Below the pieces are notes generated by a model that was given only the letters and a program-made list of their open reading frames with translations, did no database searches and had not been told where the DNA came from. DNA of 64,000 nucleotides, from contig OZ250139.1 of NCBI GenBank assembly GCA_965237405.1, positions 771,820 to 835,819 of the forward strand, in the 5' to 3' direction. Shown piece by piece: positions 1-64,000 of this stretch (the first letter of the stretch is position 1; each line of letters begins with the position of its first letter). Source of the DNA: Vicinamibacterales bacterium. Its GTDB lineage: Bacteria > Acidobacteriota > Vicinamibacteria > Vicinamibacterales > UBA8438. The translations under genes were made by a program, and so were the position numbers.

Positions 1-326
1 AGCACGTTGTCGGGCTGCCGGTAGGCACGCCGGACGCCCTCGTTGACCATATCTTCAAGGGAAAGGTCGCCCTTGAGGGCCACGCTCTGGCCGATGCTCA
101 TGAAAACATTAACGATACCGGTGTCTTGGCATACCGGCCGATGCCCCTCGGCACACATTCGGGAATTCATGAGGATCTGGGCCATTGCGTCCTTCGCGGC
201 GGGAGACTTCTCCCGTTCCCAGGCAGCCGATAAGGCTCTGAGGAAATCCGGCGGGTGGTAGTACGAGATGTACTGCAGCGCGTCGTGCACGCTCTGAATC
301 AGATCATCCTGTTTAATGGTTACCAT
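1..326 (-). CDS. Fe-S (class I) fumarate hydratase / tartrate dehydratase alpha-type subunit, N-terminal 108 codons; gene continues past window start
   Basis: Not in the ORF track because no stop lies in the window. My reverse-complement translation from ATG at 326-324 reads MVTIKQDDLIQSVHDALQYISYYHPPDFLRALSAAWEREKSPAAKDAMAQILMNSRMCAEGHRPVCQDTGIVNVFMSIGQSV... The P-x-CQDTG block is the conserved N-terminal segment of Fe-S tartrate/fumarate hydro-lyases. Confidence 0.7.
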   Translation of the reverse strand, partial: MVTIKQDDLIQSVHDALQYISYYHPPDFLRALSAAWEREKSPAAKDAMAQILMNSRMCAEGHRPVCQDTGIVNVFMSIGQSVALKGDLSLEDMVNEGVRRAYRQPDNV

Positions 327-350
327 TCTGCGATCTCAGGGCGCGCCGGA

Positions 351-1019
351 TTAGATTTCTTCGACTTCGATCTTGCGGAACTCGAGCAACCCAAGCTCGC
401 CTTGGATGCCGATATGGCCGGTTAGATTCTTGATACTAGTCGCGGTGGTTAGCAGGGCGCCATTCAGTCGAACCTCCAGCGTTTCACCCCGAGCCGTAAT
501 TTCATAGGTTTGCCATTCGCCGGTTGGGTTGTAAGCCGCCTGTAAGGCCTCAAGGTCGAATTCGTGTTCAAACGGCGGAGCACCGTATGGGATCATTTGG
601 CCGAGCGGAGTGTCGCCGGTGATGATGTCCATGCACTGGACCTGATACCCGTTGTCTGGATACCCTCGTTCGTCGTCGACACTGGTCGGGCCTGTGCGGA
701 CGAAGATTCCACTGTTAGCTTCTTCTTCCAGAAAGCGAAATTCCATGGTCAGAATAAAATCGCCAAACGTTTCGCTAGAGCGCAGCCAACCGGTTCCTCG
801 GTTGATCTTGAGAACACTATCTTCCACGGAAAACTGTCCGTTGTTCACGATTTCCCAGCCGTCCAAGTTTTGGCCGTTGAACAGCTGTATGGCCGAGCTT
901 CCCGTGTCCTCCATCGCCGGTGCGTCGGTACTTTCCATTACTGGTTCGGGTTCGGGTGCCGACTGGCAGCCGTTCAGCAAGACGCAGCCAATTAAGAGGT
1001 TTAGCGTGGCAAGTTTCAT
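351..1019 (-). CDS. Exported lipoprotein with DUF1080 (3-keto-disaccharide hydrolase-like, jelly-roll) domain
   Basis: ORF 351..1055. The likely start is the internal MKLATLNLLIGCVLLNGC (lipobox LNGC). LFNGQNLDGWEIV, ANSGIFVR and GYQVQ resemble DUF1080 blocks. Confidence 0.65.
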   Translation of the reverse strand: MKLATLNLLIGCVLLNGCQSAPEPEPVMESTDAPAMEDTGSSAIQLFNGQNLDGWEIVNNGQFSVEDSVLKINRGTGWLRSSETFGDFILTMEFRFLEEEANSGIFVRTGPTSVDDERGYPDNGYQVQCMDIITGDTPLGQMIPYGAPPFEHEFDLEALQAAYNPTGEWQTYEITARGETLEVRLNGALLTTATSIKNLTGHIGIQGELGLLEFRKIEVEEI

Positions 1020-1279
1020 GTCTTCCTCGTTTCGGTTCGTTTTTGAACGTTCCACGCGATTATCGCTGCTTTGGTGATCGTGTCAAGACGCGGCTATTAG
1101 GAGAGCGATACCGGACAAACATCGAGCAAGTCGGGATCCGGCCGACGCTGCACAGAAAAAGGCCGTCGCCCTAGTCGTGGTTAGTGAAAGAACGATGCGA
1201 GGGAAACCACATGCATCCAGATGCTCAATTGAGGCGAGAGTCTCACTGGGCACAGGTTTTGGTTTAGGGCTGGGTGATT

Positions 1280-1730
1280 TCAGGAAGGGTGGAGCGACCT
1301 ATCGCTAGCGCCGTCTGCGTCGGCGTCTGATGGGGCCACGTAGCTTCGTCTGGCTCTGGCAGTCGTGCCTTGCCCGCTCATGCGGACCTTGTGATGGTGC
1401 ATTTTTCCATCGCACATCGTCGGCGCGAAGCCCAAAACGTACTGGCTGTGAAGTTCCTGTGCGACGCGCGTGAAGGTAGGGTCGAAATCATCCGTCCGAC
1501 GCAGCTCGAAATATCCCCCGCCAGTTTCCTTGGCGAACTTCCTGAGGTTTCGCTCTGGCCGACTTCGAACCAGCCGCTCTCCTGAGCTTGACCTGTGCAC
1601 TCTTTATTTTAACCGCCGCCAGAGGTTGCCTGGTGCCGACCAATAAATGGCTTCAAGATCGTGCATTTCGGCTTGGCTGCCGACGACTAGTGAAGATGTC
1701 TTGACGTTGGTCACCGATAATGATTATCCA
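1280..1730 (-). pseudogene. Decayed C-terminal half of a VWFA-related (TIGR03436-like) protein
   Basis: ORF 1280..1600 carries LRKFAKETGGGYFEL...ELHSQYVLGFAP...HKVRM...ARARRSYVAP, which parallels the C-terminus of the intact paralog at 39067..40431. Upstream, in two other frames, I read WIIIIGDQRQDIFTSRR (like the SDGxDxxS block) and EMHDLEAIYWSA, separated by stops. No N-terminal half is present. Confidence 0.55.
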
Positions 1731-1816
1731 CTAGATAGTTTTGTTGCGGCCAGTCATAGTAGGTCACGCAGCTGACGGTTCAAGTATGTTCTAATGGCGC
1801 AGCGACACGCGACGAC

Positions 1817-3277
1817 GTGTGTTGCGACAATCCTGACGATCGCTACTTAGTGCGTCGCACGAAAATCATCGCCACCGTTGGTCCGGCCTCCGATAGTCAG
1901 GACGGGATCGATGCACTGATTGCCGCCGGCGTTGACGTGTTCCGGCTTAACTTCTCCCACGGATCGCGTGACACACATCAAACGGTGTACTCCCGCATCC
2001 GGGCGGGAGCCCAGCGAACCGGGCGCACGGTTGCCGTCATGCAAGATCTTCCTGGCACCAAGATCCGCATCGGCCGGCTGCGGTCGGGAACGGCCGTGAC
2101 GCTGACCACTGGCGAGACCTTTCGCCTTGCGACGGGTGACTTCGCGGGAAACGGCGAGCGGGTTTCCACGAAATTCGCCGGTTTGGCTCAGTCAGTCGTT
2201 CCCGGCAATCGGCTGTTGCTTGACGACGGGCGGATAGAACTTCGCGTGCTCCAGACCGATGGCACGGAGATCGTGACGGAAGTCACGCACGGCGGTGTGC
2301 TCGGGGAGCACAAAGGGATCAACGCTCCAAATGCTAAGTTCGAGGAGAGTGGGCTGACCGAACAGGATGTCGACGACCTCAAGTTCGGTCTGAAGCTTGG
2401 CGTCGATCTGGTAGCCGTCAGCTTCGTACAGACTGCTGCAGATGTCGTTGAGGCGCGCACGATCGCCGACGCTGAGGGTGTCTCGGTGTGGTTTATCGCT
2501 AAGATCGAGCGACCGGAGGCCGTTAAGGATATCGACGCGATTCTCCAGGTGAGCGATGCGATCATGGTTGCGCGTGGGGATCTGGGTCTGGAGATCCCAC
2601 TTGAGCAGGTCCCTCGAGTGCAGAAGCACCTGACCCGCTCGGCGCGCGTGCAAGGTGTCCCGGTGATCATTGCCACCCAAGTTTTGGAGACGATGCGGGT
2701 CGAGCCACATCCGACGCGCGCCGAGGTCAGTGACGCTGCCAACGCAGTCGACGACGGGGTCGATGCAATCATGCTCGCCGGTGAAACGGCGGCCGGGCAA
2801 TTTCCGATCGAATCGGTCAAAGCTCTCGACAGGGTCATTCGCGATGCCGAGTTGGTCGTCCTTCCTCCGTTCGAGTCTGGCTTTCTACCCAACGACCAAC
2901 GGCATGGCCCAGCGCTCTGTCAGTCAGCGGTGACCCTCGCCGACACGTCGAACGCGTCCGCCATTGTCGCTGCGACGCACGCCGGGACGACAGCGCGACA
3001 ACTAGCGGCGCTCCGGCCGCGCATCCCAATCTATGGTGCGACCGATGACGAGGCGACCGCGCGCCGCCTGATGCTTTGCTGGGGGGTGGTACCGTTCACG
3101 ACCGATGCCGAGACGTTAGCGATGTCGAATATGCCGATGTCGCTCGTTGAGACCAAGGTACTGGAGCCAGGCGCCACGGTAGTCGTTGTCCGTATTCACG
3201 CCGACCTGACGCGTGGTGACGCCAACTTCGTATCGCTGAGGCAGCTGCTCGGCGACAGTACGTTCGTTGGCGGCTAA
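1817..3277 (+). CDS. pyk: Pyruvate kinase
   Basis: RRTKIIATVGPAS...VFRLNFSHGS...MVARGDLGLEIP...ATQVLETM; full length of 486 aa. The start could instead be GTG at 1850. Confidence 0.92.
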   Translation: MCCDNPDDRYLVRRTKIIATVGPASDSQDGIDALIAAGVDVFRLNFSHGSRDTHQTVYSRIRAGAQRTGRTVAVMQDLPGTKIRIGRLRSGTAVTLTTGETFRLATGDFAGNGERVSTKFAGLAQSVVPGNRLLLDDGRIELRVLQTDGTEIVTEVTHGGVLGEHKGINAPNAKFEESGLTEQDVDDLKFGLKLGVDLVAVSFVQTAADVVEARTIADAEGVSVWFIAKIERPEAVKDIDAILQVSDAIMVARGDLGLEIPLEQVPRVQKHLTRSARVQGVPVIIATQVLETMRVEPHPTRAEVSDAANAVDDGVDAIMLAGETAAGQFPIESVKALDRVIRDAELVVLPPFESGFLPNDQRHGPALCQSAVTLADTSNASAIVAATHAGTTARQLAALRPRIPIYGATDDEATARRLMLCWGVVPFTTDAETLAMSNMPMSLVETKVLEPGATVVVVRIHADLTRGDANFVSLRQLLGDSTFVGG

Positions 3278-3509
3278 CGCTAGATGAGCGAACTTTGATG
3301 TACGACTTGCAGAAGCTGCTTTGTGAGACGCAATCCCGTTGAATCATCTACCGCTCCGCGCTACGCTAGACACCTTACCGGGTCACGCACTTTTTGGTAC
3401 CCGGTCCCTGCGAGAAGAGCTTCGGGCAGGCTTTCGTCAGGACATCCGCGACCAGCTGGTGGCCGTCTGTGGTGAAGTGGATGTCGCGCCCCAAGAAGAC
3501 CCGGATCTT

Positions 3510-4490
3510 CTAGTCAGCGGCCGCGTAGAAGGCTGGGGTCAGGTCGATATACGGAATGGCGTTGTCGTTGGCCCATTCCTGGACCTTGTCGGCGAACGAC
3601 GGTTCGTCCTCTCGAAGCTCAGGATGCACCGTCCGTTCCTTCGACGGCACGGCCATCAGGGCCAGCTCGGCACCTGATTCCCTGATCTCCACGGCCAGTT
3701 GACGCAGATGTCGATCCGTGAGGTCGGTGAGGTCCGGGTTTTCCTCGATGAAAGCGGTGACGCGCGCGGCCCGCTCCTCCCCTCGGTGTTCCCAGACCCA
3801 GAGCAGCCGAAGCCGCACCATGTTCAAGAAACGTCCCAGGTGGGACATCCGACCCAGCTTGGTGGCCCATGTCTGTTTGGGGCCCGGTACCGAGACAACG
3901 GCACCCGTCTGGTCGTATGTAGCGATTCGGGCCATCGCCTCGTCGTTGCGCACGTCGTTGCCGTACAGCATCAGGAACACATGGGTCGGTGCGGCGATCC
4001 GGATCTGAGTTCGCCACTGGAGTAGATAGAGAAGCGGGCTGTAGGAGGATGTCCCATAGTTGCTCGTGCGGATGTTGTCGGGTGCGCCTGCTTCAAGGCG
4101 ACCCACGAACGAATTCTCGTGGGATACCTGGATCGCCTCAACGAATGAGTCTCCCAGGAACGCGGCGATGAAATCGGGCGTGCCCTCGTTCTCAGTCGAT
4201 TCTCCAGGCAATGCCCGTAGTCCCTCGTCGTCGTAGTACACGAGGTGCCCACCGTACTCATGTGAGGGGTGATACGAAATGAAGCCATGGTTTCTGGTAT
4301 GGGCGTGGTGAAGGATCGCCGAGGATTCCATGTGGATGTTGCCGTAGCTAATCCCGAGGACCCGCAGCACGAGCTCAGCGAGGATTATCCCGACGCCGAT
4401 GGAACCAATGAGTAGGCCCACGGGTACGATACCGCGGCGGAAGCGACCTTCTTCCACCGAAGGCTTCCGTATTTCACGTGCAGCGTCCAT
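3510..4490 (-). CDS. Membrane-anchored SGNH/GDSL-type hydrolase or acyltransferase-like protein
   Basis: N-terminal TM helix (VPVGLLIGSIGVGIILAELVLRVL), block I-like FLGDSF and block III-like LYGNDV. The specific function is not assignable. Confidence 0.5.
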   Translation of the reverse strand: MDAAREIRKPSVEEGRFRRGIVPVGLLIGSIGVGIILAELVLRVLGISYGNIHMESSAILHHAHTRNHGFISYHPSHEYGGHLVYYDDEGLRALPGESTENEGTPDFIAAFLGDSFVEAIQVSHENSFVGRLEAGAPDNIRTSNYGTSSYSPLLYLLQWRTQIRIAAPTHVFLMLYGNDVRNDEAMARIATYDQTGAVVSVPGPKQTWATKLGRMSHLGRFLNMVRLRLLWVWEHRGEERAARVTAFIEENPDLTDLTDRHLRQLAVEIRESGAELALMAVPSKERTVHPELREDEPSFADKVQEWANDNAIPYIDLTPAFYAAAD

Positions 4491-4911
4491 CGAGATAATT
4501 GCGATATTCTACTGCGCGGGCCGCGGCGCTTTGATCGGCGGGCAACTGATACCGATAGGGTCTTGGCACATCGCTCAAAGTAATTGAACCAGCTTCTTGA
4601 AGACGCCTAGCCCGCGATCCGAACGACGCGTCCCCGCGTCAGCTGTAACACCCGGTCCCATAGATAAGCGCGGTAGTGGCAACGTTAGCGGTGTTCAGGA
4701 AAGACGTGTTTTTTCTGCGCGCACTTGCATACGGGCAGATCCACGGGCGATCAATAAATTCGGCAACTGCAGTTAACCTTCAGACAACGAGTCCTGTAAG
4801 TGTTAGGTCTAGTTTTTCTCACACTTCGGGTCCGAGGTGACAATACTCCACAGACAACCCACATTGCGTGTTGGGTGCCGGCGACACCCAACGAACCGAT
4901 AAACTGAATCG

Positions 4912-5355
4912 ATGGTACACGCACGGCGCGGCCTGCGGACCGGGATCATGGTCGTCGCCATGGGCCTCACAGCGCTTGCCATCTCGCACGCCCAGCAGAT
5001 GTCTATCGGCAATTGGGTCGGGAGTGCGCAGGGCCTCGTCGAGCCGGCGCTATCCGAACAGCCGACGCCATCGGTCGTCAAGGCATCGCTACCGGCCGGT
5101 ATCAACGAATCTCCCACGTTCAATGGTCTTCGGAAGGCGTACGAAGACGGGCAATTAACCCAACGTCAACTGCTTGCGACCATCACCGCACTCGGTGTGA
5201 ATATCAGCGGCCTTCGCAGGACGATGCCCCAGGTCCCTAGAAAGATGCAGATGATCGAGAGCGAATTCATGATTTGGCCCGCTTTGCAAAACGAGACGAA
5301 ATGCGCCCACGCTCGCAACGAATATACTTGGACATCACGTTGCGACCACTCATAG
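4912..5355 (+). CDS. Hypothetical exported protein
   Basis: Signal-like N-terminus (GIMVVAMGLTALAISHAQQ). No recognisable domain. It partly overlaps competing ORFs on the other strand. Confidence 0.3.
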   Translation: MVHARRGLRTGIMVVAMGLTALAISHAQQMSIGNWVGSAQGLVEPALSEQPTPSVVKASLPAGINESPTFNGLRKAYEDGQLTQRQLLATITALGVNISGLRRTMPQVPRKMQMIESEFMIWPALQNETKCAHARNEYTWTSRCDHS

Positions 5356-5386
5356 AACTGAACCAATACAACAAACGGTGAGACGG

Positions 5387-6232
5387 CTAGCGCGGCGCTC
5401 GCTTGATCTCGATCGAAGCGGTGACCCATTGGTCGCTTCCAAGGAGCTTCCAGGATGCCGAACCGGAGGCACCGGCCGTGGCGTGCCGTGAGTCTGACAC
5501 CGCCAGCTCGACCGCCTGCTCAGTTGCGGCGCACGCTGATAACGGCGGGCCGCAACCATTCGTAGGATCTGCCAATGTGTCAGGGAAGGACACCAGGTTG
5601 AGCCGTGATGTGGAGGGGGCGTCAGTTAGAGCCAACGATCCATCGAGAAAGGACTTGGCTTCGTCCAGTTCAGCGACGACGATTCGCAGCACGCGGGAGC
5701 CGTCTCCCGTGGTCGTCACGATGGGCGCCGTCGGTGCGGGCGATGTCCCGCGTTGTACACCCGCGACGCCTATAGGGGCGTTCGTATCCACGTTCGAGAA
5801 CCGCAGTATCGCGCCTGCCGCCTGTCGCAGGCCTGCCCAATTGAAGGAAGCGCTGGCCTCTAATCCGTCGGCGATTCTGTAGAAGACCGCCAATTGACAT
5901 GCGGTCCCCTTCGCGTCTCTCTGACACGTCAAACCGTTAAAGCCGGTCATGCCAGGCAGGCCCGTCCATCCATCGGGCCCAGATGTATTCGGATTCCCCT
6001 GTATGCCGAGGATGGCAACAAGCAGGTCCGCATTTCCACTCACACCTGGCGGCACGCCGATGGACAGCGAGCTGGCTCCAGCGAGTCCGGTGTGGCTCGT
6101 GACGGTGCCCTCAAAGTTCGGAGTCGAGCCGCAACCGACGAGTAAGAGGCTGGTCGCGACGGTGGCGCGACATGCTAATTGGCGTGACGACGGGAGGAAA
6201 TTGTGGGTTAGCCAGCTTCGAATCGAGCACAT
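5387..6232 (-). CDS. Hypothetical lipoprotein
   Basis: 281-aa ORF with lipobox SLLLVGCGS. No family recognised. Confidence 0.45.
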   Translation of the reverse strand: MCSIRSWLTHNFLPSSRQLACRATVATSLLLVGCGSTPNFEGTVTSHTGLAGASSLSIGVPPGVSGNADLLVAILGIQGNPNTSGPDGWTGLPGMTGFNGLTCQRDAKGTACQLAVFYRIADGLEASASFNWAGLRQAAGAILRFSNVDTNAPIGVAGVQRGTSPAPTAPIVTTTGDGSRVLRIVVAELDEAKSFLDGSLALTDAPSTSRLNLVSFPDTLADPTNGCGPPLSACAATEQAVELAVSDSRHATAGASGSASWKLLGSDQWVTASIEIKRAPR

Positions 6233-6764
6233 GGGTATTCTCCTATTACCCGCAGCGTAACGCGGGTGCGCGGTAACATGGCGTCAGCATTTCTAGTCTC
6301 GATCTCCTCAAGCTCTGGTCTCGTGAGGGCTGCCGTTCCGTTCACGCTTACCACAATACAGTGCGCAGTTAAGACTCGATGCGCAGCGTATCCCCATCGG
6401 CACGGTAGCTGAGACCGGTCCCGGCGAACAGGTTCCGCAGAGCACGTAGGGAGTCGTCGTGATGGTCTCGGATAAATGAACCGATTGCGTCGGCCGCCTC
6501 CTGTGTTCCTCTCCCCTGACCATCGGGTTCTGAGGTTGTTGGGCGATTAGCACACCGACCGCAAGCATCACCGTGAAGCCGATGGCTAAAACTCTGCGCA
6601 TTAGGCACCTCTGACAGCCTAAGAGCGTTCTCTTAGAAACACGACAGCCGTGATCACCCATATGACATAAACAAATATGACTCTTTCATGTAATGACGAG
6701 TCGCGGCCGTATATCAAAAACCAGACAGGCCCAAACAGGACCCAGTTGAACTTAACGGCCGGGG

Positions 6765-6839
6765 TGGTGGGCCGCCCGCGGATCGAACGCGGGACACCCT
6801 GATTAAAAGTCAGGTGCTCTACCACTGAGCTAGCGGCCC
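6765..6839 (-). tRNA. tRNA-Lys (anticodon UUU), CCA encoded
   Basis: The reverse complement reads GGGCCGCTAGCTCAGTGGTAGAGCACCTGACTTTTAATCAGGGTGTCCCGCGTTCGATCCGCGGGCGGCCCACCA. Acceptor stem GGGCCGC/GCGGCCC, anticodon loop CTTTTAA, T-loop GTTCGATCC. Confidence 0.92.
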
Positions 6840-7122
6840 TTACAAGTTATACATTTTACTGCAAAGTCCTCTCGCGTAATGACTTCTCGGGTCCTCGTGC
6901 TCCTTGAGCAGCTCAATCTAACGCGTGTACTTTGTCTAAACTTGCAGCTCCTTCATATTTTTGTTGCCTGACTGACGCGACTCATACTGCCTGATTACAA
7001 TGTGGTACGAGACTGGTCTGAGGAGTTGGAGGCGTGGATGTCCAGCCCGCGATTGACGATTTGTCTGTCATTGGGACTGATCACTGTGCAACAGTTTGCA
7101 GGTTGATCACGGAGGTGTGACC

Positions 7123-8238
7123 ATGAGTCTGATATTTGTCCGTGTCTTATTGATGTTACTACTGAGCGTCGCAATAGGCTGTCAACCAGCGCCCGTGCCC
7201 GAGTCAGCGTCAGAACCTACGGCTGATCGCGTCGTGCCGCAGTTTGAAGTCGATCCCTCATGGCCTTCGCTACCGAACGAGTGGGTCCTGGGGTCAGTGG
7301 CCTCGGTCGCCGTGGATGCGCGCGATCACGTCTGGATCTATCACCGGCCGCGCTCTGTCGATGAAGCCCAGCAGGCGAACGCCGCTCCAGCGGTGCTTGA
7401 GCTTGACCCCGATGGCAATTTCGTCCAGGCGTGGGGAGGGCCCGGTGACGGCTACGAGTGGCCGGCGAACGAACATGGCATCGAGGTGGACGACCAGGAC
7501 TACGTCTGGCTCGGCGGCAACGGTGGCGATCCGGCGTCGGACGACATGCTGTTGAAGTTCACGCGCGACGGCGAGTTCGTCATGCAAATCGGAGGTCGCG
7601 GCACGAGCGGAGGGAACACCGACACCGACAACCTGAAGCGACCGGCGGAGGCGTTTGTTTATCAAGCCACGAACGAGGTCTTTGTTGCCGACGGTTACGG
7701 TAACCGTCGTGTGATCGTGTTTGATGCCGACACCGCAGAATTTAAGCGGATGTGGGGCGCGTTCGAGAACGAGCCGATCGAAGCATCAGACGAACAGCCA
7801 CCTCCCGACGACGTTTTCGGTCCCCTACAGTTCGGCACGGTGCACGGGATCGAAGTTTCGAATGACGGGCTCGTGTATGTGGCCGATCGGGATCTCAACC
7901 GCATTCAGGTCTTCTCAATCGACGGTACCTACCAGACGCAAGTGTTCGTCAACCGCGACGCCAATGCAAACTCGGTGGCTGGCCTCGCGTTCTCTCCAGA
8001 TCCGGAGCAGCAGTTCGTCTACGTGGCGGACCTGGGCAATAACCACATCCACGTACTCGACCGCCAGACGCTCGATGTGCTCGATTCATTCGGAAGCCAG
8101 GGGTTGCAGCCTGGCGAGTTTGGCGGGGTGCATCACATTGCGACGGATAGTCGGGGCAACCTCTACACAGCCGAGGCGCAAGAAGGACGCCGGGCGCAGA
8201 AGTTGACGTTCACGGGCATGGTGCCGGCTCCCCACTAA
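7123..8238 (+). CDS. Exported NHL-repeat six-bladed beta-propeller protein (peptidyl-alpha-hydroxyglycine lyase-like fold)
   Basis: GGAGG lies 6 nt before ATG 7123. Signal peptide with lipobox-like AIGC. FVADGYGNRRVIVFD, VYVADRDLNRIQVF and VYVADLGNNHIHVLD are typical NHL blades. Confidence 0.7.
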   Translation: MSLIFVRVLLMLLLSVAIGCQPAPVPESASEPTADRVVPQFEVDPSWPSLPNEWVLGSVASVAVDARDHVWIYHRPRSVDEAQQANAAPAVLELDPDGNFVQAWGGPGDGYEWPANEHGIEVDDQDYVWLGGNGGDPASDDMLLKFTRDGEFVMQIGGRGTSGGNTDTDNLKRPAEAFVYQATNEVFVADGYGNRRVIVFDADTAEFKRMWGAFENEPIEASDEQPPPDDVFGPLQFGTVHGIEVSNDGLVYVADRDLNRIQVFSIDGTYQTQVFVNRDANANSVAGLAFSPDPEQQFVYVADLGNNHIHVLDRQTLDVLDSFGSQGLQPGEFGGVHHIATDSRGNLYTAEAQEGRRAQKLTFTGMVPAPH

Positions 8239-8295
8239 GCGAACGCTGGGGTGTTTCGTTCAGTCTGAATCGTCGCCGTAGCGCTGTGATCGTAC

Positions 8296-8324
8296 AGGAG
8301 ATCTTCTAGTCCGCCAGATCTCCT
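8296..8324 (+). terminator. Candidate stem-loop downstream of the NHL gene
   Basis: AGGAGATCT (8296-8304) pairs with AGATCTCCT (8316-8324), giving a 9-bp stem and 11-nt loop. The downstream sequence CTTGAGAGG is not U-rich, so it is weak as an intrinsic terminator. Confidence 0.3.
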
Positions 8325-8392
8325 CTTGAGAGGAGTGCGCCAGGCGGCTGGGATTCCGTAGTCACGAACTACACGGCACTAAGGGGGTTCAG

Positions 8393-9385
8393 ATGTGTCA
8401 TCGAGTTCTGGTGTTTGCAAGCGTGATGGCGGTGTTGGTCGCGCTTGTGTGGCTGGGTGCTGCACCCGCGGTCGCGCAGACCGTTCCGCCGAGAACGGCG
8501 TGGGGTCAACCGGATCTACAGGGGATCTGGGATTTTCGTATCATCACACCGCTCGAACGGCCAGAGGAGTTGGGGGACCAGGCGTTCCTGACAGAGGAAG
8601 AAGCTGCCAATCTCCAGCAAGAAACGGTCGACCGGAACGATTGGCTCCTGAACCGTCCCGCCGAAAGAACGGCGGTTAGTGACCAGGTGGATAGGCGGGC
8701 AGATGGCACACCCGGCTTCTATAACAACTTTTGGCTCGATGAGGGAGTCACTACTGTTGGCACGAGGCGAACGTCGCTAATCGTGGAGCCGCCAAACGGG
8801 AGGGTTCCGGACCTGTCGCCAGTTGGGCAGCAAAGAGCAGATGCCAGACGGGAGTATCAGCGTGAGCATCCGTCTGATTCATGGTTGGACCGAAACGCGG
8901 CAGATCGCTGCATTGTGGGCTTCAACGCTGGCCCACCTATCACGCCGCTCGGCTACAACCAGAATATGCAGGTCTTCCAAACGCCGGACCACGTCGTATT
9001 GGTTACTGAGATGGTTCATACGGCTCGTGTTGTGGCCCTCGGTGGGCGTCCTGTTCTCGGAGAGGGTATCCGCCAGTGGTCGGGGGATTCGCGCGGCTAT
9101 TGGGAGGGTGAGACCCTAGTTGTCGAGACCTCGAATTTTAACGTCGAGAGACGGTGGAGAGGGTCGACCGAGACGATGAAGCTAGTCGAACGCTTCACTC
9201 GTGTTGACGCTGACACTCTTGAGTACACGTTCACGGTCACCGATCCGGAGACTTGGACGAGCGCATGGACGGCGTCCATCCCGATGCGGCGAACCGATGT
9301 TCCGATGTACGAGTACGCGTGCCACGAAGGGAACTACAGCATGGTCGGTATCTTGGGTGGCGCGCGCGCAGACGATACAAAGTAG
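8393..9385 (+). CDS. Exported protein, unnamed family, paralog A (WGxPDLxG ... YEYACHEGNYSM)
   Basis: Signal peptide ending AVAQ, then PPRTAWGQPDLQGIW, RRTSLIVEPPNGRVP, ADRC, IRQWSGDSRGYWEGETLVVETSNF, ERFTRVDADTLEYTFTV and YEYACHEGNYSMVGILGGAR. It has three paralogs in this window. Confidence 0.8.
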   Translation: MCHRVLVFASVMAVLVALVWLGAAPAVAQTVPPRTAWGQPDLQGIWDFRIITPLERPEELGDQAFLTEEEAANLQQETVDRNDWLLNRPAERTAVSDQVDRRADGTPGFYNNFWLDEGVTTVGTRRTSLIVEPPNGRVPDLSPVGQQRADARREYQREHPSDSWLDRNAADRCIVGFNAGPPITPLGYNQNMQVFQTPDHVVLVTEMVHTARVVALGGRPVLGEGIRQWSGDSRGYWEGETLVVETSNFNVERRWRGSTETMKLVERFTRVDADTLEYTFTVTDPETWTSAWTASIPMRRTDVPMYEYACHEGNYSMVGILGGARADDTK

Positions 9386-9842
9386 TGATCACGCATCAGA
9401 GGGCGTGACCGATGGGCGCGTCTATGTCCTCAAGCGAAAGATGCGTGTTACCTCCGACACTGCATTCTCGGTGACCGACGAGTTCTCGTTGGGCGGCGGC
9501 GTCACTTCGGCATCTTGGCACTGGTTCGTACATCCGTGCCAACTGAGAACGCACCGTCTCAAGATGACCCGTGGCAGACACTGGGCACGGAGATCCGCTG
9601 GCAATCTCGTTCCCTGCTGATCTGATAGAGTGCGAATAACGGCTTGGGTTAGGTGGTCGGATCTTAGTCGTACTGTTTAGCGGTGAAGAAGGCTTTCCAC
9701 CGCAATATCACATCCTTCAATTACCATGGCATCGACAACCTTCTTTCGGGTTGCAAATGGCCCGCCGAGTTCTGGGTCCTCTGACAATTGAGCTGTTACG
9801 TCTACGGGTCGGTACTCGAGACGATAAAAGCTTGGTGTCGAT

Positions 9843-11624
9843 TCAGTCGAGGCTCGGTAAGGCGAACACGAACAGGTTATTGCCATTGCTCGGTCGAAGT
9901 TCTGGCGTTAGGCTAAGAAAACTGGGTGTGGTTGCGGCGCCTCCGGTGCTCACGGCCACGTACTGGCGTCCGTCGACCGCATAGCTGATGGGAAAGCCAG
10001 AAACCGGTGAGCCAAGATTGATCTCCCATAACACATCGCCGGTTTCGTGATCGAAAGCCCGGAACCGTCCGTTCGCGTCACCACCGAAGACCAGTCCGCC
10101 ACCGGTTGCTACTAGCGACAGCGTTGCCGCCCGCTGTTCGTGCAACCACACAGTTTCACCGGTTTCGGCCGATACGGCGTAGACCGATCCAAGCTGGTCG
10201 GTGCCAGGTGCGAACTCATGTCGAACGGCCAGCGCGTAGATTCGGTGGGACGCATCAGGGGAAGTCGTGGCGAGCAACCGCTGGCACATGTTGCGAAGCG
10301 GGAAGTACATCGTATTCGTCAGCGGGCTGTAGGCGCCGGCTTCCCAGTCCTTCCCGCCATGCATATTGGGGCAGACAAGGATTTGTTGGCCTTCCGAGGT
10401 AAAGATCACTTCCGCGTTCTCTGTTACGGCACCGGTCGCCCCGTCGATCTCGCTGATCACATTCTGTGCAACGGTTGGCGTGGCCCAGAGAAACTCGCCC
10501 GTTTCACGATCGAGCGTATAGACCACACCGGTCTTCCCTGGAATGCCAGTTATTACTTTTCGAACCTCGCCCGGTTCGAGTCGTGGATTGATCCAACTAA
10601 CCGCATCGGGATTCGGAGCAACTGGTGTATCGACGAGCATGCGCTCGAATGGATGATCGAGGTCCCAGTGGTCGTTCAAATGCTGGTAGTACCAGCGGAT
10701 TGCCCCGGTGTCGACGTCGAGCGCGAGTGTCGAATTATGGTAGAGGTGCGTGTTATTGATACCGCCAAGCATGAACTTAGGGGCCGGTGAAGTGACCGAA
10801 GTGCCCTGGTAGATCAACTGGAGGTCGGGGTCGTAGCTGGGCGGCATCCAGGTACCAACATGAACTCGTTCCTGGAACGGCACGCCACCCCAGGTTTCAT
10901 CTCCTGGTTCACCTGGTGCCGGTATGGTCCGCCGCCGCCACAGTTCTTGTCCGGTTCGCGCGTCGTGCGCCACGATGACGCACGACTCGGGGCCTCCACG
11001 TGGCCGGCAGCTTCGTCCTGATATCACTTTGCCGTCGGCAATGATCGGACCCGAACTGTGTCCGGCCGGATTCACCTGGTAGTCGAGAATTTGTGTTTCC
11101 CAAGCGATTTCTCCGGTCGTGGCATCGAGCCCAAACACGTAGTCATCGTCGCTGGTGTTGATAATGAATCGGTCGAAGATTGCAATATTTCGATTATTGG
11201 CCGAGTTACCGCCCACGTAGTCGTAGACATCGTCCGGGAGATCGCGACGATGGTCCCACTTCAGGTCGCCGGTTACGGCATCCATGGCCTGAATGACGTC
11301 GCGCGCCTGCGGCATGTACAGGATGCCGTCGTAGACCAGTGGTGTCCCTTCCTGACGTCCGGCCGCGAGCGCTCGTGTCCACACCATCTGTAGCGTGTCC
11401 ACGTTCTCGCGAGTAATCTGGTCAAGTGGGCTGTAACCCCAGCTATCGAGTGTCCGGCGCCACATCAACCAATAATCCGGTGACGGGTCCGCAAGCATTG
11501 CGTCGGTAACCGGCGTGAAGTTAGTTGTGGATTGTGCATGCCCCGGGTCGAGGATGGCCCCCTGCAGGACGAGAAGGAGCAAGAGCACGACGGTGCTCGG
11601 AACAATTAGACGGTGTAGGCGCAT
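9843..11624 (-). CDS. PQQ-dependent beta-propeller dehydrogenase (alcohol/aldehyde-dehydrogenase-like), exported, copy 1
   Basis: ORF 9843..11648. The likely start is MRLHRLIV, preceded by GAGGAA. WLMWRRTLDSWGYSPLDQI, repeated W-containing propeller blades and HLNDHWDLDHPFE are present. No cytochrome c motif. Confidence 0.85.
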   Translation of the reverse strand: MRLHRLIVPSTVVLLLLLVLQGAILDPGHAQSTTNFTPVTDAMLADPSPDYWLMWRRTLDSWGYSPLDQITRENVDTLQMVWTRALAAGRQEGTPLVYDGILYMPQARDVIQAMDAVTGDLKWDHRRDLPDDVYDYVGGNSANNRNIAIFDRFIINTSDDDYVFGLDATTGEIAWETQILDYQVNPAGHSSGPIIADGKVISGRSCRPRGGPESCVIVAHDARTGQELWRRRTIPAPGEPGDETWGGVPFQERVHVGTWMPPSYDPDLQLIYQGTSVTSPAPKFMLGGINNTHLYHNSTLALDVDTGAIRWYYQHLNDHWDLDHPFERMLVDTPVAPNPDAVSWINPRLEPGEVRKVITGIPGKTGVVYTLDRETGEFLWATPTVAQNVISEIDGATGAVTENAEVIFTSEGQQILVCPNMHGGKDWEAGAYSPLTNTMYFPLRNMCQRLLATTSPDASHRIYALAVRHEFAPGTDQLGSVYAVSAETGETVWLHEQRAATLSLVATGGGLVFGGDANGRFRAFDHETGDVLWEINLGSPVSGFPISYAVDGRQYVAVSTGGAATTPSFLSLTPELRPSNGNNLFVFALPSLD

Positions 11625-11933
11625 GCGGTATTCCTCATATGTGACCATGGCTACAATTGCCTGGCGCGGCGAGGATTGATTCTAACCCCAGATAGCAGCG
11701 ACGTGAGCACCATCGATGAACTGCTCGCCAACCATGAAACCTACGCCAACACCTTGCATGCTTGGTTGTCGCCGGCATTTCGCTCGTGATTGATGCGGTC
11801 GATTTGATCTGACACCTCTATGGTGACGGTCAGTTGCTCCATCGGTTGGGCTAGAATGATCCCTAACGACAGGCGTATACTGCGTCCTAGGTAAATGCGG
11901 ATGCAACCGAACGGTGAGATCAGAGGTGGCAGG

Positions 11934-12935
11934 ATGAAGAGATGTAGTTTCGTGGCTCTGTTGTTCGTCGTCGCGGTTGTCTCGCTGATTTCAGCCAATG
12001 CGGTGGGTCAGCAAGCGCCGCGAACCCCGTGGGGCGATCCGGATTTACAGGGCACGTACACCAATAAGACGATTACCCCGCTCCAGCGTTCCGAGGATGT
12101 AGGTAATAAGGAATTCCTGAGTAAACAAGAAGTGGAAACTCAGGAGCAAGCGCGTCTTGATCGTAACGAGCGTCTCCTCCATGCACCTCCGCAGCGCACG
12201 GTCGCAGGGGGCAACGTCGGTGGTTACAATAATTTTTGGCTTGATGGTGGAACTCGTCCAACGGGCCGTACGTCGCTGATCTTTGATCCACCAAATGGCA
12301 GACTTCCCCGCCCGACACCAGAGGGTGAGCGGCGACATGCGACCCACAACACGGCGTTTCCCGTTGAGGGCCCGTTCGACTCGTGGGAGGACCTTGAGCT
12401 GAACGATCGTTGCCTTGTCTGGTCCGCTGGTCCGCCGATGCTACCAAGCGCCTACAATAATAATTTCATGATCGTTCAGGCGCCGGGCTACGTAGCTATC
12501 TATGTTGAAATGATTCACGACACCCGAATCATTCCTCTTGATAAGCAGCCGCATCTTCCCGCAGGTATTCGCCAGTGGCACGGAGACGCACGCGGTCACT
12601 GGGAGGACAACACGCTCGTCGTTGAAACGACGAATCTGTCCAGGACTGAGGCTAACGCGGCCGCCGTTGGCGGCGACCCAATCTTGCTACGGGCGGCGAA
12701 TGGTCGAAAGGACGACACCATTACTGTCACTGAGCGATTTACGCGAGTCAACGGCGGCACCATCCACTACGAATTCACGATCGACGATCCCATGCAATGG
12801 ACGCAGAGCTTTTCGGGCGAGTTTCCCTTAGTGCCGCTGCCGCCGAACGAAGTGATCTATGAATACGCCTGTCACGAGGGGAACTACAGCATGACGAACA
12901 TCCTCGGCGGTGCGCGGATCTTGACCACACCCTGA
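11934..12935 (+). CDS. Exported protein, unnamed family, paralog B
   Basis: Likely start MKRCSFVALLF. Motifs PRTPWGDPDLQGTY, GRTSLIFDPPNGRLP, NDRC, IRQWHGDARGHWEDNTLVVETTNL and YEYACHEGNYSMTNILGGAR. Its stop TGA 12933-12935 lies 2 nt before the next gene's GTG. Confidence 0.8.
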   Translation: MKRCSFVALLFVVAVVSLISANAVGQQAPRTPWGDPDLQGTYTNKTITPLQRSEDVGNKEFLSKQEVETQEQARLDRNERLLHAPPQRTVAGGNVGGYNNFWLDGGTRPTGRTSLIFDPPNGRLPRPTPEGERRHATHNTAFPVEGPFDSWEDLELNDRCLVWSAGPPMLPSAYNNNFMIVQAPGYVAIYVEMIHDTRIIPLDKQPHLPAGIRQWHGDARGHWEDNTLVVETTNLSRTEANAAAVGGDPILLRAANGRKDDTITVTERFTRVNGGTIHYEFTIDDPMQWTQSFSGEFPLVPLPPNEVIYEYACHEGNYSMTNILGGARILTTP

Positions 12936-12937
12936 TT

Positions 12938-14959
12938 GTGACCCCAGCTCGGCGCTGCCTGATTCTCTCGGCGTTGATCCTGAGTGCCTGCACACCTGTC
13001 CAGCAGGACGTTGACTGGCCCGTCTACCTCGGCGATTCGGGCCGTCGCCACTACTCCACGCTGAATCAAATCAATCGAGATAACGTAGACCAGCTCCAAC
13101 TTGCATGGGTTTACAACTCCGGTGAGTCGAGAGGTAGTAGTTCAACCATGTACACGAGTCCGCTAGTCATTGACGGCGTACTCTACGGCTTATCCCCCAG
13201 GCTCGCGGCATTTGCCTTGAACGCGGCCACGGGTGAAGAGTTGTGGCGATTTGATCCAGGCCTTAGGGGGGGGAGTCAACGTGGATTGATGTGGTGGGAG
13301 AAAGATGGGGAACGGCGTATCTTCTACGCGGCTGGCCGCGAGCTGGTCTCGTTGAATGCGACGGACGGAAAGCCGATTGGGAGTTTTGGTGAGAATGGAC
13401 GTCTTGATCTCACGCCGAGCGGCGAACACATAGGTTACATCGGCGTGAGCGTTCCAGGCCTTGTATTTGCGGACAACATCATTCTTGGGTTTTCCACTAA
13501 TGAGACGGCCGAGGCGTTTCCCGGTTCCATCCGAGCCTTCAGCGCCATCGATGGTGAGCTGGTGTGGCAATTTGACACCATTCCGGCTCCAGGGGGACCA
13601 GGCTCCGAGACGTGGGCGGAAGGGTCACTGGAACGAGCAGGTGGTGCGAACGTGTGGACGGGCATGGCACTTGATGAAGAGCGAGGGCTTCTGTTTGCAC
13701 CGACCGGATCCGCGACTCCAGACTTCTACGGCGCGAACCGGTTGGGTGACAATCTGTACGCGAATTGCTTATTGGCGCTTGACGCTCGGACGGGTGAACT
13801 CAAGTGGCACTACCAGGTCGTTCGCCACGATCTGTGGGATCGCGACAACCCGTCGCCACCAACACTAGTGCAGCTTGACCGAGACGGCCAAACGGTTGAT
13901 GCAGTTTCGCTCACGACGAAATCAGGTCACCTGTACTTGTTCGATCGAGAAACGGGCGAATCGTTGTACCCGATCGTTGAGGTTACGACGCTGCCCAGCA
14001 CGTTGCCAGGCGAGGTGCCGGCGCCGACTCAGCCGGTGTCGACCATAGCCTTTACACGTCAGATGTTCGAGATTACGAACCTCAATGAAGCCGCAACGAA
14101 CGCCGTCCAGAGGACGATCGAAGATTGGGACCTACGGCTATGGGCGCCGCCGCGGGTTGGAACCCTACTTTTTCATCCGTGGTACGACGGCGGTGCCGAG
14201 TGGGGCGGATCTGCTTTCGATCCGACCAATAACCACTTGATCCTCAATGCGAACGACGTGACTGGCATTCTCGAGCTGACTGAAGTCCCGATTGGGTTCA
14301 GCGAATATGGCACCTACGCGCAGCATTGCGGCAGCTGCCACGGGTTGGATCGAGAAGGTACCGAAAACACCCCTTCGCTCGTAGGCATCCGTGACCGCTT
14401 GAACGTCGGTCAGATTGACGAGATCATTCATGAGGGCAGTGGGCGTATGCCTGGTTTTGCCCATCTCGGGGATGAAGAACGTCAGGGAATTCTGCGGTAC
14501 ATGTCCGCACGGGAGCCTGTAATCGATGAGCCGACAACGAAGGTCACGTACGTGCTGGACGGATATAAGTACCTTCGCGATCACGAAGGCCTGCCTGGTA
14601 ACACACCGCCCTGGGGAACATTGAATTCGATCGATCTCGCGACCGGCGAGATCGTCTGGACGGTGCCATTCGGGAATTATCCCTCGCACCCGGATCTCGG
14701 CTTCGGAGCCGTCAACTACGGCGGACCTGTCGTGACAGCATCCGGCTTGATCTTCATCGCGGCGACGCCCGACAGAATATTTCATGCCTACGACACGCAG
14801 GACGGCCAGGTTCTTTGGGAAGCCAATCTAACGGCGGCCGGCTTCTCGACGCCGGCGGTCTATAGCGTCCACGGTAAGCAATTCGTGGTAATTGCGGCTG
14901 GCGGCGGTCGGATGGGTCCGCCATCTAGTGGGGAGTACTTCGCATTCAGTCTGCCATGA
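12938..14959 (+). CDS. Lipoprotein quinohemoprotein: PQQ beta-propeller dehydrogenase (glucose/sorbosone-dehydrogenase-like) with an embedded c-type heme motif
   Basis: Lipobox LILSAC. DWPVYLGDSGRRHYS, HDLWDRDNPSPP and a CGSCH heme-binding motif at 14327-14341, followed by GSGRMPGF (Met ligand region). 673 aa. Confidence 0.8.
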   Translation: MTPARRCLILSALILSACTPVQQDVDWPVYLGDSGRRHYSTLNQINRDNVDQLQLAWVYNSGESRGSSSTMYTSPLVIDGVLYGLSPRLAAFALNAATGEELWRFDPGLRGGSQRGLMWWEKDGERRIFYAAGRELVSLNATDGKPIGSFGENGRLDLTPSGEHIGYIGVSVPGLVFADNIILGFSTNETAEAFPGSIRAFSAIDGELVWQFDTIPAPGGPGSETWAEGSLERAGGANVWTGMALDEERGLLFAPTGSATPDFYGANRLGDNLYANCLLALDARTGELKWHYQVVRHDLWDRDNPSPPTLVQLDRDGQTVDAVSLTTKSGHLYLFDRETGESLYPIVEVTTLPSTLPGEVPAPTQPVSTIAFTRQMFEITNLNEAATNAVQRTIEDWDLRLWAPPRVGTLLFHPWYDGGAEWGGSAFDPTNNHLILNANDVTGILELTEVPIGFSEYGTYAQHCGSCHGLDREGTENTPSLVGIRDRLNVGQIDEIIHEGSGRMPGFAHLGDEERQGILRYMSAREPVIDEPTTKVTYVLDGYKYLRDHEGLPGNTPPWGTLNSIDLATGEIVWTVPFGNYPSHPDLGFGAVNYGGPVVTASGLIFIAATPDRIFHAYDTQDGQVLWEANLTAAGFSTPAVYSVHGKQFVVIAAGGGRMGPPSSGEYFAFSLP

Positions 14960-14975
14960 GCGTTAATGTGGCAAC

Positions 14976-16907
14976 GTGAAGGCGTCACGGAGACAACGCA
15001 TGCGCGGTCGCATGTTCTTGCTACTAAGCGTTCGGGGACAAATGGTAGCGGCGGCTACTGCACTGGTACTGCTGATCTTTGTCGCTTGGTCATCGCCGGC
15101 CAGAACTGAATCGCTCACCCAAGCACAGCCGACGGAGGGGGAGGCCGCACTCCGACCACCATTCCTCGACCCTTCGCGCAACGCCTACTTTGGTGATTTG
15201 CACGTACACACCAGCTGGTCGCTGGACTCCTACATTATGGGTGGTAACCGAGACGGTCCAACCGTGGCCTACCGATATGGTCGCGGCGACCCGATCGCGA
15301 GGTCGGACGGAAACGTGGTGCGTCTGGGCGTGCCCCTTGACTTTATGGCGGTGACGGACCATGACGGCACGCTTGGAGAAGTCCATCTCTGTGAGGATGT
15401 CAGTGACCCTGCCTACGACACACCGACGTGTCGGGACATTCGCACCCAGCAAGTGTTCGGATCGCACTACGCCCAGTACCACAAGAGGGGACGACGCCCT
15501 CCAGAGATTTGCGGAGAGGATGGCATCGGTCCGCAGAACGAGTGCTACGAGCGCTCTCGGAACCTGTGGCAGGAGATCCAGGAGAACGCCGATGCGTTCT
15601 ATGAACCGGGTCGGTTCACCACGTTCCCGGGATTCGAGTGGACGGCCAGTCCTCCAGGGTATGGTCATTTGCATCGAAACGTGATCTTCGAAGGGCGTGC
15701 GGTACCCGAGTGGGGCGGATCGTCAGTGGAAATGCAGAATCGGCCAGAGCGGCTCTGGCAATGGCTCAAGTCCGCCTGCATCGGTGAGTGTCGGGTGGTG
15801 GCCATTCCGCACAACTTGAACCTAAGCGCGGGAGTCGCGTTTGCCGAGTCGGGCTGGGCGCCGCATACGCCGGAGATCCTCAGGCTCCGCGCCTGGGCCG
15901 AACCACTGGTCGAGATTCATCAGATTAAGGGCAGCTCCGAGTGTTATCTGGGCCTTGGCACGACCGATGAGGAATGCAACTTCGAGAACTACATTCCCAT
16001 CTGCGAACCTGGGCACCGAGAAGGTCGTCCGGATCACTACGCTCGGTGTGCCCATGCGTCTGACTACGTTCGCAACGCCCTGAAGACCGGCTTGCTGCTG
16101 GAAGCCGAATACGGCGTGAACCCGTTCAAGTTTGGTGTCCTCGCAAGTACGGACGACCACCAGAGCTTGCCAGGGGGGACCGCCGAGAATGACTTCACGG
16201 AACGGCCTATGAAATTCGGTACTACTGGTATGTGGACGGCGGGCCGGACGGCGGGCGATCAACCCGATGGCGGGAATGCGGGCAATCCTGGTGGGCTGGT
16301 GGGCGTATGGGCTGAGGAGAACACCCGCAAGTCGATCTTCGATGCACTCCGCCGCAGGGAAACGTTCGGGACCAGCGGTACACGGATCCGCGTCAGGTTC
16401 TTTGGTGGATGGGAGTTTGCCCTCGACCTGCACGAGAAGCACAACCTCGTCGAGGATGCGTATCGGACTGGGGTTCCGATGGGGGCCGACCTGCCGCTGC
16501 CACCGTCGGCGGGCGCGGTGCCTCGATTCGTCGTTTGGGCCATGAGGGATGCCGCCAGTGCAAACCTTCAGAAGATCCAGATCGTCAAGGGATGGGCTGA
16601 CGCCGTCGGGCAAACGAACGAACAGATATACGATGTGATCTGCGCCGATGGGTTGGAACCCGATCCCCGGAGTCACCGCTGCGCCGAAAACGGAGCGCGG
16701 GTGGATCTCGCCACCTGTCGCGCTTCCAGCGACGCGGGTTCCGAAGAGCTAAGCACGACCTGGAGCGATCCGGACTTTGATTCCTCGAATCGAGCCTTCT
16801 ACTACGTTCGTGTCTTGGAGAACCCGACCTGTCGTTGGACCGCCTACCGTGCGCTGGCCCGGCAAGCGTCGATACCGGATCGACCGGTTGTCAAGGAGCG
16901 CGCTTAG
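14976..16907 (+). CDS. DUF3604-family exported metal-dependent (PHP-like) hydrolase
   Basis: 643 aa with an N-terminal TM/signal segment. YFGDLHVHTSWSLDSY and MAVTDHDG are characteristic of DUF3604, as I recall the family. Confidence 0.65.
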   Translation: MKASRRQRMRGRMFLLLSVRGQMVAAATALVLLIFVAWSSPARTESLTQAQPTEGEAALRPPFLDPSRNAYFGDLHVHTSWSLDSYIMGGNRDGPTVAYRYGRGDPIARSDGNVVRLGVPLDFMAVTDHDGTLGEVHLCEDVSDPAYDTPTCRDIRTQQVFGSHYAQYHKRGRRPPEICGEDGIGPQNECYERSRNLWQEIQENADAFYEPGRFTTFPGFEWTASPPGYGHLHRNVIFEGRAVPEWGGSSVEMQNRPERLWQWLKSACIGECRVVAIPHNLNLSAGVAFAESGWAPHTPEILRLRAWAEPLVEIHQIKGSSECYLGLGTTDEECNFENYIPICEPGHREGRPDHYARCAHASDYVRNALKTGLLLEAEYGVNPFKFGVLASTDDHQSLPGGTAENDFTERPMKFGTTGMWTAGRTAGDQPDGGNAGNPGGLVGVWAEENTRKSIFDALRRRETFGTSGTRIRVRFFGGWEFALDLHEKHNLVEDAYRTGVPMGADLPLPPSAGAVPRFVVWAMRDAASANLQKIQIVKGWADAVGQTNEQIYDVICADGLEPDPRSHRCAENGARVDLATCRASSDAGSEELSTTWSDPDFDSSNRAFYYVRVLENPTCRWTAYRALARQASIPDRPVVKERA

Positions 16908-17022
16908 AGCTCGCCGATCTGGTACACGCCCTGAGCCAGCGTCCCGATCTGGTTTGAGGGTGGGTGCCCCGGGACAGCCGATAGGACTATTAAGGGTAGG
17001 ACCCCTTTCTCGGAGGTACACC

Positions 17023-17544
17023 ATGAAGGTGAGTTAAGGATGCCGGGTTCGGGGTGATCGAACTGATCATTATGCCCGTCATCGGTATCAGCCTGGCGAG
17101 CGGCGTGCCCTCGCTTCTGCGCGTGCGCACAGCAGAAAAAGAAGCCTCGGCGATAGAGTCGGTGCAGACGATCAACGAAGCCCAGGCAAACTACGCTGCC
17201 AGCTGCGGTGGTGGTTTTTTGCGCCGTCGCTGGCCGACCTTGCGACGCCATCAATCGGCACTGCTGATGTTTTTATCGGGTCTGAGCTAAGTGCCGACCC
17301 GTCCATTAGGAGTGGCTATTCGATTGCGCTTACGGCCGGCGCCACGGCGGTAGACGCACCGGCCTCGTGTAACGGGTTAGTGCCTGGTACCGTTGTGTCT
17401 ACGTACTTCGTAGGAGCGAATCCAACAGGAACGGGCAGAGAACGATTCTTTGGGACGAACCAGGACGGCACGATCTACCGGTCGTTGACCGAGGTGGGTG
17501 TGACCCAGGCCGGTGCGCCGGTTGGGGCAACGCCGGTGCGGTGA
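17023..17544 (+). pseudogene. Type IV pilin-like (prepilin N-terminal methylation domain) gene disrupted by two frameshifts
   Basis: GGAGG then ATG 17023 gives MKVS then stop. The +1 frame continues VKDAGFGVIELIIMPVIGISLASGVPSLLRVRTAEKEASAIESVQTINEAQANYAASCGGGF. After the T6 run 17215-17220, a third frame continues FFAPSLADLATPSIGT...GTNQDGTIYRSL...ATPVR, with stop at 17544. Confidence 0.75.
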
Positions 17545-17580
17545 GTGACGGCGTTCGCGACGAAGCACTTACTTGCTGTA

Positions 17581-17623
17581 CCGGATACCGGATACCGGAT
17601 ACCGGATGCCGGATGCTCGGATG
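17581..17623. repeat. Heptanucleotide tandem repeat (CCGGATA)x3 (CCGGATG)x2 plus one degenerate unit
   Basis: Read directly: ccggata ccggata ccggata ccggatg ccggatg ctcggatg. It is intergenic, between the pilin pseudogene and paralog C. Confidence 0.9.
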
Positions 17624-17690
17624 GGTTAGGCGTGCTGAAGGCGGTGCGCCGTTGGGCGTAAGATGGTGATACTGGCAAGTAGGGAAGGAG

Positions 17691-18617
17691 ATGATTGGCG
17701 ATGAAAGCCGCTGTGTGCTTCTGGGCTTCTTGTTTTTGGCCGCAACGCTCGTAGGGGTTCAGACGCAGGAGAATGCTGAAGGTGTGTCCCGTAAGCCCTG
17801 GGGTGTGCCGGATCTGAGCGGTTACTGGGAGTATCGAACGACCACGCCACTGCAGCGCCCGGTGGAGTTCGCGGGTAAGGCGGTACTGACAGCAGAGGAA
17901 GAGGCGGCATACCTCCGGCACCGATTACTCGAGATTCGGCGAGAGCGTGACCTGGACCTGAATGCCGACTGGTGGGTGCCTGGCGGCCTGACGAACGGCC
18001 GCACGTCGTTGGTGGTCAACCCGTCCGATGGCAGGATTCCTGCGGCCACCGAAGCAGCACGGCAACGTTCGGGGACACTGCGACTACGTGCTGCCGACGG
18101 GCCCGAGGACCGAGAACGGTACGAGCGCTGCATCATGGGGCGTACCGTGCCGCTCCTTGCCCAGGCACCCAACAAGCTCGCACAGATATTTCAGACGCCC
18201 GACTATGTCGCCATCCTTCACGAACAGAATTCCGACCTTCGCATTATCGCACTTGACCTAGCGGCGCCACTTTCTGGATCGATCCGGCAGTGGCAGGGGC
18301 ATTCAGGTGGCCGTTGGGCAGGCGATACGCTCGTCGTGGAGACCACGAACTTTAACGGGCAGTGGACGCTTCAGGGGGCGGGTCCGAATATGCGCATCGT
18401 CGAGCGGTTCCGAGTTGCCGACGCCGATACGCTGCAGTATGAGTTCACGATCGACGATTCAGAGTCGTTCGCTGGCTCATGGACGGTTGCGTTCCCAATA
18501 TCCCGGGCGATTGGCCCAGTCTACGAAAATGCGTGTCATGCGGGAAACCACAGCATGCCGCTCATCCTGAGTGGCGCGCGGGCGACAGAGCGTGCGGTAC
18601 GGGTAGGAGCACCCTAG
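17691..18617 (+). CDS. Exported protein, unnamed family, paralog C (most divergent intact copy)
   Basis: GGAGA precedes the ATG. SRKPWGVPDLSGYW, GRTSLVVNPSDGRIP, YERC, IRQWQGHSGGRWAGDTLVVETTNF and YENACHAGNHSMPLILSGAR. Its stop TAG overlaps the stop of the convergent PhoD gene (CTAG). Confidence 0.75.
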   Translation: MIGDESRCVLLGFLFLAATLVGVQTQENAEGVSRKPWGVPDLSGYWEYRTTTPLQRPVEFAGKAVLTAEEEAAYLRHRLLEIRRERDLDLNADWWVPGGLTNGRTSLVVNPSDGRIPAATEAARQRSGTLRLRAADGPEDRERYERCIMGRTVPLLAQAPNKLAQIFQTPDYVAILHEQNSDLRIIALDLAAPLSGSIRQWQGHSGGRWAGDTLVVETTNFNGQWTLQGAGPNMRIVERFRVADADTLQYEFTIDDSESFAGSWTVAFPISRAIGPVYENACHAGNHSMPLILSGARATERAVRVGAP

Positions 18618-20014
18618 AAGCTTCGTCGATAGAGCGCGTTTCCTGTCTGGTCGAAAAATTCGAACGTTAGCGAACGATCTGGATCGTAGGTTACGGTAAG
18701 GAACCCGCCACGTGCCGCGGAGTAGGGTTGCGTGACACCCTGATGGGTTTCGGTGATTGGTGGGACTGGTGCCGTGTGCAGGTCACAGGTCGGCCCGCAA
18801 CTGAACTCGCGAATTTCCCTGTCATTGCGCCGGTCCACCGATTCGTACTGCCAATGCCGGTCACCGCAGATGATCATCAGATTGTCCAGTTGGTGTTCTT
18901 GGACCCAGTCGAGGAAGGCCTGCCCCTCGGTCCAAAAGCCGTTCGGGTTGGCGTGGTTGTCGGTCTTCGTGATGCGATCGGGGCCGATTATCGGCGTGGG
19001 CGAAATCAGGACCCGCCAATCTGCGTCGCTCTCAAGCAACGTTTGCTTAAGCCATGCTAGTTGCTCGTGGCCCCACATCGTCTTATCGGGTCCATCGGGC
19101 ATGGCGTTCTCCGAACGGAAATCGCGCCCTTCGACTAGCCAGAGCTGCACGCCCTGTCCCCAACGAAAGGTTCGATACGTGGGGTCGCTCATGGGGAAGA
19201 CCTGCTTGAAGACCATGATGCCTTCTTCATGCGTGAGCCACTGCTCTGGGGTCGCCTTCTTACTACCATCGAGCCGTCCGCCGTCTCCCGCTTTCCACTG
19301 TTGCCAGCGATCGGCGTCGTTGAAGCGATAGTCGTGGTCGTCTTTTTCGAAGTATCCGCCGATGTGCTCGAAGTATTTCTTCATTAACGGAAGGCCGTAC
19401 ATCATCTGGTACGCATCGTATGCGCCCTGCACGTCCCGAGCCAGCGGCGACGTCATCGTCGGACCGATCCCGTCGTAGTAAACGTTGTCGCCCGTGGATA
19501 CCAGGAAATCTGGTTGCTGTGCGGCCATGTGTTGATAGGTCCGTTCCCCGCAGTAGTCCTGTCCTGTGGTCACTTGGAACTTGACCCGAGCCCGCAGGTT
19601 GGCTGCTGGTGCAGTCACGAACGAAAAACGCTTGGAACGTTCTGTCGCATCGCCGTCGTCGTTGCGATACTCGACAGTGTAGAAATGACGGTTACCTGGT
19701 GTCAGGCTCTTCAAGTGGAACTGAGTCGAGTAGTCTTTATTAGCCGTGGCCTCCGCCCACTCGGTGACCGAATCACTGTTGCCGGACTCCAGGATTCCGT
19801 AGTGCACCCGCGTTGATCCCTCGCACCCCGCGATCCGTCCGTCCGCGTTTTGCCCCGCTGCGGCCGTCAGCCGAACGTGGACGATCGCCGACGTATCGGA
19901 CATTTCGCCCACCTTAGCGCCAGACCCCAAATAAATTTTTTTTCCTGAATGAACCGTGGGCGCGGTCAGCAAGAGCACCAAGAGCGCCGTGTGTCCAACA
20001 AGCCGAAGGTTCAT
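18614..20014 (-). CDS. PhoD-like alkaline phosphatase / metallophosphoesterase, exported
   Basis: Signal peptide, FVTAP...VKFQVTTGQDY, FLVSTGDNVYYD, DDHDYRFNDAD and MIICGDRHWQ match the PhoD-like phosphatase layout. Confidence 0.75.
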   Translation of the reverse strand: MNLRLVGHTALLVLLLTAPTVHSGKKIYLGSGAKVGEMSDTSAIVHVRLTAAAGQNADGRIAGCEGSTRVHYGILESGNSDSVTEWAEATANKDYSTQFHLKSLTPGNRHFYTVEYRNDDGDATERSKRFSFVTAPAANLRARVKFQVTTGQDYCGERTYQHMAAQQPDFLVSTGDNVYYDGIGPTMTSPLARDVQGAYDAYQMMYGLPLMKKYFEHIGGYFEKDDHDYRFNDADRWQQWKAGDGGRLDGSKKATPEQWLTHEEGIMVFKQVFPMSDPTYRTFRWGQGVQLWLVEGRDFRSENAMPDGPDKTMWGHEQLAWLKQTLLESDADWRVLISPTPIIGPDRITKTDNHANPNGFWTEGQAFLDWVQEHQLDNLMIICGDRHWQYESVDRRNDREIREFSCGPTCDLHTAPVPPITETHQGVTQPYSAARGGFLTVTYDPDRSLTFEFFDQTGNALYRRSF

Positions 20015-20044
20015 GCTGCCGTTCCTCGCTAGGTGGGTGTTGGT

Positions 20045-20956
20045 CTATTGCGGTATGTCCCGACCTCCGAATAGCTGCATGCTGACCCCGGGCCGATTGA
20101 GCGATAGCGAAAGCTCACCTTCGCCGGCATAATTACCAGGGACCTCATAAACAAGTCGGTACCGTACTGACACCTGATCGGCGTGGGAGTTTATTTGCTC
20201 GGCCAAAGACGAGAGCTGATCGGGAAACCCGCTAGCGGTGTTAACCATCAGATTGCGACCGCCGGTATTTTTCGCGAGGTTGGCTGCGTACTGGAAGGAT
20301 TGTCCCCCAATGGTGTTCGACAAGAGAACCGCGTGAACGGTGGCCTGTCTCGTGACCAACTCCAGGACGAACTCGTTGTATTCCTCCGGGGTGAAGAAAC
20401 TACTCATATCGATGGTATCTGCGACGAGCAACACAAACATCGGCCATGAGTCTTCAGGCTTAAAGCGGCGCTCCCAGGTTTCGAATAGACCGTCCATCAT
20501 GCTCGAACCGGTGCCAACCTCGGTGTGGAGGTACTCGGACGCATCTATCAGCTCTTCACGGTCGGTCGTGAAGGCTTCACGTTGACGAATTTGAGGCGAG
20601 ATCGTGAAGAGGCCAACTTCGTACTCGGGGTTCAGGATGGACAGAAAGGTCTCGAACGCGACGCGCAGGTTGCTGTCCGCTCTTTCGTGGAACATTACGT
20701 CACCGAGGTCGACCAGGTAAGCGATCCTGGGGGAGGCGTTGTCGAGCGAGGTCGAGACCAAGGTGAGGGGGGTACCGTCCATGTTGAGCTTGAATTCGTC
20801 GGGCGTGAGATCCAGAACGGGTTCACCGAATTGGTCTGAAACGGCCACGTACAGTTGCCCTTGGTCTTGCGCAGTGGCTACGTTGGGTCCCAGCACAAAG
20901 ACGAAGCACACGACCAAAACCAGTAAACATAGTTTCGTAGAATGGATTCCCCTCAT
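20045..20956 (-). CDS. Exported VWA-like protein related to the TIGR03436-type family
   Basis: Signal peptide, then LYVAVSDQFGEPVLDLTPDEFKLNMDGTPL (the N-terminal beta domain typical of the family) and LAKNTGGRNLMV...YRLVYEVP at the C-terminus. It lies 31 nt upstream of PhoD. Confidence 0.55.
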   Translation of the reverse strand: MRGIHSTKLCLLVLVVCFVFVLGPNVATAQDQGQLYVAVSDQFGEPVLDLTPDEFKLNMDGTPLTLVSTSLDNASPRIAYLVDLGDVMFHERADSNLRVAFETFLSILNPEYEVGLFTISPQIRQREAFTTDREELIDASEYLHTEVGTGSSMMDGLFETWERRFKPEDSWPMFVLLVADTIDMSSFFTPEEYNEFVLELVTRQATVHAVLLSNTIGGQSFQYAANLAKNTGGRNLMVNTASGFPDQLSSLAEQINSHADQVSVRYRLVYEVPGNYAGEGELSLSLNRPGVSMQLFGGRDIPQ

Positions 20957-21149
20957 TAGCTGATCTCCTCGCCTACCTAAAGAGTGATAAACGATCGGTT
21001 TCCAGTAGTGACCATGAATGTACTCCAGACGCGTTAGCCTGTCGACCCTAGGAGGTTATGTGCTCCAGGACCAAGGTAATGGTGACCGCCCTTCGATAAA
21101 GAATGCAAGGGTTTAAGTCTTGCTCACACCCAGGGAGACGCAACGAGTC

Positions 21150-21281
21150 ATGTTCGCGTCAAATACCTTGATCGTGCCTGATCTGGCGATCCGGATGTGT
21201 GACTGTGTGCACCCGAATGATCGGGGACACCAGATGATCGTCGATCACCTGGAGGCAGTCGTGCGCGATTTGGTCGAGTAG
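21150..21281 (+). pseudogene. Isolated C-terminal fragment (43 codons) of an SGNH/GDSL hydrolase
   Basis: My translation: MFASNTLIVPDLAIRMCDCVHPNDRGHQMIVDHLEAVVRDLVE. D-x-VHPN-x-x-GH is SGNH block V. An in-frame TAA lies 12 codons upstream of the ATG, so no catalytic N-terminal part exists. Confidence 0.5.
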
Positions 21282-21300
21282 GGCCTGCTAGCTCATAAAG

Positions 21301-21334
21301 AAAGGCCCCGATCTACTCTCGGACCGGGGCCTTT
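21301..21334. terminator. GC-rich hairpin (10-bp stem)
   Basis: AAAGGCCCCG (21301-21310) pairs with CGGGGCCTTT (21325-21334). On the minus strand it is followed by CTTTAT, so it could terminate a minus-strand transcript from 21340-21780, or the plus-strand SGNH remnant. Confidence 0.45.
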
Positions 21335-21782
21335 ACGTCTGCTGCAGTGGCGTTGGGTTTCCCCGCTGAGGGGGCTCCCGTATCCGCGCCAGAACATCGC
21401 GCTGGAGCTCTCTACGAGGACGCCACCTCCACCAGACTTCCACTGTTATCGTCCACTAGATCACCTCCTTGTTTGGGCGTACTCGACATGGTGGGACCCA
21501 ACCCACCCGACCCGTTGGGCCGCCCAAACCCAAACTTGGCCGCCGCGTCGTGCGCGGATCCTCAATATCCATAGTTTGCCACAAATCGTATGGCTCCGAG
21601 ACTCGTGAATATACCGGCACCGTTGGCCTGGGCATAGAATGGCGGATGAACGGCATCCATTAGGATAATCTGACACTCAATATCGCCATGCTGCTCTGTC
21701 CGTCAGTTGCGCTTAGTGCGGTCACAGGGTTAGTTAGAATCACGACCCGATCGGGAATAGGACGCTCTATGAGGCCGATAGG

Positions 21783-23084
21783 ATGAACTCGATGATCAGG
21801 TTCTTGATTTGCTTCGTGGTAGCCATGTTGTGGGCTGTATCTCCGACGGTCGCGCAAACGACCGACGATCCGTTTTCCTCACCCATTTCAGAAGGTGAAG
21901 GTGCCCTTCGCGTCGGCATTGAGGAGGTCGTCTCGCTACCGGACGTCGATGGTGGGGCAGTCCGGATGATGCTCTTGGCTGCCGAACCGGGGGCGGGTCG
22001 TTTGTTCGTCAACGATATGCGAGGGGTGCTCTATACCGTCAGCTACGACGGACAGACGGTGATCCGATACCTGGACCTCACAGCATCGAGATGGAATCTC
22101 GATATCCAGTCGTCTAATTTCGACCGCGGTTTTCAGAGTTTCGCGTTCCATCCGCAGTTTAGTGAATCGGCGACGTCCGGCTTCGGCAAGTTCTATGCCT
22201 ACACTCGATACGTCCAACCAGACGTCGATGCCGGACTTTACGCCAGGAGGCGGCCAGGACACCCACGATACCGTGTCGCTGGAATGCACCTCGGCCGATC
22301 CAGCTGCAGCGATGTACGACGGCGGTCCGCCGCGAGAGCTGTTCCGAGTGGAGCAACCGTTTACGAATCATAACGGCGGGCAGATTGGTTTCAATCCGAC
22401 CGTGTTGCCCCAAGACCCTGACTTCAGGCTGCTCTATATCGGTTCTTCCGATGGTGGGGCCGGCGGTGACCCGCTCGACCTTTCGCAAAATATCGGGTCG
22501 GTGTTTTGCAAGATGCTGCGGATCGACCCGCCGGGCGGAAACAGCCGAAACGGCGAGTATGGGATTCCAGAGGACAACCCCTTTGCGTCCGACGGGGATC
22601 TCGAGACGCTCGATGAGATCTACGCTTACGGTGTGCGCAATCCTCAAAGGTTCGCGGGGGATCCCTGGAACGGTCACATGTTCCTTGCAGACATCGGCCA
22701 GCAAACCTGACCTATCCCGTCGTGGAGTACGGACAGTTGGACCCGCTTCTCCAACCCGGCGCGGCGGCGACTGGCCTCGTGGTATCACGGGCGAGTTCGA
22801 TCCCGCTGCTCCTGAACGTCGTGCTCTTTGGCGACAATCCCAGCGGTGAGGTGTTCTACTTCGACGCGGACCAGGATCCGGCGGGTGGTCAGGATGCCGT
22901 TCGCCGAGTTGTTTTCAACGACAACGGGGAGTCGAAGACGTTGTTGCAGCTCGTGCAGGAAAAGAACGGCGAGCAGGGACGTTCACGGGCGACGCGCGCC
23001 GACCTGCGTTTTGGGTCGGGGCCGGACGGATAGGTCTTTCTTCTCAACAAGCGCGACGGTGTCATTCGGCGGTTAGTTCCGTAG
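21783..23084 (+). pseudogene. PQQ-dependent sugar (glucose/sorbosone) dehydrogenase-like gene with two compensating frameshifts and an in-frame TAG
   Basis: Frame 0 (21783-~22195): signal peptide ...RGFQSFAFHPQF...GKFYAYT. Frame +1 (~22195-22710): PDFTPGGGQDTHDTV...EQPFTNHNGGQIGFNP...LYIGSSDGGAGGDP...YAYGVRNPQRFAGDP...FLADIGQ. Back to frame 0 (22707-23030): LTYPVVEYGQ...VVLFGDNPSGEVFYF. TAG at 23031-23033, then VFLLNKRDGVIRRLVP and stop at 23084. Confidence 0.75.
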
Positions 23085-23204
23085 AACTGTTCGGCACACG
23101 ATGACTTGATGGCGTACCGCGGTCGTAATGGATAGGCGAGTAGGGCTGTCGACGCGGGCCGACCTGTCGATAGGGGTGGGAACGACCGAAACGATTAAAG
23201 AGGT

Positions 23205-24032
23205 ATGGTCGACGCTCCAACACTTTTTTGGCGACATCGTCTACACGAGATCGTATTCGAGGCGGATACCTCCGCTGGGAAAGCATTCGACGTCGCGCTA
23301 ATTTTCGCGATCGCCGCGAGCGTGACCGTCGTGATGCTCGAGAGCGTTGCCGCTCTGCGTCAGGAGTTTAGCTGGCAACTCGCCATCGCTGAGTGGTTCT
23401 TTACCGTGCTCTTTACCGTCGAGTATGGCGCCCGGATGTTGAGCGTCAGCCGACCACTTCGATATGCCAAGAGCTTCTTCGGTATCATCGACTTGCTCGC
23501 AATCCTGCCGACATATCTCAGTCTAATCATCACCGGAACGAACTCCCTGCTGGTCATTCGGGTGTTTCGCCTTTTCCGGATCTTCCGGGTCTTCAAGCTT
23601 CGCCACTACCTGACCGAGGTCCATGTGTTCGAGAATGCGCTGCGTAACAGCCGTCCGAAGATCACGGTCTTCCTGGTTACCGTTATCTCGATTGCACTGG
23701 TCATGGGAACCGTGATGTATCTAGTCGAAGGCGGGGCATCCGGCTTCACCAGCATCCCGCGCAGCGTCTATTGGGCGGTTGTGACGATGACAACCGTCGG
23801 CTACGGTAACATCGCACCCGTGACGCCGTTCGGACAATTCGCGGCGGGATGTCTGATGATCCTCGGGTATGCCATCATCGCGGTGCCTACTGGAATTATG
23901 TCGGTCGAGATCGCCCAGCAGATGAAGGGTCCTGCCGTATCAACCCAGGCATGTCTCGAGTGTGCCGCTGAGGGACACGACGTCGATGCGATGTGCTGTA
24001 AGTTCTGCGGGGCCAGTCTCGAGTTGGAGTAG
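23205..24032 (+). CDS. Voltage-gated-type K+ channel (six-TM, S4 arginine ladder, TVGYG filter) with C-terminal Cys4 zinc-ribbon-like tail
   Basis: LLVIRVFRLFRIFRVFKLRHY (S4-like), MTTVGYGNIAP (K+ selectivity filter), and a tail CLECAAEGHDVDAMCCKFCGASL. Confidence 0.8.
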   Translation: MVDAPTLFWRHRLHEIVFEADTSAGKAFDVALIFAIAASVTVVMLESVAALRQEFSWQLAIAEWFFTVLFTVEYGARMLSVSRPLRYAKSFFGIIDLLAILPTYLSLIITGTNSLLVIRVFRLFRIFRVFKLRHYLTEVHVFENALRNSRPKITVFLVTVISIALVMGTVMYLVEGGASGFTSIPRSVYWAVVTMTTVGYGNIAPVTPFGQFAAGCLMILGYAIIAVPTGIMSVEIAQQMKGPAVSTQACLECAAEGHDVDAMCCKFCGASLELE

Positions 24033-24342
24033 AGACGGATTCAGAGCTGTCTAGTGCCGTGCCCCGACGGTCTCGACCACCCTGCCGCAAGCGGCGATTC
24101 GCCGATACGTTACGAGCCCGAGCACCAGTGGCAACAGGTAGTAGATGACCGGCGCGGTGATCCGAGGCCGAAGACCGGCAGAACCGTTTCAGGTAGGATC
24201 CGGCTCGCGCGTATCATCACTACCTCAACGTCGCTCAACAAGAATGGTCTTGAACACTGGAGTCACACCGTCGACTATAAGAACGGGAACTATTCGCAGG
24301 TAATTCGGTATGTCATAGGATTCGCGCCGTGGCCAAACGAGG

Positions 24343-24813
24343 TTGGGTATGGGTAGGGAAGTCGAACGTAAGTTCCTGGTGGTTGGGGCCGAGTGGCGGC
24401 AGACTAGTGGCGTTGTGTACCGCCAAGGTTACCTCAGTACGGTGAAGGAACGGACGGTCCGTGTTCGTACGGCGGGCGATCGCGCGTACCTCACCATCAA
24501 GGGTAAGGTCGTGGGTGCAACGCGGTCGGAATACGAGTACGCAATCCCTACGCGTGACGCCGAGGGGATGTTGGCGGACCTCTGCGAGCGGCCTTTGATC
24601 GAGAAGCGTCGATACCGGGTTGAACACGCTGGGCTGACTTGGGACGTCGACGAGTTTCTCCATGAGAACGCCGGTTTAGTGCTCGCGGAGGTCGAGCTCG
24701 AACGCGAAGGCCAAGTCGTTCAAAGGCCGGCTTGGGTCGGGAAGGAAGTAACCGACAATCCTCGATATTTTAACGCAAATCTGACCCGGCATCCTTACCA
24801 GGAGTGGTCATGA
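24343..24813 (+). CDS. CYTH-domain protein (triphosphatase / class IV adenylate cyclase fold)
   Basis: EVERKFLV (EXEXK signature), AYLTIKG, TRSEYEYAIP, IEKRRYRV, WDVDEF and LVLAEVEL. Confidence 0.75.
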   Translation: MGMGREVERKFLVVGAEWRQTSGVVYRQGYLSTVKERTVRVRTAGDRAYLTIKGKVVGATRSEYEYAIPTRDAEGMLADLCERPLIEKRRYRVEHAGLTWDVDEFLHENAGLVLAEVELEREGQVVQRPAWVGKEVTDNPRYFNANLTRHPYQEWS

Positions 24814-25217
24814 TTACGCAACGGCGGAATGGTTTCAGAGTTCGGTCTTTCTCGCCGTTGATTCCTCCGAGCTTGTCCGTTTCTGGCGGCTGGATTTCCC
24901 TGGTGAATGAAGTGTCTACTACGCCCTTCATCTAAGGACTGAGCGGCTCCCTGGAGTGGCGGCACCACCCAGACTGAAAGAGGGATCGCCGCCGCTGCCG
25001 GTCGAGGCGATCGGGTCCGTCAGAAACGGAAGGGGGTAGAATGACCTCGTTTCTGGTCTAAACGATCACGGTGGCTAACCTTCGGCTCGTGCCTCAGCCA
25101 TTGCGGAGAGGGCGTGCCCGTTGATAAGAGTGGCACAGGGGGGCGGCGGTCGCTCGCCACGCCGGCGCTGGTAATGTCGACGAAACACGAAGCTTCGTTT
25201 AGGAGCCGGCGGAGGAG

Positions 25218-25895
25218 TTGATTCTCATCATGGCCCAAAGGCGCTTTCGTATCGGCGCAGTCCACGCGCTCATGAACGCAATCCCGCCGACTCAAACGGC
25301 GTTTGACAGAGGATGGTCAAGCGCAGACGTTGCCCACTTACTCGACGGGTCGCTCTATCTTGACCGGAGTCGTGGCACCGCTGACGAGGCGGAGCTTGCG
25401 TCTCGCATCAACCGTCTGATCAAGTACAGTGCCGGCACCGGTGCGGAGGGCATCATCGTGACCGGGTCGTTCTTTGGTGACGCGGTCAAGCAGGCACGAG
25501 ATGGCATGAATATCCCGGTGATGACCTCCTTCGACGGTATCGTCGAGCGGGCACTCGATCTTGACCAACCGTTGCATGTTCTGGCAACGGCTCCAGACTC
25601 CGCCACGCTTCTGTCGGAGGCGCTCGAGCGAGAGGCAACGCGGCGTTCTCGACGAGTGTCGCTTTCTCGTGATGCCGTGGCGGGGGCGATGGACGCGCTG
25701 ATCGGAGGCGATGTCGATCGCCACGATCACCTTGTTCTTGCGGCGGTTGGTGCTGTGGACACCGCCGCCGCGATTCTCTTCGCGCAGTTTTCGATGGAGC
25801 GGATTCTCCCGCAAAGTGCGGTGGAGCGGAGCCAGCCGGTCATTGGACCGGCGAGCGAGGGGGTGGCCCGGCTGCGCCAATTGATTGCCCAGTGA
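25218..25895 (+). CDS. Asp/Glu/hydantoin racemase-like (arylmalonate decarboxylase-like) protein
   Basis: The two-lobe pattern RIGAVHALMNAIPP...GAEGIIVTGSFFG...IPVMTSFDG...HVLATAP...ILFAQFSM is reminiscent of PF01177-type proteins. The assignment is weak. Confidence 0.35.
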   Translation: MILIMAQRRFRIGAVHALMNAIPPTQTAFDRGWSSADVAHLLDGSLYLDRSRGTADEAELASRINRLIKYSAGTGAEGIIVTGSFFGDAVKQARDGMNIPVMTSFDGIVERALDLDQPLHVLATAPDSATLLSEALEREATRRSRRVSLSRDAVAGAMDALIGGDVDRHDHLVLAAVGAVDTAAAILFAQFSMERILPQSAVERSQPVIGPASEGVARLRQLIAQ

Positions 25896-26309
25896 GCTAG
25901 TCGTGTATTTGGGTTGTCTCAATGGAGGCCGTGCTCGCGCTCTTACTGGTTGCGCTAGTTATTTTTTTTGCAGCGTTCGTTCGTCGCCCGAGCCCGGCCG
26001 GTTAGCTCGTTGTCGCAGATTCCTTGCTACGTTCCCAGCTGCCTCATTTGCTTCGCACCACAGTACGTCTAGGTCATTCCGATTGATTCGCTGTTTACGG
26101 AACGGCTGGGCGTCGAGTTCGTGCCCCCTCGCTCCGCGCAGGTGCGGATGGTACCTGAAGCGCGAGCCATCTCTAGCCTTCGTTCTTCAACTTCCGTCGT
26201 CGGAAGTAAGTCCTGGCGCGTCGCACCTGGCACGCCGGTGCAGCCATTGAGAGTCTGTGGGCATAGAATGGCGTCGCCCTGTGTACGCACGGGGACTTTG
26301 GGGGGGGCT

Positions 26310-27218
26310 ATGGACCAACAAACCGTGGGATTCATTGGACTTGGTCGAATGGGTTTCGGAATGGCGAAGAATCTGTCGAGGGCTGGCGTTCCACTGATAG
26401 TGTGCGATCTGCGCCCGCAGCCCCTGCAGGCTCTGGCCGAGGACGGTGTCTCCGTTGCGGCGGACCCTGCCGAGCTTGGCGAACGCGTCGAGTTCTTGTT
26501 TCTCTGCCTTCCATCCGAAACCGAATCGGAGGATGTTCTGTTTGGCGAGCACGGTGTGGTCCGGAGCCAGAAAACGCTCGCCGTGGTTGACACGACGACC
26601 ATGAATCACGGCGCGGCGCTGCGACTTTCAGAGCGGTCGAAGAGCGCAGGTCTTGCCTATAGCGATTGTCCGATATCGGGGATGCCCTTTCGCGCCGAAA
26701 ACGGCACGCTGACTATGATGTTTGGTGGCAGCAACGAGATGTTCGCCGTGGCCAAGCCGCACCTCGATATCATGGGCGAGTTCATTGTCCATTGCGGCGA
26801 TGTCGGCATGGGGCAGCTTATGAAAGCGGTGAACAACATCATCTACGACGTTAACATCGCCGCGTTCTGCGAAGTCATGCCGCTGGCGGTCAAGGCCGGG
26901 CTGAAGCCTGAGAAGCTCGCAGAGGTTCTCACAACGGCGAGTTCCAGAAGTTTCGCGAGCGAGTACTTTGTGCCGCGCATCCTGAACAGGCGGTTCGAGG
27001 GCGACTTCTCGATGTGCGCCGCTTATAAGGACATCGTGAACATTCAGGAGGTTGCGGCGCGACTTAAGGCATCGTTGCCTGTGGTGGATGCCATGGTGTC
27101 GACCTACCAGACGGCCATTGACATGGGGTTCGGTGAGCAGCCGAAGAGCGCGATGATTAAGGTTTACGAAGATTGGTTGGACCAAGAGGTTCGGCTGTCC
27201 AAGGCGCGAGATTCATAG
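26310..27218 (+). CDS. NAD(P)-dependent 3-hydroxyisobutyrate dehydrogenase-family oxidoreductase
   Basis: ORF 26121..27218. The plausible start is ATG 26310 (MDQQTVGFIGLGRMGFGMAKNL). Rossmann GxGxxG and a 6PGDH-like C-terminal helical domain. Confidence 0.8.
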   Translation: MDQQTVGFIGLGRMGFGMAKNLSRAGVPLIVCDLRPQPLQALAEDGVSVAADPAELGERVEFLFLCLPSETESEDVLFGEHGVVRSQKTLAVVDTTTMNHGAALRLSERSKSAGLAYSDCPISGMPFRAENGTLTMMFGGSNEMFAVAKPHLDIMGEFIVHCGDVGMGQLMKAVNNIIYDVNIAAFCEVMPLAVKAGLKPEKLAEVLTTASSRSFASEYFVPRILNRRFEGDFSMCAAYKDIVNIQEVAARLKASLPVVDAMVSTYQTAIDMGFGEQPKSAMIKVYEDWLDQEVRLSKARDS

Positions 27219-27444
27219 AGCGGACTCAAGGTCGCAGGAGAGTCGGTCCGTCGATGCACGAAAAGTAGACTTTTGTCTACCGTGGCGGACGGCCAGCTTG
27301 CGCCACACCTGATGATTGCACCCGTTTGTGGCCAGAGTAACGCTGTCGCATCACATTATCTCGTTACAGGAAAATCCATCGGCTAGAATAGCCACCTGCC
27401 GTCGTCGGCGGACCCTGTCGTCGACGTGCGCGGGGAGGTTTCCG

Positions 27445-28545
27445 ATGGATTATCGATGTTTCAGGTATTCAGTCTGCGTGGTTTCGACGCTGGTCACCGT
27501 TGGATGGTGGGCGTCAGCTGTTACCTTGGTGCAAGCGCAGATACCCGCAGAGGGGTCCGCGCCATTTCTGACTTCGTGGGGCGACCCGGACTTTCAGGGA
27601 ATCTGGGACAATCGTACTATTACTCCCCTGGAGCGACCGCAAGAGTTTTCCAACAAAGCCGTGTTAACGGCCGAGGAAGCGGCCGTGTATGAGGCCGCGA
27701 TCGCCGAACGTCGAGTCGACGATCGCTCACACTGGGATCGTGGAACTCGAGTCGTCGAGGATCGCCGGACCTCGCTAGTTATTGACCCATCGAACGGAGC
27801 CATACCTGCCATGACCGCTGAGGGACAGAGCAGGCTCGACTTCTCGCGAGAGCAGGGTGTCAACGGCCCAGAGGAGCGAAACCCGTCCGAACGGTGCATC
27901 ACCCGGTCGGTGCCGCGTTTGCCCGGCCTCTACAACAATAATTTCCAGGTCTTCCAGTCGCCTGGTTATGTAGTAATTCTCATGGAGATGATTCACCACG
28001 CGCGAATCATTCCGCTGGACGGGCGACCGCCGCTTATGTCGCACGTTCGCCAGTGGAATGGTGACTCACGGGGGCACTGGGAAGGTCAGACGCTTGTTGT
28101 TGAAACAACTAATTTTAACGGGGGAACAAAATTTCGGGGGTCTGCCGAAAATCTGGATCTAGTCGAGCGGTTCACGCGAGTCGACGCAGACACGATCGAC
28201 TACCGCTTCACTGTCGATGATCGGACGACGTGGACTCAATCGTGGACTGCGCGGATTCCGTTGAATCGAAATGAGGGGCCGTTGTACGAGTACGCGTGTC
28301 ATGAACGGAACGATGGCATGACAGGCATCCTCGAGGTAAATCGCAACGTTGAGAGGGGCACACCCGCCGTTGCAGCCACGAAGTCAACCTTGCGCCGGCA
28401 GCGCAAACACGAACAAGTTGCTCCCAAAGCTCGGGCGGAGTTCCGGTGTCAGACGGAGGTGGACCGTTGCGCCGATGCCGGTATTGACCGCCACGTACTG
28501 GCGTCCGTCGACGGCGTAGCTGATCGGATAGCCGACAACCGGTGA
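27445..28545 (+). CDS. Exported protein, unnamed family, paralog D; motif-degenerate and extended ~60 codons past the family C-terminus (possibly decaying)
   Basis: GGGGAGG precedes ATG 27445. SWGDPDFQGIW, RRTSLVIDPSNGAIP, SERC, VRQWNGDSRGHWEGQTLVVETTNF and ERFTRVDADTIDYRFTV, but the terminal motif is YEYACHERNDGM (G->R, Y->D, S->G). The ORF then runs antisense into the PQQ gene to 28545. Confidence 0.65.
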   Translation: MDYRCFRYSVCVVSTLVTVGWWASAVTLVQAQIPAEGSAPFLTSWGDPDFQGIWDNRTITPLERPQEFSNKAVLTAEEAAVYEAAIAERRVDDRSHWDRGTRVVEDRRTSLVIDPSNGAIPAMTAEGQSRLDFSREQGVNGPEERNPSERCITRSVPRLPGLYNNNFQVFQSPGYVVILMEMIHHARIIPLDGRPPLMSHVRQWNGDSRGHWEGQTLVVETTNFNGGTKFRGSAENLDLVERFTRVDADTIDYRFTVDDRTTWTQSWTARIPLNRNEGPLYEYACHERNDGMTGILEVNRNVERGTPAVAATKSTLRRQRKHEQVAPKARAEFRCQTEVDRCADAGIDRHVLASVDGVADRIADNR

Positions 28546-30222
28546 TCCAAGGTTGACCTCCCAGAGGATCGCCCCAGTTTCCTGATCAAAGGCGCGAAAT
28601 CGCCCGTTCACGTCCCCGCCGAACACCAGCCCACCGCCGGTCGTCGCCAGTGACTGGGTCGCCGCCCGCTGCTCGTAGAGCCACTTTCTCTCGCCCGTCT
28701 CCACCGAGATGGCGTGCACGCTTCCGAGCTGGTCGGTCCCTGGTGCCAGTTGGTGACGCATCGCCAGCGCGTAGTGTGGATGGGACGCCTCATCCGAGAC
28801 CGACGCCAGCATGCGGGAGCAGTCGTTGCGCAGTGGAAAATACATCGTGTGGGTCAGCGGGCTGTAAGCGCCCGCCATCCAGTCCTTGCCGCGGAAGGGG
28901 CAGACTAGAACTTGCTGTCCCATTGCACTGAAGACGACTTCTGGATTCTCGGTGACTGCACCGGTCGCGCCGTCGATGTGGTTGATCACGTTCTGTGCAA
29001 TCGTTGGCGTCGCCCAGAGAAACTCGCCCGTCTCGCGGTCGAGCGTATAGACGACGCCGGTCTTACCCGGGATACCGGTGACCACCTTCCGGACCTCGCC
29101 CGGCTGGATCCGCGGATTGATCCAGTTCACCGCGTCGGGGTTCGGCGCGACGGCGGTGTCGATAAGAAGACGCTCGAAGGGATGGTCGAGGTCCCAGTGA
29201 TCGTTGAGGTGCTGGTAGTACCACCGAATCTCACCGGTGTCGGCATCGAGGGCGAGTGTGCAGTTATGGTAAAGGTGCTTCTGGTCGGGACCGGCGAGCA
29301 AAAACTTCGGCGCCGGTGAAGTGACCGACGTGCCAATGTAGATCAAGTTCAGCTCAGGGTCGTAGCTGGGCACCATCCAGGTACCGACATGTTTCCGTTC
29401 TTCGTACGGCACGTCGCCCCACGTCTCGTCACCCGGCTCGCCCGGGGCCGGCATCGTCCGCCGGCGCCACAGCTCTTCACCCGTCTTCGCGTCGTGGGCC
29501 GTAATCACGCACGCCTCCGGTCCACCGCGTGGGCGACGGTTGGACGAAAATCCGGTTTCGTCAAACCCCGCGCGTTGACGAGCTCCCGATTGATAGCAGC
29601 TGCGGCCAGAGATGACCTTCCCGTTGGCGATGATTGGGCCCGAACTCTGCGTAGCCGGGTTGACCTGGTAATCGAGGACCTGGGTCTCCCACACGAGCTT
29701 CCCAGTCTCGGCATCGAGCGCAAAGACGTAGTCGTCGGCGCTCGTGTTAATGATCAGACGGTCGAAGATCGCAATGTTCCGGTTGTTGCGGCCGTTGCCC
29801 CCCACGATCTCGTAGATACCATCCGGCAGGTCGCGACGATACTCCCACTTGAGGTCACCCGTCACGGCATCGATCGCCTGAATGACATCCTCTGTCTGGG
29901 GCACGTACAGGACGCCGTTGTAGGCCAGCGGCGTCACCTCCTGCGTGCCGGTCGTCAGGGCTCGCGACCACGTCATTCGAAGCGTACCGACGTTCTCCCG
30001 AGTAATCTGGTCCAGCGGGCTGTAGCCCCAGCTGTCGAGCGTTCGGCGCCACATGAGCCAGTCGGCGGGCGCAGGATCCTGCAGCGTCGCGTCCGTGACA
30101 GGGACGAAGTCGGACAACGGTTGTGCAAGTAGGGCGCCGGAGACTGGTGCCAGCGACAGCACGACCGCGATCGCAATCACCAAGGGGAGGACGGGCGCTT
30201 CGACCAGGCGGTTCTGAAACAT
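28384..30222 (-). CDS. PQQ-dependent beta-propeller dehydrogenase, exported, copy 2 (close paralog of 9843..11624)
   Basis: ORF 28384..30321. The likely start is MFQNRLVEAP (ATG 30222, with GAGGA upstream). Long identical blocks with copy 1, for example WLMWRRTLDSWGYSPLDQITRENV, RWYYQHLNDHWDLDHPFER, GIPGKTGVVYTLDRETGEFLWATPT and ISYAVDGRQYVAV. Confidence 0.85.
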   Translation of the reverse strand: MFQNRLVEAPVLPLVIAIAVVLSLAPVSGALLAQPLSDFVPVTDATLQDPAPADWLMWRRTLDSWGYSPLDQITRENVGTLRMTWSRALTTGTQEVTPLAYNGVLYVPQTEDVIQAIDAVTGDLKWEYRRDLPDGIYEIVGGNGRNNRNIAIFDRLIINTSADDYVFALDAETGKLVWETQVLDYQVNPATQSSGPIIANGKVISGRSCYQSGARQRAGFDETGFSSNRRPRGGPEACVITAHDAKTGEELWRRRTMPAPGEPGDETWGDVPYEERKHVGTWMVPSYDPELNLIYIGTSVTSPAPKFLLAGPDQKHLYHNCTLALDADTGEIRWYYQHLNDHWDLDHPFERLLIDTAVAPNPDAVNWINPRIQPGEVRKVVTGIPGKTGVVYTLDRETGEFLWATPTIAQNVINHIDGATGAVTENPEVVFSAMGQQVLVCPFRGKDWMAGAYSPLTHTMYFPLRNDCSRMLASVSDEASHPHYALAMRHQLAPGTDQLGSVHAISVETGERKWLYEQRAATQSLATTGGGLVFGGDVNGRFRAFDQETGAILWEVNLGSPVVGYPISYAVDGRQYVAVNTGIGATVHLRLTPELRPSFGSNLFVFALPAQG

Positions 30223-30373
30223 ACTCGGGGTCCTCAACCTGCGCTTCGAGCCCTGTCCGGGCAAGATGGTGAGAGGATTATAGGTCCGATGACCGCAGGG
30301 GTTGGGGCCAGGACTCGACATATTTACGATTCGGCGGTATTCTCGACCGACGGTGGCGGTGAAGGCGGGCTCA

Positions 30374-30898
30374 ATGTGGCTGTCGCGACGGGCGATGTTA
30401 CGGTGCAGTGTTGTGTTGCTCGGTGTGACACGGACGTTGTGGGCATCGACGGCGTTGCCAGCAATCTCTTATCGCGACCTGACACGTCCGGTGACGGTTC
30501 CGCTCGGTGACGTTTCCGAGCGGTGGCAATTCGTGGAATTCGACGCCTGGGCGGTCGACGCGTCGGGGGGCGATCTGCTTCTGAAGGGAGTGCTGGTACG
30601 CACGCAGCTCGCGGATGATCCAGCCGATGGATTGGTGGCGTTCTGTTTGGCATGCCCCCATGAGATCTGCTATGTGGGTCTGGTCGAGGATTCCAGTGCA
30701 GTCGAGCTTGACGTGCAAGGGCCAGATCACCCGTTGTTTGTCTGTCCGTGCCACTTCAGTGCGTTCGACCCATGCGCGGAGGGAGAGCGCCTTGGCGGTC
30801 CGACGCCGCGCGGGCTTTTTCGCTTTCGCGTCGAGTTGGCGGGAATGAATGTTCGCATTGCACAGGTCGAGGAGGCCGTGCTCCAATTCTTGGCGTGA
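30374..30898 (+). CDS. Tat-exported Rieske [2Fe-2S] domain protein
   Basis: Likely start MWLSRRAMLRCSVVLLG (twin-arginine-like). Cluster ligands ACPHEIC ... VCPCHFSAF (CxH ... CxxH). Confidence 0.7.
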   Translation: MWLSRRAMLRCSVVLLGVTRTLWASTALPAISYRDLTRPVTVPLGDVSERWQFVEFDAWAVDASGGDLLLKGVLVRTQLADDPADGLVAFCLACPHEICYVGLVEDSSAVELDVQGPDHPLFVCPCHFSAFDPCAEGERLGGPTPRGLFRFRVELAGMNVRIAQVEEAVLQFLA

Positions 30899-30919
30899 CA
30901 CTCGTTTGACTGAGGAGGC

Positions 30920-31936
30920 TTGATGAATACCCGAACCCTGTTTGCTCTTGTCGTTATCCTAGCTGTGTCATCGGTAATGGCCACCGTGGTGGCGGAAAAT
31001 GGACAGCAGCAGAAGCTCTACGTGTTAAGTAGCGGGAGCAACGACGCCATTATCATCGACGTCGCCACTAATGAGATTATTGGGTCGATCGAGGTTGGCG
31101 GCTGGCCCCATGGTGTGGCCATTCCCGAGAGTAACGACGTGGTGTACTTCGTGACCGAGGCCGACAATAAGTTGGTCATCGTTGATCCGGTCACCGACAA
31201 GATTCTCGGCAAGTATCCGATTGGCGACACGCCGAACGAGCTCGACGTAACGCCAGACGGCCGGTTCTTGTATATCCCGGCCAGGAGCGACGGCGTGTAC
31301 GAGGTGTTCGACACCGTCAAGAAAGAGATCGTTGCCCGCATTCCAACGAAGGGGCTTCCACACAATGCCGTAGTGTCACCTGACGGCCGATTCATGTATC
31401 TGTCGCCGCAGGGTGACAACGATTTGATCTATGTTGCCGATACTCGGACGCATACGATCACGGCAACGATCAACACTGAACACGGGCCCCGGCCGATCGC
31501 GATCAGCCCAGACGGTAAGTGGCTCTATGTTAATACCGACGAGCTCCTCGGCTTCAAGGTGCTTGATCTGGAGAAGAACGAGGTCGCATCAACGGCTTAC
31601 TACGGATTAACGGACAAGGAGAAGGCAGAACGGAGCCGATCACACGGTGTCGTCGCGACGCCGGATGGCAAGGAGGTCTGGTCGTCGGACGTCAATCACG
31701 AGTTGGTATTCGTCTTTGATGTAACACAGAACCCACCGAAGCAGATCGCGAGGTTCGAGAACCCTGGCGATCCTTACTGGTTGACAGTGACACCAGACGG
31801 GAAAACGGTGTACGTCGCCAGTGCGACTGACGACACGGTAACCGCCTACGATGTTGCCTCCAAGAAGCAGGTCGCGGTCATTCAGTTGCCTAGGGGTAAG
31901 GCGCCGAAGCGGATGCAGATCGTTACGCTTCCGTAA
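30920..31936 (+). CDS. Exported YVTN/YncE-type seven-bladed beta-propeller protein
   Basis: Signal peptide. Repeated blades KLYVLSSGSNDAIIIDVATNEIIGSIEVGGWPHGVAI, VYFVTEADNKLVIVDPVTDKI, PDGRFLYIP, PDGRFMYLS, PDGKWLYVN and PDGKTVYVAS. Confidence 0.75.
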   Translation: MMNTRTLFALVVILAVSSVMATVVAENGQQQKLYVLSSGSNDAIIIDVATNEIIGSIEVGGWPHGVAIPESNDVVYFVTEADNKLVIVDPVTDKILGKYPIGDTPNELDVTPDGRFLYIPARSDGVYEVFDTVKKEIVARIPTKGLPHNAVVSPDGRFMYLSPQGDNDLIYVADTRTHTITATINTEHGPRPIAISPDGKWLYVNTDELLGFKVLDLEKNEVASTAYYGLTDKEKAERSRSHGVVATPDGKEVWSSDVNHELVFVFDVTQNPPKQIARFENPGDPYWLTVTPDGKTVYVASATDDTVTAYDVASKKQVAVIQLPRGKAPKRMQIVTLP

Positions 31937-32324
31937 CACTCGACCGGTTAGCAGTGAGCTGACTAACCGCAGCGGTTATAGAGGCACTGACCGGGGCGTA
32001 GTTGTCACGGCGCAGCTACCGGTCCGGCGTGCCGTAACCTCCTAGTCACCGGATGCGTGGGACGTTGCTATAGACCACCGGCCGACCTCTACGGCGGAGT
32101 CCTTAACGCCGGTTCCGTCACGGGTGCTCCGTGCGGTCTACGCTGCGAGGTTGCAGTTGCCGTTGTAGTGCACTTTCCGGCGTAAGCGTTACGAAGGGGC
32201 GATGGCGTGAGCCGCCGAGGCACGCGGACCCCAGTCCAGTGTTTATCCGGTTGCTGATATCGTAGATAGCTCGGACTGCGCCGCCCGGTTACGGCCGGAT
32301 GACGGCGCGGACGAGAAACGAACT

Positions 32325-33110
32325 ATGACGGAGCTTGAGGAGATGGAAGGCCGGTCTGCACTTTCGGGGAGCGGCGCGGAGGACGAGAACGCTTCGGAGG
32401 TAGACCGTGCCGTCGCCATGACTCTCCAAGTCGGCACCAGCATCGTCTTGTTGTCGACTCTCTGGTTCCTGACCGGTCTACCGGTCGCTCCTACGCTGAT
32501 CACGGACTCGTCGTCGGACCGCCCGTTGGGAGCGGTGGGTTCGCTAACGGCGCGGTCTAGCCAGCCCACCGCTCAGCCCCCCCTTGGGAATAGCAACGGA
32601 CTTGACGACGTCGGCGCCAATACAACCGGGAGAGCCGCAGCCCCTGCGCTTGCACTCGTGCCGACCGTACATCCCGTTTCCGGCGGGTCTGACCGGGGCA
32701 GAGCTGATTCATTAGCGCTGGTGTCGGAGAGTCAGGCCGCTCCGATAACAGACCCGTTGTCTGCCGTTGCTGATGCGGAAGTTTGCAGCGAACTGGTCAC
32801 GCATGGCGCGGATGGTACACGGTTGTCGGAATGGCAATGCGACCCGGTAGTCGACGGTGCGTCTCCGGAGCGATTCTTCTTCTACATGCGCGTTCGGTCG
32901 CGAACGGACACAACCGTCGAGCATCGCTGGTATCGAGCCGGCGTGCTCGATCAAGTGGTTCATCTCGACATCGCCGCCAATAACGGGCCCGGGTATCGCA
33001 CATACAGCGTGCGCACCGTGTCGCCCATCGATAGCGGTAGGTGGCGCGTTGAGGCTTGGGCCAACGATGGGAAGTTGTTGCTCTACGCCGAAGATTTCGT
33101 CGGCGGCTAA
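32325..33110 (+). CDS. Membrane-anchored protein with DUF2914-like C-terminal domain
   Basis: One TM helix (VGTSIVLLSTLWFLTGLPVAP). The C-terminus FFFYMRVRS...VEHRWYRAGV...GYRTYSVRTVSP..SGRWRVEAWANDG resembles DUF2914, as I recall it. Confidence 0.45.
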   Translation: MTELEEMEGRSALSGSGAEDENASEVDRAVAMTLQVGTSIVLLSTLWFLTGLPVAPTLITDSSSDRPLGAVGSLTARSSQPTAQPPLGNSNGLDDVGANTTGRAAAPALALVPTVHPVSGGSDRGRADSLALVSESQAAPITDPLSAVADAEVCSELVTHGADGTRLSEWQCDPVVDGASPERFFFYMRVRSRTDTTVEHRWYRAGVLDQVVHLDIAANNGPGYRTYSVRTVSPIDSGRWRVEAWANDGKLLLYAEDFVGG

Positions 33111-33142
33111 GGTGGCGATCTTGCGCCTAGGCCTGACCGCTT

Positions 33143-34105
33143 TCATCCGCGCGTGCGGCGAAGCACAAGGGCTACGCCAACCACTACGAGCGCTGAGGCT
33201 GTCGCAAACCGCCAGTTGATCCGTTCGCCACCTGAGAGTGCGGACACCGCCGTGGCGATGAGCGGCTGCAGAAAGACGAAGAAGCCTACGACCGACGAGT
33301 CGGTATGGCGCAGCGCGAACGCGTTGAGTGCGTATGCGCCCACGGTCGCGCCCAAGACGGTGTAGGCCATCGCGCCCCACGCCCACCACGGCAGCGCCAA
33401 CCAGTCCACGCTGGGGATGCGCCAGCCCACGACCACGAGGATGCCCAGGGTGCCGAAGGCAAAAAGAACAGCTGTGCCGGCGTACGGGTGAATCCGGCGA
33501 TAGAGTGGCCGCGACACAACGAGGAAACAGCCGAACGACAAGGCGTTCACGAGCGTGATTGCATTGCCCGTTTGCCAGGCAGTCTCCAGTTCGCCGGTAA
33601 GCATGACCGCCAGACCACCTGCCGCTACCGCGACGCCGCACGCCCGCGCTAGGTTCGGGCGCTCAGACCCCAGCAGCCAGGCGAACACGAGCGCCGTTAC
33701 TGGGATTGTGGTGTTGATCAGGGCGGAGTAGCCGGGGGTGGTGAAGCTGAGCCCAACCGAGAAGGAGATCTGATTGATGACGACGCCCAGCACCGCAGCG
33801 CCCGCGAGGCCCCAGAGATCGCGCCGCGCGTGAGGGAAGGGACAACCGAACCCGCGCGCGGTGACAAGGAGGACTAGGGTGGCGCAGACGGCACGCACGG
33901 CAGCCCAGGCACCCGGATCGAGACCAGCGTTGAAGGCCGACTTGATGAACGGGTAGTGCATACCGAACAGGACCTGGACGGCAAGTAGCGCGCCGATGAC
34001 TGTGCCCCGCGACGGGGTGCGTGGCATCGCCGCTCTCGAGGCCGCACGGACACCCGCTCCATGTCCGGTGCTGCGGCACGCCGGCTCGTTCGTCGGGATG
34101 ATCAT
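33143..34105 (-). CDS. EamA/DMT-superfamily transporter
   Basis: About ten hydrophobic helices in two EamA-like halves. The true start is probably internal (MPRTPSRGTVIGALLAVQVLFG, about 34027). Confidence 0.7.
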   Translation of the reverse strand: MIIPTNEPACRSTGHGAGVRAASRAAMPRTPSRGTVIGALLAVQVLFGMHYPFIKSAFNAGLDPGAWAAVRAVCATLVLLVTARGFGCPFPHARRDLWGLAGAAVLGVVINQISFSVGLSFTTPGYSALINTTIPVTALVFAWLLGSERPNLARACGVAVAAGGLAVMLTGELETAWQTGNAITLVNALSFGCFLVVSRPLYRRIHPYAGTAVLFAFGTLGILVVVGWRIPSVDWLALPWWAWGAMAYTVLGATVGAYALNAFALRHTDSSVVGFFVFLQPLIATAVSALSGGERINWRFATASALVVVGVALVLRRTRG

Positions 34106-34237
34106 GACTCGAGTCGGCCAAGCGTAAAGGGTCTGGAAACGCTACTCCGGCAGCGCGAACGTCACGAGCATGTTGTTGCCGCTTGGCGCCTCGAGTGGGG
34201 AAAAATCGTACCGGGGCTGAAGGCGCTACACGTGTTA

Positions 34238-34864
34238 CTAGTGCACCATCAATGATGCGCTCGCGGCCATCTGGCCCCACTCAAAGCCGAACTGCCCGTC
34301 TGTAATCGAGATCACGAGCTGTTCCACCGGAGGGTTGAGATCGGTGACCTCCATGGGGATGTGTGCGAAGTCGTGCTCGGAGTTGTAGGAAGTGCCCCAC
34401 TGACCGGTTTCGGTGTTGACGATTAAGTGAAACTCGTCGTTCATGTGTTGGGTCCACAGCGTGTACTCACCAGCGGGAATATGCGTGCCACCGACCATTA
34501 AGTCCTTGTCGGTGACCAACGTTGTGGCCTCGTCCGCCCCCAAGCGCCAAACGTGGTCGCTCATCGGCTCAACGCTGTCGCCCACCACGCGATCCTTGAG
34601 GTACGGTCGCCCATACGTGACCGAGATGCTTGCGCCATCCACCATCCACGCGACCTCCACGTGCGGGCTGCCACCGGCACCGGGATGAATCTCGGTCGCA
34701 GTTCCGCTCCCGAGCAGAACCTCTTCCGCCGACTCGGGTGCCGGTTCCTGGACCATCGGCTCCTCGGCGGGCTCGCTGTTTAAAGCGTCGCTGCCTCCGC
34801 ACGCCACATCGACCATGATCATCGCAAATGTCGTCAAGACGGCGAATAGTCCACGGATCTGCAT
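34238..34864 (-). CDS. Exported DUF2911-family protein
   Basis: Likely start MQIRGLFAVLTTFAMIMV. SVTYGRPYLKDR, WRLGADEATTLVTDKDLMVGGTHIPAGEYTLW and HLIVN match the DUF2911 pattern from memory. Confidence 0.5.
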   Translation of the reverse strand: MQIRGLFAVLTTFAMIMVDVACGGSDALNSEPAEEPMVQEPAPESAEEVLLGSGTATEIHPGAGGSPHVEVAWMVDGASISVTYGRPYLKDRVVGDSVEPMSDHVWRLGADEATTLVTDKDLMVGGTHIPAGEYTLWTQHMNDEFHLIVNTETGQWGTSYNSEHDFAHIPMEVTDLNPPVEQLVISITDGQFGFEWGQMAASASLMVH

Positions 34865-35054
34865 GGATGGTTTCTCCTTCCGACACCGACTATAACAGAA
34901 CCCATCGCGAGTCCAGCAGTCCATATGGACTGATCGCTAAAGGACGCTCTTTCCGAGCGCGAACAGGACTAGCTTGACGCCGAGTTCCGCGGTCATGTTG
35001 CGCGTATTGAGGCTCAACGAGACGTGGATGGTCGGACGTTGTTTAAGGAAGCCA

Positions 35055-36428
35055 TCATGAGCGACTCGCAAGCTCTCGTGCGGTTGCTCGCCCACCCGCG
35101 ATGCAGTCGGGAATACCGACACCCCGAACGCCCGCACCTATGATATGCATACCGGGCAGTCGAGAGAGCTGGTCATCGATAGCCGCCAACCGGTCAAGAT
35201 GACCGACTTCGAGTTGTGGGTTAAGCCTCGGCCACCGATAGACTCCGCGGGCCACCGGCCTAGCTGAAACCCCAAGAAGCTCGGCGAAGTCACGATGTGC
35301 CGACTCAACCAGCGTATCGTTGGACTGATCAAGTACGTGTTGATCGCGTGCGCCGCCGTAGAAGGCTCTAAGGAGCACGTCGCCCGGCGGAGCGCGACCT
35401 GGCCACTTCGATGACACCCACGAGGCAGCTATCAGCGATGGACCTGGTTCGACTCGTGGCACAACGAACCCGGTTCCGGCGAGCTTCCGACCGACGGCGG
35501 TCGCCGGATAGCTCAGCACGACCGTGGCGGTCGAAGTGTAAGGGATACCGGCGCAAAGCTCTTCGAGATCGGGTGCAACCCTCGAAACCAGACGCGCAGT
35601 GACATAGGCCGGTGTGGCGAATACCAGCGAGCGAGCGGTCGTGGTTGCACCTGAGGCACAAGTAACCGAATACGGACCGCGTCCGTCAACCGACGTAACA
35701 TCGTGGTCGGTTAGCAGGCAACCTTCGGGCAATGCGCAGCGAATCGCATGGGTCAGTTCGCCGATGCCGCCCTGGAGCGAGCGAAAGGGCCCGTCTTGGG
35801 AGCGGCTCGTTTCCGCTCTGAGGGACCGGTAGTGGCGGATGATGCTTCCGTGCTGGCGTTCTGCCTCGACGAGACGGGGAAAGAGTGCCGACATGGACAG
35901 GCGCTCGACGTCGCCGGCGTGAATGCCGGCGAGCAGTGGTTCAGCGATGTAGTCGACGGCTTCGTTGCCGAAACGCCGACGAAAGAACGAGGCGATGGTT
36001 TCGTCGGTGGTCGACGAAGACCTTGGAATGATGAGCTCCTGGGCCATTCGGATCTTCCCTGCAGCCGAGAGGAGTCCGGTGGTCGCGAGCGACCGTAATC
36101 GGGTCGGAATGCCCAAGACCGAGCTTTCAGGAAGTGGGAGGAGTCGTCCCGCTCTTACGACGTACGTCGTCCTTGGCGGGAGCGTCGAAATCAGGCGGTT
36201 GCCGAGGCCAAGCTCATCGCATAGCTGGACGGCCGCAGGTTTTTGGGCGAGGAGGGAGTCCGGCCCGCCATCGATTATGAAGCCATCGATCCGGTCGGTT
36301 CGGATGACGCCGCCGACGCGCGAAGCCTTCTCGAAGATGCGGCATGCGACGTTTCGTCGCCCCAGCTCATAGGCGACGGCGAGACCACTGATCCCTCCGC
36401 CAACAATGGCGACGTTGATATCTACCAC
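35055..36428 (-). CDS. hemY: FAD-dependent protoporphyrinogen/coproporphyrinogen oxidase (HemY-type; PgoX or CgoX)
   Basis: VAIVGGGISGLAVAYEL is an FAD fold. 457 aa, directly downstream of hemE (3-nt gap). Confidence 0.8.
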   Translation of the reverse strand: MVDINVAIVGGGISGLAVAYELGRRNVACRIFEKASRVGGVIRTDRIDGFIIDGGPDSLLAQKPAAVQLCDELGLGNRLISTLPPRTTYVVRAGRLLPLPESSVLGIPTRLRSLATTGLLSAAGKIRMAQELIIPRSSSTTDETIASFFRRRFGNEAVDYIAEPLLAGIHAGDVERLSMSALFPRLVEAERQHGSIIRHYRSLRAETSRSQDGPFRSLQGGIGELTHAIRCALPEGCLLTDHDVTSVDGRGPYSVTCASGATTTARSLVFATPAYVTARLVSRVAPDLEELCAGIPYTSTATVVLSYPATAVGRKLAGTGFVVPRVEPGPSLIAASWVSSKWPGRAPPGDVLLRAFYGGARDQHVLDQSNDTLVESAHRDFAELLGVSARPVARGVYRWPRLNPQLEVGHLDRLAAIDDQLSRLPGMHIIGAGVRGVGIPDCIAGGRATARELASRS

Positions 36429-36431
36429 TCA

Positions 36432-37454
36432 TCATCCTCGTTGGTGCACGAAGTGCGCGAGTGCCTGCACGTGCTCGACGGGCGTTTCAGGCAGGATGCC
36501 ATGTCCCAGATTGAAGATATGTCCGGGCCGGCCAGCGGCCCGATGCAGCACATCGTTAACGCCGTCCATCAGGCGCTCCACTGGTCCGAGGAGGATGGTG
36601 GGGTCCAAGTTGCCCTGAATCGCTCGGTCATGGCCGATCAGGGTCCACGCGTCGTCGAGCGGAATCCGCCAGTCGGCCCCGATCACGTCGCCGCCCGCTT
36701 CACGCATCATAGGTAGCAGCGTCGAGGTTCCGGTGCCGAAGTGGATGACTGGAACGCCGGTCGCCTGAGTGGCGTCGAGGATCCGTTTCGTGTGAGGTAG
36801 GGCGAATTCCCGATAGTCGTCGGGGCCCAGCGCCCCGACCCATGAATCGAACACTTGTATGGCCTGGGCGCCGGCTTCAACCTGGGCCTGAAGATAATCG
36901 GCAACGATGTTCGCTAAGTGCTCCAGGAGCGCATGCCAGGTCCCCGGTTCGCTGTACATGAGTGCCTTTGTCTTGGCGTAGTTCGACGATGGACCGCCCT
37001 CGATGGCATACGAGGCTAGGGTGAACGGTGCCCCGGCAAAACCGATCAGCGGGACACGACCCTCAAGCGCCCGTCGCGCCAGCCGTATGGTTTCGAGGAC
37101 GTGACCGAGCGAATCGCGCGGATCGAACGTCTTGAGCCGATTCACGTCTTCAGCCGACCGTACAGGCGTCTCGATGACTGGTCCTTCTCCCTTGACGAAG
37201 TCGAACGGGATTCCCATCGGCGCGAGAGGGAGGAGTAAGTCCGAGAAAAGGATGGCCGCATCAACATCAATTCGGTCAACGGGTTGCAGCGTTACCTCGG
37301 CGGCGAGCTCGGGTTGACTGCAGATCTCGAGCAGGGTGTGCCTGGCGCGAATCGCACGGTATTCTGGCATGTAGCGGCCAGCCTGTCTCATAAACCAAAC
37401 AGGTGTTACGTCCACCGCCTCGAGGCGGCACGCGCGCAGAAATCGGTCATTCAC
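36432..37454 (-). CDS. hemE: Uroporphyrinogen decarboxylase
   Basis: PVWFMRQAGRYMPEYR, ILFSDLL, GFAGAPFTLASY and FNLGHGI. Confidence 0.92.
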   Translation of the reverse strand: MNDRFLRACRLEAVDVTPVWFMRQAGRYMPEYRAIRARHTLLEICSQPELAAEVTLQPVDRIDVDAAILFSDLLLPLAPMGIPFDFVKGEGPVIETPVRSAEDVNRLKTFDPRDSLGHVLETIRLARRALEGRVPLIGFAGAPFTLASYAIEGGPSSNYAKTKALMYSEPGTWHALLEHLANIVADYLQAQVEAGAQAIQVFDSWVGALGPDDYREFALPHTKRILDATQATGVPVIHFGTGTSTLLPMMREAGGDVIGADWRIPLDDAWTLIGHDRAIQGNLDPTILLGPVERLMDGVNDVLHRAAGRPGHIFNLGHGILPETPVEHVQALAHFVHQRG

Positions 37455-37536
37455 CTGAATATGCTACTACGCAGGTTGGACGCCTCTGGCATCCGTGCTA
37501 GGATGGCCCGTTTTAGGCTCGTTCCGCGGAGGTTTT

Positions 37537-38151
37537 GTGTCACCCGTCCTCTTACGCCCCATCAGAGAGCAATTAGAGCACGACCGGGTCATCCGGCAGT
37601 TGAAGGTCCGGTTTCGCCGCAAGTACAACGTGGCCATAAACGTCAGCAACGACGAAGTGGCCTTCGTTCGAGTTTCCGGGCGTTTGCATTATCCCGACAT
37701 CGTCTTGACCAGCACATCCGGCGGGCGCCGGCTGCATGGGGTCGTTGAGGTTGAGACAGCAGAATCGATTAACCATCTGGAGGCCATCACCGAGTGGACT
37801 CACTTTGGCAAGGTCAGGGGGGCATTCTATCTCTATGTTCCTGCAGGTTTCACCGACATTGCTGATCGATTGTGCGCTGCCGGGGGCATTAATGTCACTG
37901 AAATCTGGGCGTATTACGCGATCGGATCGCAGGTGAAGTTTTCCAGGGCCTACCGGTCGCCGCGGGCGAAAAGAGCAGCGAAGGCGGCGAAGACGTCACG
38001 TTCCGGTTCACGGGTGGTCAAGAAGGCCACGAAGCAGGTGAAGGTTTCCATGGTCTCCCGGTCGCCGCGGGCGAAAAGAGCAACGAAGGCGGCGAAGACG
38101 TCACGTTCCGGTTCACGGGTGGTCAAGAAGGCCACGAAGAAGGTCACCTAG
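37537..38151 (+). CDS. Hypothetical protein: restriction-endonuclease-like (PD-D/ExK-like) N-terminal domain fused to a Lys/Arg/Ala-rich histone-H1-like repeat tail
   Basis: ORF 37495..38151. GGAGG lies 4 nt before GTG 37537. The core is HYPDIVL...LHGVVEVET...FYLYVP. The tail has two 35-aa repeats, RSPRAKRA(A/T)KAAKTSRSGSRVVKKATK. Confidence 0.55.
   Translation: MSPVLLRPIREQLEHDRVIRQLKVRFRRKYNVAINVSNDEVAFVRVSGRLHYPDIVLTSTSGGRRLHGVVEVETAESINHLEAITEWTHFGKVRGAFYLYVPAGFTDIADRLCAAGGINVTEIWAYYAIGSQVKFSRAYRSPRAKRAAKAAKTSRSGSRVVKKATKQVKVSMVSRSPRAKRATKAAKTSRSGSRVVKKATKKVT
37953..38145 (+). repeat. Near-perfect direct tandem duplication, period 105 nt (35 codons)
   Basis: 37953-38035 and 38058-38140 differ at only one position (gagcaGcg versus gagcaAcg) over the first 82 nt, then diverge. 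The duplication is in frame within the CDS tail. Confidence 0.9.
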
Positions 38152-38207
38152 AGGAAGCCGCCGACGAAGGTAAGAGCTAGGAAGAAGAAGTCTGCCCGCA
38201 AGAAATA

Positions 38208-38957
38208 ATGCCCTACCTGAGATTCTCACGCGACGGCCGCGGCTACGAGAATACCTACGTCTTTCACACCGCCAAGAAGGACGGCAAGACCCGTCCCCGC
38301 ATGCTGTACTGGTTTCGAACGCCACCGAACGTCAAAGTGGGACGTGTCCCGCTCGACGAGGAGGCCATTCGAGCGATTGAAGGCCAGAACCCTGACGTCG
38401 TGTTCGATTGGAAGCGGATGTTGAAGCTGCGAGCCACGCGTCAAACAGACCGGCGTGCCGAATTTATCTCTCGAGGTTCGAAGAAGCGTCGGCACAGCAG
38501 GGAGCTTGGGAGAACGCAGCCTGAATCGACTCCGAACGAGCCGCGCTCTTCGGATGTTAAACCGATGCTAGAGGCACAGCCCCCGACGCCGACGCTTGCG
38601 GTTGATGCCGAGCAGCCTGATCCCGATGTTCTTGAGGCCGAGGCGCATCTTGGTTCGAGTGACGACACGGATGAAGTATCCGATGCACCAATCGAGCACC
38701 CGGTCATCACGTTGCTTGGCGACGAAACACTGGTTCGACTCCGGGCGCGGCATGCCGAGATCAGGGCGCGAATCAAGGAGAAAGTGTCGGAGTCGGCAGA
38801 GCTGAGTGCGATGCTCGCGCGTGCCGAGCCGATTAATCCCGATCGCTGGAATACGATCGAAGCCGCTGTCCGAGGCATCGAACGGTTCGAAGTGGAAGTC
38901 GGGGAGATTAGGGCCGATCTGGGCCGCCGACCACCCCGGTCGCGACGTGTCAAATAG
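38208..38957 (+). CDS. Hypothetical protein (basic N-terminal domain, acidic linker, coiled-coil-like C-terminus)
   Basis: 249-aa ORF. Its ATG shares an A with a TAA at 38206-38208. MPYLRFSRDGRGYENTYVFHT...MLYWFRTPPNVKVGR. No family recognised. Confidence 0.5.
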   Translation: MPYLRFSRDGRGYENTYVFHTAKKDGKTRPRMLYWFRTPPNVKVGRVPLDEEAIRAIEGQNPDVVFDWKRMLKLRATRQTDRRAEFISRGSKKRRHSRELGRTQPESTPNEPRSSDVKPMLEAQPPTPTLAVDAEQPDPDVLEAEAHLGSSDDTDEVSDAPIEHPVITLLGDETLVRLRARHAEIRARIKEKVSESAELSAMLARAEPINPDRWNTIEAAVRGIERFEVEVGEIRADLGRRPPRSRRVK

Positions 38958-39066
38958 TCCGTTTTAGCGGCAAACTTTTCTGGGATTCGCCACGTCTTAA
39001 GGATTTAATGGCGCGATGCATACGTGAAGCCTGAGGCAGTCGTAACTTGCTATAATTTGAGGCACC

Positions 39067-40431
39067 ATGAAGATCTCACCATCACGGTTCGTTCAAGAGA
39101 TGCTCTGGCCCCTGGGGGCGGTTGCCCTGGTGAGTGGTGTGGCAGGTCTAACTGGCTTGGGTGCGAACGTGATCGCGCAGGCACAAACGCGGGCAGTCGT
39201 GCCTGGTCAGGATAATCAGGAACGGCCTATTTTTCAGACCGGCATCACACTGGTAACAACTGACGTAATCGTGCGTAACAAGAACGGCGTGTTCGTTCCT
39301 GACCTTGGTGCCGAAGACTTCCTCATTTCGGAGGACGGGGTGCCGCAGGAAATCGCGTCGCTGGTCTTAGTACACGGCGGACGTGTGTACAACCAGCTGG
39401 CCCCACCGGCGCCGGTTCAGGAAGGGATCATCCTTCCCTCGGCCCGACGGGTAGATGACACGGCGGGGCGGATCATCATCCTCTTCGTCGATGACCTGCA
39501 CTTGACGAGTACGCTCACACCGAAAATCCGCGACGTGTTTCGGAAGATCACAGACACGCTGATTCACGAGGGCGACCTTTTTGCCATCCTCTCCACCGGT
39601 CCGTCATCGCTAGCGGTCGAGCTCACCTACGATCGGTCGTACCTTCGAGACGCTGAAATGCGCATCATGGGCGATGGGTTCTCTCCAAATGAAATGATGC
39701 AGCTTCAGCAGGGCTATCGCGGTGTGTCCGAGCTGAGTTTTCGTGCGCACGTTGCCATGAAGACCGCTCGCGCCATGATTAAAAACCTCGAGCAGGTCCG
39801 CGATCGTCGCAAGGTATTTATCTATTTGAGCAGTGGATACGAACTGAATCCGTTCTCCATGTCGCGAAGTTACGGTGGTGGTGCTGGCATCCCAGAGGGC
39901 CCCTATGGAGACGACGCCTGGTATGGCCGTCTCAGGGATGGATACCCGAATATGCCGTATGCCGGCACTGATCCCTTTTTGTTCGATAGCAGCATTTACG
40001 AGCCCCAGCAACAGTTCGCACAGGCGGATATGGTCCAGTGGATCGTTGAACTGACGAGGGCCGCGAATCGTGCCAATACAACGTTTTATACGGTTGACCC
40101 ACGGGGGCTCGTGGCCGCCGCTGATATCGATCAAAACATCATCGGACAAATGCGCGAGTGGGATGATTACGTCTGGAGGACCCAGAGCACTCTGCGTATG
40201 CTGGCGGAGTTAACCGGTGGGACAGCGATCGTTAACCGGAACGACTTCGAGAATGCGATGCGGGAAGTCGATGCCGAGACTAGCGACTACTATGTCCTTG
40301 GTTACTACACGAGCAATCCTGATCCGACTCGGCACACCAGACGGCTCGAGGTTGAGGTTGATCGGGAGGATGTCGACGTCCGCCACCGCACAAGCTATAC
40401 CTTCGCTCGAGAGACGCTGGCTCAGCGGTAA
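39067..40431 (+). CDS. VWFA-related acidobacterial-type domain protein (TIGR03436-like), exported
   Basis: FQTGITLVTTDVIVRNKNGVFVPDLGAEDFLISEDGVPQEI, IIILFVDDLH and LAELTGGTAIVN...YYVLGYYT...LEVEV...VRHRTSY. Confidence 0.75.
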   Translation: MKISPSRFVQEMLWPLGAVALVSGVAGLTGLGANVIAQAQTRAVVPGQDNQERPIFQTGITLVTTDVIVRNKNGVFVPDLGAEDFLISEDGVPQEIASLVLVHGGRVYNQLAPPAPVQEGIILPSARRVDDTAGRIIILFVDDLHLTSTLTPKIRDVFRKITDTLIHEGDLFAILSTGPSSLAVELTYDRSYLRDAEMRIMGDGFSPNEMMQLQQGYRGVSELSFRAHVAMKTARAMIKNLEQVRDRRKVFIYLSSGYELNPFSMSRSYGGGAGIPEGPYGDDAWYGRLRDGYPNMPYAGTDPFLFDSSIYEPQQQFAQADMVQWIVELTRAANRANTTFYTVDPRGLVAAADIDQNIIGQMREWDDYVWRTQSTLRMLAELTGGTAIVNRNDFENAMREVDAETSDYYVLGYYTSNPDPTRHTRRLEVEVDREDVDVRHRTSYTFARETLAQR

Positions 40432-40434
40432 GAG

Positions 40435-40653
40435 CTAACGGTCGGTCGAAGCGTTACCCGCCCCGTCGTCGTCGGCGTCTACCAAGCGATTTGTGTACAT
40501 GCGCTCTACCGCTTCGTTAAGGTAACTTCGATCGATCTCGATCCCGATAAAGTCGATGCCAAGTGTGGCACACGCGATGGCTGTGCTGCCAAGCCCCTTG
40601 ACCGGACCGATGGCGTGAAGGCGTGGACGACAAATCTGAGCGTTATCCGCCAA
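40435..40653 (-). pseudogene. C-terminal remnant of an N6/N4 DNA methyltransferase (N6_N4_Mtase-like)
   Basis: HAIGPVKGLGSTAIACATLGIDFIGIEIDRSYLNEAVERM parallels the (V)LDPFxGSGTTxxAAxxLGRxFIGIExxxxY...A..R block, but the D-P-F-x-G-S-G residues are mutated. Only about 72 codons are present, with no catalytic DPPY part. Confidence 0.5.
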
Positions 40654-40763
40654 GAATCGACGATTCCGGGGTTGGGTCGCTTGGTCTGAAGGCAGGAAAA
40701 GATATACAGAATCTTGCGAGTCCTCTGCTAAAATGCCGGTTACTCTTGTAGAGTGCTGCCAAC

Positions 40764-41741
40764 ATGGGAGGGGTCATAGGCTCACTTCGTCAGACTCGGT
40801 CGGTCCGACCGGTGTTCCAGTTCGTGAGCGTGGTCGTGTTGCTGCTGTGCTTCAGCACGGCAGGCTGGGCGCCGGATGTGGGGTTGGCCGAGCCACAGGA
40901 GGTCAAGTCCGTCGCACTGGTTCCCGACCCTGCTCGTGATCCTCCCCGACAGCTCGACATCAGTAACATTCGCCCGCCCCGTGTACGCGCACGGGCTGCC
41001 ATGATCTATAACCCGACGACCCACGAGGTCTTGTGGGAGCATCGAGGATACGAACGTCGGCCGATCGCCAGTATCACCAAGGTGATGACTGCGCTGGTTT
41101 TTCTTGATCGGAATCCCGATCTCAACCTCGACGTAGTCATGTCGCGACGGGATGTCACGCGGGCGTCGATGACGTATCTTCGTCGAGGCGAGCGCGTGCG
41201 TCTCCGAGATATCCTGCATTTGGCACTTGTTGCATCGGACAACGCAGCCGCTCGCGCGTTGGCAAGGGTGTCGGGGTGGGGCACCAAGGTCTTTGTCGAG
41301 CAGATGAATCAGAAAGCTGCCGAACTCGGGTTGCACAGCACGGTCTTCGCCGATCCGTCCGGGCTCGACAAGGGGAACACGTCGACGGCTTATGACCTCT
41401 CGCGGCTGATTGCGCACGCGTCGGAACAACAGAAGCTCGCACACATCATGCGGAAGCCGTTTTATCAGATGCACACCAGCCGACGTCAGCTACAGATGCG
41501 GAACACTAATCGGCTGCTCAATAGGCAAGTCGTGGTGGAGGGCGGCAAGACCGGTTACATCGATGCGTCGGGCTACTGTCTGGCGACCGTAGTGCACGTT
41601 CCTGGTGTCGACCCACTCGCTATGGTTGTCCTCGGGGTTGGCTCCAACGCCGGTCGGTTCAGGGACGTCATGCGGCTTGTCGATTGGGTGTCGAAGCAGG
41701 GACGGTCCCTCGTGGCGTCCGGGGCGTATCCGGCTAACTAG
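40764..41741 (+). CDS. D-alanyl-D-alanine carboxypeptidase (peptidase S11, PBP5/6-like)
   Basis: All three motifs are present: SITK (ASITKVMTALV), SDN (VASDNAAA) and KTG (GGKTGYI). Signal/TM N-terminus. Confidence 0.85.
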   Translation: MGGVIGSLRQTRSVRPVFQFVSVVVLLLCFSTAGWAPDVGLAEPQEVKSVALVPDPARDPPRQLDISNIRPPRVRARAAMIYNPTTHEVLWEHRGYERRPIASITKVMTALVFLDRNPDLNLDVVMSRRDVTRASMTYLRRGERVRLRDILHLALVASDNAAARALARVSGWGTKVFVEQMNQKAAELGLHSTVFADPSGLDKGNTSTAYDLSRLIAHASEQQKLAHIMRKPFYQMHTSRRQLQMRNTNRLLNRQVVVEGGKTGYIDASGYCLATVVHVPGVDPLAMVVLGVGSNAGRFRDVMRLVDWVSKQGRSLVASGAYPAN

Positions 41742-41829
41742 TGTTCCACGTGCAGTGTCGTGTGCCAGTTGGGCGCATAATCACCTGCCAGTTAGAGCCC
41801 GTCACCCGCGGAACCCGATCGATTCGCCA

Positions 41830-42400
41830 GTCACAGCTCTAGATCTCTCCTGCGCGATCGTTCAGGCACATTATTCATCCAGCTGATGATGCTCCGTTCG
41901 TGATTCGCACGGTCTCGCATTTCGTCTATCAAAATGGATTCGATCTCTTGGCCGGGATCATGGACGAGCTGGCGACACTTAGGCCTAGGGTTGTTCTACT
42001 TGGAACGGGCAGAGCGCGTCTTCAGGACATGTGATGCAATGACGGTGACGATCATCCGACGGTGTTCGGGGTGAATGTTAGATACGCCGAGCGGCTGGCA
42101 TACCTCACTAAGACTGGCGCCGACCCCTTTCTGATGTCCGTAGTAGCACGAGCCATGTGGATTGAATCAGATGTACAGTATGCGCTACGGGACCGCGCTG
42201 GTTGTACGCGCGACGGGCGGTCTGGACGACGCCGTGATATCGCCCGACGACGCTTCCTGACGGGACGTCCGATTCAAGTATTGGACGCTGGATGGCTCGG
42301 TCTTACTGACGACGTTGAAGTGCGCCATCGGTCTTTAGGACTAGCTGAGATGGTGAACCCTTCATCGTTGTGGAGTGTCTGAGGACTTCTCACTGGCAGC
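41830..42400 (+). pseudogene. glgA: Decayed C-terminal half of glycogen synthase
   Basis: In shifting frames: DDAPFVIRTVSHFVYQNGFDLL...VVLLGTGRARLQDM-TGA-...VNVRYAERLAYLTKTGADPFLMS, then a frameshift, then [29 protein letters not shown] (from 42150), then TGA, ..FKYW... The EPCGLxQ...RYGT...TGGL block is the GlgA signature. Confidence 0.8.
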
Positions 42401-42472
42401 TTTGGCAGCGGAGTAGGTCAAGACCTATAGGGCTGGTCGACCCGCGAGGTGATCGAGGTGGGGGAGACACGC

Positions 42473-43420
42473 ATGCGTGAGGTCATGATCATTGGTTCGG
42501 GTCCGGCCGGATTGACGGCGGCTCTCTATGCTGCGCGGGCGAAACTTGCCCCATTGTTGATCGAAGGGCTGGAATCGGGAGGGCAGCTGATGCTCACGAC
42601 GGCCGTTGAGAACTACCCTGGATTCAAGGACGGCATCATGGGTCCTGAGCTGATGGTAGCGATGCGTGCCCAGGCGGACCGATTTGGCACCGCGTTCGTA
42701 CAAGGCGACGTAACCAGTGTAGATTTATCCGGCCCGCCGTTTATTGTCACGACAAGCGACGCGACCTACGAGACGCGTGCACTCATCATCGCGACTGGAG
42801 CATCGGCTCGGTTGCTCGGGCTGCCGTCGGAACGCGCGCTCATGGGCCATGGCGTTTCGACGTGCGCGACGTGCGACGGCTACTTCTTCCGCAACAAACC
42901 AATCGTGGTCGTCGGCGGTGGTGATACTGCGATGGAAGAGGCGATCTTTCTCACGAAGTTCGCGTCACACGTGACCGTGGTCCATCGGCGAGACGAGTTG
43001 CGAGCATCGCAGATCATGCAGGATAAGGCGTTCTCCAATCCGAAGATTTCGTTCGAGTGGGACAGCATGCTCGACGAGGTAGCCGACACAGACAGAGGGG
43101 TGGTGACCGGCGTTGTCCTTCGTGACGTGAAGACCGGTACTACGAAGACCTTAGATGTTGACGGCGTGTTCATCGCGATCGGGCACACGCCGAACACCGC
43201 GTTGTTCGCGGGTCAGCTCGAACGGGACGAAAACGGCTACATCGTGCCTCATGGCGGTGCTCGAACCAGTGTTCCAGGAGTGTTTGCCGCCGGCGACGTC
43301 CAGGACCACATCTATCGGCAAGCGGTCACCGCTGCCGGCTCTGGGTGCATGGCCGCCATTGATGTTGAACGGTATCTGGAGAGCCTGCCTGTCCGTGGCG
43401 GAGACGTTCGACAGGGGTAG
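42473..43420 (+). CDS. trxB: Thioredoxin-disulfide reductase
   Basis: VMIIGSGPAGLTAALYAAR, redox CATCDG, GGGDTAMEEA and AAGDVQD. The start is chosen at MREVMIIG. Confidence 0.92.
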   Translation: MREVMIIGSGPAGLTAALYAARAKLAPLLIEGLESGGQLMLTTAVENYPGFKDGIMGPELMVAMRAQADRFGTAFVQGDVTSVDLSGPPFIVTTSDATYETRALIIATGASARLLGLPSERALMGHGVSTCATCDGYFFRNKPIVVVGGGDTAMEEAIFLTKFASHVTVVHRRDELRASQIMQDKAFSNPKISFEWDSMLDEVADTDRGVVTGVVLRDVKTGTTKTLDVDGVFIAIGHTPNTALFAGQLERDENGYIVPHGGARTSVPGVFAAGDVQDHIYRQAVTAAGSGCMAAIDVERYLESLPVRGGDVRQG

Positions 43421-43479
43421 CGGGGGATTCGAAGTTGGATGATCCCGGCGTTCGCTAGCGGGTCGTTTGGCGAATTCCT

Positions 43480-44541
43480 TTAGTCTATCCATCCCCCGCC
43501 AACAACCGCCGTCCCATCGTAGAAGACAACGGCCTGTCCAGGAGAAATCGCCGGTTGCGGGGATTCGAACTCGACGCTCGCTGAGGTCGGGCCCGTGGGC
43601 CGTACGACCGCGGTTGCCTGGGGATGGTGGTGGCGAATTTGTGCGGTGACCTTAGTCGGTCCAGACAGGGGCTTGCCTGAGATCCAGTTCACACGCGAAG
43701 CCGTCAGCATCGTTCGCTCGATCGCCTCTCGCGGACCAACCGTGACGGTTCGTGAGCCTGCATCTATCGACACCACGTAGAGTGGGACCGGACTTGATAG
43801 CCCGAGACCCTTGCGCTGACCCACCGTGAACCGATGGATACCAGCATGTTTCCCGACGACGCGGCCCGTCGTATCAGTAATTGGTCCTGGCGCCGCCGCT
43901 TCGGGGACGTGGCGCTCAACGAATCCAGCGTAGTCACCGTCGGGCACGAAGCATATCTCGTGGCTATCGGGCTTGTCGGCCACCGGCAGTTGCTGTGCGG
44001 CGGCGTAGGCGCGGACTTCCAGTTTACTAAGCTCACCAAGGGGGAATTGTGCGTGCGCTAGCTGATCCTGGGTCAGTGTGAAGAGGAAATACGACTGATC
44101 CTTGTCCAGGTCGAGTCCGCGTCGTAACACGCGATGGCCTCGGCCATCCGACTCCACACGTGCATAGTGACCGGTCGCGACCGTTGTCGCGCCCAGGCCC
44201 AGAGCCCGATCAAGCAGGTTGGTGAACTTGAGCTTGCCGTTGCAGTGCACACACGGAATCGGGGTCCGCGCGGACGCGTAGTCTCGCACGAAGCCTGACA
44301 CGACATGGGCATTAAACTCACGCTCGAAATTCAGGATGTAGTGTGGGATGCCCAGCTTCGTGGCGACACGTCGTGCGTCGTGAAGGTCGTCGATCGAACA
44401 GCAGCTACCAAACGAAGTTTGACCGCTTTGCTGGTCGTAGAGCTGCATCGACAGGCCGATCACGTCGTGTCCCTGCTCGGACAGCATGGCCGCGGCAACC
44501 GATGAGTCGACGCCGCCGGACATGGCGGCGACCACCCTCAA
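43480..44541 (-). CDS. mnmA: tRNA 2-thiouridine(34) synthase
   Basis: MRVVAAMSGGVDSSVAA (PP-loop), CCSIDD, IPCVHCN and CFV. Confidence 0.92.
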   Translation of the reverse strand: MRVVAAMSGGVDSSVAAAMLSEQGHDVIGLSMQLYDQQSGQTSFGSCCSIDDLHDARRVATKLGIPHYILNFEREFNAHVVSGFVRDYASARTPIPCVHCNGKLKFTNLLDRALGLGATTVATGHYARVESDGRGHRVLRRGLDLDKDQSYFLFTLTQDQLAHAQFPLGELSKLEVRAYAAAQQLPVADKPDSHEICFVPDGDYAGFVERHVPEAAAPGPITDTTGRVVGKHAGIHRFTVGQRKGLGLSSPVPLYVVSIDAGSRTVTVGPREAIERTMLTASRVNWISGKPLSGPTKVTAQIRHHHPQATAVVRPTGPTSASVEFESPQPAISPGQAVVFYDGTAVVGGGWID

Positions 44542-45698
44542 GACACCTCCCGCGCTGTCAGCCGGCGCAGCTTGTTCACGACGACAGGCATGATCTCGAC
44601 GACGCGATCGACCTGTTCCTTGGTGTTGCCGAGTCCAAGACTAAAGCGGATTGAGTTCTGTGCACGGTGGGGCGAGAACCCCATCGCGCGTAGGACGTGT
44701 GAGGGTTCCAGTGTTCCGGACGAGCAGGCGGAGCCAGTCGACACTGCGATACCTTCGAGATCCAACGCGATCAACAGCGACTCGGCTTCTACCCGGTCGA
44801 AGCTGATATTGGTCGTATTGCACACGCGCTGGGTGATGTCGCCATTGACGGCAGTACTGGAAACCGCCCTGAGGATTCCAGACTCAAGCCGATCGCGCAG
44901 TGCGCCCACCCGTGCGATCTCGCCTGCGAGCTTCCCTGTCGCCAGTTGGGCGGCTTCTCCGAGCCCTGCGATGCCAGGAACATTCTCGGTGCCGGCGCGG
45001 CGGTTCCGCTCCTGTCGTCCACCGGTCATCATGGACGTGAGCCGGGATCCCCGACGGATCCACAGGGCGCCGACGCTCTTGGGACCGTTGAACTTGTGGG
45101 CGGACAACGACAATAGGTCGACTCCGAGCTCCGCGACGTCAATGCCCAGCTTTCCCACTGACTGCACGGCGTCTGTGTGGAACAGCGCACCGTGTCGATG
45201 TGCCAAGTCGGCAAGCTGCGGAATCGGTTGGATCGTGCCGATCTCGTTGTTTACGTACATCACCGATACGAGCGCAGTCTCGTCGGTCAGGGCGTCTTCG
45301 AGCGCCGACGGCTCGATTACACCACTCCCGTCGACGGGGAGAAGCGACGTAGACCACCCACGCTTCCGAAAGGCCTTGAGTGTATTCAAGACCGCCTCGT
45401 GCTCAATGCCGCTGGCAATCAGGTGGCGACGCTTGGTAGGGGCGAGCGCCTCGGCAACCCCACGAATCGCAAGATTGTCGGATTCGGTGCCACCACTCGT
45501 GAACACGATTTCTTGGGGCCCGCAACCCAGCAGGGCCGCAACGGCGGATCGAGCCTCGTCGATGATAGCCTTGGCCGTCTGACCAAAGTAATGGACGCTT
45601 GATGCATTACCGAACTGGCTGCCCAGGACGTTTGACACCAGCTCAACGACCGCCGGATCGACCGGTGTCGTGGCATTGTGGTCAAGGTAGATTCGCAT
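44538..45698 (-). CDS. Cysteine desulfurase (NifS/IscS/YrvO-like), 4-nt overlap with mnmA
   Basis: IYLDHNATTP, SAHKFNGPKSVGAL (PLP lysine) and STGSACSSG (catalytic Cys loop). Confidence 0.9.
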   Translation of the reverse strand: MRIYLDHNATTPVDPAVVELVSNVLGSQFGNASSVHYFGQTAKAIIDEARSAVAALLGCGPQEIVFTSGGTESDNLAIRGVAEALAPTKRRHLIASGIEHEAVLNTLKAFRKRGWSTSLLPVDGSGVIEPSALEDALTDETALVSVMYVNNEIGTIQPIPQLADLAHRHGALFHTDAVQSVGKLGIDVAELGVDLLSLSAHKFNGPKSVGALWIRRGSRLTSMMTGGRQERNRRAGTENVPGIAGLGEAAQLATGKLAGEIARVGALRDRLESGILRAVSSTAVNGDITQRVCNTTNISFDRVEAESLLIALDLEGIAVSTGSACSSGTLEPSHVLRAMGFSPHRAQNSIRFSLGLGNTKEQVDRVVEIMPVVVNKLRRLTAREVS

Positions 45699-45849
45699 TC
45701 GACTTCAATCTTAGCACCACCCCTAACCATCAGCAATGAAAGGACTAGACACGATCTGGACCCTCCCGTATACTGATCCGAACCGGCGCGACGACAGGTG
45801 CCCATTCTAGTGGTTCTTGTGACTCGGCGTGAAGAGTGGAGAGTACGTG

Positions 45850-46428
45850 ATGTGGAAACGGGACGAAACGGTTAGACCTGAGTCTCCGGTGTTGAGTGCC
45901 GACCTTGTTAAGGCAGGCACCCGTGTTTCAGCTTCGGTGGCGTCCTCGGGCGACGTATCGAGCAGTTCCCATAGACAGGACATCGTCAACATCGGCAAGT
46001 CCGTGATCATCAAGGGTGAGCTGAGCGGAAGTGAGGACCTGATCATTGAGGGGAAGGTCAACGGCCAGATCGAGCTACCCGATCACCTGTTGACCATCGG
46101 ACCGAACGGCAAGATCAAGGCGACCATTCATGCCAAATCTGTGGCTGTCATGGGACACGTTATTGGCAATATTTCGGCAAGCGACAAGATCAACATTCGG
46201 GAGAACGGTCGGGTTGAGGGTGACATTAACGCGCCGATCGTCGCGATCGCTGAAGGCGCGCAGTTCAGGGGCAGTATTGACATGGGTCGGCAAGCGGTGG
46301 CGCGTGAGTCCCAGCCCGGAAGCGTGACGTCGGCTAAGGTAAAATCGAAGCCAAAGTCGAATCCGGATATGGGGCGCGCCGCCAAACCAGCCGCGGCGCC
46401 GGCACCTGCCGCTCGGGCGGCGTACTGA
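45850..46428 (+). CDS. Bactofilin-family cytoskeletal protein with Ala/Pro/Lys-rich tail
   Basis: IGKSVIIKGELSGSEDLIIEGKVNGQIEL...IGPNGKIKATIHAKSVAVMGHVIGNI...GRVEGDINAPIVAIAEGAQFRGSIDM. Confidence 0.8.
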   Translation: MWKRDETVRPESPVLSADLVKAGTRVSASVASSGDVSSSSHRQDIVNIGKSVIIKGELSGSEDLIIEGKVNGQIELPDHLLTIGPNGKIKATIHAKSVAVMGHVIGNISASDKINIRENGRVEGDINAPIVAIAEGAQFRGSIDMGRQAVARESQPGSVTSAKVKSKPKSNPDMGRAAKPAAAPAPAARAAY

Positions 46429-46598
46429 TTTGACAGACTGAGCGACAGCCCACTTACTTCCTCTCGATCGGTTCCCGCATCGGCGCTGGGATGAGACACG
46501 TGTGACCTGCTGGGGTAGGCACTGCCCACGCGTATCGCGAATGCGCGGCTCGGGCCGTGACCGCCGACGGCAAGTGTCATGGATCAGAAGAGAACGGT

Positions 46599-47222
46599 AT
46601 GAGTCGCGTGCGACGAACCGCTCAAGTGTTTCCGAGTCGGGGCCTTTCGAAGTTCGTTACGGCGCTGATGCTTCGGGAGGCTCCGACCGTCGTCGATCTC
46701 GGCCCTGCGGTGGGCGCCAACGTTACGTTTTTGGGCGAGCGGCTTGGCTGCAAGTTGCGTATCGAGAATCTACTTGCAGATAAAGAGACGTGGTTGCCGA
46801 GCCCAGAAGAAGACGAGGGCGATGAGTTGGGCGACGACTTAGATCAACCTCTGAGGGAGCGAGCGCTTCGAATCTCGAGTGAGACGGTCGATGGCGTGCT
46901 GTGTTGGGATGTCTTTGACTACCTCGACCGCCATGGTGCAAGGACGCTCGCCGCTGAGATCACGCGCGTGTTGAAGCCCGGCGGCGTCGTTTTTCTTTGC
47001 CATCGGGCAGAGCAATGTCTACTAGCCGGGTCGATGGAGTACGAGGTCATCGATGAAACGACCTTACGCTATCGGATGAGCGCAAGGTTGGGTCCGGTTC
47101 CACGCGTCTGGCAGAGTCGGGATATGACGAGCATGTTCGACCGGCTTGCGGTCGCGTATTCGTTCTTGCTGACCAATCGAATGCGAGAGATCGTACTGAC
47201 ACGGTCTGCCGCCTCGGCTTGA
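46599..47222 (+). CDS. Class I SAM-dependent methyltransferase-like protein
   Basis: Motif I-like VVDLGPAVGANV, post-I LRIENL, VDGVLCWDVFDYL and LKPGGVVFL. The start is chosen at MSRVRR. Confidence 0.5.
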   Translation: MSRVRRTAQVFPSRGLSKFVTALMLREAPTVVDLGPAVGANVTFLGERLGCKLRIENLLADKETWLPSPEEDEGDELGDDLDQPLRERALRISSETVDGVLCWDVFDYLDRHGARTLAAEITRVLKPGGVVFLCHRAEQCLLAGSMEYEVIDETTLRYRMSARLGPVPRVWQSRDMTSMFDRLAVAYSFLLTNRMREIVLTRSAASA

Positions 47223-47273
47223 GCAGATTGACCGTGTCGTTTTCGGTTGGGTCGGCGCGGGGGAGTCAACTGC

Positions 47274-48068
47274 ATGGCCCGTTCGACGGTCGCCCTGTTA
47301 AGCGACTTTGGTGTTCGAGACCACTACGTTGCTGCGATGAAAGCCGTTGTACTTGGTATTTGTCCGGACGTCACGCTTGTCGACATCTCGCATGACCTGC
47401 CACCGCATGATGTTTTCACCGGCGGTCTTGAGCTGGCCGCGGTCTACAACTTGTTTCCCGTTGGCACTATTTTTCTCGTGGTTGTCGATCCGGGTGTTGG
47501 ATCGGCACGTCGTGGTATAGCAGGCGACACAGGTAACTACCGATTCGTGGCGCCCGATAACGGCGTGTTAACCTCCGTCTTTCAGGAAAGCCCGCCCAAG
47601 AAACTGGTCGAGTTGACGGAGCGTCGCTACGCACGGCCGACTGTGAGCCATACGTTCGAGGGGCGTGACCGATTTGCGCCAGCCGCAGCGTGGCTCGCGA
47701 AGAATATCCAGCTTTCGGCATTTGGTCGTCCGCTCACCGATTACGTTAAACTCGACATTCCGGTTCCGGAGACGCGCGGCTCGGAGCTTGTGGGCCAGGT
47801 GCTCCGTGTTGACCATTTCGGAAATCTCGTATCTAACATCAACCGCAAGACTTTCGAAGGCTTCGCGCAGGCGGCAGGAGGCATCCAGATCCAGGTTGGC
47901 ACGAGCACGATCGGACGATTAGTGGAAACCTATACTGACATTATGGAAGGTGAGGTGTGCGCGCTATTCGGGAGCACGGAGCATTTGGAGTTTGCAGCCA
48001 GCGTTGCCAGGGCCGTGGATCGGCTCGGCGTTGATCGGGGTGCATCGGTTGTCGTTAGTCCCGACTAG
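47274..48068 (+). CDS. SAM hydrolase / S-adenosyl-L-methionine hydroxide adenosyltransferase family (DUF62)
   Basis: VALLSDFGVRDHYVAAMKAVVLGICPDVTLVDISHDLPPHDV, VVVDPGVGS, FVAPDNGVL and DHFGNLVSNI. Confidence 0.8.
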   Translation: MARSTVALLSDFGVRDHYVAAMKAVVLGICPDVTLVDISHDLPPHDVFTGGLELAAVYNLFPVGTIFLVVVDPGVGSARRGIAGDTGNYRFVAPDNGVLTSVFQESPPKKLVELTERRYARPTVSHTFEGRDRFAPAAAWLAKNIQLSAFGRPLTDYVKLDIPVPETRGSELVGQVLRVDHFGNLVSNINRKTFEGFAQAAGGIQIQVGTSTIGRLVETYTDIMEGEVCALFGSTEHLEFAASVARAVDRLGVDRGASVVVSPD

Positions 48069-48133
48069 CGCACAATCTCTTGGGTCACCGCTAGGTCCCC
48101 GAGCCTGCATCTAGCCGGTGGAGAGTTATCGTC

Positions 48134-49363
48134 ATGATTGATTTCGCCTTGACCGAGGAGCAGACGATCCTGGGCCAGACGGTACGTGAGTGGGCCGCCC
48201 GCGAGGTGGCGCCCCGTATTCATGATCTTGACCGCGAGCATCGGTTCGACCCAGAGATATTGACGCAGATGGCTTCGTTGGGGCTATTGGGTATCTGCGT
48301 GCCGTCCAAGTACGGTGGTGCGGGGATGGACTACCTCAGTCTCGGTCTGGCGTGTGAGGAGTTGGAGTACGTTGATACCTCGCTTCGCGTGGTCATATCC
48401 GTCCACGTTAGCCTTAATTGTCTCAGTCTGCTGAGCTGGGGCACTGAGGCCCAGCGCCAAAAATACCTGGTTCCCCAAGCACACGGTAAGAAGGTCGCTA
48501 GCTACGGGCTGACCGAACCGGCGGCAGGGAGTGACGTTAGGGGCATGCAGTCGTTCGCGGTTAGGAACGGTGACACTTGGGTGCTGAACGGCGAGAAGAT
48601 GTGGATTTCATTGAGCGATGTGGCTGACCATTTTCTCGTGTTCGTCTGGACCGACCAAGAAAAGAAGAAGCAACGCGACGTATCTGGTATCAGCGCTTTC
48701 ATCGTTGAGCGTGGCTTTCCTGGATTCTCGAGTGGGACGTTGAAGGAAAAATGGGGAATCCTCGCCGGCAACACTGGCTTTTTCAAGATGGATAACGTCG
48801 AGGTGCCGACCGATAACATGCTCGGGCGTGAAGGCGAGGGTTTCAAGATCGCGATGTTCGCACTGGATCAGGGCCGCTTATCAGTGGCCGCCGGTGCGAC
48901 CGGCCTCATTAGGGCCTGCCGCGATGCCAGCGTCTCCTATGCACGAGAGCGAAAAACATTTGGCGTGGAGATTGGACAGCATCAGTTGGTCAAGGAAATG
49001 ATCGCCCAAATGGAATCAGATTACCAAGTTTCGCGCCTGCTTTGGTTGCGGTCGGGTTGGCTCAAGAATATCGGGCGTCGCAACACTCGTGAGACCGGTC
49101 TTGCGAAGTGGTTTTCAACCGTCGCCTCGGAGCGGGCAGCCAGCGACGCCGTGCAGATCCACGGTGCGAACGGCTACTCCGACGAGTACCCGGTGGGGCG
49201 ATACTACCGGAACTGCAAGGGTGCCGTGATCTATGAGGGGACGCGGGAGATCCATAAGATCATGCAGGCCGATTACTTGCTTGGGTATCGATCCGACAAG
49301 CCAGTCCGATGCAGCCTGCCGGCGTTCGGGGCTGAGGCGGCAGAGCGAACGCCGGCAGGCTGA
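48134..49363 (+). CDS. Acyl-CoA dehydrogenase
   Basis: FALTEEQ, GLTEPAAGSD, W(I)SLS, ANGYSDEYPVGRYYRNCKGAVIYEGTREI. Confidence 0.88.
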   Translation: MIDFALTEEQTILGQTVREWAAREVAPRIHDLDREHRFDPEILTQMASLGLLGICVPSKYGGAGMDYLSLGLACEELEYVDTSLRVVISVHVSLNCLSLLSWGTEAQRQKYLVPQAHGKKVASYGLTEPAAGSDVRGMQSFAVRNGDTWVLNGEKMWISLSDVADHFLVFVWTDQEKKKQRDVSGISAFIVERGFPGFSSGTLKEKWGILAGNTGFFKMDNVEVPTDNMLGREGEGFKIAMFALDQGRLSVAAGATGLIRACRDASVSYARERKTFGVEIGQHQLVKEMIAQMESDYQVSRLLWLRSGWLKNIGRRNTRETGLAKWFSTVASERAASDAVQIHGANGYSDEYPVGRYYRNCKGAVIYEGTREIHKIMQADYLLGYRSDKPVRCSLPAFGAEAAERTPAG

Positions 49364-49369
49364 GATCGT

Positions 49370-51196
49370 ATGGCACGAGAATCTCGTTCTACGCTAGGAC
49401 TAACGGCGCTGTGGATCGTTCAGGCGGCGCTGGGAGCGAGTCTGTTCGGACAGGTTCCGGTTTCCGACTCGGCGTCGCCCGTCACAATGCCCGATGGCAC
49501 GCCTCTCGAAGGCGAGCAGTTCCCCCGATTCCTTCGACCCACGCACGAGGGCATGTTCGGCTTTGAGGACTTTCTCGTCATCGGAGATCATTCGACGGTA
49601 ACCTTCGAGCGTCGAGACGTTGAATCAGAAACGGGTTACGTCAAGGAGACGTGGTCGCGCGTAGGCACGACGTCGGTTGGTGGTCTACTGGCCAGCGTGT
49701 TTCAGCCTATCTGGACAACGACCGATCTCAATGCCGGCCTACAAACCCAGCGCTGGGGCGTTGACCACCCGTATCTGCTATGGGGTGAGGTTGTGGTCCC
49801 CGCTGTCGGCGGGACCATTCGGCGCGACGTTTACCTGCAGATCGTGCCAACCAATATCCCGCGCTCGCGCGTAGTGCAGGTCGACGATTCGATCCAGTAC
49901 GCCAGCCATACAGTCAATATTTGGATACCTGATTTTGCCGAATCACGACTTTCAGATGGGGACCGGGGTATCGATATCGCCGCTGTCACTCGCCGTTTCT
50001 ATGACGTGTTTGCCGACGACTACGAGACTATTGCGATCTTGAGCCAGACGACCCTATTGACGAGTCAGATCGGGTTCCGTTGGAATGTGCAGAACCAGAT
50101 TGAAGGGATTGGTATACCGCTGTTCGATGAGAGCGGGGCGTACGGAAGCGCTGGTACGCTACTCGGCGTCGAAGTGTATCCGCCGGGCGGATGGGCGGCC
50201 GGCAGGGCGACGCTCCATCAGCAAGTGCACCAGTGGGGCGAGTACTCTCGGGTGTGGGATCAGCTCAGCATTGATAGGTTGGGCGATGACCCGGCGCGCC
50301 ACACGCCGCTTATTGGTCCTAGTGCCGTCCTCGCCGGCGCCGTCCTCGAGGGAACGCGAAGCGTTGCCCTGGCCGGATCGCAATTGGCGACGATTGCGCT
50401 GACCCCGTCGCCAATTGAGTTTCATCCACTCACGCTCTATCGAATGGGGTTGATCGATTTCGAGAGCCTTCCCGAGATTCGGGTCTTTCGGGAACAAGGA
50501 CAGTTCAATCCTGACCAGCGGAGCTCGCCGCCGGTTGGCACAGTTGTCCAGGGAGAGCTCCTTCCCGTTTTTGCCAGCGATTTTGTCGCAGCCGACGGTC
50601 AGCGTCGTGGTCCGATCGCTTCTCGGGTTAGGCGGGCTACGATCTACGTGTCACGCGACGGGTTGGCATCGTCGGCCGAGATGGATGTCGTGAACTTCTA
50701 TGCTGCGCGGATGGCCGAACAAAACGGGGTAACTAGCTGGGATGGTTATCCAAGTTTTTTCGAAGCGACGGGCGGTCTCGCGACGATGACGACCGATGTC
50801 ACGCCTCGACCGGGTGCTACTGTGGATGGCAAGATCGAGGCTGAAGGTCTCACGCTCGGGTACCTCGACGTGGCCAACGACGTGCTAACGGGGGTGCTGC
50901 TTGATAGCCCGATTCCCGGGCGAATCGTTCCGAATCAGGCAGTCACGCTCTCCGGGATCGTTACGGCTGACGACCGCGACGACTTTACGATTGTCTGCTT
51001 CAGGTTCATCAGGTACGGTTCAGTCGACCCGAACGAAGTCTTCCTGTGCAGTAGCCTTGCCGGTAACCGTTTTTCGGTCGACCACACGTTCCGGATAAGC
51101 CAACGCGGCACGTACACCGTTGAGCCTTTTCTGTTTTGGGGTGGATCCGGCCCTCAGTTCGCGCGGTCACGATACGGCGTGGTCGTCGTTGACTAG
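49370..51196 (+). CDS. Large exported hypothetical protein (608 aa)
   Basis: Signal peptide (LGLTALWIVQAALGASLFGQ). No family recognised. Its start is 6 nt after the ACAD stop. Confidence 0.55.
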   Translation: MARESRSTLGLTALWIVQAALGASLFGQVPVSDSASPVTMPDGTPLEGEQFPRFLRPTHEGMFGFEDFLVIGDHSTVTFERRDVESETGYVKETWSRVGTTSVGGLLASVFQPIWTTTDLNAGLQTQRWGVDHPYLLWGEVVVPAVGGTIRRDVYLQIVPTNIPRSRVVQVDDSIQYASHTVNIWIPDFAESRLSDGDRGIDIAAVTRRFYDVFADDYETIAILSQTTLLTSQIGFRWNVQNQIEGIGIPLFDESGAYGSAGTLLGVEVYPPGGWAAGRATLHQQVHQWGEYSRVWDQLSIDRLGDDPARHTPLIGPSAVLAGAVLEGTRSVALAGSQLATIALTPSPIEFHPLTLYRMGLIDFESLPEIRVFREQGQFNPDQRSSPPVGTVVQGELLPVFASDFVAADGQRRGPIASRVRRATIYVSRDGLASSAEMDVVNFYAARMAEQNGVTSWDGYPSFFEATGGLATMTTDVTPRPGATVDGKIEAEGLTLGYLDVANDVLTGVLLDSPIPGRIVPNQAVTLSGIVTADDRDDFTIVCFRFIRYGSVDPNEVFLCSSLAGNRFSVDHTFRISQRGTYTVEPFLFWGGSGPQFARSRYGVVVVD

Positions 51197-51396
51197 TTGG
51201 CAGCATAGGAGAACCAGGACCGACCAGCTCCTATTGAGACTCGACGCTGTCATCATCTTGCTTCCGATGCTTGCGACGCCGCAGGGGTCGTTTGGTCTTG
51301 TCTTCATGGGCACCGCCCTGCTGACGAGGAAGTGGGACGCGCGGTCGCGTCGGCCTCGTTCGATTTGCCTTGGGTCGACCCAGCGACCGTTGAGTC

Positions 51397-52041
51397 ATGT
51401 CTCATCGTACTCCGATACAGCGAAAGGTTGATGTCGTATCGCCGGCATCTGATGTCATGCAGGAGGCGGCGATGGCGCTGGCCGATGGCCTGTTGGTTGC
51501 GTACCCCACGGACACCGTTTACGGGATCGCCGCTGACACGGGACGGATCAAGGCGATTGAGCGTGTGTTTCGGGCGAAGGGTCGGTCGTCCGACCTCGCG
51601 ATTCCCTTGATCGCGGCGACCATCGACCAGGTGGCAAGCGATGTTGGACGATTGACGCCATTGGCGAAGCGTCTCGCCGACCGCTTCTGGCCAGGACCTC
51701 TAACGCTCGTGCTGCGTGCCGTCGTCGGGTTAGACCCCCGGCTGCTTGGGGGACGAGATAGCGTTGCCGTCCGCGTTCCAGATCACGCGGTCGCCAGAGG
51801 TCTAGCGGCGGCACTCGGGCGCCCGATCACTGCGACAAGCGCAAACCGAAGCGGCGGTTCGCCTGGGCTATCGGCTCAGGAGGTGAAGGAGATGCTCGGT
51901 CCGGAGCTTCACCTCGTCCTCGACGGCGGGCGGGCGAGAGGTGACGTGCCGTCCACGATCGTAGATGTGCGTGGAGCGAAACCGGTACTTATTCGCAGTG
52001 GCGTGGTGCCGTGGAAGCGCGTGCTACAATCGCTGCCGTGA
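51397..52041 (+). CDS. tsaC: L-threonylcarbamoyladenylate synthase (YrdC/TsaC type)
   Basis: LVAYPTDTVYGIAAD, KGRSSDLAIPL, FWPGPLTLVL, TSANRSG and STIVD. Confidence 0.85.
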   Translation: MSHRTPIQRKVDVVSPASDVMQEAAMALADGLLVAYPTDTVYGIAADTGRIKAIERVFRAKGRSSDLAIPLIAATIDQVASDVGRLTPLAKRLADRFWPGPLTLVLRAVVGLDPRLLGGRDSVAVRVPDHAVARGLAAALGRPITATSANRSGGSPGLSAQEVKEMLGPELHLVLDGGRARGDVPSTIVDVRGAKPVLIRSGVVPWKRVLQSLP

Positions 52042-53360
52042 AAAAGTTCGGGCGGGTAGTGCATCACGCTCGGACGAAAGAGCATGCGGCTATCGTCGGT
52101 CTGGCATACGGTTCCCGCCATCGTGACGCGGTTGAATCCTCCCTGGACGAGCTCGGCAGCCTAGCCGAGACCGCCGGCGCGGCGGTGCAAATCCGCTGCT
52201 TGCAGGAGCGGCCAAAGCCCGCCCCGTCTTGCTTTCTCGGCCGCGGCAAAGTCGTCGACTTAGCCCGTGTCTTCGATGAGTCTGAGGTTGACCTCGTCGT
52301 CTTCGACAACGAGCTGACTCCTGTCCAGCTGCGTAATCTGGAAGAGTCCTTTGGGTGCCGAGTGGTGGACCGAACGCAGCTCATCTTGGATATCTTCGCG
52401 TCGCGGGCACGAACTAAGGAAGGCAAGTTGCAGGTCGAGTTGGCGCAGCTCGAATACATGTTGCCGCGTTTGGCCGGTTCGGGGATCGCTCTGTCGAGGT
52501 TGGGGGCTGGAATCGGAACCCGAGGGCCAGGCGAGACCAAGCTCGAGACGGACCGTCGGCGTATCCGACGTCGGATTGGGCGGCTGGCACGAGAGCTTGA
52601 GGCTGTACGCGAGCGACGGGCTCGGTCCCGTGACCGACGTCATAAACATTCGGTGCCAACGGTGGCTCTGGTCGGCTATACAAACGCAGGCAAGAGTTCG
52701 CTCTTTAATTTGCTGACAAAGAGTAACGCGGTCGTGTCGAACGCATTATTTACGACGCTGGGTCCGTTGGTACGGCCGTTGCAGCTGCCGGACCACCGAA
52801 TGGTTCTGGTGTCAGACACGGTCGGCTTTATCAAGCGTCTCCCGCACACGCTGGTTGCGGCGTTTCGAGCCACTCTTGAAGAAGTGTCGTCCTCGACCCT
52901 GCTGCTGCATGTTATCGATGCGAGCCATCCAGATTACGAGGAACGCATGGCCGCCGTACGACGGGTCTTGGAAGAAGTCGGCGCCGACAAAGTCCAGAGC
53001 TTGCTGGTGCTCAATAAGATGGACCGGTTGAGCGGACTGGACCGTGAGCGAATTACCAGGCGATTTTCAGATGCCATTGCGGTTTCGGCACTGACTGGTG
53101 TCGGCCGGTCCGAGCTGGTCATGGCTGTGACGAAGGTCTTGGGCCTCGACGTACGCCGGCTGACCGTGGAGTTCGACGTCTCGGCCCTGGCCGATAGGCA
53201 GCGGTTGTCCCAGCTCTATCGATACGGGCGCGTGCTGCGCCACGAGCGTCGTGGCGGCCGCGTATCCGTGGACGCCGAGGTGCCGCGGCGGTTCGCCGTC
53301 AGATGGTCGGGCCGGCAGCTTGACGAGTGGCCAGGCGGCGAGGGGGTAGGGCAGCAGTGA
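52038..53360 (+). CDS. hflX: GTPase HflX
   Basis: GRGKVVDL...VVFDNELTPVQLRNLEE, G1 GYTNAGKSSLFN, G3 DTVGF and G4 NKMD. GTG 52038 overlaps the tsaC TGA (GTGA). Confidence 0.9.
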   Translation: MKKFGRVVHHARTKEHAAIVGLAYGSRHRDAVESSLDELGSLAETAGAAVQIRCLQERPKPAPSCFLGRGKVVDLARVFDESEVDLVVFDNELTPVQLRNLEESFGCRVVDRTQLILDIFASRARTKEGKLQVELAQLEYMLPRLAGSGIALSRLGAGIGTRGPGETKLETDRRRIRRRIGRLARELEAVRERRARSRDRRHKHSVPTVALVGYTNAGKSSLFNLLTKSNAVVSNALFTTLGPLVRPLQLPDHRMVLVSDTVGFIKRLPHTLVAAFRATLEEVSSSTLLLHVIDASHPDYEERMAAVRRVLEEVGADKVQSLLVLNKMDRLSGLDRERITRRFSDAIAVSALTGVGRSELVMAVTKVLGLDVRRLTVEFDVSALADRQRLSQLYRYGRVLRHERRGGRVSVDAEVPRRFAVRWSGRQLDEWPGGEGVGQQ

Positions 53361-54697
53361 GACGCGCGATCGAAACGGCCGCCGCGGCTGCGGCCGTGCT
53401 GGCGGTTGCATGTGCGACGCGCGTGCCGGTTGTCACAGATCCGTCGTATCCGGACTTCCTGTTTCCGACCGTTCCACATGAGCTTTCGGGATCTAACTCC
53501 GCGCCAGCGCACAGAGCAGCTTGGGCCTACTTACAATTAGGGGAGCTGGCAACCGCCGCAACGCGCTACCAGAGGCTGCTACAGCAGGCCTCGGAGTTTT
53601 ATCCGGCCGAAGCTGGTCTCGGCTGGGTTAGCCTGGCCTTGGGCAAAGAGGAAGCGGCGGTTGTCCACTTTTCTGGCGCCAACGAGGCCAATCCAGGCTA
53701 TGTGCCTGCCCTTGTTGGTCTCGGCGAGGCCTACCTGGCACTCGATCAGTCAGAGGCAGCGCTGGCGTCGTTCGAGGCAGCTCTGGGGGCGGATTCAAGT
53801 CTGGTGCACCTCCGACAGACCGTCGAGGAGCTGCGTTTCACCGTGGTGAGCGAACAGATTGTGTCCGCGCGCGCAGCCGCGGCCGATGGGCGCTATACCT
53901 CGGCGGTGGCCGCCTACCACCGTATTCTGGAATCGTCTCCGGAAAGCGGGTTCTTACACATGGAGCTCGGTCGGCTCGAGCGGCTACGCGGTGATACCGC
54001 CGGCGCGCTTGAGCATGCGCGCGAGGCCATTGAACTTGATCCCTTCGACGGTGACGCCTTGGTTCTCGAAGGGGAGCTACTGGAAGGCTTGGGCGACTTG
54101 GACGGCGCGTTGGTATCTTACGAGCGAGCTGACGCGGTCATCTCATCCGAGGAGAGCACGGAGCGGGTCACCCGGGTTCGCGAGGTGATTCGTATGGCAG
54201 AATTACCGGTCGAGGTTCGGGAAATTTCGGGGAAGCCAGAGGTAACGCGCGGAGATCTGGCTGCGCTGCTGGGCCTGCAGTTGGCCGATCTGCTTGCGGA
54301 GGGAGCCGGACAATCAGTGATTATCACCGACACACGCGAGCATTGGAGTAGGGAATGGATACGAACGGTGACCGATGCCGGCGTGATGCGCGTTGACGCG
54401 GCGTATCGCTTCGATCCGTCGCGCCCGGTGCGGCGCGGCGAGCTGGCCGAGGTCGTAGCCGCCACGCTGGATCTGATCGAGGAGCAGAGCGGCCGCGCTG
54501 TGGATGTCGTCGCCGAGTCCCGTCTTGCCGACATGCGTCCTAGCCATCTCAGTCACGCGGCCGCGACCAGGGCGGTGGCGTCGGGCATCCTCGACCTGTT
54601 CGAGAAAGACACATTTCAGCCTGCACGGACGGTCACTGGTTCAGAGGCCTCGGTCGTTTCGGATCGACTCGCCGCGTTAACCCGTAACGAGAGGTAA
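53357..54697 (+). CDS. TPR-repeat lipoprotein with SLH-like C-terminal region
   Basis: Lipobox VLAVAC. Several TPR-like helices (GLGWVSLALGKEEAAVVHF, ALVGLGEAYLALDQSEAALASF). GTG 53357 overlaps the hflX TGA (GTGA). Confidence 0.6.
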   Translation: MRRAIETAAAAAAVLAVACATRVPVVTDPSYPDFLFPTVPHELSGSNSAPAHRAAWAYLQLGELATAATRYQRLLQQASEFYPAEAGLGWVSLALGKEEAAVVHFSGANEANPGYVPALVGLGEAYLALDQSEAALASFEAALGADSSLVHLRQTVEELRFTVVSEQIVSARAAAADGRYTSAVAAYHRILESSPESGFLHMELGRLERLRGDTAGALEHAREAIELDPFDGDALVLEGELLEGLGDLDGALVSYERADAVISSEESTERVTRVREVIRMAELPVEVREISGKPEVTRGDLAALLGLQLADLLAEGAGQSVIITDTREHWSREWIRTVTDAGVMRVDAAYRFDPSRPVRRGELAEVVAATLDLIEEQSGRAVDVVAESRLADMRPSHLSHAAATRAVASGILDLFEKDTFQPARTVTGSEASVVSDRLAALTRNER

Positions 54698-54776
54698 CGT
54701 GCCCACAAGGTCGCACCGCCTAGTGTGTTCCTACTGTTGGTGTCGATCGAGCTTCTGTTTGGGGCACTAGCGCGCC

Positions 54777-55331
54777 ATGGCCATCGTCACCTTGGCGAAC
54801 CAGATCACCCTCGGCCGGCTTCTGCTGGTGCCTGCGCTCGTGTTGCTCGTGCTGTACGGGTACAACGGATGGGCGTTGGTAACCTTCATCGTTGCGGGCT
54901 TGAGCGATGCTCTCGACGGGCTCATCGCGCGTCGTTCGGGCCAACACTCGAGCCTGGGCGCGCTACTCGATCCCATGGCGGACAAGCTCTTACTGGTTTC
55001 GACCTTTGTCGTGCTGACAATTCCCGGACTCGGCCTCGCAAACCAGATTCCGGTGTGGCTAACGGTGCTCGTGATCAGTCGTGACGTCATTATCGTTCTA
55101 ACGGTCGCGATCGTGAACCTGTCAGTTGGACGATTTACGTTCTATCCATCGATGTTGGGAAAAATCACCACGTTCGTCTACATCCTAACCGGGACCACGA
55201 CGCTCTTCTTTAATTACCTTGAGTATCATTCGTCGCTCGTCGATGTGATGATCTATGCTGCGCTTCTTGCGACGGTGGCGTCAGGCTTTCATTACATCCT
55301 GCATGCGTCCCGCACCCTGAACCAGGGGTAG
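54777..55331 (+). CDS. pgsA: CDP-diacylglycerol--glycerol-3-phosphate 3-phosphatidyltransferase
   Basis: The CDP-alcohol phosphatidyltransferase motif D(x2)DG(x2)AR...G(x3)D(x3)D is seen as SDALDGLIARRSGQHSSLGALLDPMADK. Confidence 0.85.
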   Translation: MAIVTLANQITLGRLLLVPALVLLVLYGYNGWALVTFIVAGLSDALDGLIARRSGQHSSLGALLDPMADKLLLVSTFVVLTIPGLGLANQIPVWLTVLVISRDVIIVLTVAIVNLSVGRFTFYPSMLGKITTFVYILTGTTTLFFNYLEYHSSLVDVMIYAALLATVASGFHYILHASRTLNQG

Positions 55332-55347
55332 GAACAGACGCGGGACT

Positions 55348-56340
55348 TCAAGCGTTTAGCTTCGCCCTGAAATATTCGATGGTGGCTACCAAGCCGTTGT
55401 CAAGGGTGACCTGTGGTTCCCAGTGCAGCAAGGATCGAGCGCGCGTAATGTCTGGCTGGCGGACCTTAGGGTCGTCAACTGGTAACGGCTGATAGACGAT
55501 CTTTGAGGATGAATTGACGGCGCTGATGATCTGTTCGGCAATCTGTTTGATTGACATCTCGGATGGGTTTCCGATGTTGACCGGATCGTTGGTCGAACTG
55601 TGCATCAACCGAACGATTCCATCGACGAGATCGCTGATGTAGCAGAAGCTCCGCGTCTGATTTCCGTCGCCGTGCACGGTGATATCGGCGTTTCGCAGTG
55701 CTTGGGCGATGAAGTTGGGGACGGCGCGACCGTCGTCGACCCGCATTCTCGGACCAAAGGTATTGAAGATTCTCACGATCTTCGTGTCGAGTCCGTGATA
55801 CCGGTGGTACGCGGTGGTCATCGCTTCAGCGAACCGCTTCGCCTCGTCATAGACCCCGCGAGGCCCGATAGGGTTGACGTGTCCCCAGTAGGTTTCAGGT
55901 TGGGGGTGCGTGAGAGGGTCACCGTAGATCTCTGACGTCGACGCCAACACGAATGTAGCTTTCTTGGCCAGCGCGAGACCCAGCGCGTTATGCGTGCCCA
56001 ACGCACCGACTTTGAGTGTCGGGATCGGAAAATTCAAGTAGTCGGTCGGGCTTGCCGGGCTGGCCCAGTGGAGGACGAAATCTATGGGACCATCGAGATT
56101 GATGTAGTTGGTGACATCTTGCTTGACGAAGGTGAAGTCGCGCCCTGCTAAGTGGGCGATGTTGGAAAGGTCACCGGTGAGCAGGTTGTCGATCCCGATA
56201 ACCGAATAACCCCGATCCAGGAGGACATCGGTCAGATGTGAGCCCATAAACCCGGCGGCACCCGTGATGACGGCTCGTTTGCTCACCGGCCACTCAGTCC
56301 AGGACTGCTTGCGGCGATCTGGCCTGTCTGACGACGCCAT
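55348..56340 (-). CDS. UDP-glucuronate decarboxylase (UDP-xylose synthase)-like SDR
   Basis: [19 protein letters not shown] and YDEAKR (YxxxK). The overall length and blocks fit UXS/ArnA-type decarboxylases. Confidence 0.75.
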
Positions 56341-56346
56341 GGTCCG

Positions 56347-57786
56347 CTAATACGCATGCTTGTGAAAGAAGCCGCGGACGACGGTGAGCCACAAAATCTT
56401 GACGTCGAGACTGACCGACCAATTCTCGATGTAGTACAAGTCGTACTCGATTCGCTTCTCGATCGATGTGTTCCCCCGCCAGCCGTTGACTTGGGCCCAG
56501 CCGGTCATACCAGATTTGACTTTGTGGCGAAGCATGTACTGCGGAACCTTCTCCTTGAACTGCTCGACGAAAAACGGTCGCTCGGGTCTCGGACCGACGA
56601 GCGACATCTCTCCGCCCAGAACGTTCCAGAGTTGCGGAAGCTCATCGAGACTGAATCGACGAAGAAATGTTCCGACCGGTGTGCGACGCGGATCGTTGAC
56701 GCGTGTCCACACCGGGCCGGTGTCTCGCTCAGCGTCGTCGTACATCGATCGAAACTTTAAGACCATAAACGGGCGCCGATCCAACCCCATCCGTTCCTGT
56801 CGGTAGAACACCGGCCCGGGTGAGTTGATCCGGATGGCAACAGCGATAATCGCGAATGGTACCGCAAAGACGATGAGTGCGGTAAGCGAGACGATGACGT
56901 CTATGGCGCGCTTGACGGCGCCGTTTAACCCCTGCAGGGGTACATCGTTGATGTTGATTACCGGAACGCCGTCGAGCTGCTCGAGTCGAGCCCCCAACGC
57001 GATGAACTGCAGGAGGTCCGGGATGACCTTGACGTCGATGCATTTTTGGTTCGCCACCTCAATCAGTTCGATCATTTTCACGTGTGCTTCGAGAGGGAGC
57101 GCAACGTACAGCTGGTTGATGCGTTCTTCCTCGATTACAGATCCCGCCTCACTGAACGACCCGAGCAGTGGCAGGCCGCGATAGCTGATCGAGTCGTGGT
57201 CGGTTTTGTCGTTGAGGAACCCAACAACTTGATATCCCAGCTCGGCGTGGTGAAGAAGCCGGTCGGTCACATGCCGCGCGAGATCGCCAGTTCCCGCAAT
57301 GAGGACTCGCTTTAGACCGATACCAGCTCGAAATCGGCGCTGGGTATATCGACGTACGACTTCTCGTGATCCGTAGGTCAGCCCGACGTTGATCACCAAG
57401 AAGAGCACCCAGACAATTCGTGACACCTCATAAATGCCCTGCGAACGAGCTGCCGTTCCGGCCGCGTACACTTGAAAGTAGAGAGTGCCCAGAAGGCCGA
57501 TGACAACGACCAACACTGTCCCGACCAACACCGAGAAAAAGTCGTCGACGGAGGTGTGGTGTCGTCGCAGGCGGTAGGCGCCCTGGAGGTGGAACGCCAG
57601 TGGTACTAGTGCGCCGATGAACGGGACCATGACGAGATACTGGTCGAAGGGAGGTTGTCCCTTTGGCGCGGCGATGAGGCCGGTCTCGAAGCGAACCACG
57701 TATCCCAGTGCGAACGCAGACATGCCGATCAGGCAGTCGACGATGACATGACACGAGACAAGGACCCGAGTCTGACGCGTCACCAT
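56347..57786 (-). CDS. Undecaprenyl-phosphate hexose-1-phosphate transferase (polyprenyl glycosylphosphotransferase, WcaJ/EpsL-like)
   Basis: N-terminal TM helices, a central Rossmann-like domain, and the C-terminal bacterial sugar transferase block SLVGPRPERPFF...KSGMTGWAQV. Confidence 0.85.
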   Translation of the reverse strand: MVTRQTRVLVSCHVIVDCLIGMSAFALGYVVRFETGLIAAPKGQPPFDQYLVMVPFIGALVPLAFHLQGAYRLRRHHTSVDDFFSVLVGTVLVVVIGLLGTLYFQVYAAGTAARSQGIYEVSRIVWVLFLVINVGLTYGSREVVRRYTQRRFRAGIGLKRVLIAGTGDLARHVTDRLLHHAELGYQVVGFLNDKTDHDSISYRGLPLLGSFSEAGSVIEEERINQLYVALPLEAHVKMIELIEVANQKCIDVKVIPDLLQFIALGARLEQLDGVPVININDVPLQGLNGAVKRAIDVIVSLTALIVFAVPFAIIAVAIRINSPGPVFYRQERMGLDRRPFMVLKFRSMYDDAERDTGPVWTRVNDPRRTPVGTFLRRFSLDELPQLWNVLGGEMSLVGPRPERPFFVEQFKEKVPQYMLRHKVKSGMTGWAQVNGWRGNTSIEKRIEYDLYYIENWSVSLDVKILWLTVVRGFFHKHAY

Positions 57787-58931
57787 GTTCTACCTAGCTT
57801 CGTGGCTGTGGCCGTTTCTTCGATACAGGCTCGCATCTCGTTATGAAATCGATCGTAGGAAAATCGCAGCGAGCGCTCACGCAGGTATGCCGGGTCAAAT
57901 GAGCCAGTTATAACCTGACAGATCCCGTCGGCGAATGCTTCGGCGCTGAGTTCCTCAACCAGGATGCCAGTGTCCCCATGGTCAACGATCTCAGTCGCGC
58001 CGCCTTGAGCCAGTCCCACGACAGGTCGGCCGCACGCTAGCGCCTCAACGGGTGCGATGCCGAAATCCTCTTCGCCTGGAAGGAGGACTCCCTGTGCCCC
58101 CCGCATCTGCTCCCTTACCTCGTCATCGGTACAGCTGCCGAGGAACGTCACTTCGGGCCCCGCCAGGCTCTCAAGACGATCACGCTCGGGACCGTCGCCG
58201 ATGATACGCAGTGGCACCCGGGTCAGGCGACAGGCCTCAATGGCGAGTTCGATCCGCTTGTAGGGCACCAACGCCGAGACAATCAAGAAATACGGGCCTG
58301 GTGAAGTCCCGTTCGGACTGAAGAACGTCGTGTCAACGGGTGGATACACTACGCTAGCCATCCGATTATAGTATCGGCGTATTCTGGCCGCAACATGCTG
58401 GGAAATAGCGACATATCGATTTACACGTCCAGATGTGTCGGCGTCCCATCTCGCGAGGCGTCGGAACACTAGGCCGTACAGGCGGCTCCGAGCGCGACCG
58501 ACGCGTCCTGGGCCGAAGTAGGCACCGAACTGGTCCCAAGCGTATCGCATAGGCGTGAAGCAGTAACACAGATGACGCGCCCGTCCGGTTGGTACCACCG
58601 ATTTCACCGCGCAGTGGCTCGTGCTGATCACTAGGTCGTAGTCATCGAGGTCGAACTGCTCGACAGCCATCGGGAACAGCGGGATGTATCGTCGATAGTG
58701 CTTGGCGGCGCTTGGCAAGAACTGGACGAAGGAGCGGCGTGGGTTAGCCGCTTCGAGCGCCGTCGAGACAGTCCCGCGAACGTGAAGGAGCGTCAAGAGC
58801 GTCGCATTTGGTACAAGGGAGCGAATGGCCTCAAGAGCCTTTTCCCCGCCGCGCATGCCAGTCAGCCAGTCGTGGACTATGGCGACTCGCCGAGCTCCGA
58901 TGTCTGCTGGCTCAGGTATCCGATGCGTCAT
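57780..58931 (-). CDS. Glycosyltransferase family 4 (GT-B)
   Basis: VAIVHDWLTGMRGGEK and E-x7-E region LLPGEEDFGIAPVEALACGRPVV. ATG 58931 overlaps the upstream stop (ATGA). Confidence 0.8.
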   Translation of the reverse strand: MTHRIPEPADIGARRVAIVHDWLTGMRGGEKALEAIRSLVPNATLLTLLHVRGTVSTALEAANPRRSFVQFLPSAAKHYRRYIPLFPMAVEQFDLDDYDLVISTSHCAVKSVVPTGRARHLCYCFTPMRYAWDQFGAYFGPGRVGRARSRLYGLVFRRLARWDADTSGRVNRYVAISQHVAARIRRYYNRMASVVYPPVDTTFFSPNGTSPGPYFLIVSALVPYKRIELAIEACRLTRVPLRIIGDGPERDRLESLAGPEVTFLGSCTDDEVREQMRGAQGVLLPGEEDFGIAPVEALACGRPVVGLAQGGATEIVDHGDTGILVEELSAEAFADGICQVITGSFDPAYLRERSLRFSYDRFHNEMRACIEETATATKLGRTW

Positions 58932-60076
58932 TGGTCGGCTGCCATCTCCGCATAGATCGCGTGGACCCGTTTTACGGACTCTTGCCACGAGAACGACCGG
59001 GCCCGAACGGCCCCCCGCGCGATGAGATCGGCACGCAGCGCGGTGTCGTCGAGAACACGACGGATGCCGTCGGCGATTGCCGCCGCGTCATACGGATTGA
59101 CGAGCACACCTGCATCGCCAACGATCTCTGGCAGCGATGAGACATTCGATACCACCACGGGAGTACCGCTCGCCATGGCCTCGATCGGCGGTAGTCCAAA
59201 GCCTTCATAGAGTGACGGGAAGACGAAGACGTTGGCAAGACGATAGAGTGCGGCCAACGTTTCCTCCGGCTGAAATCCCAAGAATCGCACGTGCTTGTGA
59301 AGATTGTACCGATGCACGGCTCTTCGGAGGGTCGCGTATTTGGACACCTCGCTGCCTGAGATGAGCAGCTTGAGGTCGTCGTGCTCACCATCCTCGCGGA
59401 GGCGAGCGAACGCGTCAATGAGGCGCTCGATGTTCTTGTGCGGTTTGACATTTCCGGCGTACATCACGAACGGGTCATGCAGTTGATAACGCTCACGTAC
59501 CTGCTCGACAGCGTCTTCTGGAGGCGGGTTGTAGAACGTGTCCGCGATCGCGTTGTAGATGACCGTTACTTTGTCTTCGTTGATCCGGAAGAAGCGCAAG
59601 ATGTCCTGTTTTGAGGCCTCTGACACCGTCAGGATTCGACTGGCCCGGTGGGTTGCTACATAGAAAGCGGCACGCGCGTACTTGTGCGCGAAACGATTCT
59701 GTAGGTATTGAGGAAAGACTAAGTGGATGCAGTCGTGGATCGTAACGATCGATCGACAGGGGGTAAGCAACGGGAGCACGTAATGTGGCGTGTGAAACAA
59801 ATGGGGCTTGACGCGGTTCAAGTGGAATGGGATCGTTAGCTGTTCAGCAACAGAGTACTGGTTGGATGGGTCCACGACGTCTCGAAAGTTTGGCCCCAGT
59901 CGTTGCGATAGACCGAGGTCTTCCTTGCGGCACAGCAGCACGTACTCGCTGTCGTGGTCCAGCTGCGCCAGTTGATTGACCAGGTTGCGAACATACGTGC
60001 CAACTCCGAAGTCATGGAGTTTTCGCACGTCGATGGCTACACGCACGTTCGCGACTATAGCAGCGGAACGTTGCAA
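58928..60076 (-). CDS. Glycosyltransferase family 4 (GT-B)
   Basis: VFPSLYEGFGLPPIEAMASGTPVVVSN. Confidence 0.8.
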   Translation of the reverse strand: MQRSAAIVANVRVAIDVRKLHDFGVGTYVRNLVNQLAQLDHDSEYVLLCRKEDLGLSQRLGPNFRDVVDPSNQYSVAEQLTIPFHLNRVKPHLFHTPHYVLPLLTPCRSIVTIHDCIHLVFPQYLQNRFAHKYARAAFYVATHRASRILTVSEASKQDILRFFRINEDKVTVIYNAIADTFYNPPPEDAVEQVRERYQLHDPFVMYAGNVKPHKNIERLIDAFARLREDGEHDDLKLLISGSEVSKYATLRRAVHRYNLHKHVRFLGFQPEETLAALYRLANVFVFPSLYEGFGLPPIEAMASGTPVVVSNVSSLPEIVGDAGVLVNPYDAAAIADGIRRVLDDTALRADLIARGAVRARSFSWQESVKRVHAIYAEMAADQ

Positions 60077-60133
60077 CCGCGAGGAACCTGTCTTATAACG
60101 GGTTCCGGGTCACCACATGGGTGGACTTGGACG

Positions 60134-60979
60134 CTAGCCAGGTGGGTCGCCCGAGCGAGTCGGTGGAGGAAGTTCTCCGCGTAGGCGCAAGTATAGGCGG
60201 AGGACCGGTTCCCAACCTGGATGGTGTTTGGCGTAGAACGCTATCTGGCTGCGTCGATACAGTTGGCGAGTGCCTTGTGGGATGTGGGCACCCGAGCGTC
60301 CGCGCTGGTGAATGACTGTGACCTCTGGTGCAAACAGCACACGTGCTCCGCGTTCACGGATCGCCGCGCAAAAGTCGACGTCTTCGCCGTAGAGAAAGAA
60401 GCGTTCGTCCAGGAGGCCGACGCCTGTCGCATTGGATCGTCGGACAAGTAGGCATGCGCCGCTGACCCAGTCCGGGGTTGCCGTGCGCGTGAGTGATCGG
60501 CCTATCCACCAAGAAAGAAGTGGGATGTTCGTTGTCAGGACGACGTTCTTGACCTTTTGGATCAGCTCGTTAAGTGGACTGACCATCTTACCGAACGAAA
60601 GTTCCGCATATCCGGCTTCGTCGGTCAGGCGCGGCCCGACCACAGCGACATTCGTCTCATCACGAAGCCGACCGACGAGATAATCGATGGCTCCGGGAGG
60701 GACGATCGTGTCGCTGTTGAGGAGGAGCACGAACTCCCCATCAGTCGATCGGATACCTATATTGTTGGCGCGGGCATAGCCGACGTTGATGGTGTTCTCA
60801 AGAACCGTCACGTCAACAAACCGCGCGCGAATTGTCTCGACGCTGCCGTCTCTGGAACCGTTGTCAACGACGACGACGTGATGATCGATGGCCGGTGGGG
60901 CATCGTGAAGCGAGTGGAGGCAGGCAACGAGCTCCGCGCACGTGTTGTAACTGACGATGACTATCGTGAGTTCAGCCAT
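60134..60979 (-). CDS. Glycosyltransferase family 2
   Basis: Likely start MAELTIVIVSYNT. VVVDNGSRDGS, LLNSDT (DxD-like). It overlaps the upstream gene's stop (ATGGCTGA). Confidence 0.8.
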   Translation of the reverse strand: MAELTIVIVSYNTCAELVACLHSLHDAPPAIDHHVVVVDNGSRDGSVETIRARFVDVTVLENTINVGYARANNIGIRSTDGEFVLLLNSDTIVPPGAIDYLVGRLRDETNVAVVGPRLTDEAGYAELSFGKMVSPLNELIQKVKNVVLTTNIPLLSWWIGRSLTRTATPDWVSGACLLVRRSNATGVGLLDERFFLYGEDVDFCAAIRERGARVLFAPEVTVIHQRGRSGAHIPQGTRQLYRRSQIAFYAKHHPGWEPVLRLYLRLRGELPPPTRSGDPPG

Positions 60980-62075
60980 CGTTTCGAGCGGCCTGTTCGA
61001 ATACTTTGAGGGTTTCTTGTGCGGCCCGTGTCCAACGGAACGAAGGAACGAGTGTCGCGCTGAGCTCACGTTGTCGAGCGTGGGCCGATTCATCGACGAG
61101 GAGCTGGGTGATGGCGTGAGCCGTAGCGGTCACGTCGCGTACGGGAACGAAAACCGCTGCGTTCCGGTACAGCTCACGCGCGACCGGGGTATCCGCAACG
61201 ACTACCGGCACGCCGGCAAACATGGCTTCCAGCGGAGTGAGACCGAACCCCTCGTATTCGGACAGAAACGCGAAGACCCGAGACTGCTGATAGAGCGCGG
61301 CAAGCTCCCGCTCAGGCAGATACGATCGAAGCGAAATACGGTGTCCAGTTCCGGTTGCGGCGATTAGCGCTGGAAGATCGATCGGCGGGTAGGTGCGGTC
61401 GTCGCCGACCAGCACGAGTCTCGCCTCCGGAACCGTCCGGCAGACCTTTGCGAAGGCAGATACAAGGGTCGGGACGTGGCGCCGGTTGAAGATCGATCCG
61501 ACGAATAAGACAAGGGGTATCGATGGCGGCTGGTGCAGTACCGTTGGCACGCGTATTCCCGAACGAACGACATGTACGCGGCTGGTCGGTACGTCAAAGA
61601 ACCTGAGGATTTCGTCGCGCGAGAACTGTGAGACCGCTATGACAGCCCTGGCGCGCGCCAGAGTTCGCGCGGCCAATACGCGTCGCCGCAGGCCTTCGCG
61701 CCACCGGAACCATTCGGGGTGGGCCATGAACGATACATCGTGCATGGTTACGACGAACGGCACTACGATTCGAAGAGGGGCGGAGTAGGCCGGTGCGAAG
61801 AAGAGGTCGAGGCTGTCGCTGTTGATGGCGGCGGCGAGATCGAGCTGCTCCCACCAGACTCCCGAACGGCCAGCTATCGCCCGATGACGAAACCCAGGGA
61901 TTTCTTCGATTGGTCGACCAGTAATCGTCAGATCGGTGGTTTCACCGGGCGTGTAGATAACGAACTCGTGAGCGACGGTGTCCGAGGCAGCCCATTGGGA
62001 CAGCAGCTCGTCGAGGTAACGTCCTACGCCAGTACGCTTTCCGAGCAATTCATGTCCGTCTATACCGACGCGCAT
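60972..62075 (-). CDS. Glycosyltransferase family 4 (GT-B)
   Basis: FLSEYEGFGLTPLEAMFAGVPVVVAD. Confidence 0.8.
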   Translation of the reverse strand: MRVGIDGHELLGKRTGVGRYLDELLSQWAASDTVAHEFVIYTPGETTDLTITGRPIEEIPGFRHRAIAGRSGVWWEQLDLAAAINSDSLDLFFAPAYSAPLRIVVPFVVTMHDVSFMAHPEWFRWREGLRRRVLAARTLARARAVIAVSQFSRDEILRFFDVPTSRVHVVRSGIRVPTVLHQPPSIPLVLFVGSIFNRRHVPTLVSAFAKVCRTVPEARLVLVGDDRTYPPIDLPALIAATGTGHRISLRSYLPERELAALYQQSRVFAFLSEYEGFGLTPLEAMFAGVPVVVADTPVARELYRNAAVFVPVRDVTATAHAITQLLVDESAHARQRELSATLVPSFRWTRAAQETLKVFEQAARNDG

Positions 62076-62093
62076 AGTCTTAGCGGAGCCAGC

Positions 62094-63227
62094 TCATCCT
62101 GTTGTTGACATTGGCGTTTTGCGTCGTTTTTCACAGGTAGTCTGGTACGCCTGTCGGAGGGCGACTGCCGACGCCTTCCAGGTGAAACGGGCAACTTGCT
62201 GGAATCCTCGCTCAACGCATGCCTGCGCAAACGGGTGGTCGGAAAGCATGCGTTCGATCGCGCGCGCGATCTCCACAGGCTCCATTGGGTCCACCACCAA
62301 ACCGGCTTCGCCCACAACCTCTGGAAGGGCACCGCGATTCGATACCACAACGGGGACGCCGATCGTCATCGCTTCGACGGCTGGAAGTCCGAATCCCTCG
62401 TGAAGTGAAGGGAGCACGAGGACCGCTGCGTCTTCATACATTCTGCGCAGGGTGGCGGGGTCAAGGTATCCGGTGCAGCGAACGCGATCCTTCAGAGGTG
62501 GGTGCTCGAGTCTGTCGATCCAATCTGGTGAGCGTGAGGTCGGTGGGCCGGCAAGCACCAGAGCCGGGCACTTCGCGGCGTGGCGTTCGAGTAGCACAAC
62601 GTACGCGTCCAGCAATCGGCCGATGTTCTTGCGTGGTGCTAGGGTCCCGACGAACAGCACGTGCCCATGTTCCGGCCAGTCCGGTCTGGGTGTCCAGTCC
62701 GGTGCGCCGTTGTAGCAGACCGAAATCTTGTCAGTCGGAACACCAAGGCGTCGGGAGACCTCCGACGCCGTGAAGGCCGACGGTACGATGACCTGGTCAG
62801 CGCGTTTCACGTGATGCTTTACGAGATTCGGGTAGTCGCGCTGAATCTCGGCCTCGGCATGGTCCGGGTGATCCAGAAAATCAAGGTCGTGAACCGTGAC
62901 TATTTGCCGGGCGCTTCGGGTTGGGATCAAGAGCGGGTGTGGCGAGTGAACGACGTCGTAACTATGACCGGTGAGCCACTCGATCGGTGGCCAGCCGAGT
63001 TGGTGCCACGCGAAATTCAGTAGGCTGACAGGGACGCGACCATCGTAGCTCCGTACGGACGGCCGAATTAGTCCGAGCCGATCCTTCCAGGAGCTACTGA
63101 AGACGGTGAGGTCGATCGCCGAGGCGTCGCCATCGCCGTCGGCGAGCACCGAGACCAGGGAGTGAATCCACTCTCCAACCCCTGTTCGCTGGCGCAGCGC
63201 CGGTCGATAGTCAATCAGGACACGCAC
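62094..63227 (-). CDS. Glycosyltransferase family 4 (GT-B), first gene of the minus-strand EPS operon
   Basis: VLPSLHEGFGLPAVEAMTIGVPVVVSN. I prefer GTG 63227 (VRVLIDYRP) because the track's ATG 63269 lies inside a perfect palindrome. Confidence 0.75.
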   Translation of the reverse strand: MRVLIDYRPALRQRTGVGEWIHSLVSVLADGDGDASAIDLTVFSSSWKDRLGLIRPSVRSYDGRVPVSLLNFAWHQLGWPPIEWLTGHSYDVVHSPHPLLIPTRSARQIVTVHDLDFLDHPDHAEAEIQRDYPNLVKHHVKRADQVIVPSAFTASEVSRRLGVPTDKISVCYNGAPDWTPRPDWPEHGHVLFVGTLAPRKNIGRLLDAYVVLLERHAAKCPALVLAGPPTSRSPDWIDRLEHPPLKDRVRCTGYLDPATLRRMYEDAAVLVLPSLHEGFGLPAVEAMTIGVPVVVSNRGALPEVVGEAGLVVDPMEPVEIARAIERMLSDHPFAQACVERGFQQVARFTWKASAVALRQAYQTTCEKRRKTPMSTTG

Positions 63228-63232
63228 TAACT

Positions 63233-63277
63233 CCCGGGCGATGGTAGCACACCTTCGGTGTGCTACCATCGCCCGGG
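63233..63277. promoter_or_regulatory. Perfect 45-nt palindrome (about 20-21-bp stem) in the divergent EPS/ugd control region
   Basis: CCCGGGCGATGGTAGCACACC-TTC-GGTGTGCTACCATCGCCCGGG, read directly. It lies 5 nt upstream of the GT4 GTG start and about 110 nt upstream of ugd. Confidence 0.85.
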
Positions 63278-63387
63278 ATGAATACAGGATTCGTATAAGT
63301 CCTTGAAATGCAATGTCTTGACAGGATGACCATGGCCTGTGGTACGGTTAACGGCTTGACGGTTGGAGCTGAGCGGAGCCGAGCGGG

Positions 63388-64000
63388 ATGAAGATCACGG
63401 TTGTGGGCACCGGGTATGTCGGGTTGGTCGTTGGTGCCTGTTTCGCGGAGAACGGCAACGACGTGGTTTGCGTGGACAACGACGCAGCCAAGGTGCGTGT
63501 GCTCAAGCGCGGCCTAATCCCAATCTACGAACCGGGCCTCGAAGAACTCGTTTCCAGAAATCAGCGTGAAAAGCGGCTTAGGTTCACGACGGCACTGGCG
63601 CGATCCGTTCGCGCGTCCGAGGTGATTTTCATCGCAGTCGGGACGCCGGAAGGCGAGGATGGCTCTCCGGACCTTACGCATGTTCTTAGCGTGGCCCGTG
63701 ATCTCGCGAAGGCGATGAATGGCTATAAGGTAATTGTGGTGAAGAGCACCGTTCCAGTCGGCACGTCGGCGAAGCTCCGTGATGTTATCCGTCGTGAAAC
63801 GGCTCACCCGTTCAGTGTGGTCAGTAACCCCGAGTTCCTTAAAGAGGGCGCGGCCATCGATGACTTCATGCGCCCTGACCGCGTTATCGTTGGCGTCGAA
63901 GACCCCCGTGCCCAGCAGTTGATGCGTGGGTTGTATACGCCGTTTACCCGTACGGGTGCGCCGATCATGATGATGGATTGCGCGAGCGCCGAATTGGCCA
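63388..64000 (+). CDS. ugd: UDP-glucose 6-dehydrogenase, N-terminal 204 codons; gene runs off window end
   Basis: Not in the ORF track (no stop). My translation from ATG 63388: MKITVVGTGYVGLVVGACFAENGNDVVCVDND...IFIAVGTPEGEDGSPDL...VVKSTVPVGT...VSNPEFLKEGAAIDDF. Confidence 0.88.
   Translation, partial: MKITVVGTGYVGLVVGACFAENGNDVVCVDNDAAKVRVLKRGLIPIYEPGLEELVSRNQREKRLRFTTALARSVRASEVIFIAVGTPEGEDGSPDLTHVLSVARDLAKAMNGYKVIVVKSTVPVGTSAKLRDVIRRETAHPFSVVSNPEFLKEGAAIDDFMRPDRVIVGVEDPRAQQLMRGLYTPFTRTGAPIMMMDCASAELA

Follow-up and report, generated by a model that had tools for sequence, protein, structure and literature searches.

Four exported barrel proteins encoded among PQQ dehydrogenases in a Vicinamibacterales genome belong to a very large unannotated superfamily

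Introduction

What are the four related, exported proteins whose genes lie interleaved with PQQ dehydrogenases in a stretch of Vicinamibacterales DNA, and do they serve these quinoproteins? The window, by which we mean the whole 64,000-nucleotide stretch that was analysed, was given a first-pass annotation that described an unnamed exported family and proposed for it a periplasmic accessory role, whether as a substrate-binding or substrate-presenting module, a maturation factor, or a redox partner. Precedents for such a role are familiar. MxaJ and XoxJ are periplasmic-binding-protein-like accessory factors of PQQ alcohol dehydrogenases, and XoxG and MxaG are cytochromes cL; like the proteins considered here, all are exported and encoded beside PQQ dehydrogenases. 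The window proteins differ from them in having no Pfam match, no CxxCH motif, a calycin-like barrel, and a loose linkage to PQQ genes.

The question reaches well beyond this locus. The family is among the larger protein families without a name, domain model, or structure, since clustering at 50% identity divides it into about 22,000 groups, and it occurs in several copies per 17-kb locus, and in several such loci per genome, in the Vicinamibacterales and Bryobacterales, which are abundant in soil and ocean. Further, it shares genomic islands with expanded, putatively lanthanide-dependent PQQ dehydrogenases.

Results

Four paralogs in the window

The four copies, designated A to D, are the following.

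8393-9385, forward strand: copy A, 330 aa, type 1, with >8000 homologs among the matches listed
11934-12935, forward strand: copy B, 333 aa
17691-18617, forward strand: copy C, 308 aa, most divergent of the four (YENACHAGNHSM)
27445-28545, forward strand: copy D, 366 aa as an open reading frame, with homology stopping near 28362

Open reading frames, translations, alignment A1, and tblastn all agree with the earlier description of four exported reading frames with a shared set of motifs. Each copy, used as a tblastn query against the 64-kb window, retrieves the three others and no further match, at pairwise identities of 35-46% and E-values of 1e-44 to 1e-83, a similarity far beyond chance. 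All four begin with a hydrophobic leader of the Sec type, after which comes (A/P/S)WGxPD(L/F)xGx(W/Y), and the internal motifs of alignment A1 are common to all. In copy A the layout runs from the Sec leader through WGQPDLQGIW and RC(173) to a barrel at about 190-301 and the motif YEYAC(310)HEGNYSM. For copy B an alternative start at 11895 is possible; the normal leader comes from the 11934 start.

Copy D departs from the earlier description in two respects. Its end had been placed near 28362, where the reading frame has no stop and continues to 28545. Likewise, the C-terminal motif described as near-invariant stands in A and is broken in D, where it reads YEYACHERNDGMTGILEVNR, with six departures (G313R, Y315D, S316G, G322E, G323V, and A324N in copy-A numbering); the degenerate C-terminal motif is also given as YEYACHERNDGM. 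Independent assemblies encode exactly the same product of 366 aa, which is therefore not an assembly error of the window.

Neighbouring genes

Several exported or enzyme-encoding genes surround the four copies.

351-1055: 3-keto-disaccharide hydrolase homolog, within the window
7096-8238, forward strand: NHL-repeat/lactonase-like beta-propeller lipoprotein, 380 aa, upstream of A
9843-11648, reverse strand: PQQ dehydrogenase 1, 601 aa, sorbose/alcohol dehydrogenase type, Pfam PF01011, with W-D-L-D (D-x-D)
12938-14959, forward strand: PQQ dehydrogenase 2, 673 aa, with a lipobox and W-D-R-D
14976-16907, forward strand: DUF3604 protein, 643 aa, in third position of the B operon
18614-20014, reverse strand: PhoD-like phosphatase, 466 aa
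28384-30321, reverse strand: PQQ dehydrogenase 3, 645 aa, with W-D-L-D, 73% identical to PQQ dehydrogenase 1
30920-31936, forward strand: lactonase-like 7-bladed propeller, 338 aa, at the right-hand edge of the exported-enzyme island

The reported arrangement, in which three copies abut a PQQ dehydrogenase (two convergent, one coupled) and the fourth abuts PhoD, was confirmed. Copy A converges with PQQ dehydrogenase 1 across a gap of 457 nt; the stop of copy B at 12935 and the start of the PQQ/cytochrome c gene at 12938 have 2 nt between them, and the two genes are translationally coupled; copy C converges with the PhoD gene with a 4-nt overlap; and the tail of copy D overlaps the convergent gene of PQQ dehydrogenase 3 by 162 nt. 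As for A and D with their dehydrogenases forming one duplicated pair, the two PQQ enzymes are 73% identical, whereas A and D share only 46%, no closer than A and B. A terminator-like hairpin lies at 17194-17215, downstream of the DUF3604 gene, and a scan for promoters and terminators together with Rfam gave nothing specific to the family. Elsewhere, DUF3604 genes also adjoin or lie near family genes at two loci (L010 and L009), and NHL propellers adjoin family genes at 9 loci.

The nearest PDB entries to PQQ dehydrogenase 1 are 9m2c, 4cvb, 7wmd, and 4mh1 (E 1e-133 to 1e-118), and in PQQ dehydrogenase 2 the propeller is interrupted by a cytochrome c domain with CGSCH at residue 464. All three local enzymes have a D-x-D motif, and in PQQ dehydrogenase 1 it stands where solved relatives have D-x-E. 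D-x-D is the motif proposed for lanthanide dependence or binding in PQQ enzymes. In their nearest PDB relative (4CVB), their D-x-D motif, and their Acidobacteriota (Vicinamibacterales-like) host, the window genes fit the putatively lanthanide-dependent, sorbose-dehydrogenase-like PQQ enzymes treated in PMC11996626. According to that paper, up to 70 such enzymes occur per genome in marine Acidobacteria and in Pseudomonadales UBA9145; it covers the dehydrogenases, and searches of its text gave no mention of neighbouring hypothetical proteins or of the barrel family (PMC11996626).

A very large superfamily of exported proteins

The family comprises 21,820 clusters at 50% identity at E <= 1e-3, or 10,505 at E <= 1e-10, and the source names of cluster members are all 'hypothetical protein'. 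Against a 2025 copy of Pfam-A and NCBIfam 20.0, copies A, B, and D had no family match at E <= 1, and copy C had a single chance-level match, to FAXC_N (15 bits, the cut-off being 27); no curated family matched the type 2 relatives, and a profile of alignment A1 had no match at E <= 10 among 177,635 PDB sequences. The family is thus as nameless as the first-pass annotation had found it. Export holds equally well, since a leader is present in 125 of 136 representatives, with Tat or lipobox signals almost absent. Copies A to D are type 1 proteins that stand alone within this Sec-exported superfamily, which is very large and carries no annotation. A tblastn search of 72,556 plasmids with copy A gave no match. 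Fusions exist, twice with Lipocalin_5 as a second domain and once with a CxxCH motif and a terpene-cyclase-like toroid, and were dropped as a functional clue, being too sparse for interpretation.

A predicted calycin-like barrel

The AlphaFold model of copy A (136-sequence alignment; pLDDT 89.8, pTM 0.86) places eight strands at 191-301 (pLDDT 90-98) in an 8-stranded antiparallel FABP/calycin-like barrel. The predicted structure is a single domain, in which about 150 N-terminal residues, made up of the WGxPDLxGxW segment and two long helices, wrap the barrel and a C-terminal helix follows it. Foldseek against the PDB returned only FABP, CRBP, SAHS, and streptavidin barrels over about 120 columns, with target TM-scores of 0.45-0.54 and probabilities of 0.99-1.0, although with weak E-values (3e-4 to 1e-2). 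No PDB entry matched the whole chain, the best query TM-score being 0.24 with a third of the chain covered; cupredoxins are absent from the 50 best PDB matches, and a search against viral structures gave no match. The profile and structure searches that had been suggested for this family gave it no named sequence family, yet did supply a calycin-type barrel as a partial fold match.

The likeness is to the up-and-down antiparallel beta-barrel of about 110-120 residues found in FABP/CRBP, tardigrade SAHS proteins, avidins, and lipocalins. The conserved strand Arg, Glu, and Tyr recall the polar ligand-anchoring residues of FABPs, and the fusion of some members to a Lipocalin_5 domain is a further likeness to lipocalins. 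What sets the family apart from calycins is a signal peptide, a conserved pair of Cys, a helix at the C-terminus, and a conserved N-terminal wrap of 150 residues, and no Pfam match indicates sequence homology to lipocalin, FABP, or avidin. Homology between the barrel and the fused Lipocalin_5 domain was considered and rejected (hhalign of alignment A3 against Lipocalin_5, probability 0.5%).

Cysteines and conserved polar residues

Cys173 (100% conserved) and Cys310 (96-100%) are kept across three subtypes and always co-occur, 137 residues apart, and the mature protein has two Cys in 121 of 136 representatives, four in the other 15, and never an odd number. To judge from this pattern in the alignment, the two most likely form a disulfide that would pin the C-terminal tail to the N-terminal part. 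The speculation that the neighbouring Cys and His ligate a metal or cofactor is correspondingly weakened by the constant pairing of Cys310 with Cys173, the even Cys count, and the behaviour of His311, which has 90% conservation in type 1 but is missing in types 2 and 3. The Met317 position is occupied by M/L/I/V (47/33/12%). With a variable Met, and a His311 that the sister subfamilies lack, a Cys-His(-Met) cofactor site is not supported; on these grounds and for want of a CxxCH motif, such a site of cupredoxin-like or haem type was rejected. The redox-partner version of the accessory proposal also lacks sequence support, as A to D contain no CxxCH, the mature protein has two Cys only, and the PQQ enzyme coupled to copy B has a cytochrome c domain of its own.

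Among more than 130 diverse representatives, E206 (98%), R212 (97%), E266 (99%), D284 (97%), E307 (99%), E312 (97%), and N314 (97%) are nearly invariant, and E206, R212, E266, R267, and E307 make up a polar core kept in all three subtypes. E266 lies on the same strand face as L264 and F268.

Linkage to PQQ dehydrogenases is real but loose

The neighbourhood survey covered 79 GTDB loci with 172 family genes, the family genes being fixed by HMM. A PQQ gene is adjacent to 14 of the 172 (8%) and lies within two genes of 27 (16%), and PQQ genes are enriched about 2-fold at ranks 1-2 relative to rank 3 and beyond (p = 0.04), so that the family is statistically enriched beside PQQ genes. Most often the neighbour is a further member of the family (88 of 172). 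Among 137 immediate neighbours the top Pfam families are PQQ and DUF6152, with 11 each, and all others have at most two; the remainder are varied exported hydrolases and oxidoreductases. In the reverse direction, a family gene is present in 34 of 80 PQQ1-like loci and directly adjacent to 11 of the 43 PQQ1-like genes with both flanks readable (26%); a family gene lies within 900 nt of PQQ1-like genes in 25% of cases on the upstream side and in 11% on the downstream side. Acidobacteriota and some Gammaproteobacteria are the lineages in which the two families have both expanded. Because family genes are still dense far from PQQ genes (0.8 per 10 kb), the co-localisation may partly stem from two co-expanded families sharing islands.

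Individual loci show the same looseness. Beside orthologs of A and B (70-78% identity) lie different genes, including those for a metallo-beta-lactamase, a BBE-type FAD oxidase, and an SGL lactonase-like propeller, and the family genes beside near-identical PQQ genes (70-87% alike) are different paralogs. Orientation likewise varies among divergent, co-directional on either side, and convergent. The accessory proposal is thus supported as regards enrichment beside PQQ genes and not supported as regards a dedicated pairing, given the few adjacent cases and the changing neighbours of orthologs. An apparent cluster of metallo-beta-lactamase neighbours (23 loci) was set aside, as it consists mostly of long antisense reading frames of family genes; true neighbours of this kind are occasional.

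A tighter partnership with DUF6152 and DUF6644

The tightest partner of the superfamily is not a quinoprotein but DUF6152, together with DUF6644. In the 79 GTDB loci all 18 DUF6152 genes directly adjoin a family gene (p = 1e-11), and every DUF6152-seeded locus examined has family genes beside it (five Sphingomonadales plasmids and four independent look-ups in metagenomes or genomes; six loci altogether). The module has the form [type 2][type 1]n[DUF6152], mostly accompanied by a pair of DUF6644 genes, and is found in Acidobacteriota, Gammaproteobacteria, and Sphingomonadales; an HMM of alignment A3, built from the window copies and representatives, matches the module type 1 genes at E 1e-115 to 1e-154. 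DUF6644 pairs recur at seven loci (L087, L089, L174, L175, L177, L178, and L179). Sphingomonadales members sit beside DUF6152 and TonB-dependent receptors, not PQQ genes. The window holds no DUF6152, DUF6644, or type 2 gene, and tblastn with queries of these three kinds finds only the four type 1 copies there.

These constant genomic partners are proteins different from the barrels. DUF6152 (PF19649) has about 110 mature residues, of which the first two are His-His, and also keeps N-P-H, a Trp, and a Glu; DUF6644 (PF20349) has about four hydrophobic or transmembrane segments and a weak match to DUF2214 (E 0.003). Neither has a solved structure or an assigned function, and a literature search found no papers on DUF6152, DUF6644, DUF6503, DUF6526, or PF19649, and one unrelated paper on DUF3604. 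One array has a heavy-metal P-type ATPase at its flank and a DsbA-like gene inside. A common theme in the flanks of the [family][DUF6152] arrays was sought and abandoned, since the genes there are of many kinds (P-type ATPase, DsbA-like, oxalate-type TPP and CoA-transferase, FAD oxidase, EF-G, and dicarboxylate symporter).

Discussion

The reading that we favour, tentatively and as somewhat short of probable, is that A to D are non-redox periplasmic small-molecule-binding proteins that serve a gene island whose enzymes carry out oxidation and hydrolysis in the periplasm. A small molecule would be held in a conserved polar pocket, predicted to be lined by Glu206, Arg212, Glu266, Arg267, and Glu307, and the proteins might capture or hand over substrates or products for the PQQ dehydrogenases, the lactonase-like propellers, DUF3604, and PhoD, in which case they would not be stoichiometric quinoprotein subunits. 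Three considerations weigh against a ligand carrier. Many polar residues are conserved over thousands of paralogs, which a shared catalytic or cofactor site would fit at least equally; the structural match to calycins is weak and extends over a third of the chain; and the partnership with DUF6152 (His-His) and DUF6644 (four transmembrane segments) hints at metal or electron handling. Were the family to prove a ligand or metal carrier for periplasmic oxidation, a gap would be closed in the picture of dissolved organic matter processing by these bacteria.

A second reading, that of an enzyme, we regard as unlikely. A catalytic calycin-type barrel (e.g., a lyase, hydrolase, or isomerase) might act on the substrates or oxidised products of neighbouring dehydrogenases, such as keto-sugars, lactones, or aldehydes, with paralogs differing in substrate range. 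Near-invariant acidic and basic residues in more than 130 diverse representatives, and the five polar residues kept in all subtypes, are consistent with this, as are the big paralog expansions in tandem arrays, which are typical of catabolic enzyme families, and the catabolic character of the neighbours (PQQ, BBE/FAD oxidase, metallo-beta-lactamase fold, amidase, tannase, and SGL and NHL propellers); the window also encodes the 3-keto-disaccharide hydrolase homolog. Against it, comparison with known enzymes and their active sites gave no similarity, no particular substrate suggests itself, and the conserved charges could be structural salt bridges joining the N-terminal wrap to the barrel.

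In a broader and rather improbable proposal, the barrel superfamily, DUF6152, and paired DUF6644 would constitute an unrecognised four-part envelope system. Stand-alone type 1 proteins, those of the window included, would then have been recruited in dozens to work with the putatively lanthanide-dependent PQQ dehydrogenases that have expanded in some Gammaproteobacteria and in Acidobacteriota of sea and soil, to which they could deliver metal (lanthanide, calcium, or copper), PQQ, or substrate.

A narrower version, which seems to us similarly doubtful, is periplasmic metal handling, of copper or of calcium or lanthanide for PQQ enzymes. By analogy, DUF6152 would be a CopC-like carrier and two DUF6644 proteins the CopD-like membrane part, the barrels being clients or further carriers and the window copies orphans. 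The putative CopC/CopD analogy would lie in a small exported DUF6152 with N-terminal His encoded beside small polytopic membrane proteins; CopCD systems are not known to include arrays of 300-aa barrel proteins. The mature His-His start of a protein encoded beside family genes at every locus surveyed, the recurring DUF6644 pairs, the array with a heavy-metal P-type ATPase and DsbA-like gene, the many conserved carboxylates of the family, and the D-x-D of all local PQQ enzymes point towards metal. Conversely, the window lacks DUF6152, DUF6644, and type 2 genes, and over 80% of type 1 genes have none of them nearby; for a chaperone it would be odd to find as many as five barrel genes to one DUF6152 and dozens in a genome; and the barrels have no His/Cys/Met-rich site, His311 not being kept across subtypes.

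A dedicated PQQ-dehydrogenase accessory, whether substrate-presenting subunit, maturation factor, or electron acceptor, is very improbable, for although PQQ genes border three of the four copies in the window (one translationally coupled), PQQ is level with DUF6152 as top neighbouring Pfam family, family genes lie close upstream (25%) or downstream (11%) of PQQ1-like genes, and the two families expand together, no PQQ gene lies within two genes of 84% of the family genes, orientation varies, orthologs switch neighbours, paralogs beside PQQ genes 70-87% alike are unrelated, no redox cofactor motif is present, the partner of B already carries a cytochrome c domain, and Sphingomonadales members accompany DUF6152 and TonB-dependent receptors instead.

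For the small-molecule-binding reading and its competitors alike, the family offers the laboratory a confident fold model, a likely disulfide, conserved polar residues for mutation, and DUF6152 and DUF6644 as constant partners. Cultured Sphingomonadales in which genetics is feasible carry the module, among them Croceibacterium atlanticum 26DY36, Novosphingobium humi, and Sphingobium sp. TomTYG65.

The Four Window Copies

Four paralogs of an unnamed exported family, A to D, lie in the left half of the window with the following neighbors.

Family copies (ORF list, translation) and adjoining genes
8393-9385, +, copy A
9843-11648, -, PQQ beta-propeller dehydrogenase 1 (PQQ1; neighbor annotation)
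11934-12935 (alternative start 11895), +, copy B
12938-14959, +, PQQ beta-propeller dehydrogenase 2 (PQQ2; operon with B upstream and DUF3604 downstream)
17691-18617, +, copy C
18614-20014, -, PhoD-like phosphatase, beside copy C
27445-28545 (alternative start 27316), +, copy D
28384-30321, -, PQQ beta-propeller dehydrogenase 3 (PQQ3; overlapped by convergent D)

ORFs, translations, the alignment of the four copies, and tblastn agree on a four-copy family with a leader and shared internal motifs, as the first-pass annotation had proposed. The translations can be aligned end to end, a hydrophobic leader followed by (A/P/S)WGxPD(L/F)xGx(W/Y) opens all four, and when searched against the window by tblastn, each protein recovers precisely the three others (E 1e-44 to 1e-83, 35-46% identity), with no fifth copy in the window. 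The neighbors, three PQQ dehydrogenases and one PhoD-like phosphatase, are likewise as described there. The coordinates of A, B, and C were borne out, but the end assigned to D, near 28362, was wrong, its ORF reaching 28545; similarly, the C-terminal motif thought near-invariant does not hold in D, which reads YEYACHERNDGMTGILEVNR and has lost six conserved C-terminal residues. In the region 28300-28545 (+), copy D lacks the family's usual stop and runs 162 nt into the 3' end of the convergent PQQ3 gene, and its tail brings two additional cysteines. Given that an identical 366-aa D product is encoded in independent assemblies (three independent contigs), the anomaly belongs to the organism and is no artefact of this assembly, and D may be either a decaying copy or a genuine extended variant.

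A Large Unannotated Barrel Superfamily

Searches of Pfam-A and NCBIfam returned no credible match for any of A to D, and a profile of the four copies had zero matches among PDB sequences at E <= 10, which confirms that the family carries no Pfam or DUF name. The superfamily is real, very large, unannotated, and exported. Copy A has at least 8,000 homologs and copy C 3,951, all unnamed or 'hypothetical protein' and in the majority from Vicinamibacterales/Acidobacteria MAGs; when 1.84 billion cluster representatives were searched exhaustively with a profile, the matches comprised 21,820 clusters at E <= 1e-3, 10,505 at 1e-10, and 2,230 at 1e-30. In a GTDB scan of one genome per species, a relative was encoded at 594 of the 599 pattern matches listed, and among these a single genome often contributes several loci; the matches listed fall mainly in Vicinamibacterales, Bryobacterales, and Terriglobia, with a few in Gammaproteobacteria (for example Porticoccaceae, Ca. 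Multivorans, Rariloculaceae). A close relative of A is absent from PLSDB plasmids. The family is a sizeable piece of 'dark' protein space in bacteria that are ecologically dominant. Rare fusions also occur: one 714-aa protein (P0261) joins an N-terminal CVSCH and a squalene-hopene-cyclase-like toroid to a type 1 barrel (type 1 being the subfamily that includes A to D), and two of about 430-440 aa (P0259, P0360) end in a C-terminal Lipocalin_5 domain.

AlphaFold gave a pLDDT of 70.7 with a shallow alignment, and of 89.8 (pTM 0.86) with 136 diverse sequences. The model, numbered as copy A, consists of a leader, an ordered N-terminal part with short strands (44-47, 130-132) and long helices (68-87, 143-158), eight strands at 191-301, and a C-terminal helix (312-329). 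In the PDB, Foldseek picked up the barrel alone and weakly (E 3e-4 to 1e-2; target TM about 0.5; query TM <= 0.24), the hits being tardigrade SAHS, CRBP/FABP, and streptavidin, and it found zero matches in a viral structure library. By its model the protein is therefore a calycin-like barrel bearing an extensive elaboration specific to this family, and no relative of it has been solved; a conserved N-terminal part wraps around the barrel. The family lies outside every known family, and its likeness to a known fold class is confined to a third of the chain. A to D are classed among exported calycin-type barrel proteins.

Conserved Residues and Likely Role

Across 154 sequences (150 representatives and the four window copies), Cys173 is conserved in 100%, Cys310 in 96%, and His311 in 90%, and Met317 is exchanged freely for Leu, Ile, and Val. 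The mature region holds two cysteines in 121 of 136 representatives, four in 15 of 136, and never an odd number. The two other subfamilies, types 2 and 3, retain both cysteines without His311 (...KCYLPG... and ...EYKC(P/V)EF in type 2; ...NCSPPG... and ...EFQCSEN in type 3). Common to all three types are P40, G44, W46, C173, G180, P182, E206, R212, W229, G231, G235, W237, L242, V244, E266, R267, P285, E307, C310, and G323, so that a conserved Cys pair accompanies a conserved Glu/Arg core. The pair probably forms a structural disulfide (Cys173-Cys310) that would tie the C-terminal tail to the N-terminal part. The early speculation that the Cys-His might ligate a metal or cofactor finds no support, as His311 is missing in types 2 and 3, Met317 is variable, and CxxCH is absent from A, B, C, and D; haem, a type 1 copper site, and a Cys-His metal site are all unsupported by the data.

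The window copies are tentatively read as non-redox periplasmic ligand-binding proteins, which would hold a ligand in the periplasm and serve the enzymes of the surrounding island. With the Glu/Arg core in mind, a barrel enzyme that would act on the substrates or products of those enzymes is conceivable but less likely.

The DUF6152/DUF6644 Module

Elsewhere the superfamily forms a tight cross-phylum module with DUF6152 (PF19649), a small exported protein, and DUF6644, a membrane protein. In the GTDB loci DUF6152 directly adjoins a family gene in 18 of 18 cases (p = 1e-11); most of these DUF6152 genes are co-stranded with it and lie downstream, at gaps of -4 to 50 nt. A gene of the divergent type 2 subfamily lies directly upstream of type 1 in 15 of 16 cases, so that the pattern [type 2][type 1]n[DUF6152] recurs as a module. 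Of four more DUF6152 loci from metagenomes and a genome, three have [type 2][type 1]x1-4[DUF6152]; two convergent DUF6644 genes follow the array directly in two loci and about 2 kb beyond it in a third (L179). In the fourth, which lies beside a PQQ gene, [type 2][DUF6152] is followed by another superfamily gene. No common theme emerges from the flanks of the arrays. A DUF6152 search also matched six Sphingomonadales plasmids, and a shorter type 3 member stood beside DUF6152 in all five examined (family HMM E 8e-32 to 2e-17), with a TonB-dependent receptor nearby in two of the five and a DUF6644 gene pair in two of the five. The module ranges from Acidobacteriota to Sphingomonadales (loci L019, L031, L041, L047, L054, L174, L177, L178, L179; plasmid loci L085-L089), usually with two convergent DUF6644 genes, and the literature searched yielded no paper on it.

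DUF6152 conserves a His-His at the first two residues past signal-peptide cleavage, an Asn-Pro-His, a Trp, and a Glu, and no solved relative of it was found; in DUF6644 some four hydrophobic segments are seen, along with a single weak hit to DUF2214. In CopC/CopD, an exported N-terminal-histidine protein occurs next to small polytopic membrane proteins, and DUF6152 with DUF6644 is reminiscent of that pair, a likeness that might serve as a lead. That the copies handle a metal in connection with DUF6152 and DUF6644 is an unlikely alternative reading. DUF6152, DUF6644, and type 2 genes are absent from the window.

Genetics would be tractable in the cultured Sphingomonadales carriers, namely Croceibacterium atlanticum (26DY36), Novosphingobium humi (KACC 19094), Novosphingobium sp. 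KACC 22771 and PP1Y, and Sphingobium sp. TomTYG65. Their short type 3 members beside DUF6152 are annotated 'hypothetical protein', with a TonB-dependent receptor adjacent in two cases and sulfonate-utilisation genes in one.

Type 3 members in cultured Sphingomonadales
L085, 6303-7109 (plasmid NZ_CP011453.2 of Croceibacterium atlanticum 26DY36, WP_053833712.1)
L087, 5985-6893
others at L088 and L089

Neighborhood and the PQQ Link

The ligand-binding reading ties the copies to the island at large; the first-pass annotation had instead made them accessories of the quinoproteins. In 79 GTDB loci with 8-kb flanks, holding 172 family genes fixed by HMM, another family gene is adjacent to 88 of the 172, a PQQ dehydrogenase is adjacent to 14 (8%) and within two genes of 27 (16%), and six have a co-stranded PQQ gene no more than 60 nt away. 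The PQQ share of non-family genes declines by rank, from 6.4% (1) to 5.1% (2), 3.2% (3), 2.9% (4), and 2.3% at rank >= 5 (6/257), an enrichment at ranks 1-2 over rank >= 3 with Fisher p = 0.04. Among 137 immediate neighbors, Pfam assigned 11 to PQQ and 11 to DUF6152, with at most two for any other family (amidase, PEP mutase, ankyrin, alpha/beta hydrolase, SGL, NHL, DUF3604, tannase, and penicillin amidase among them). PQQ genes are thus enriched near family genes, but only a minority of family genes has one close by, and orthologs differ. Some relatives of A (75-78% identity) are flanked by DUF6503 and a translationally coupled metallo-beta-lactamase-fold gene, others are convergent with a BBE-type FAD oxidase, and the distance to PQQ genes is two to five genes; relatives of B (70-74% identity) face an SGL/gluconolactonase-like propeller. 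The order NHL-A-PQQ1-B-PQQ2-DUF3604-...-C-PhoD is retained only in a 99%-identical strain.

In that strain (L172, L173), IS elements, a methyltransferase, and a P63C gene replace the window's genes upstream of NHL-A, and one long-read assembly shows both copy C and PQQ2 broken into fragments, possibly by sequencing errors. A 'metallo-beta-lactamase' neighbor cluster was rejected, as it arose from long antisense ORFs of family genes; such ORFs (in the window 12045-12447, 17822-18175, and 27594-27902, all -) appear 'conserved' between many loci and mislead a simple ORF-based gene caller.

Seen from the PQQ side, in 80 metagenome loci around relatives (69-89% identity) of PQQ1 and PQQ3, themselves 73% identical, at least one family gene is present in 34. 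Where the upstream side of the PQQ gene is readable, 15 of 59 cases have one <900 nt away (12 divergent, 3 co-directional); for the downstream side the figure is 6 of 56, all co-directional. Of the 43 loci readable on both sides, 11 have an adjacent family gene. Given a density of 0.8 family genes per 10 kb beyond 2.5 kb from the PQQ gene, adjacency is only about twice the local background. Further, although these PQQ genes are close relatives of one another, the family genes next to them are different paralogs, with 34-63% identity to A. Co-localization with D-x-D PQQ dehydrogenases is loose but significant, and the conclusion drawn here is that the two families have co-expanded, sharing genomic islands and occasional operons, and are not a fixed pair. 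A dedicated quinoprotein accessory, for which the enrichment speaks, is improbable, since neighbors are unconserved in orthologs and similar PQQ genes have different paralogs beside them.

The PQQ Enzymes and Their Island

PQQ1 and PQQ3 are nearest to the solved sorbose/alcohol dehydrogenase group (9m2c, 4cvb, 7wmd, 4mh1; E 1e-133 to 1e-118). Solved calcium-type relatives have W-D-(Q/S)-E, whereas PQQ1 and PQQ3 have W-D-L-D and PQQ2 W-D-R-D; at the GTDB loci (L001-L079), 31 of the 32 PQQ genes located close to family genes carry D-x-D as well. A 2025 paper (PMC11996626) takes D-x-D as diagnostic for lanthanide binding and reports that genomes of marine Acidobacteria and Pseudomonadales UBA9145 hold up to 70 D-x-D enzymes, many sorbose-dehydrogenase-like. 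The window fits that picture of D-x-D PQQ expansions; the terms searched found no mention of the barrel family in the paper, and the family adjoins the current question of the helpers and substrates of lanthanide-type PQQ enzyme expansions. PQQ2, a lipoprotein by its lipobox (signal LSAC), has only distant solved relatives (best 1yiq, E 2e-35) and contains a cytochrome c domain (Pfam Cytochrome_CBB3 459-522, with CGSCH at residue 464) that interrupts the propeller and is not C-terminal. B is consequently unneeded as its electron acceptor, and the redox-partner role once suggested for the copies, which lack CxxCH, has no support in sequence.

The island, at 0.3-32 kb in the left half, gathers exported/periplasmic enzymes: a 3-keto-disaccharide hydrolase homolog, a GDSL lipase, an NHL/lactonase-like lipoprotein, the three PQQ enzymes, DUF3604, PhoD, and a lactonase-like propeller. 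The right half is housekeeping, with hemE, protoporphyrinogen-oxidase-like, mnmA, cysteine-desulfurase-like, thioredoxin-reductase-like, hflX, and acyl-CoA dehydrogenase genes. Five ORFs (196-608 aa) have no Pfam match.

ORFs without a Pfam match
5387-6232, -
20045-20956, -
21783-22373, +
39067-40431, +
49370-51196, +

Between C and D lie an Ion_trans-type (voltage-gated-like) channel gene (23205-24032, +) and a CYTH-domain gene (24343-24813, +), with no evident link to the island. A 90-nt tRNA-Leu(gag) called by ARAGORN at 35790-35879 (+), inside the flavin amine-oxidase / protoporphyrinogen-oxidase-like gene at 35055-36428 (-), is probably a false positive because Rfam does not report it at its gathering score; tRNA-Lys(ttt) at 6765-6839 (-) is called by both ARAGORN and Rfam.
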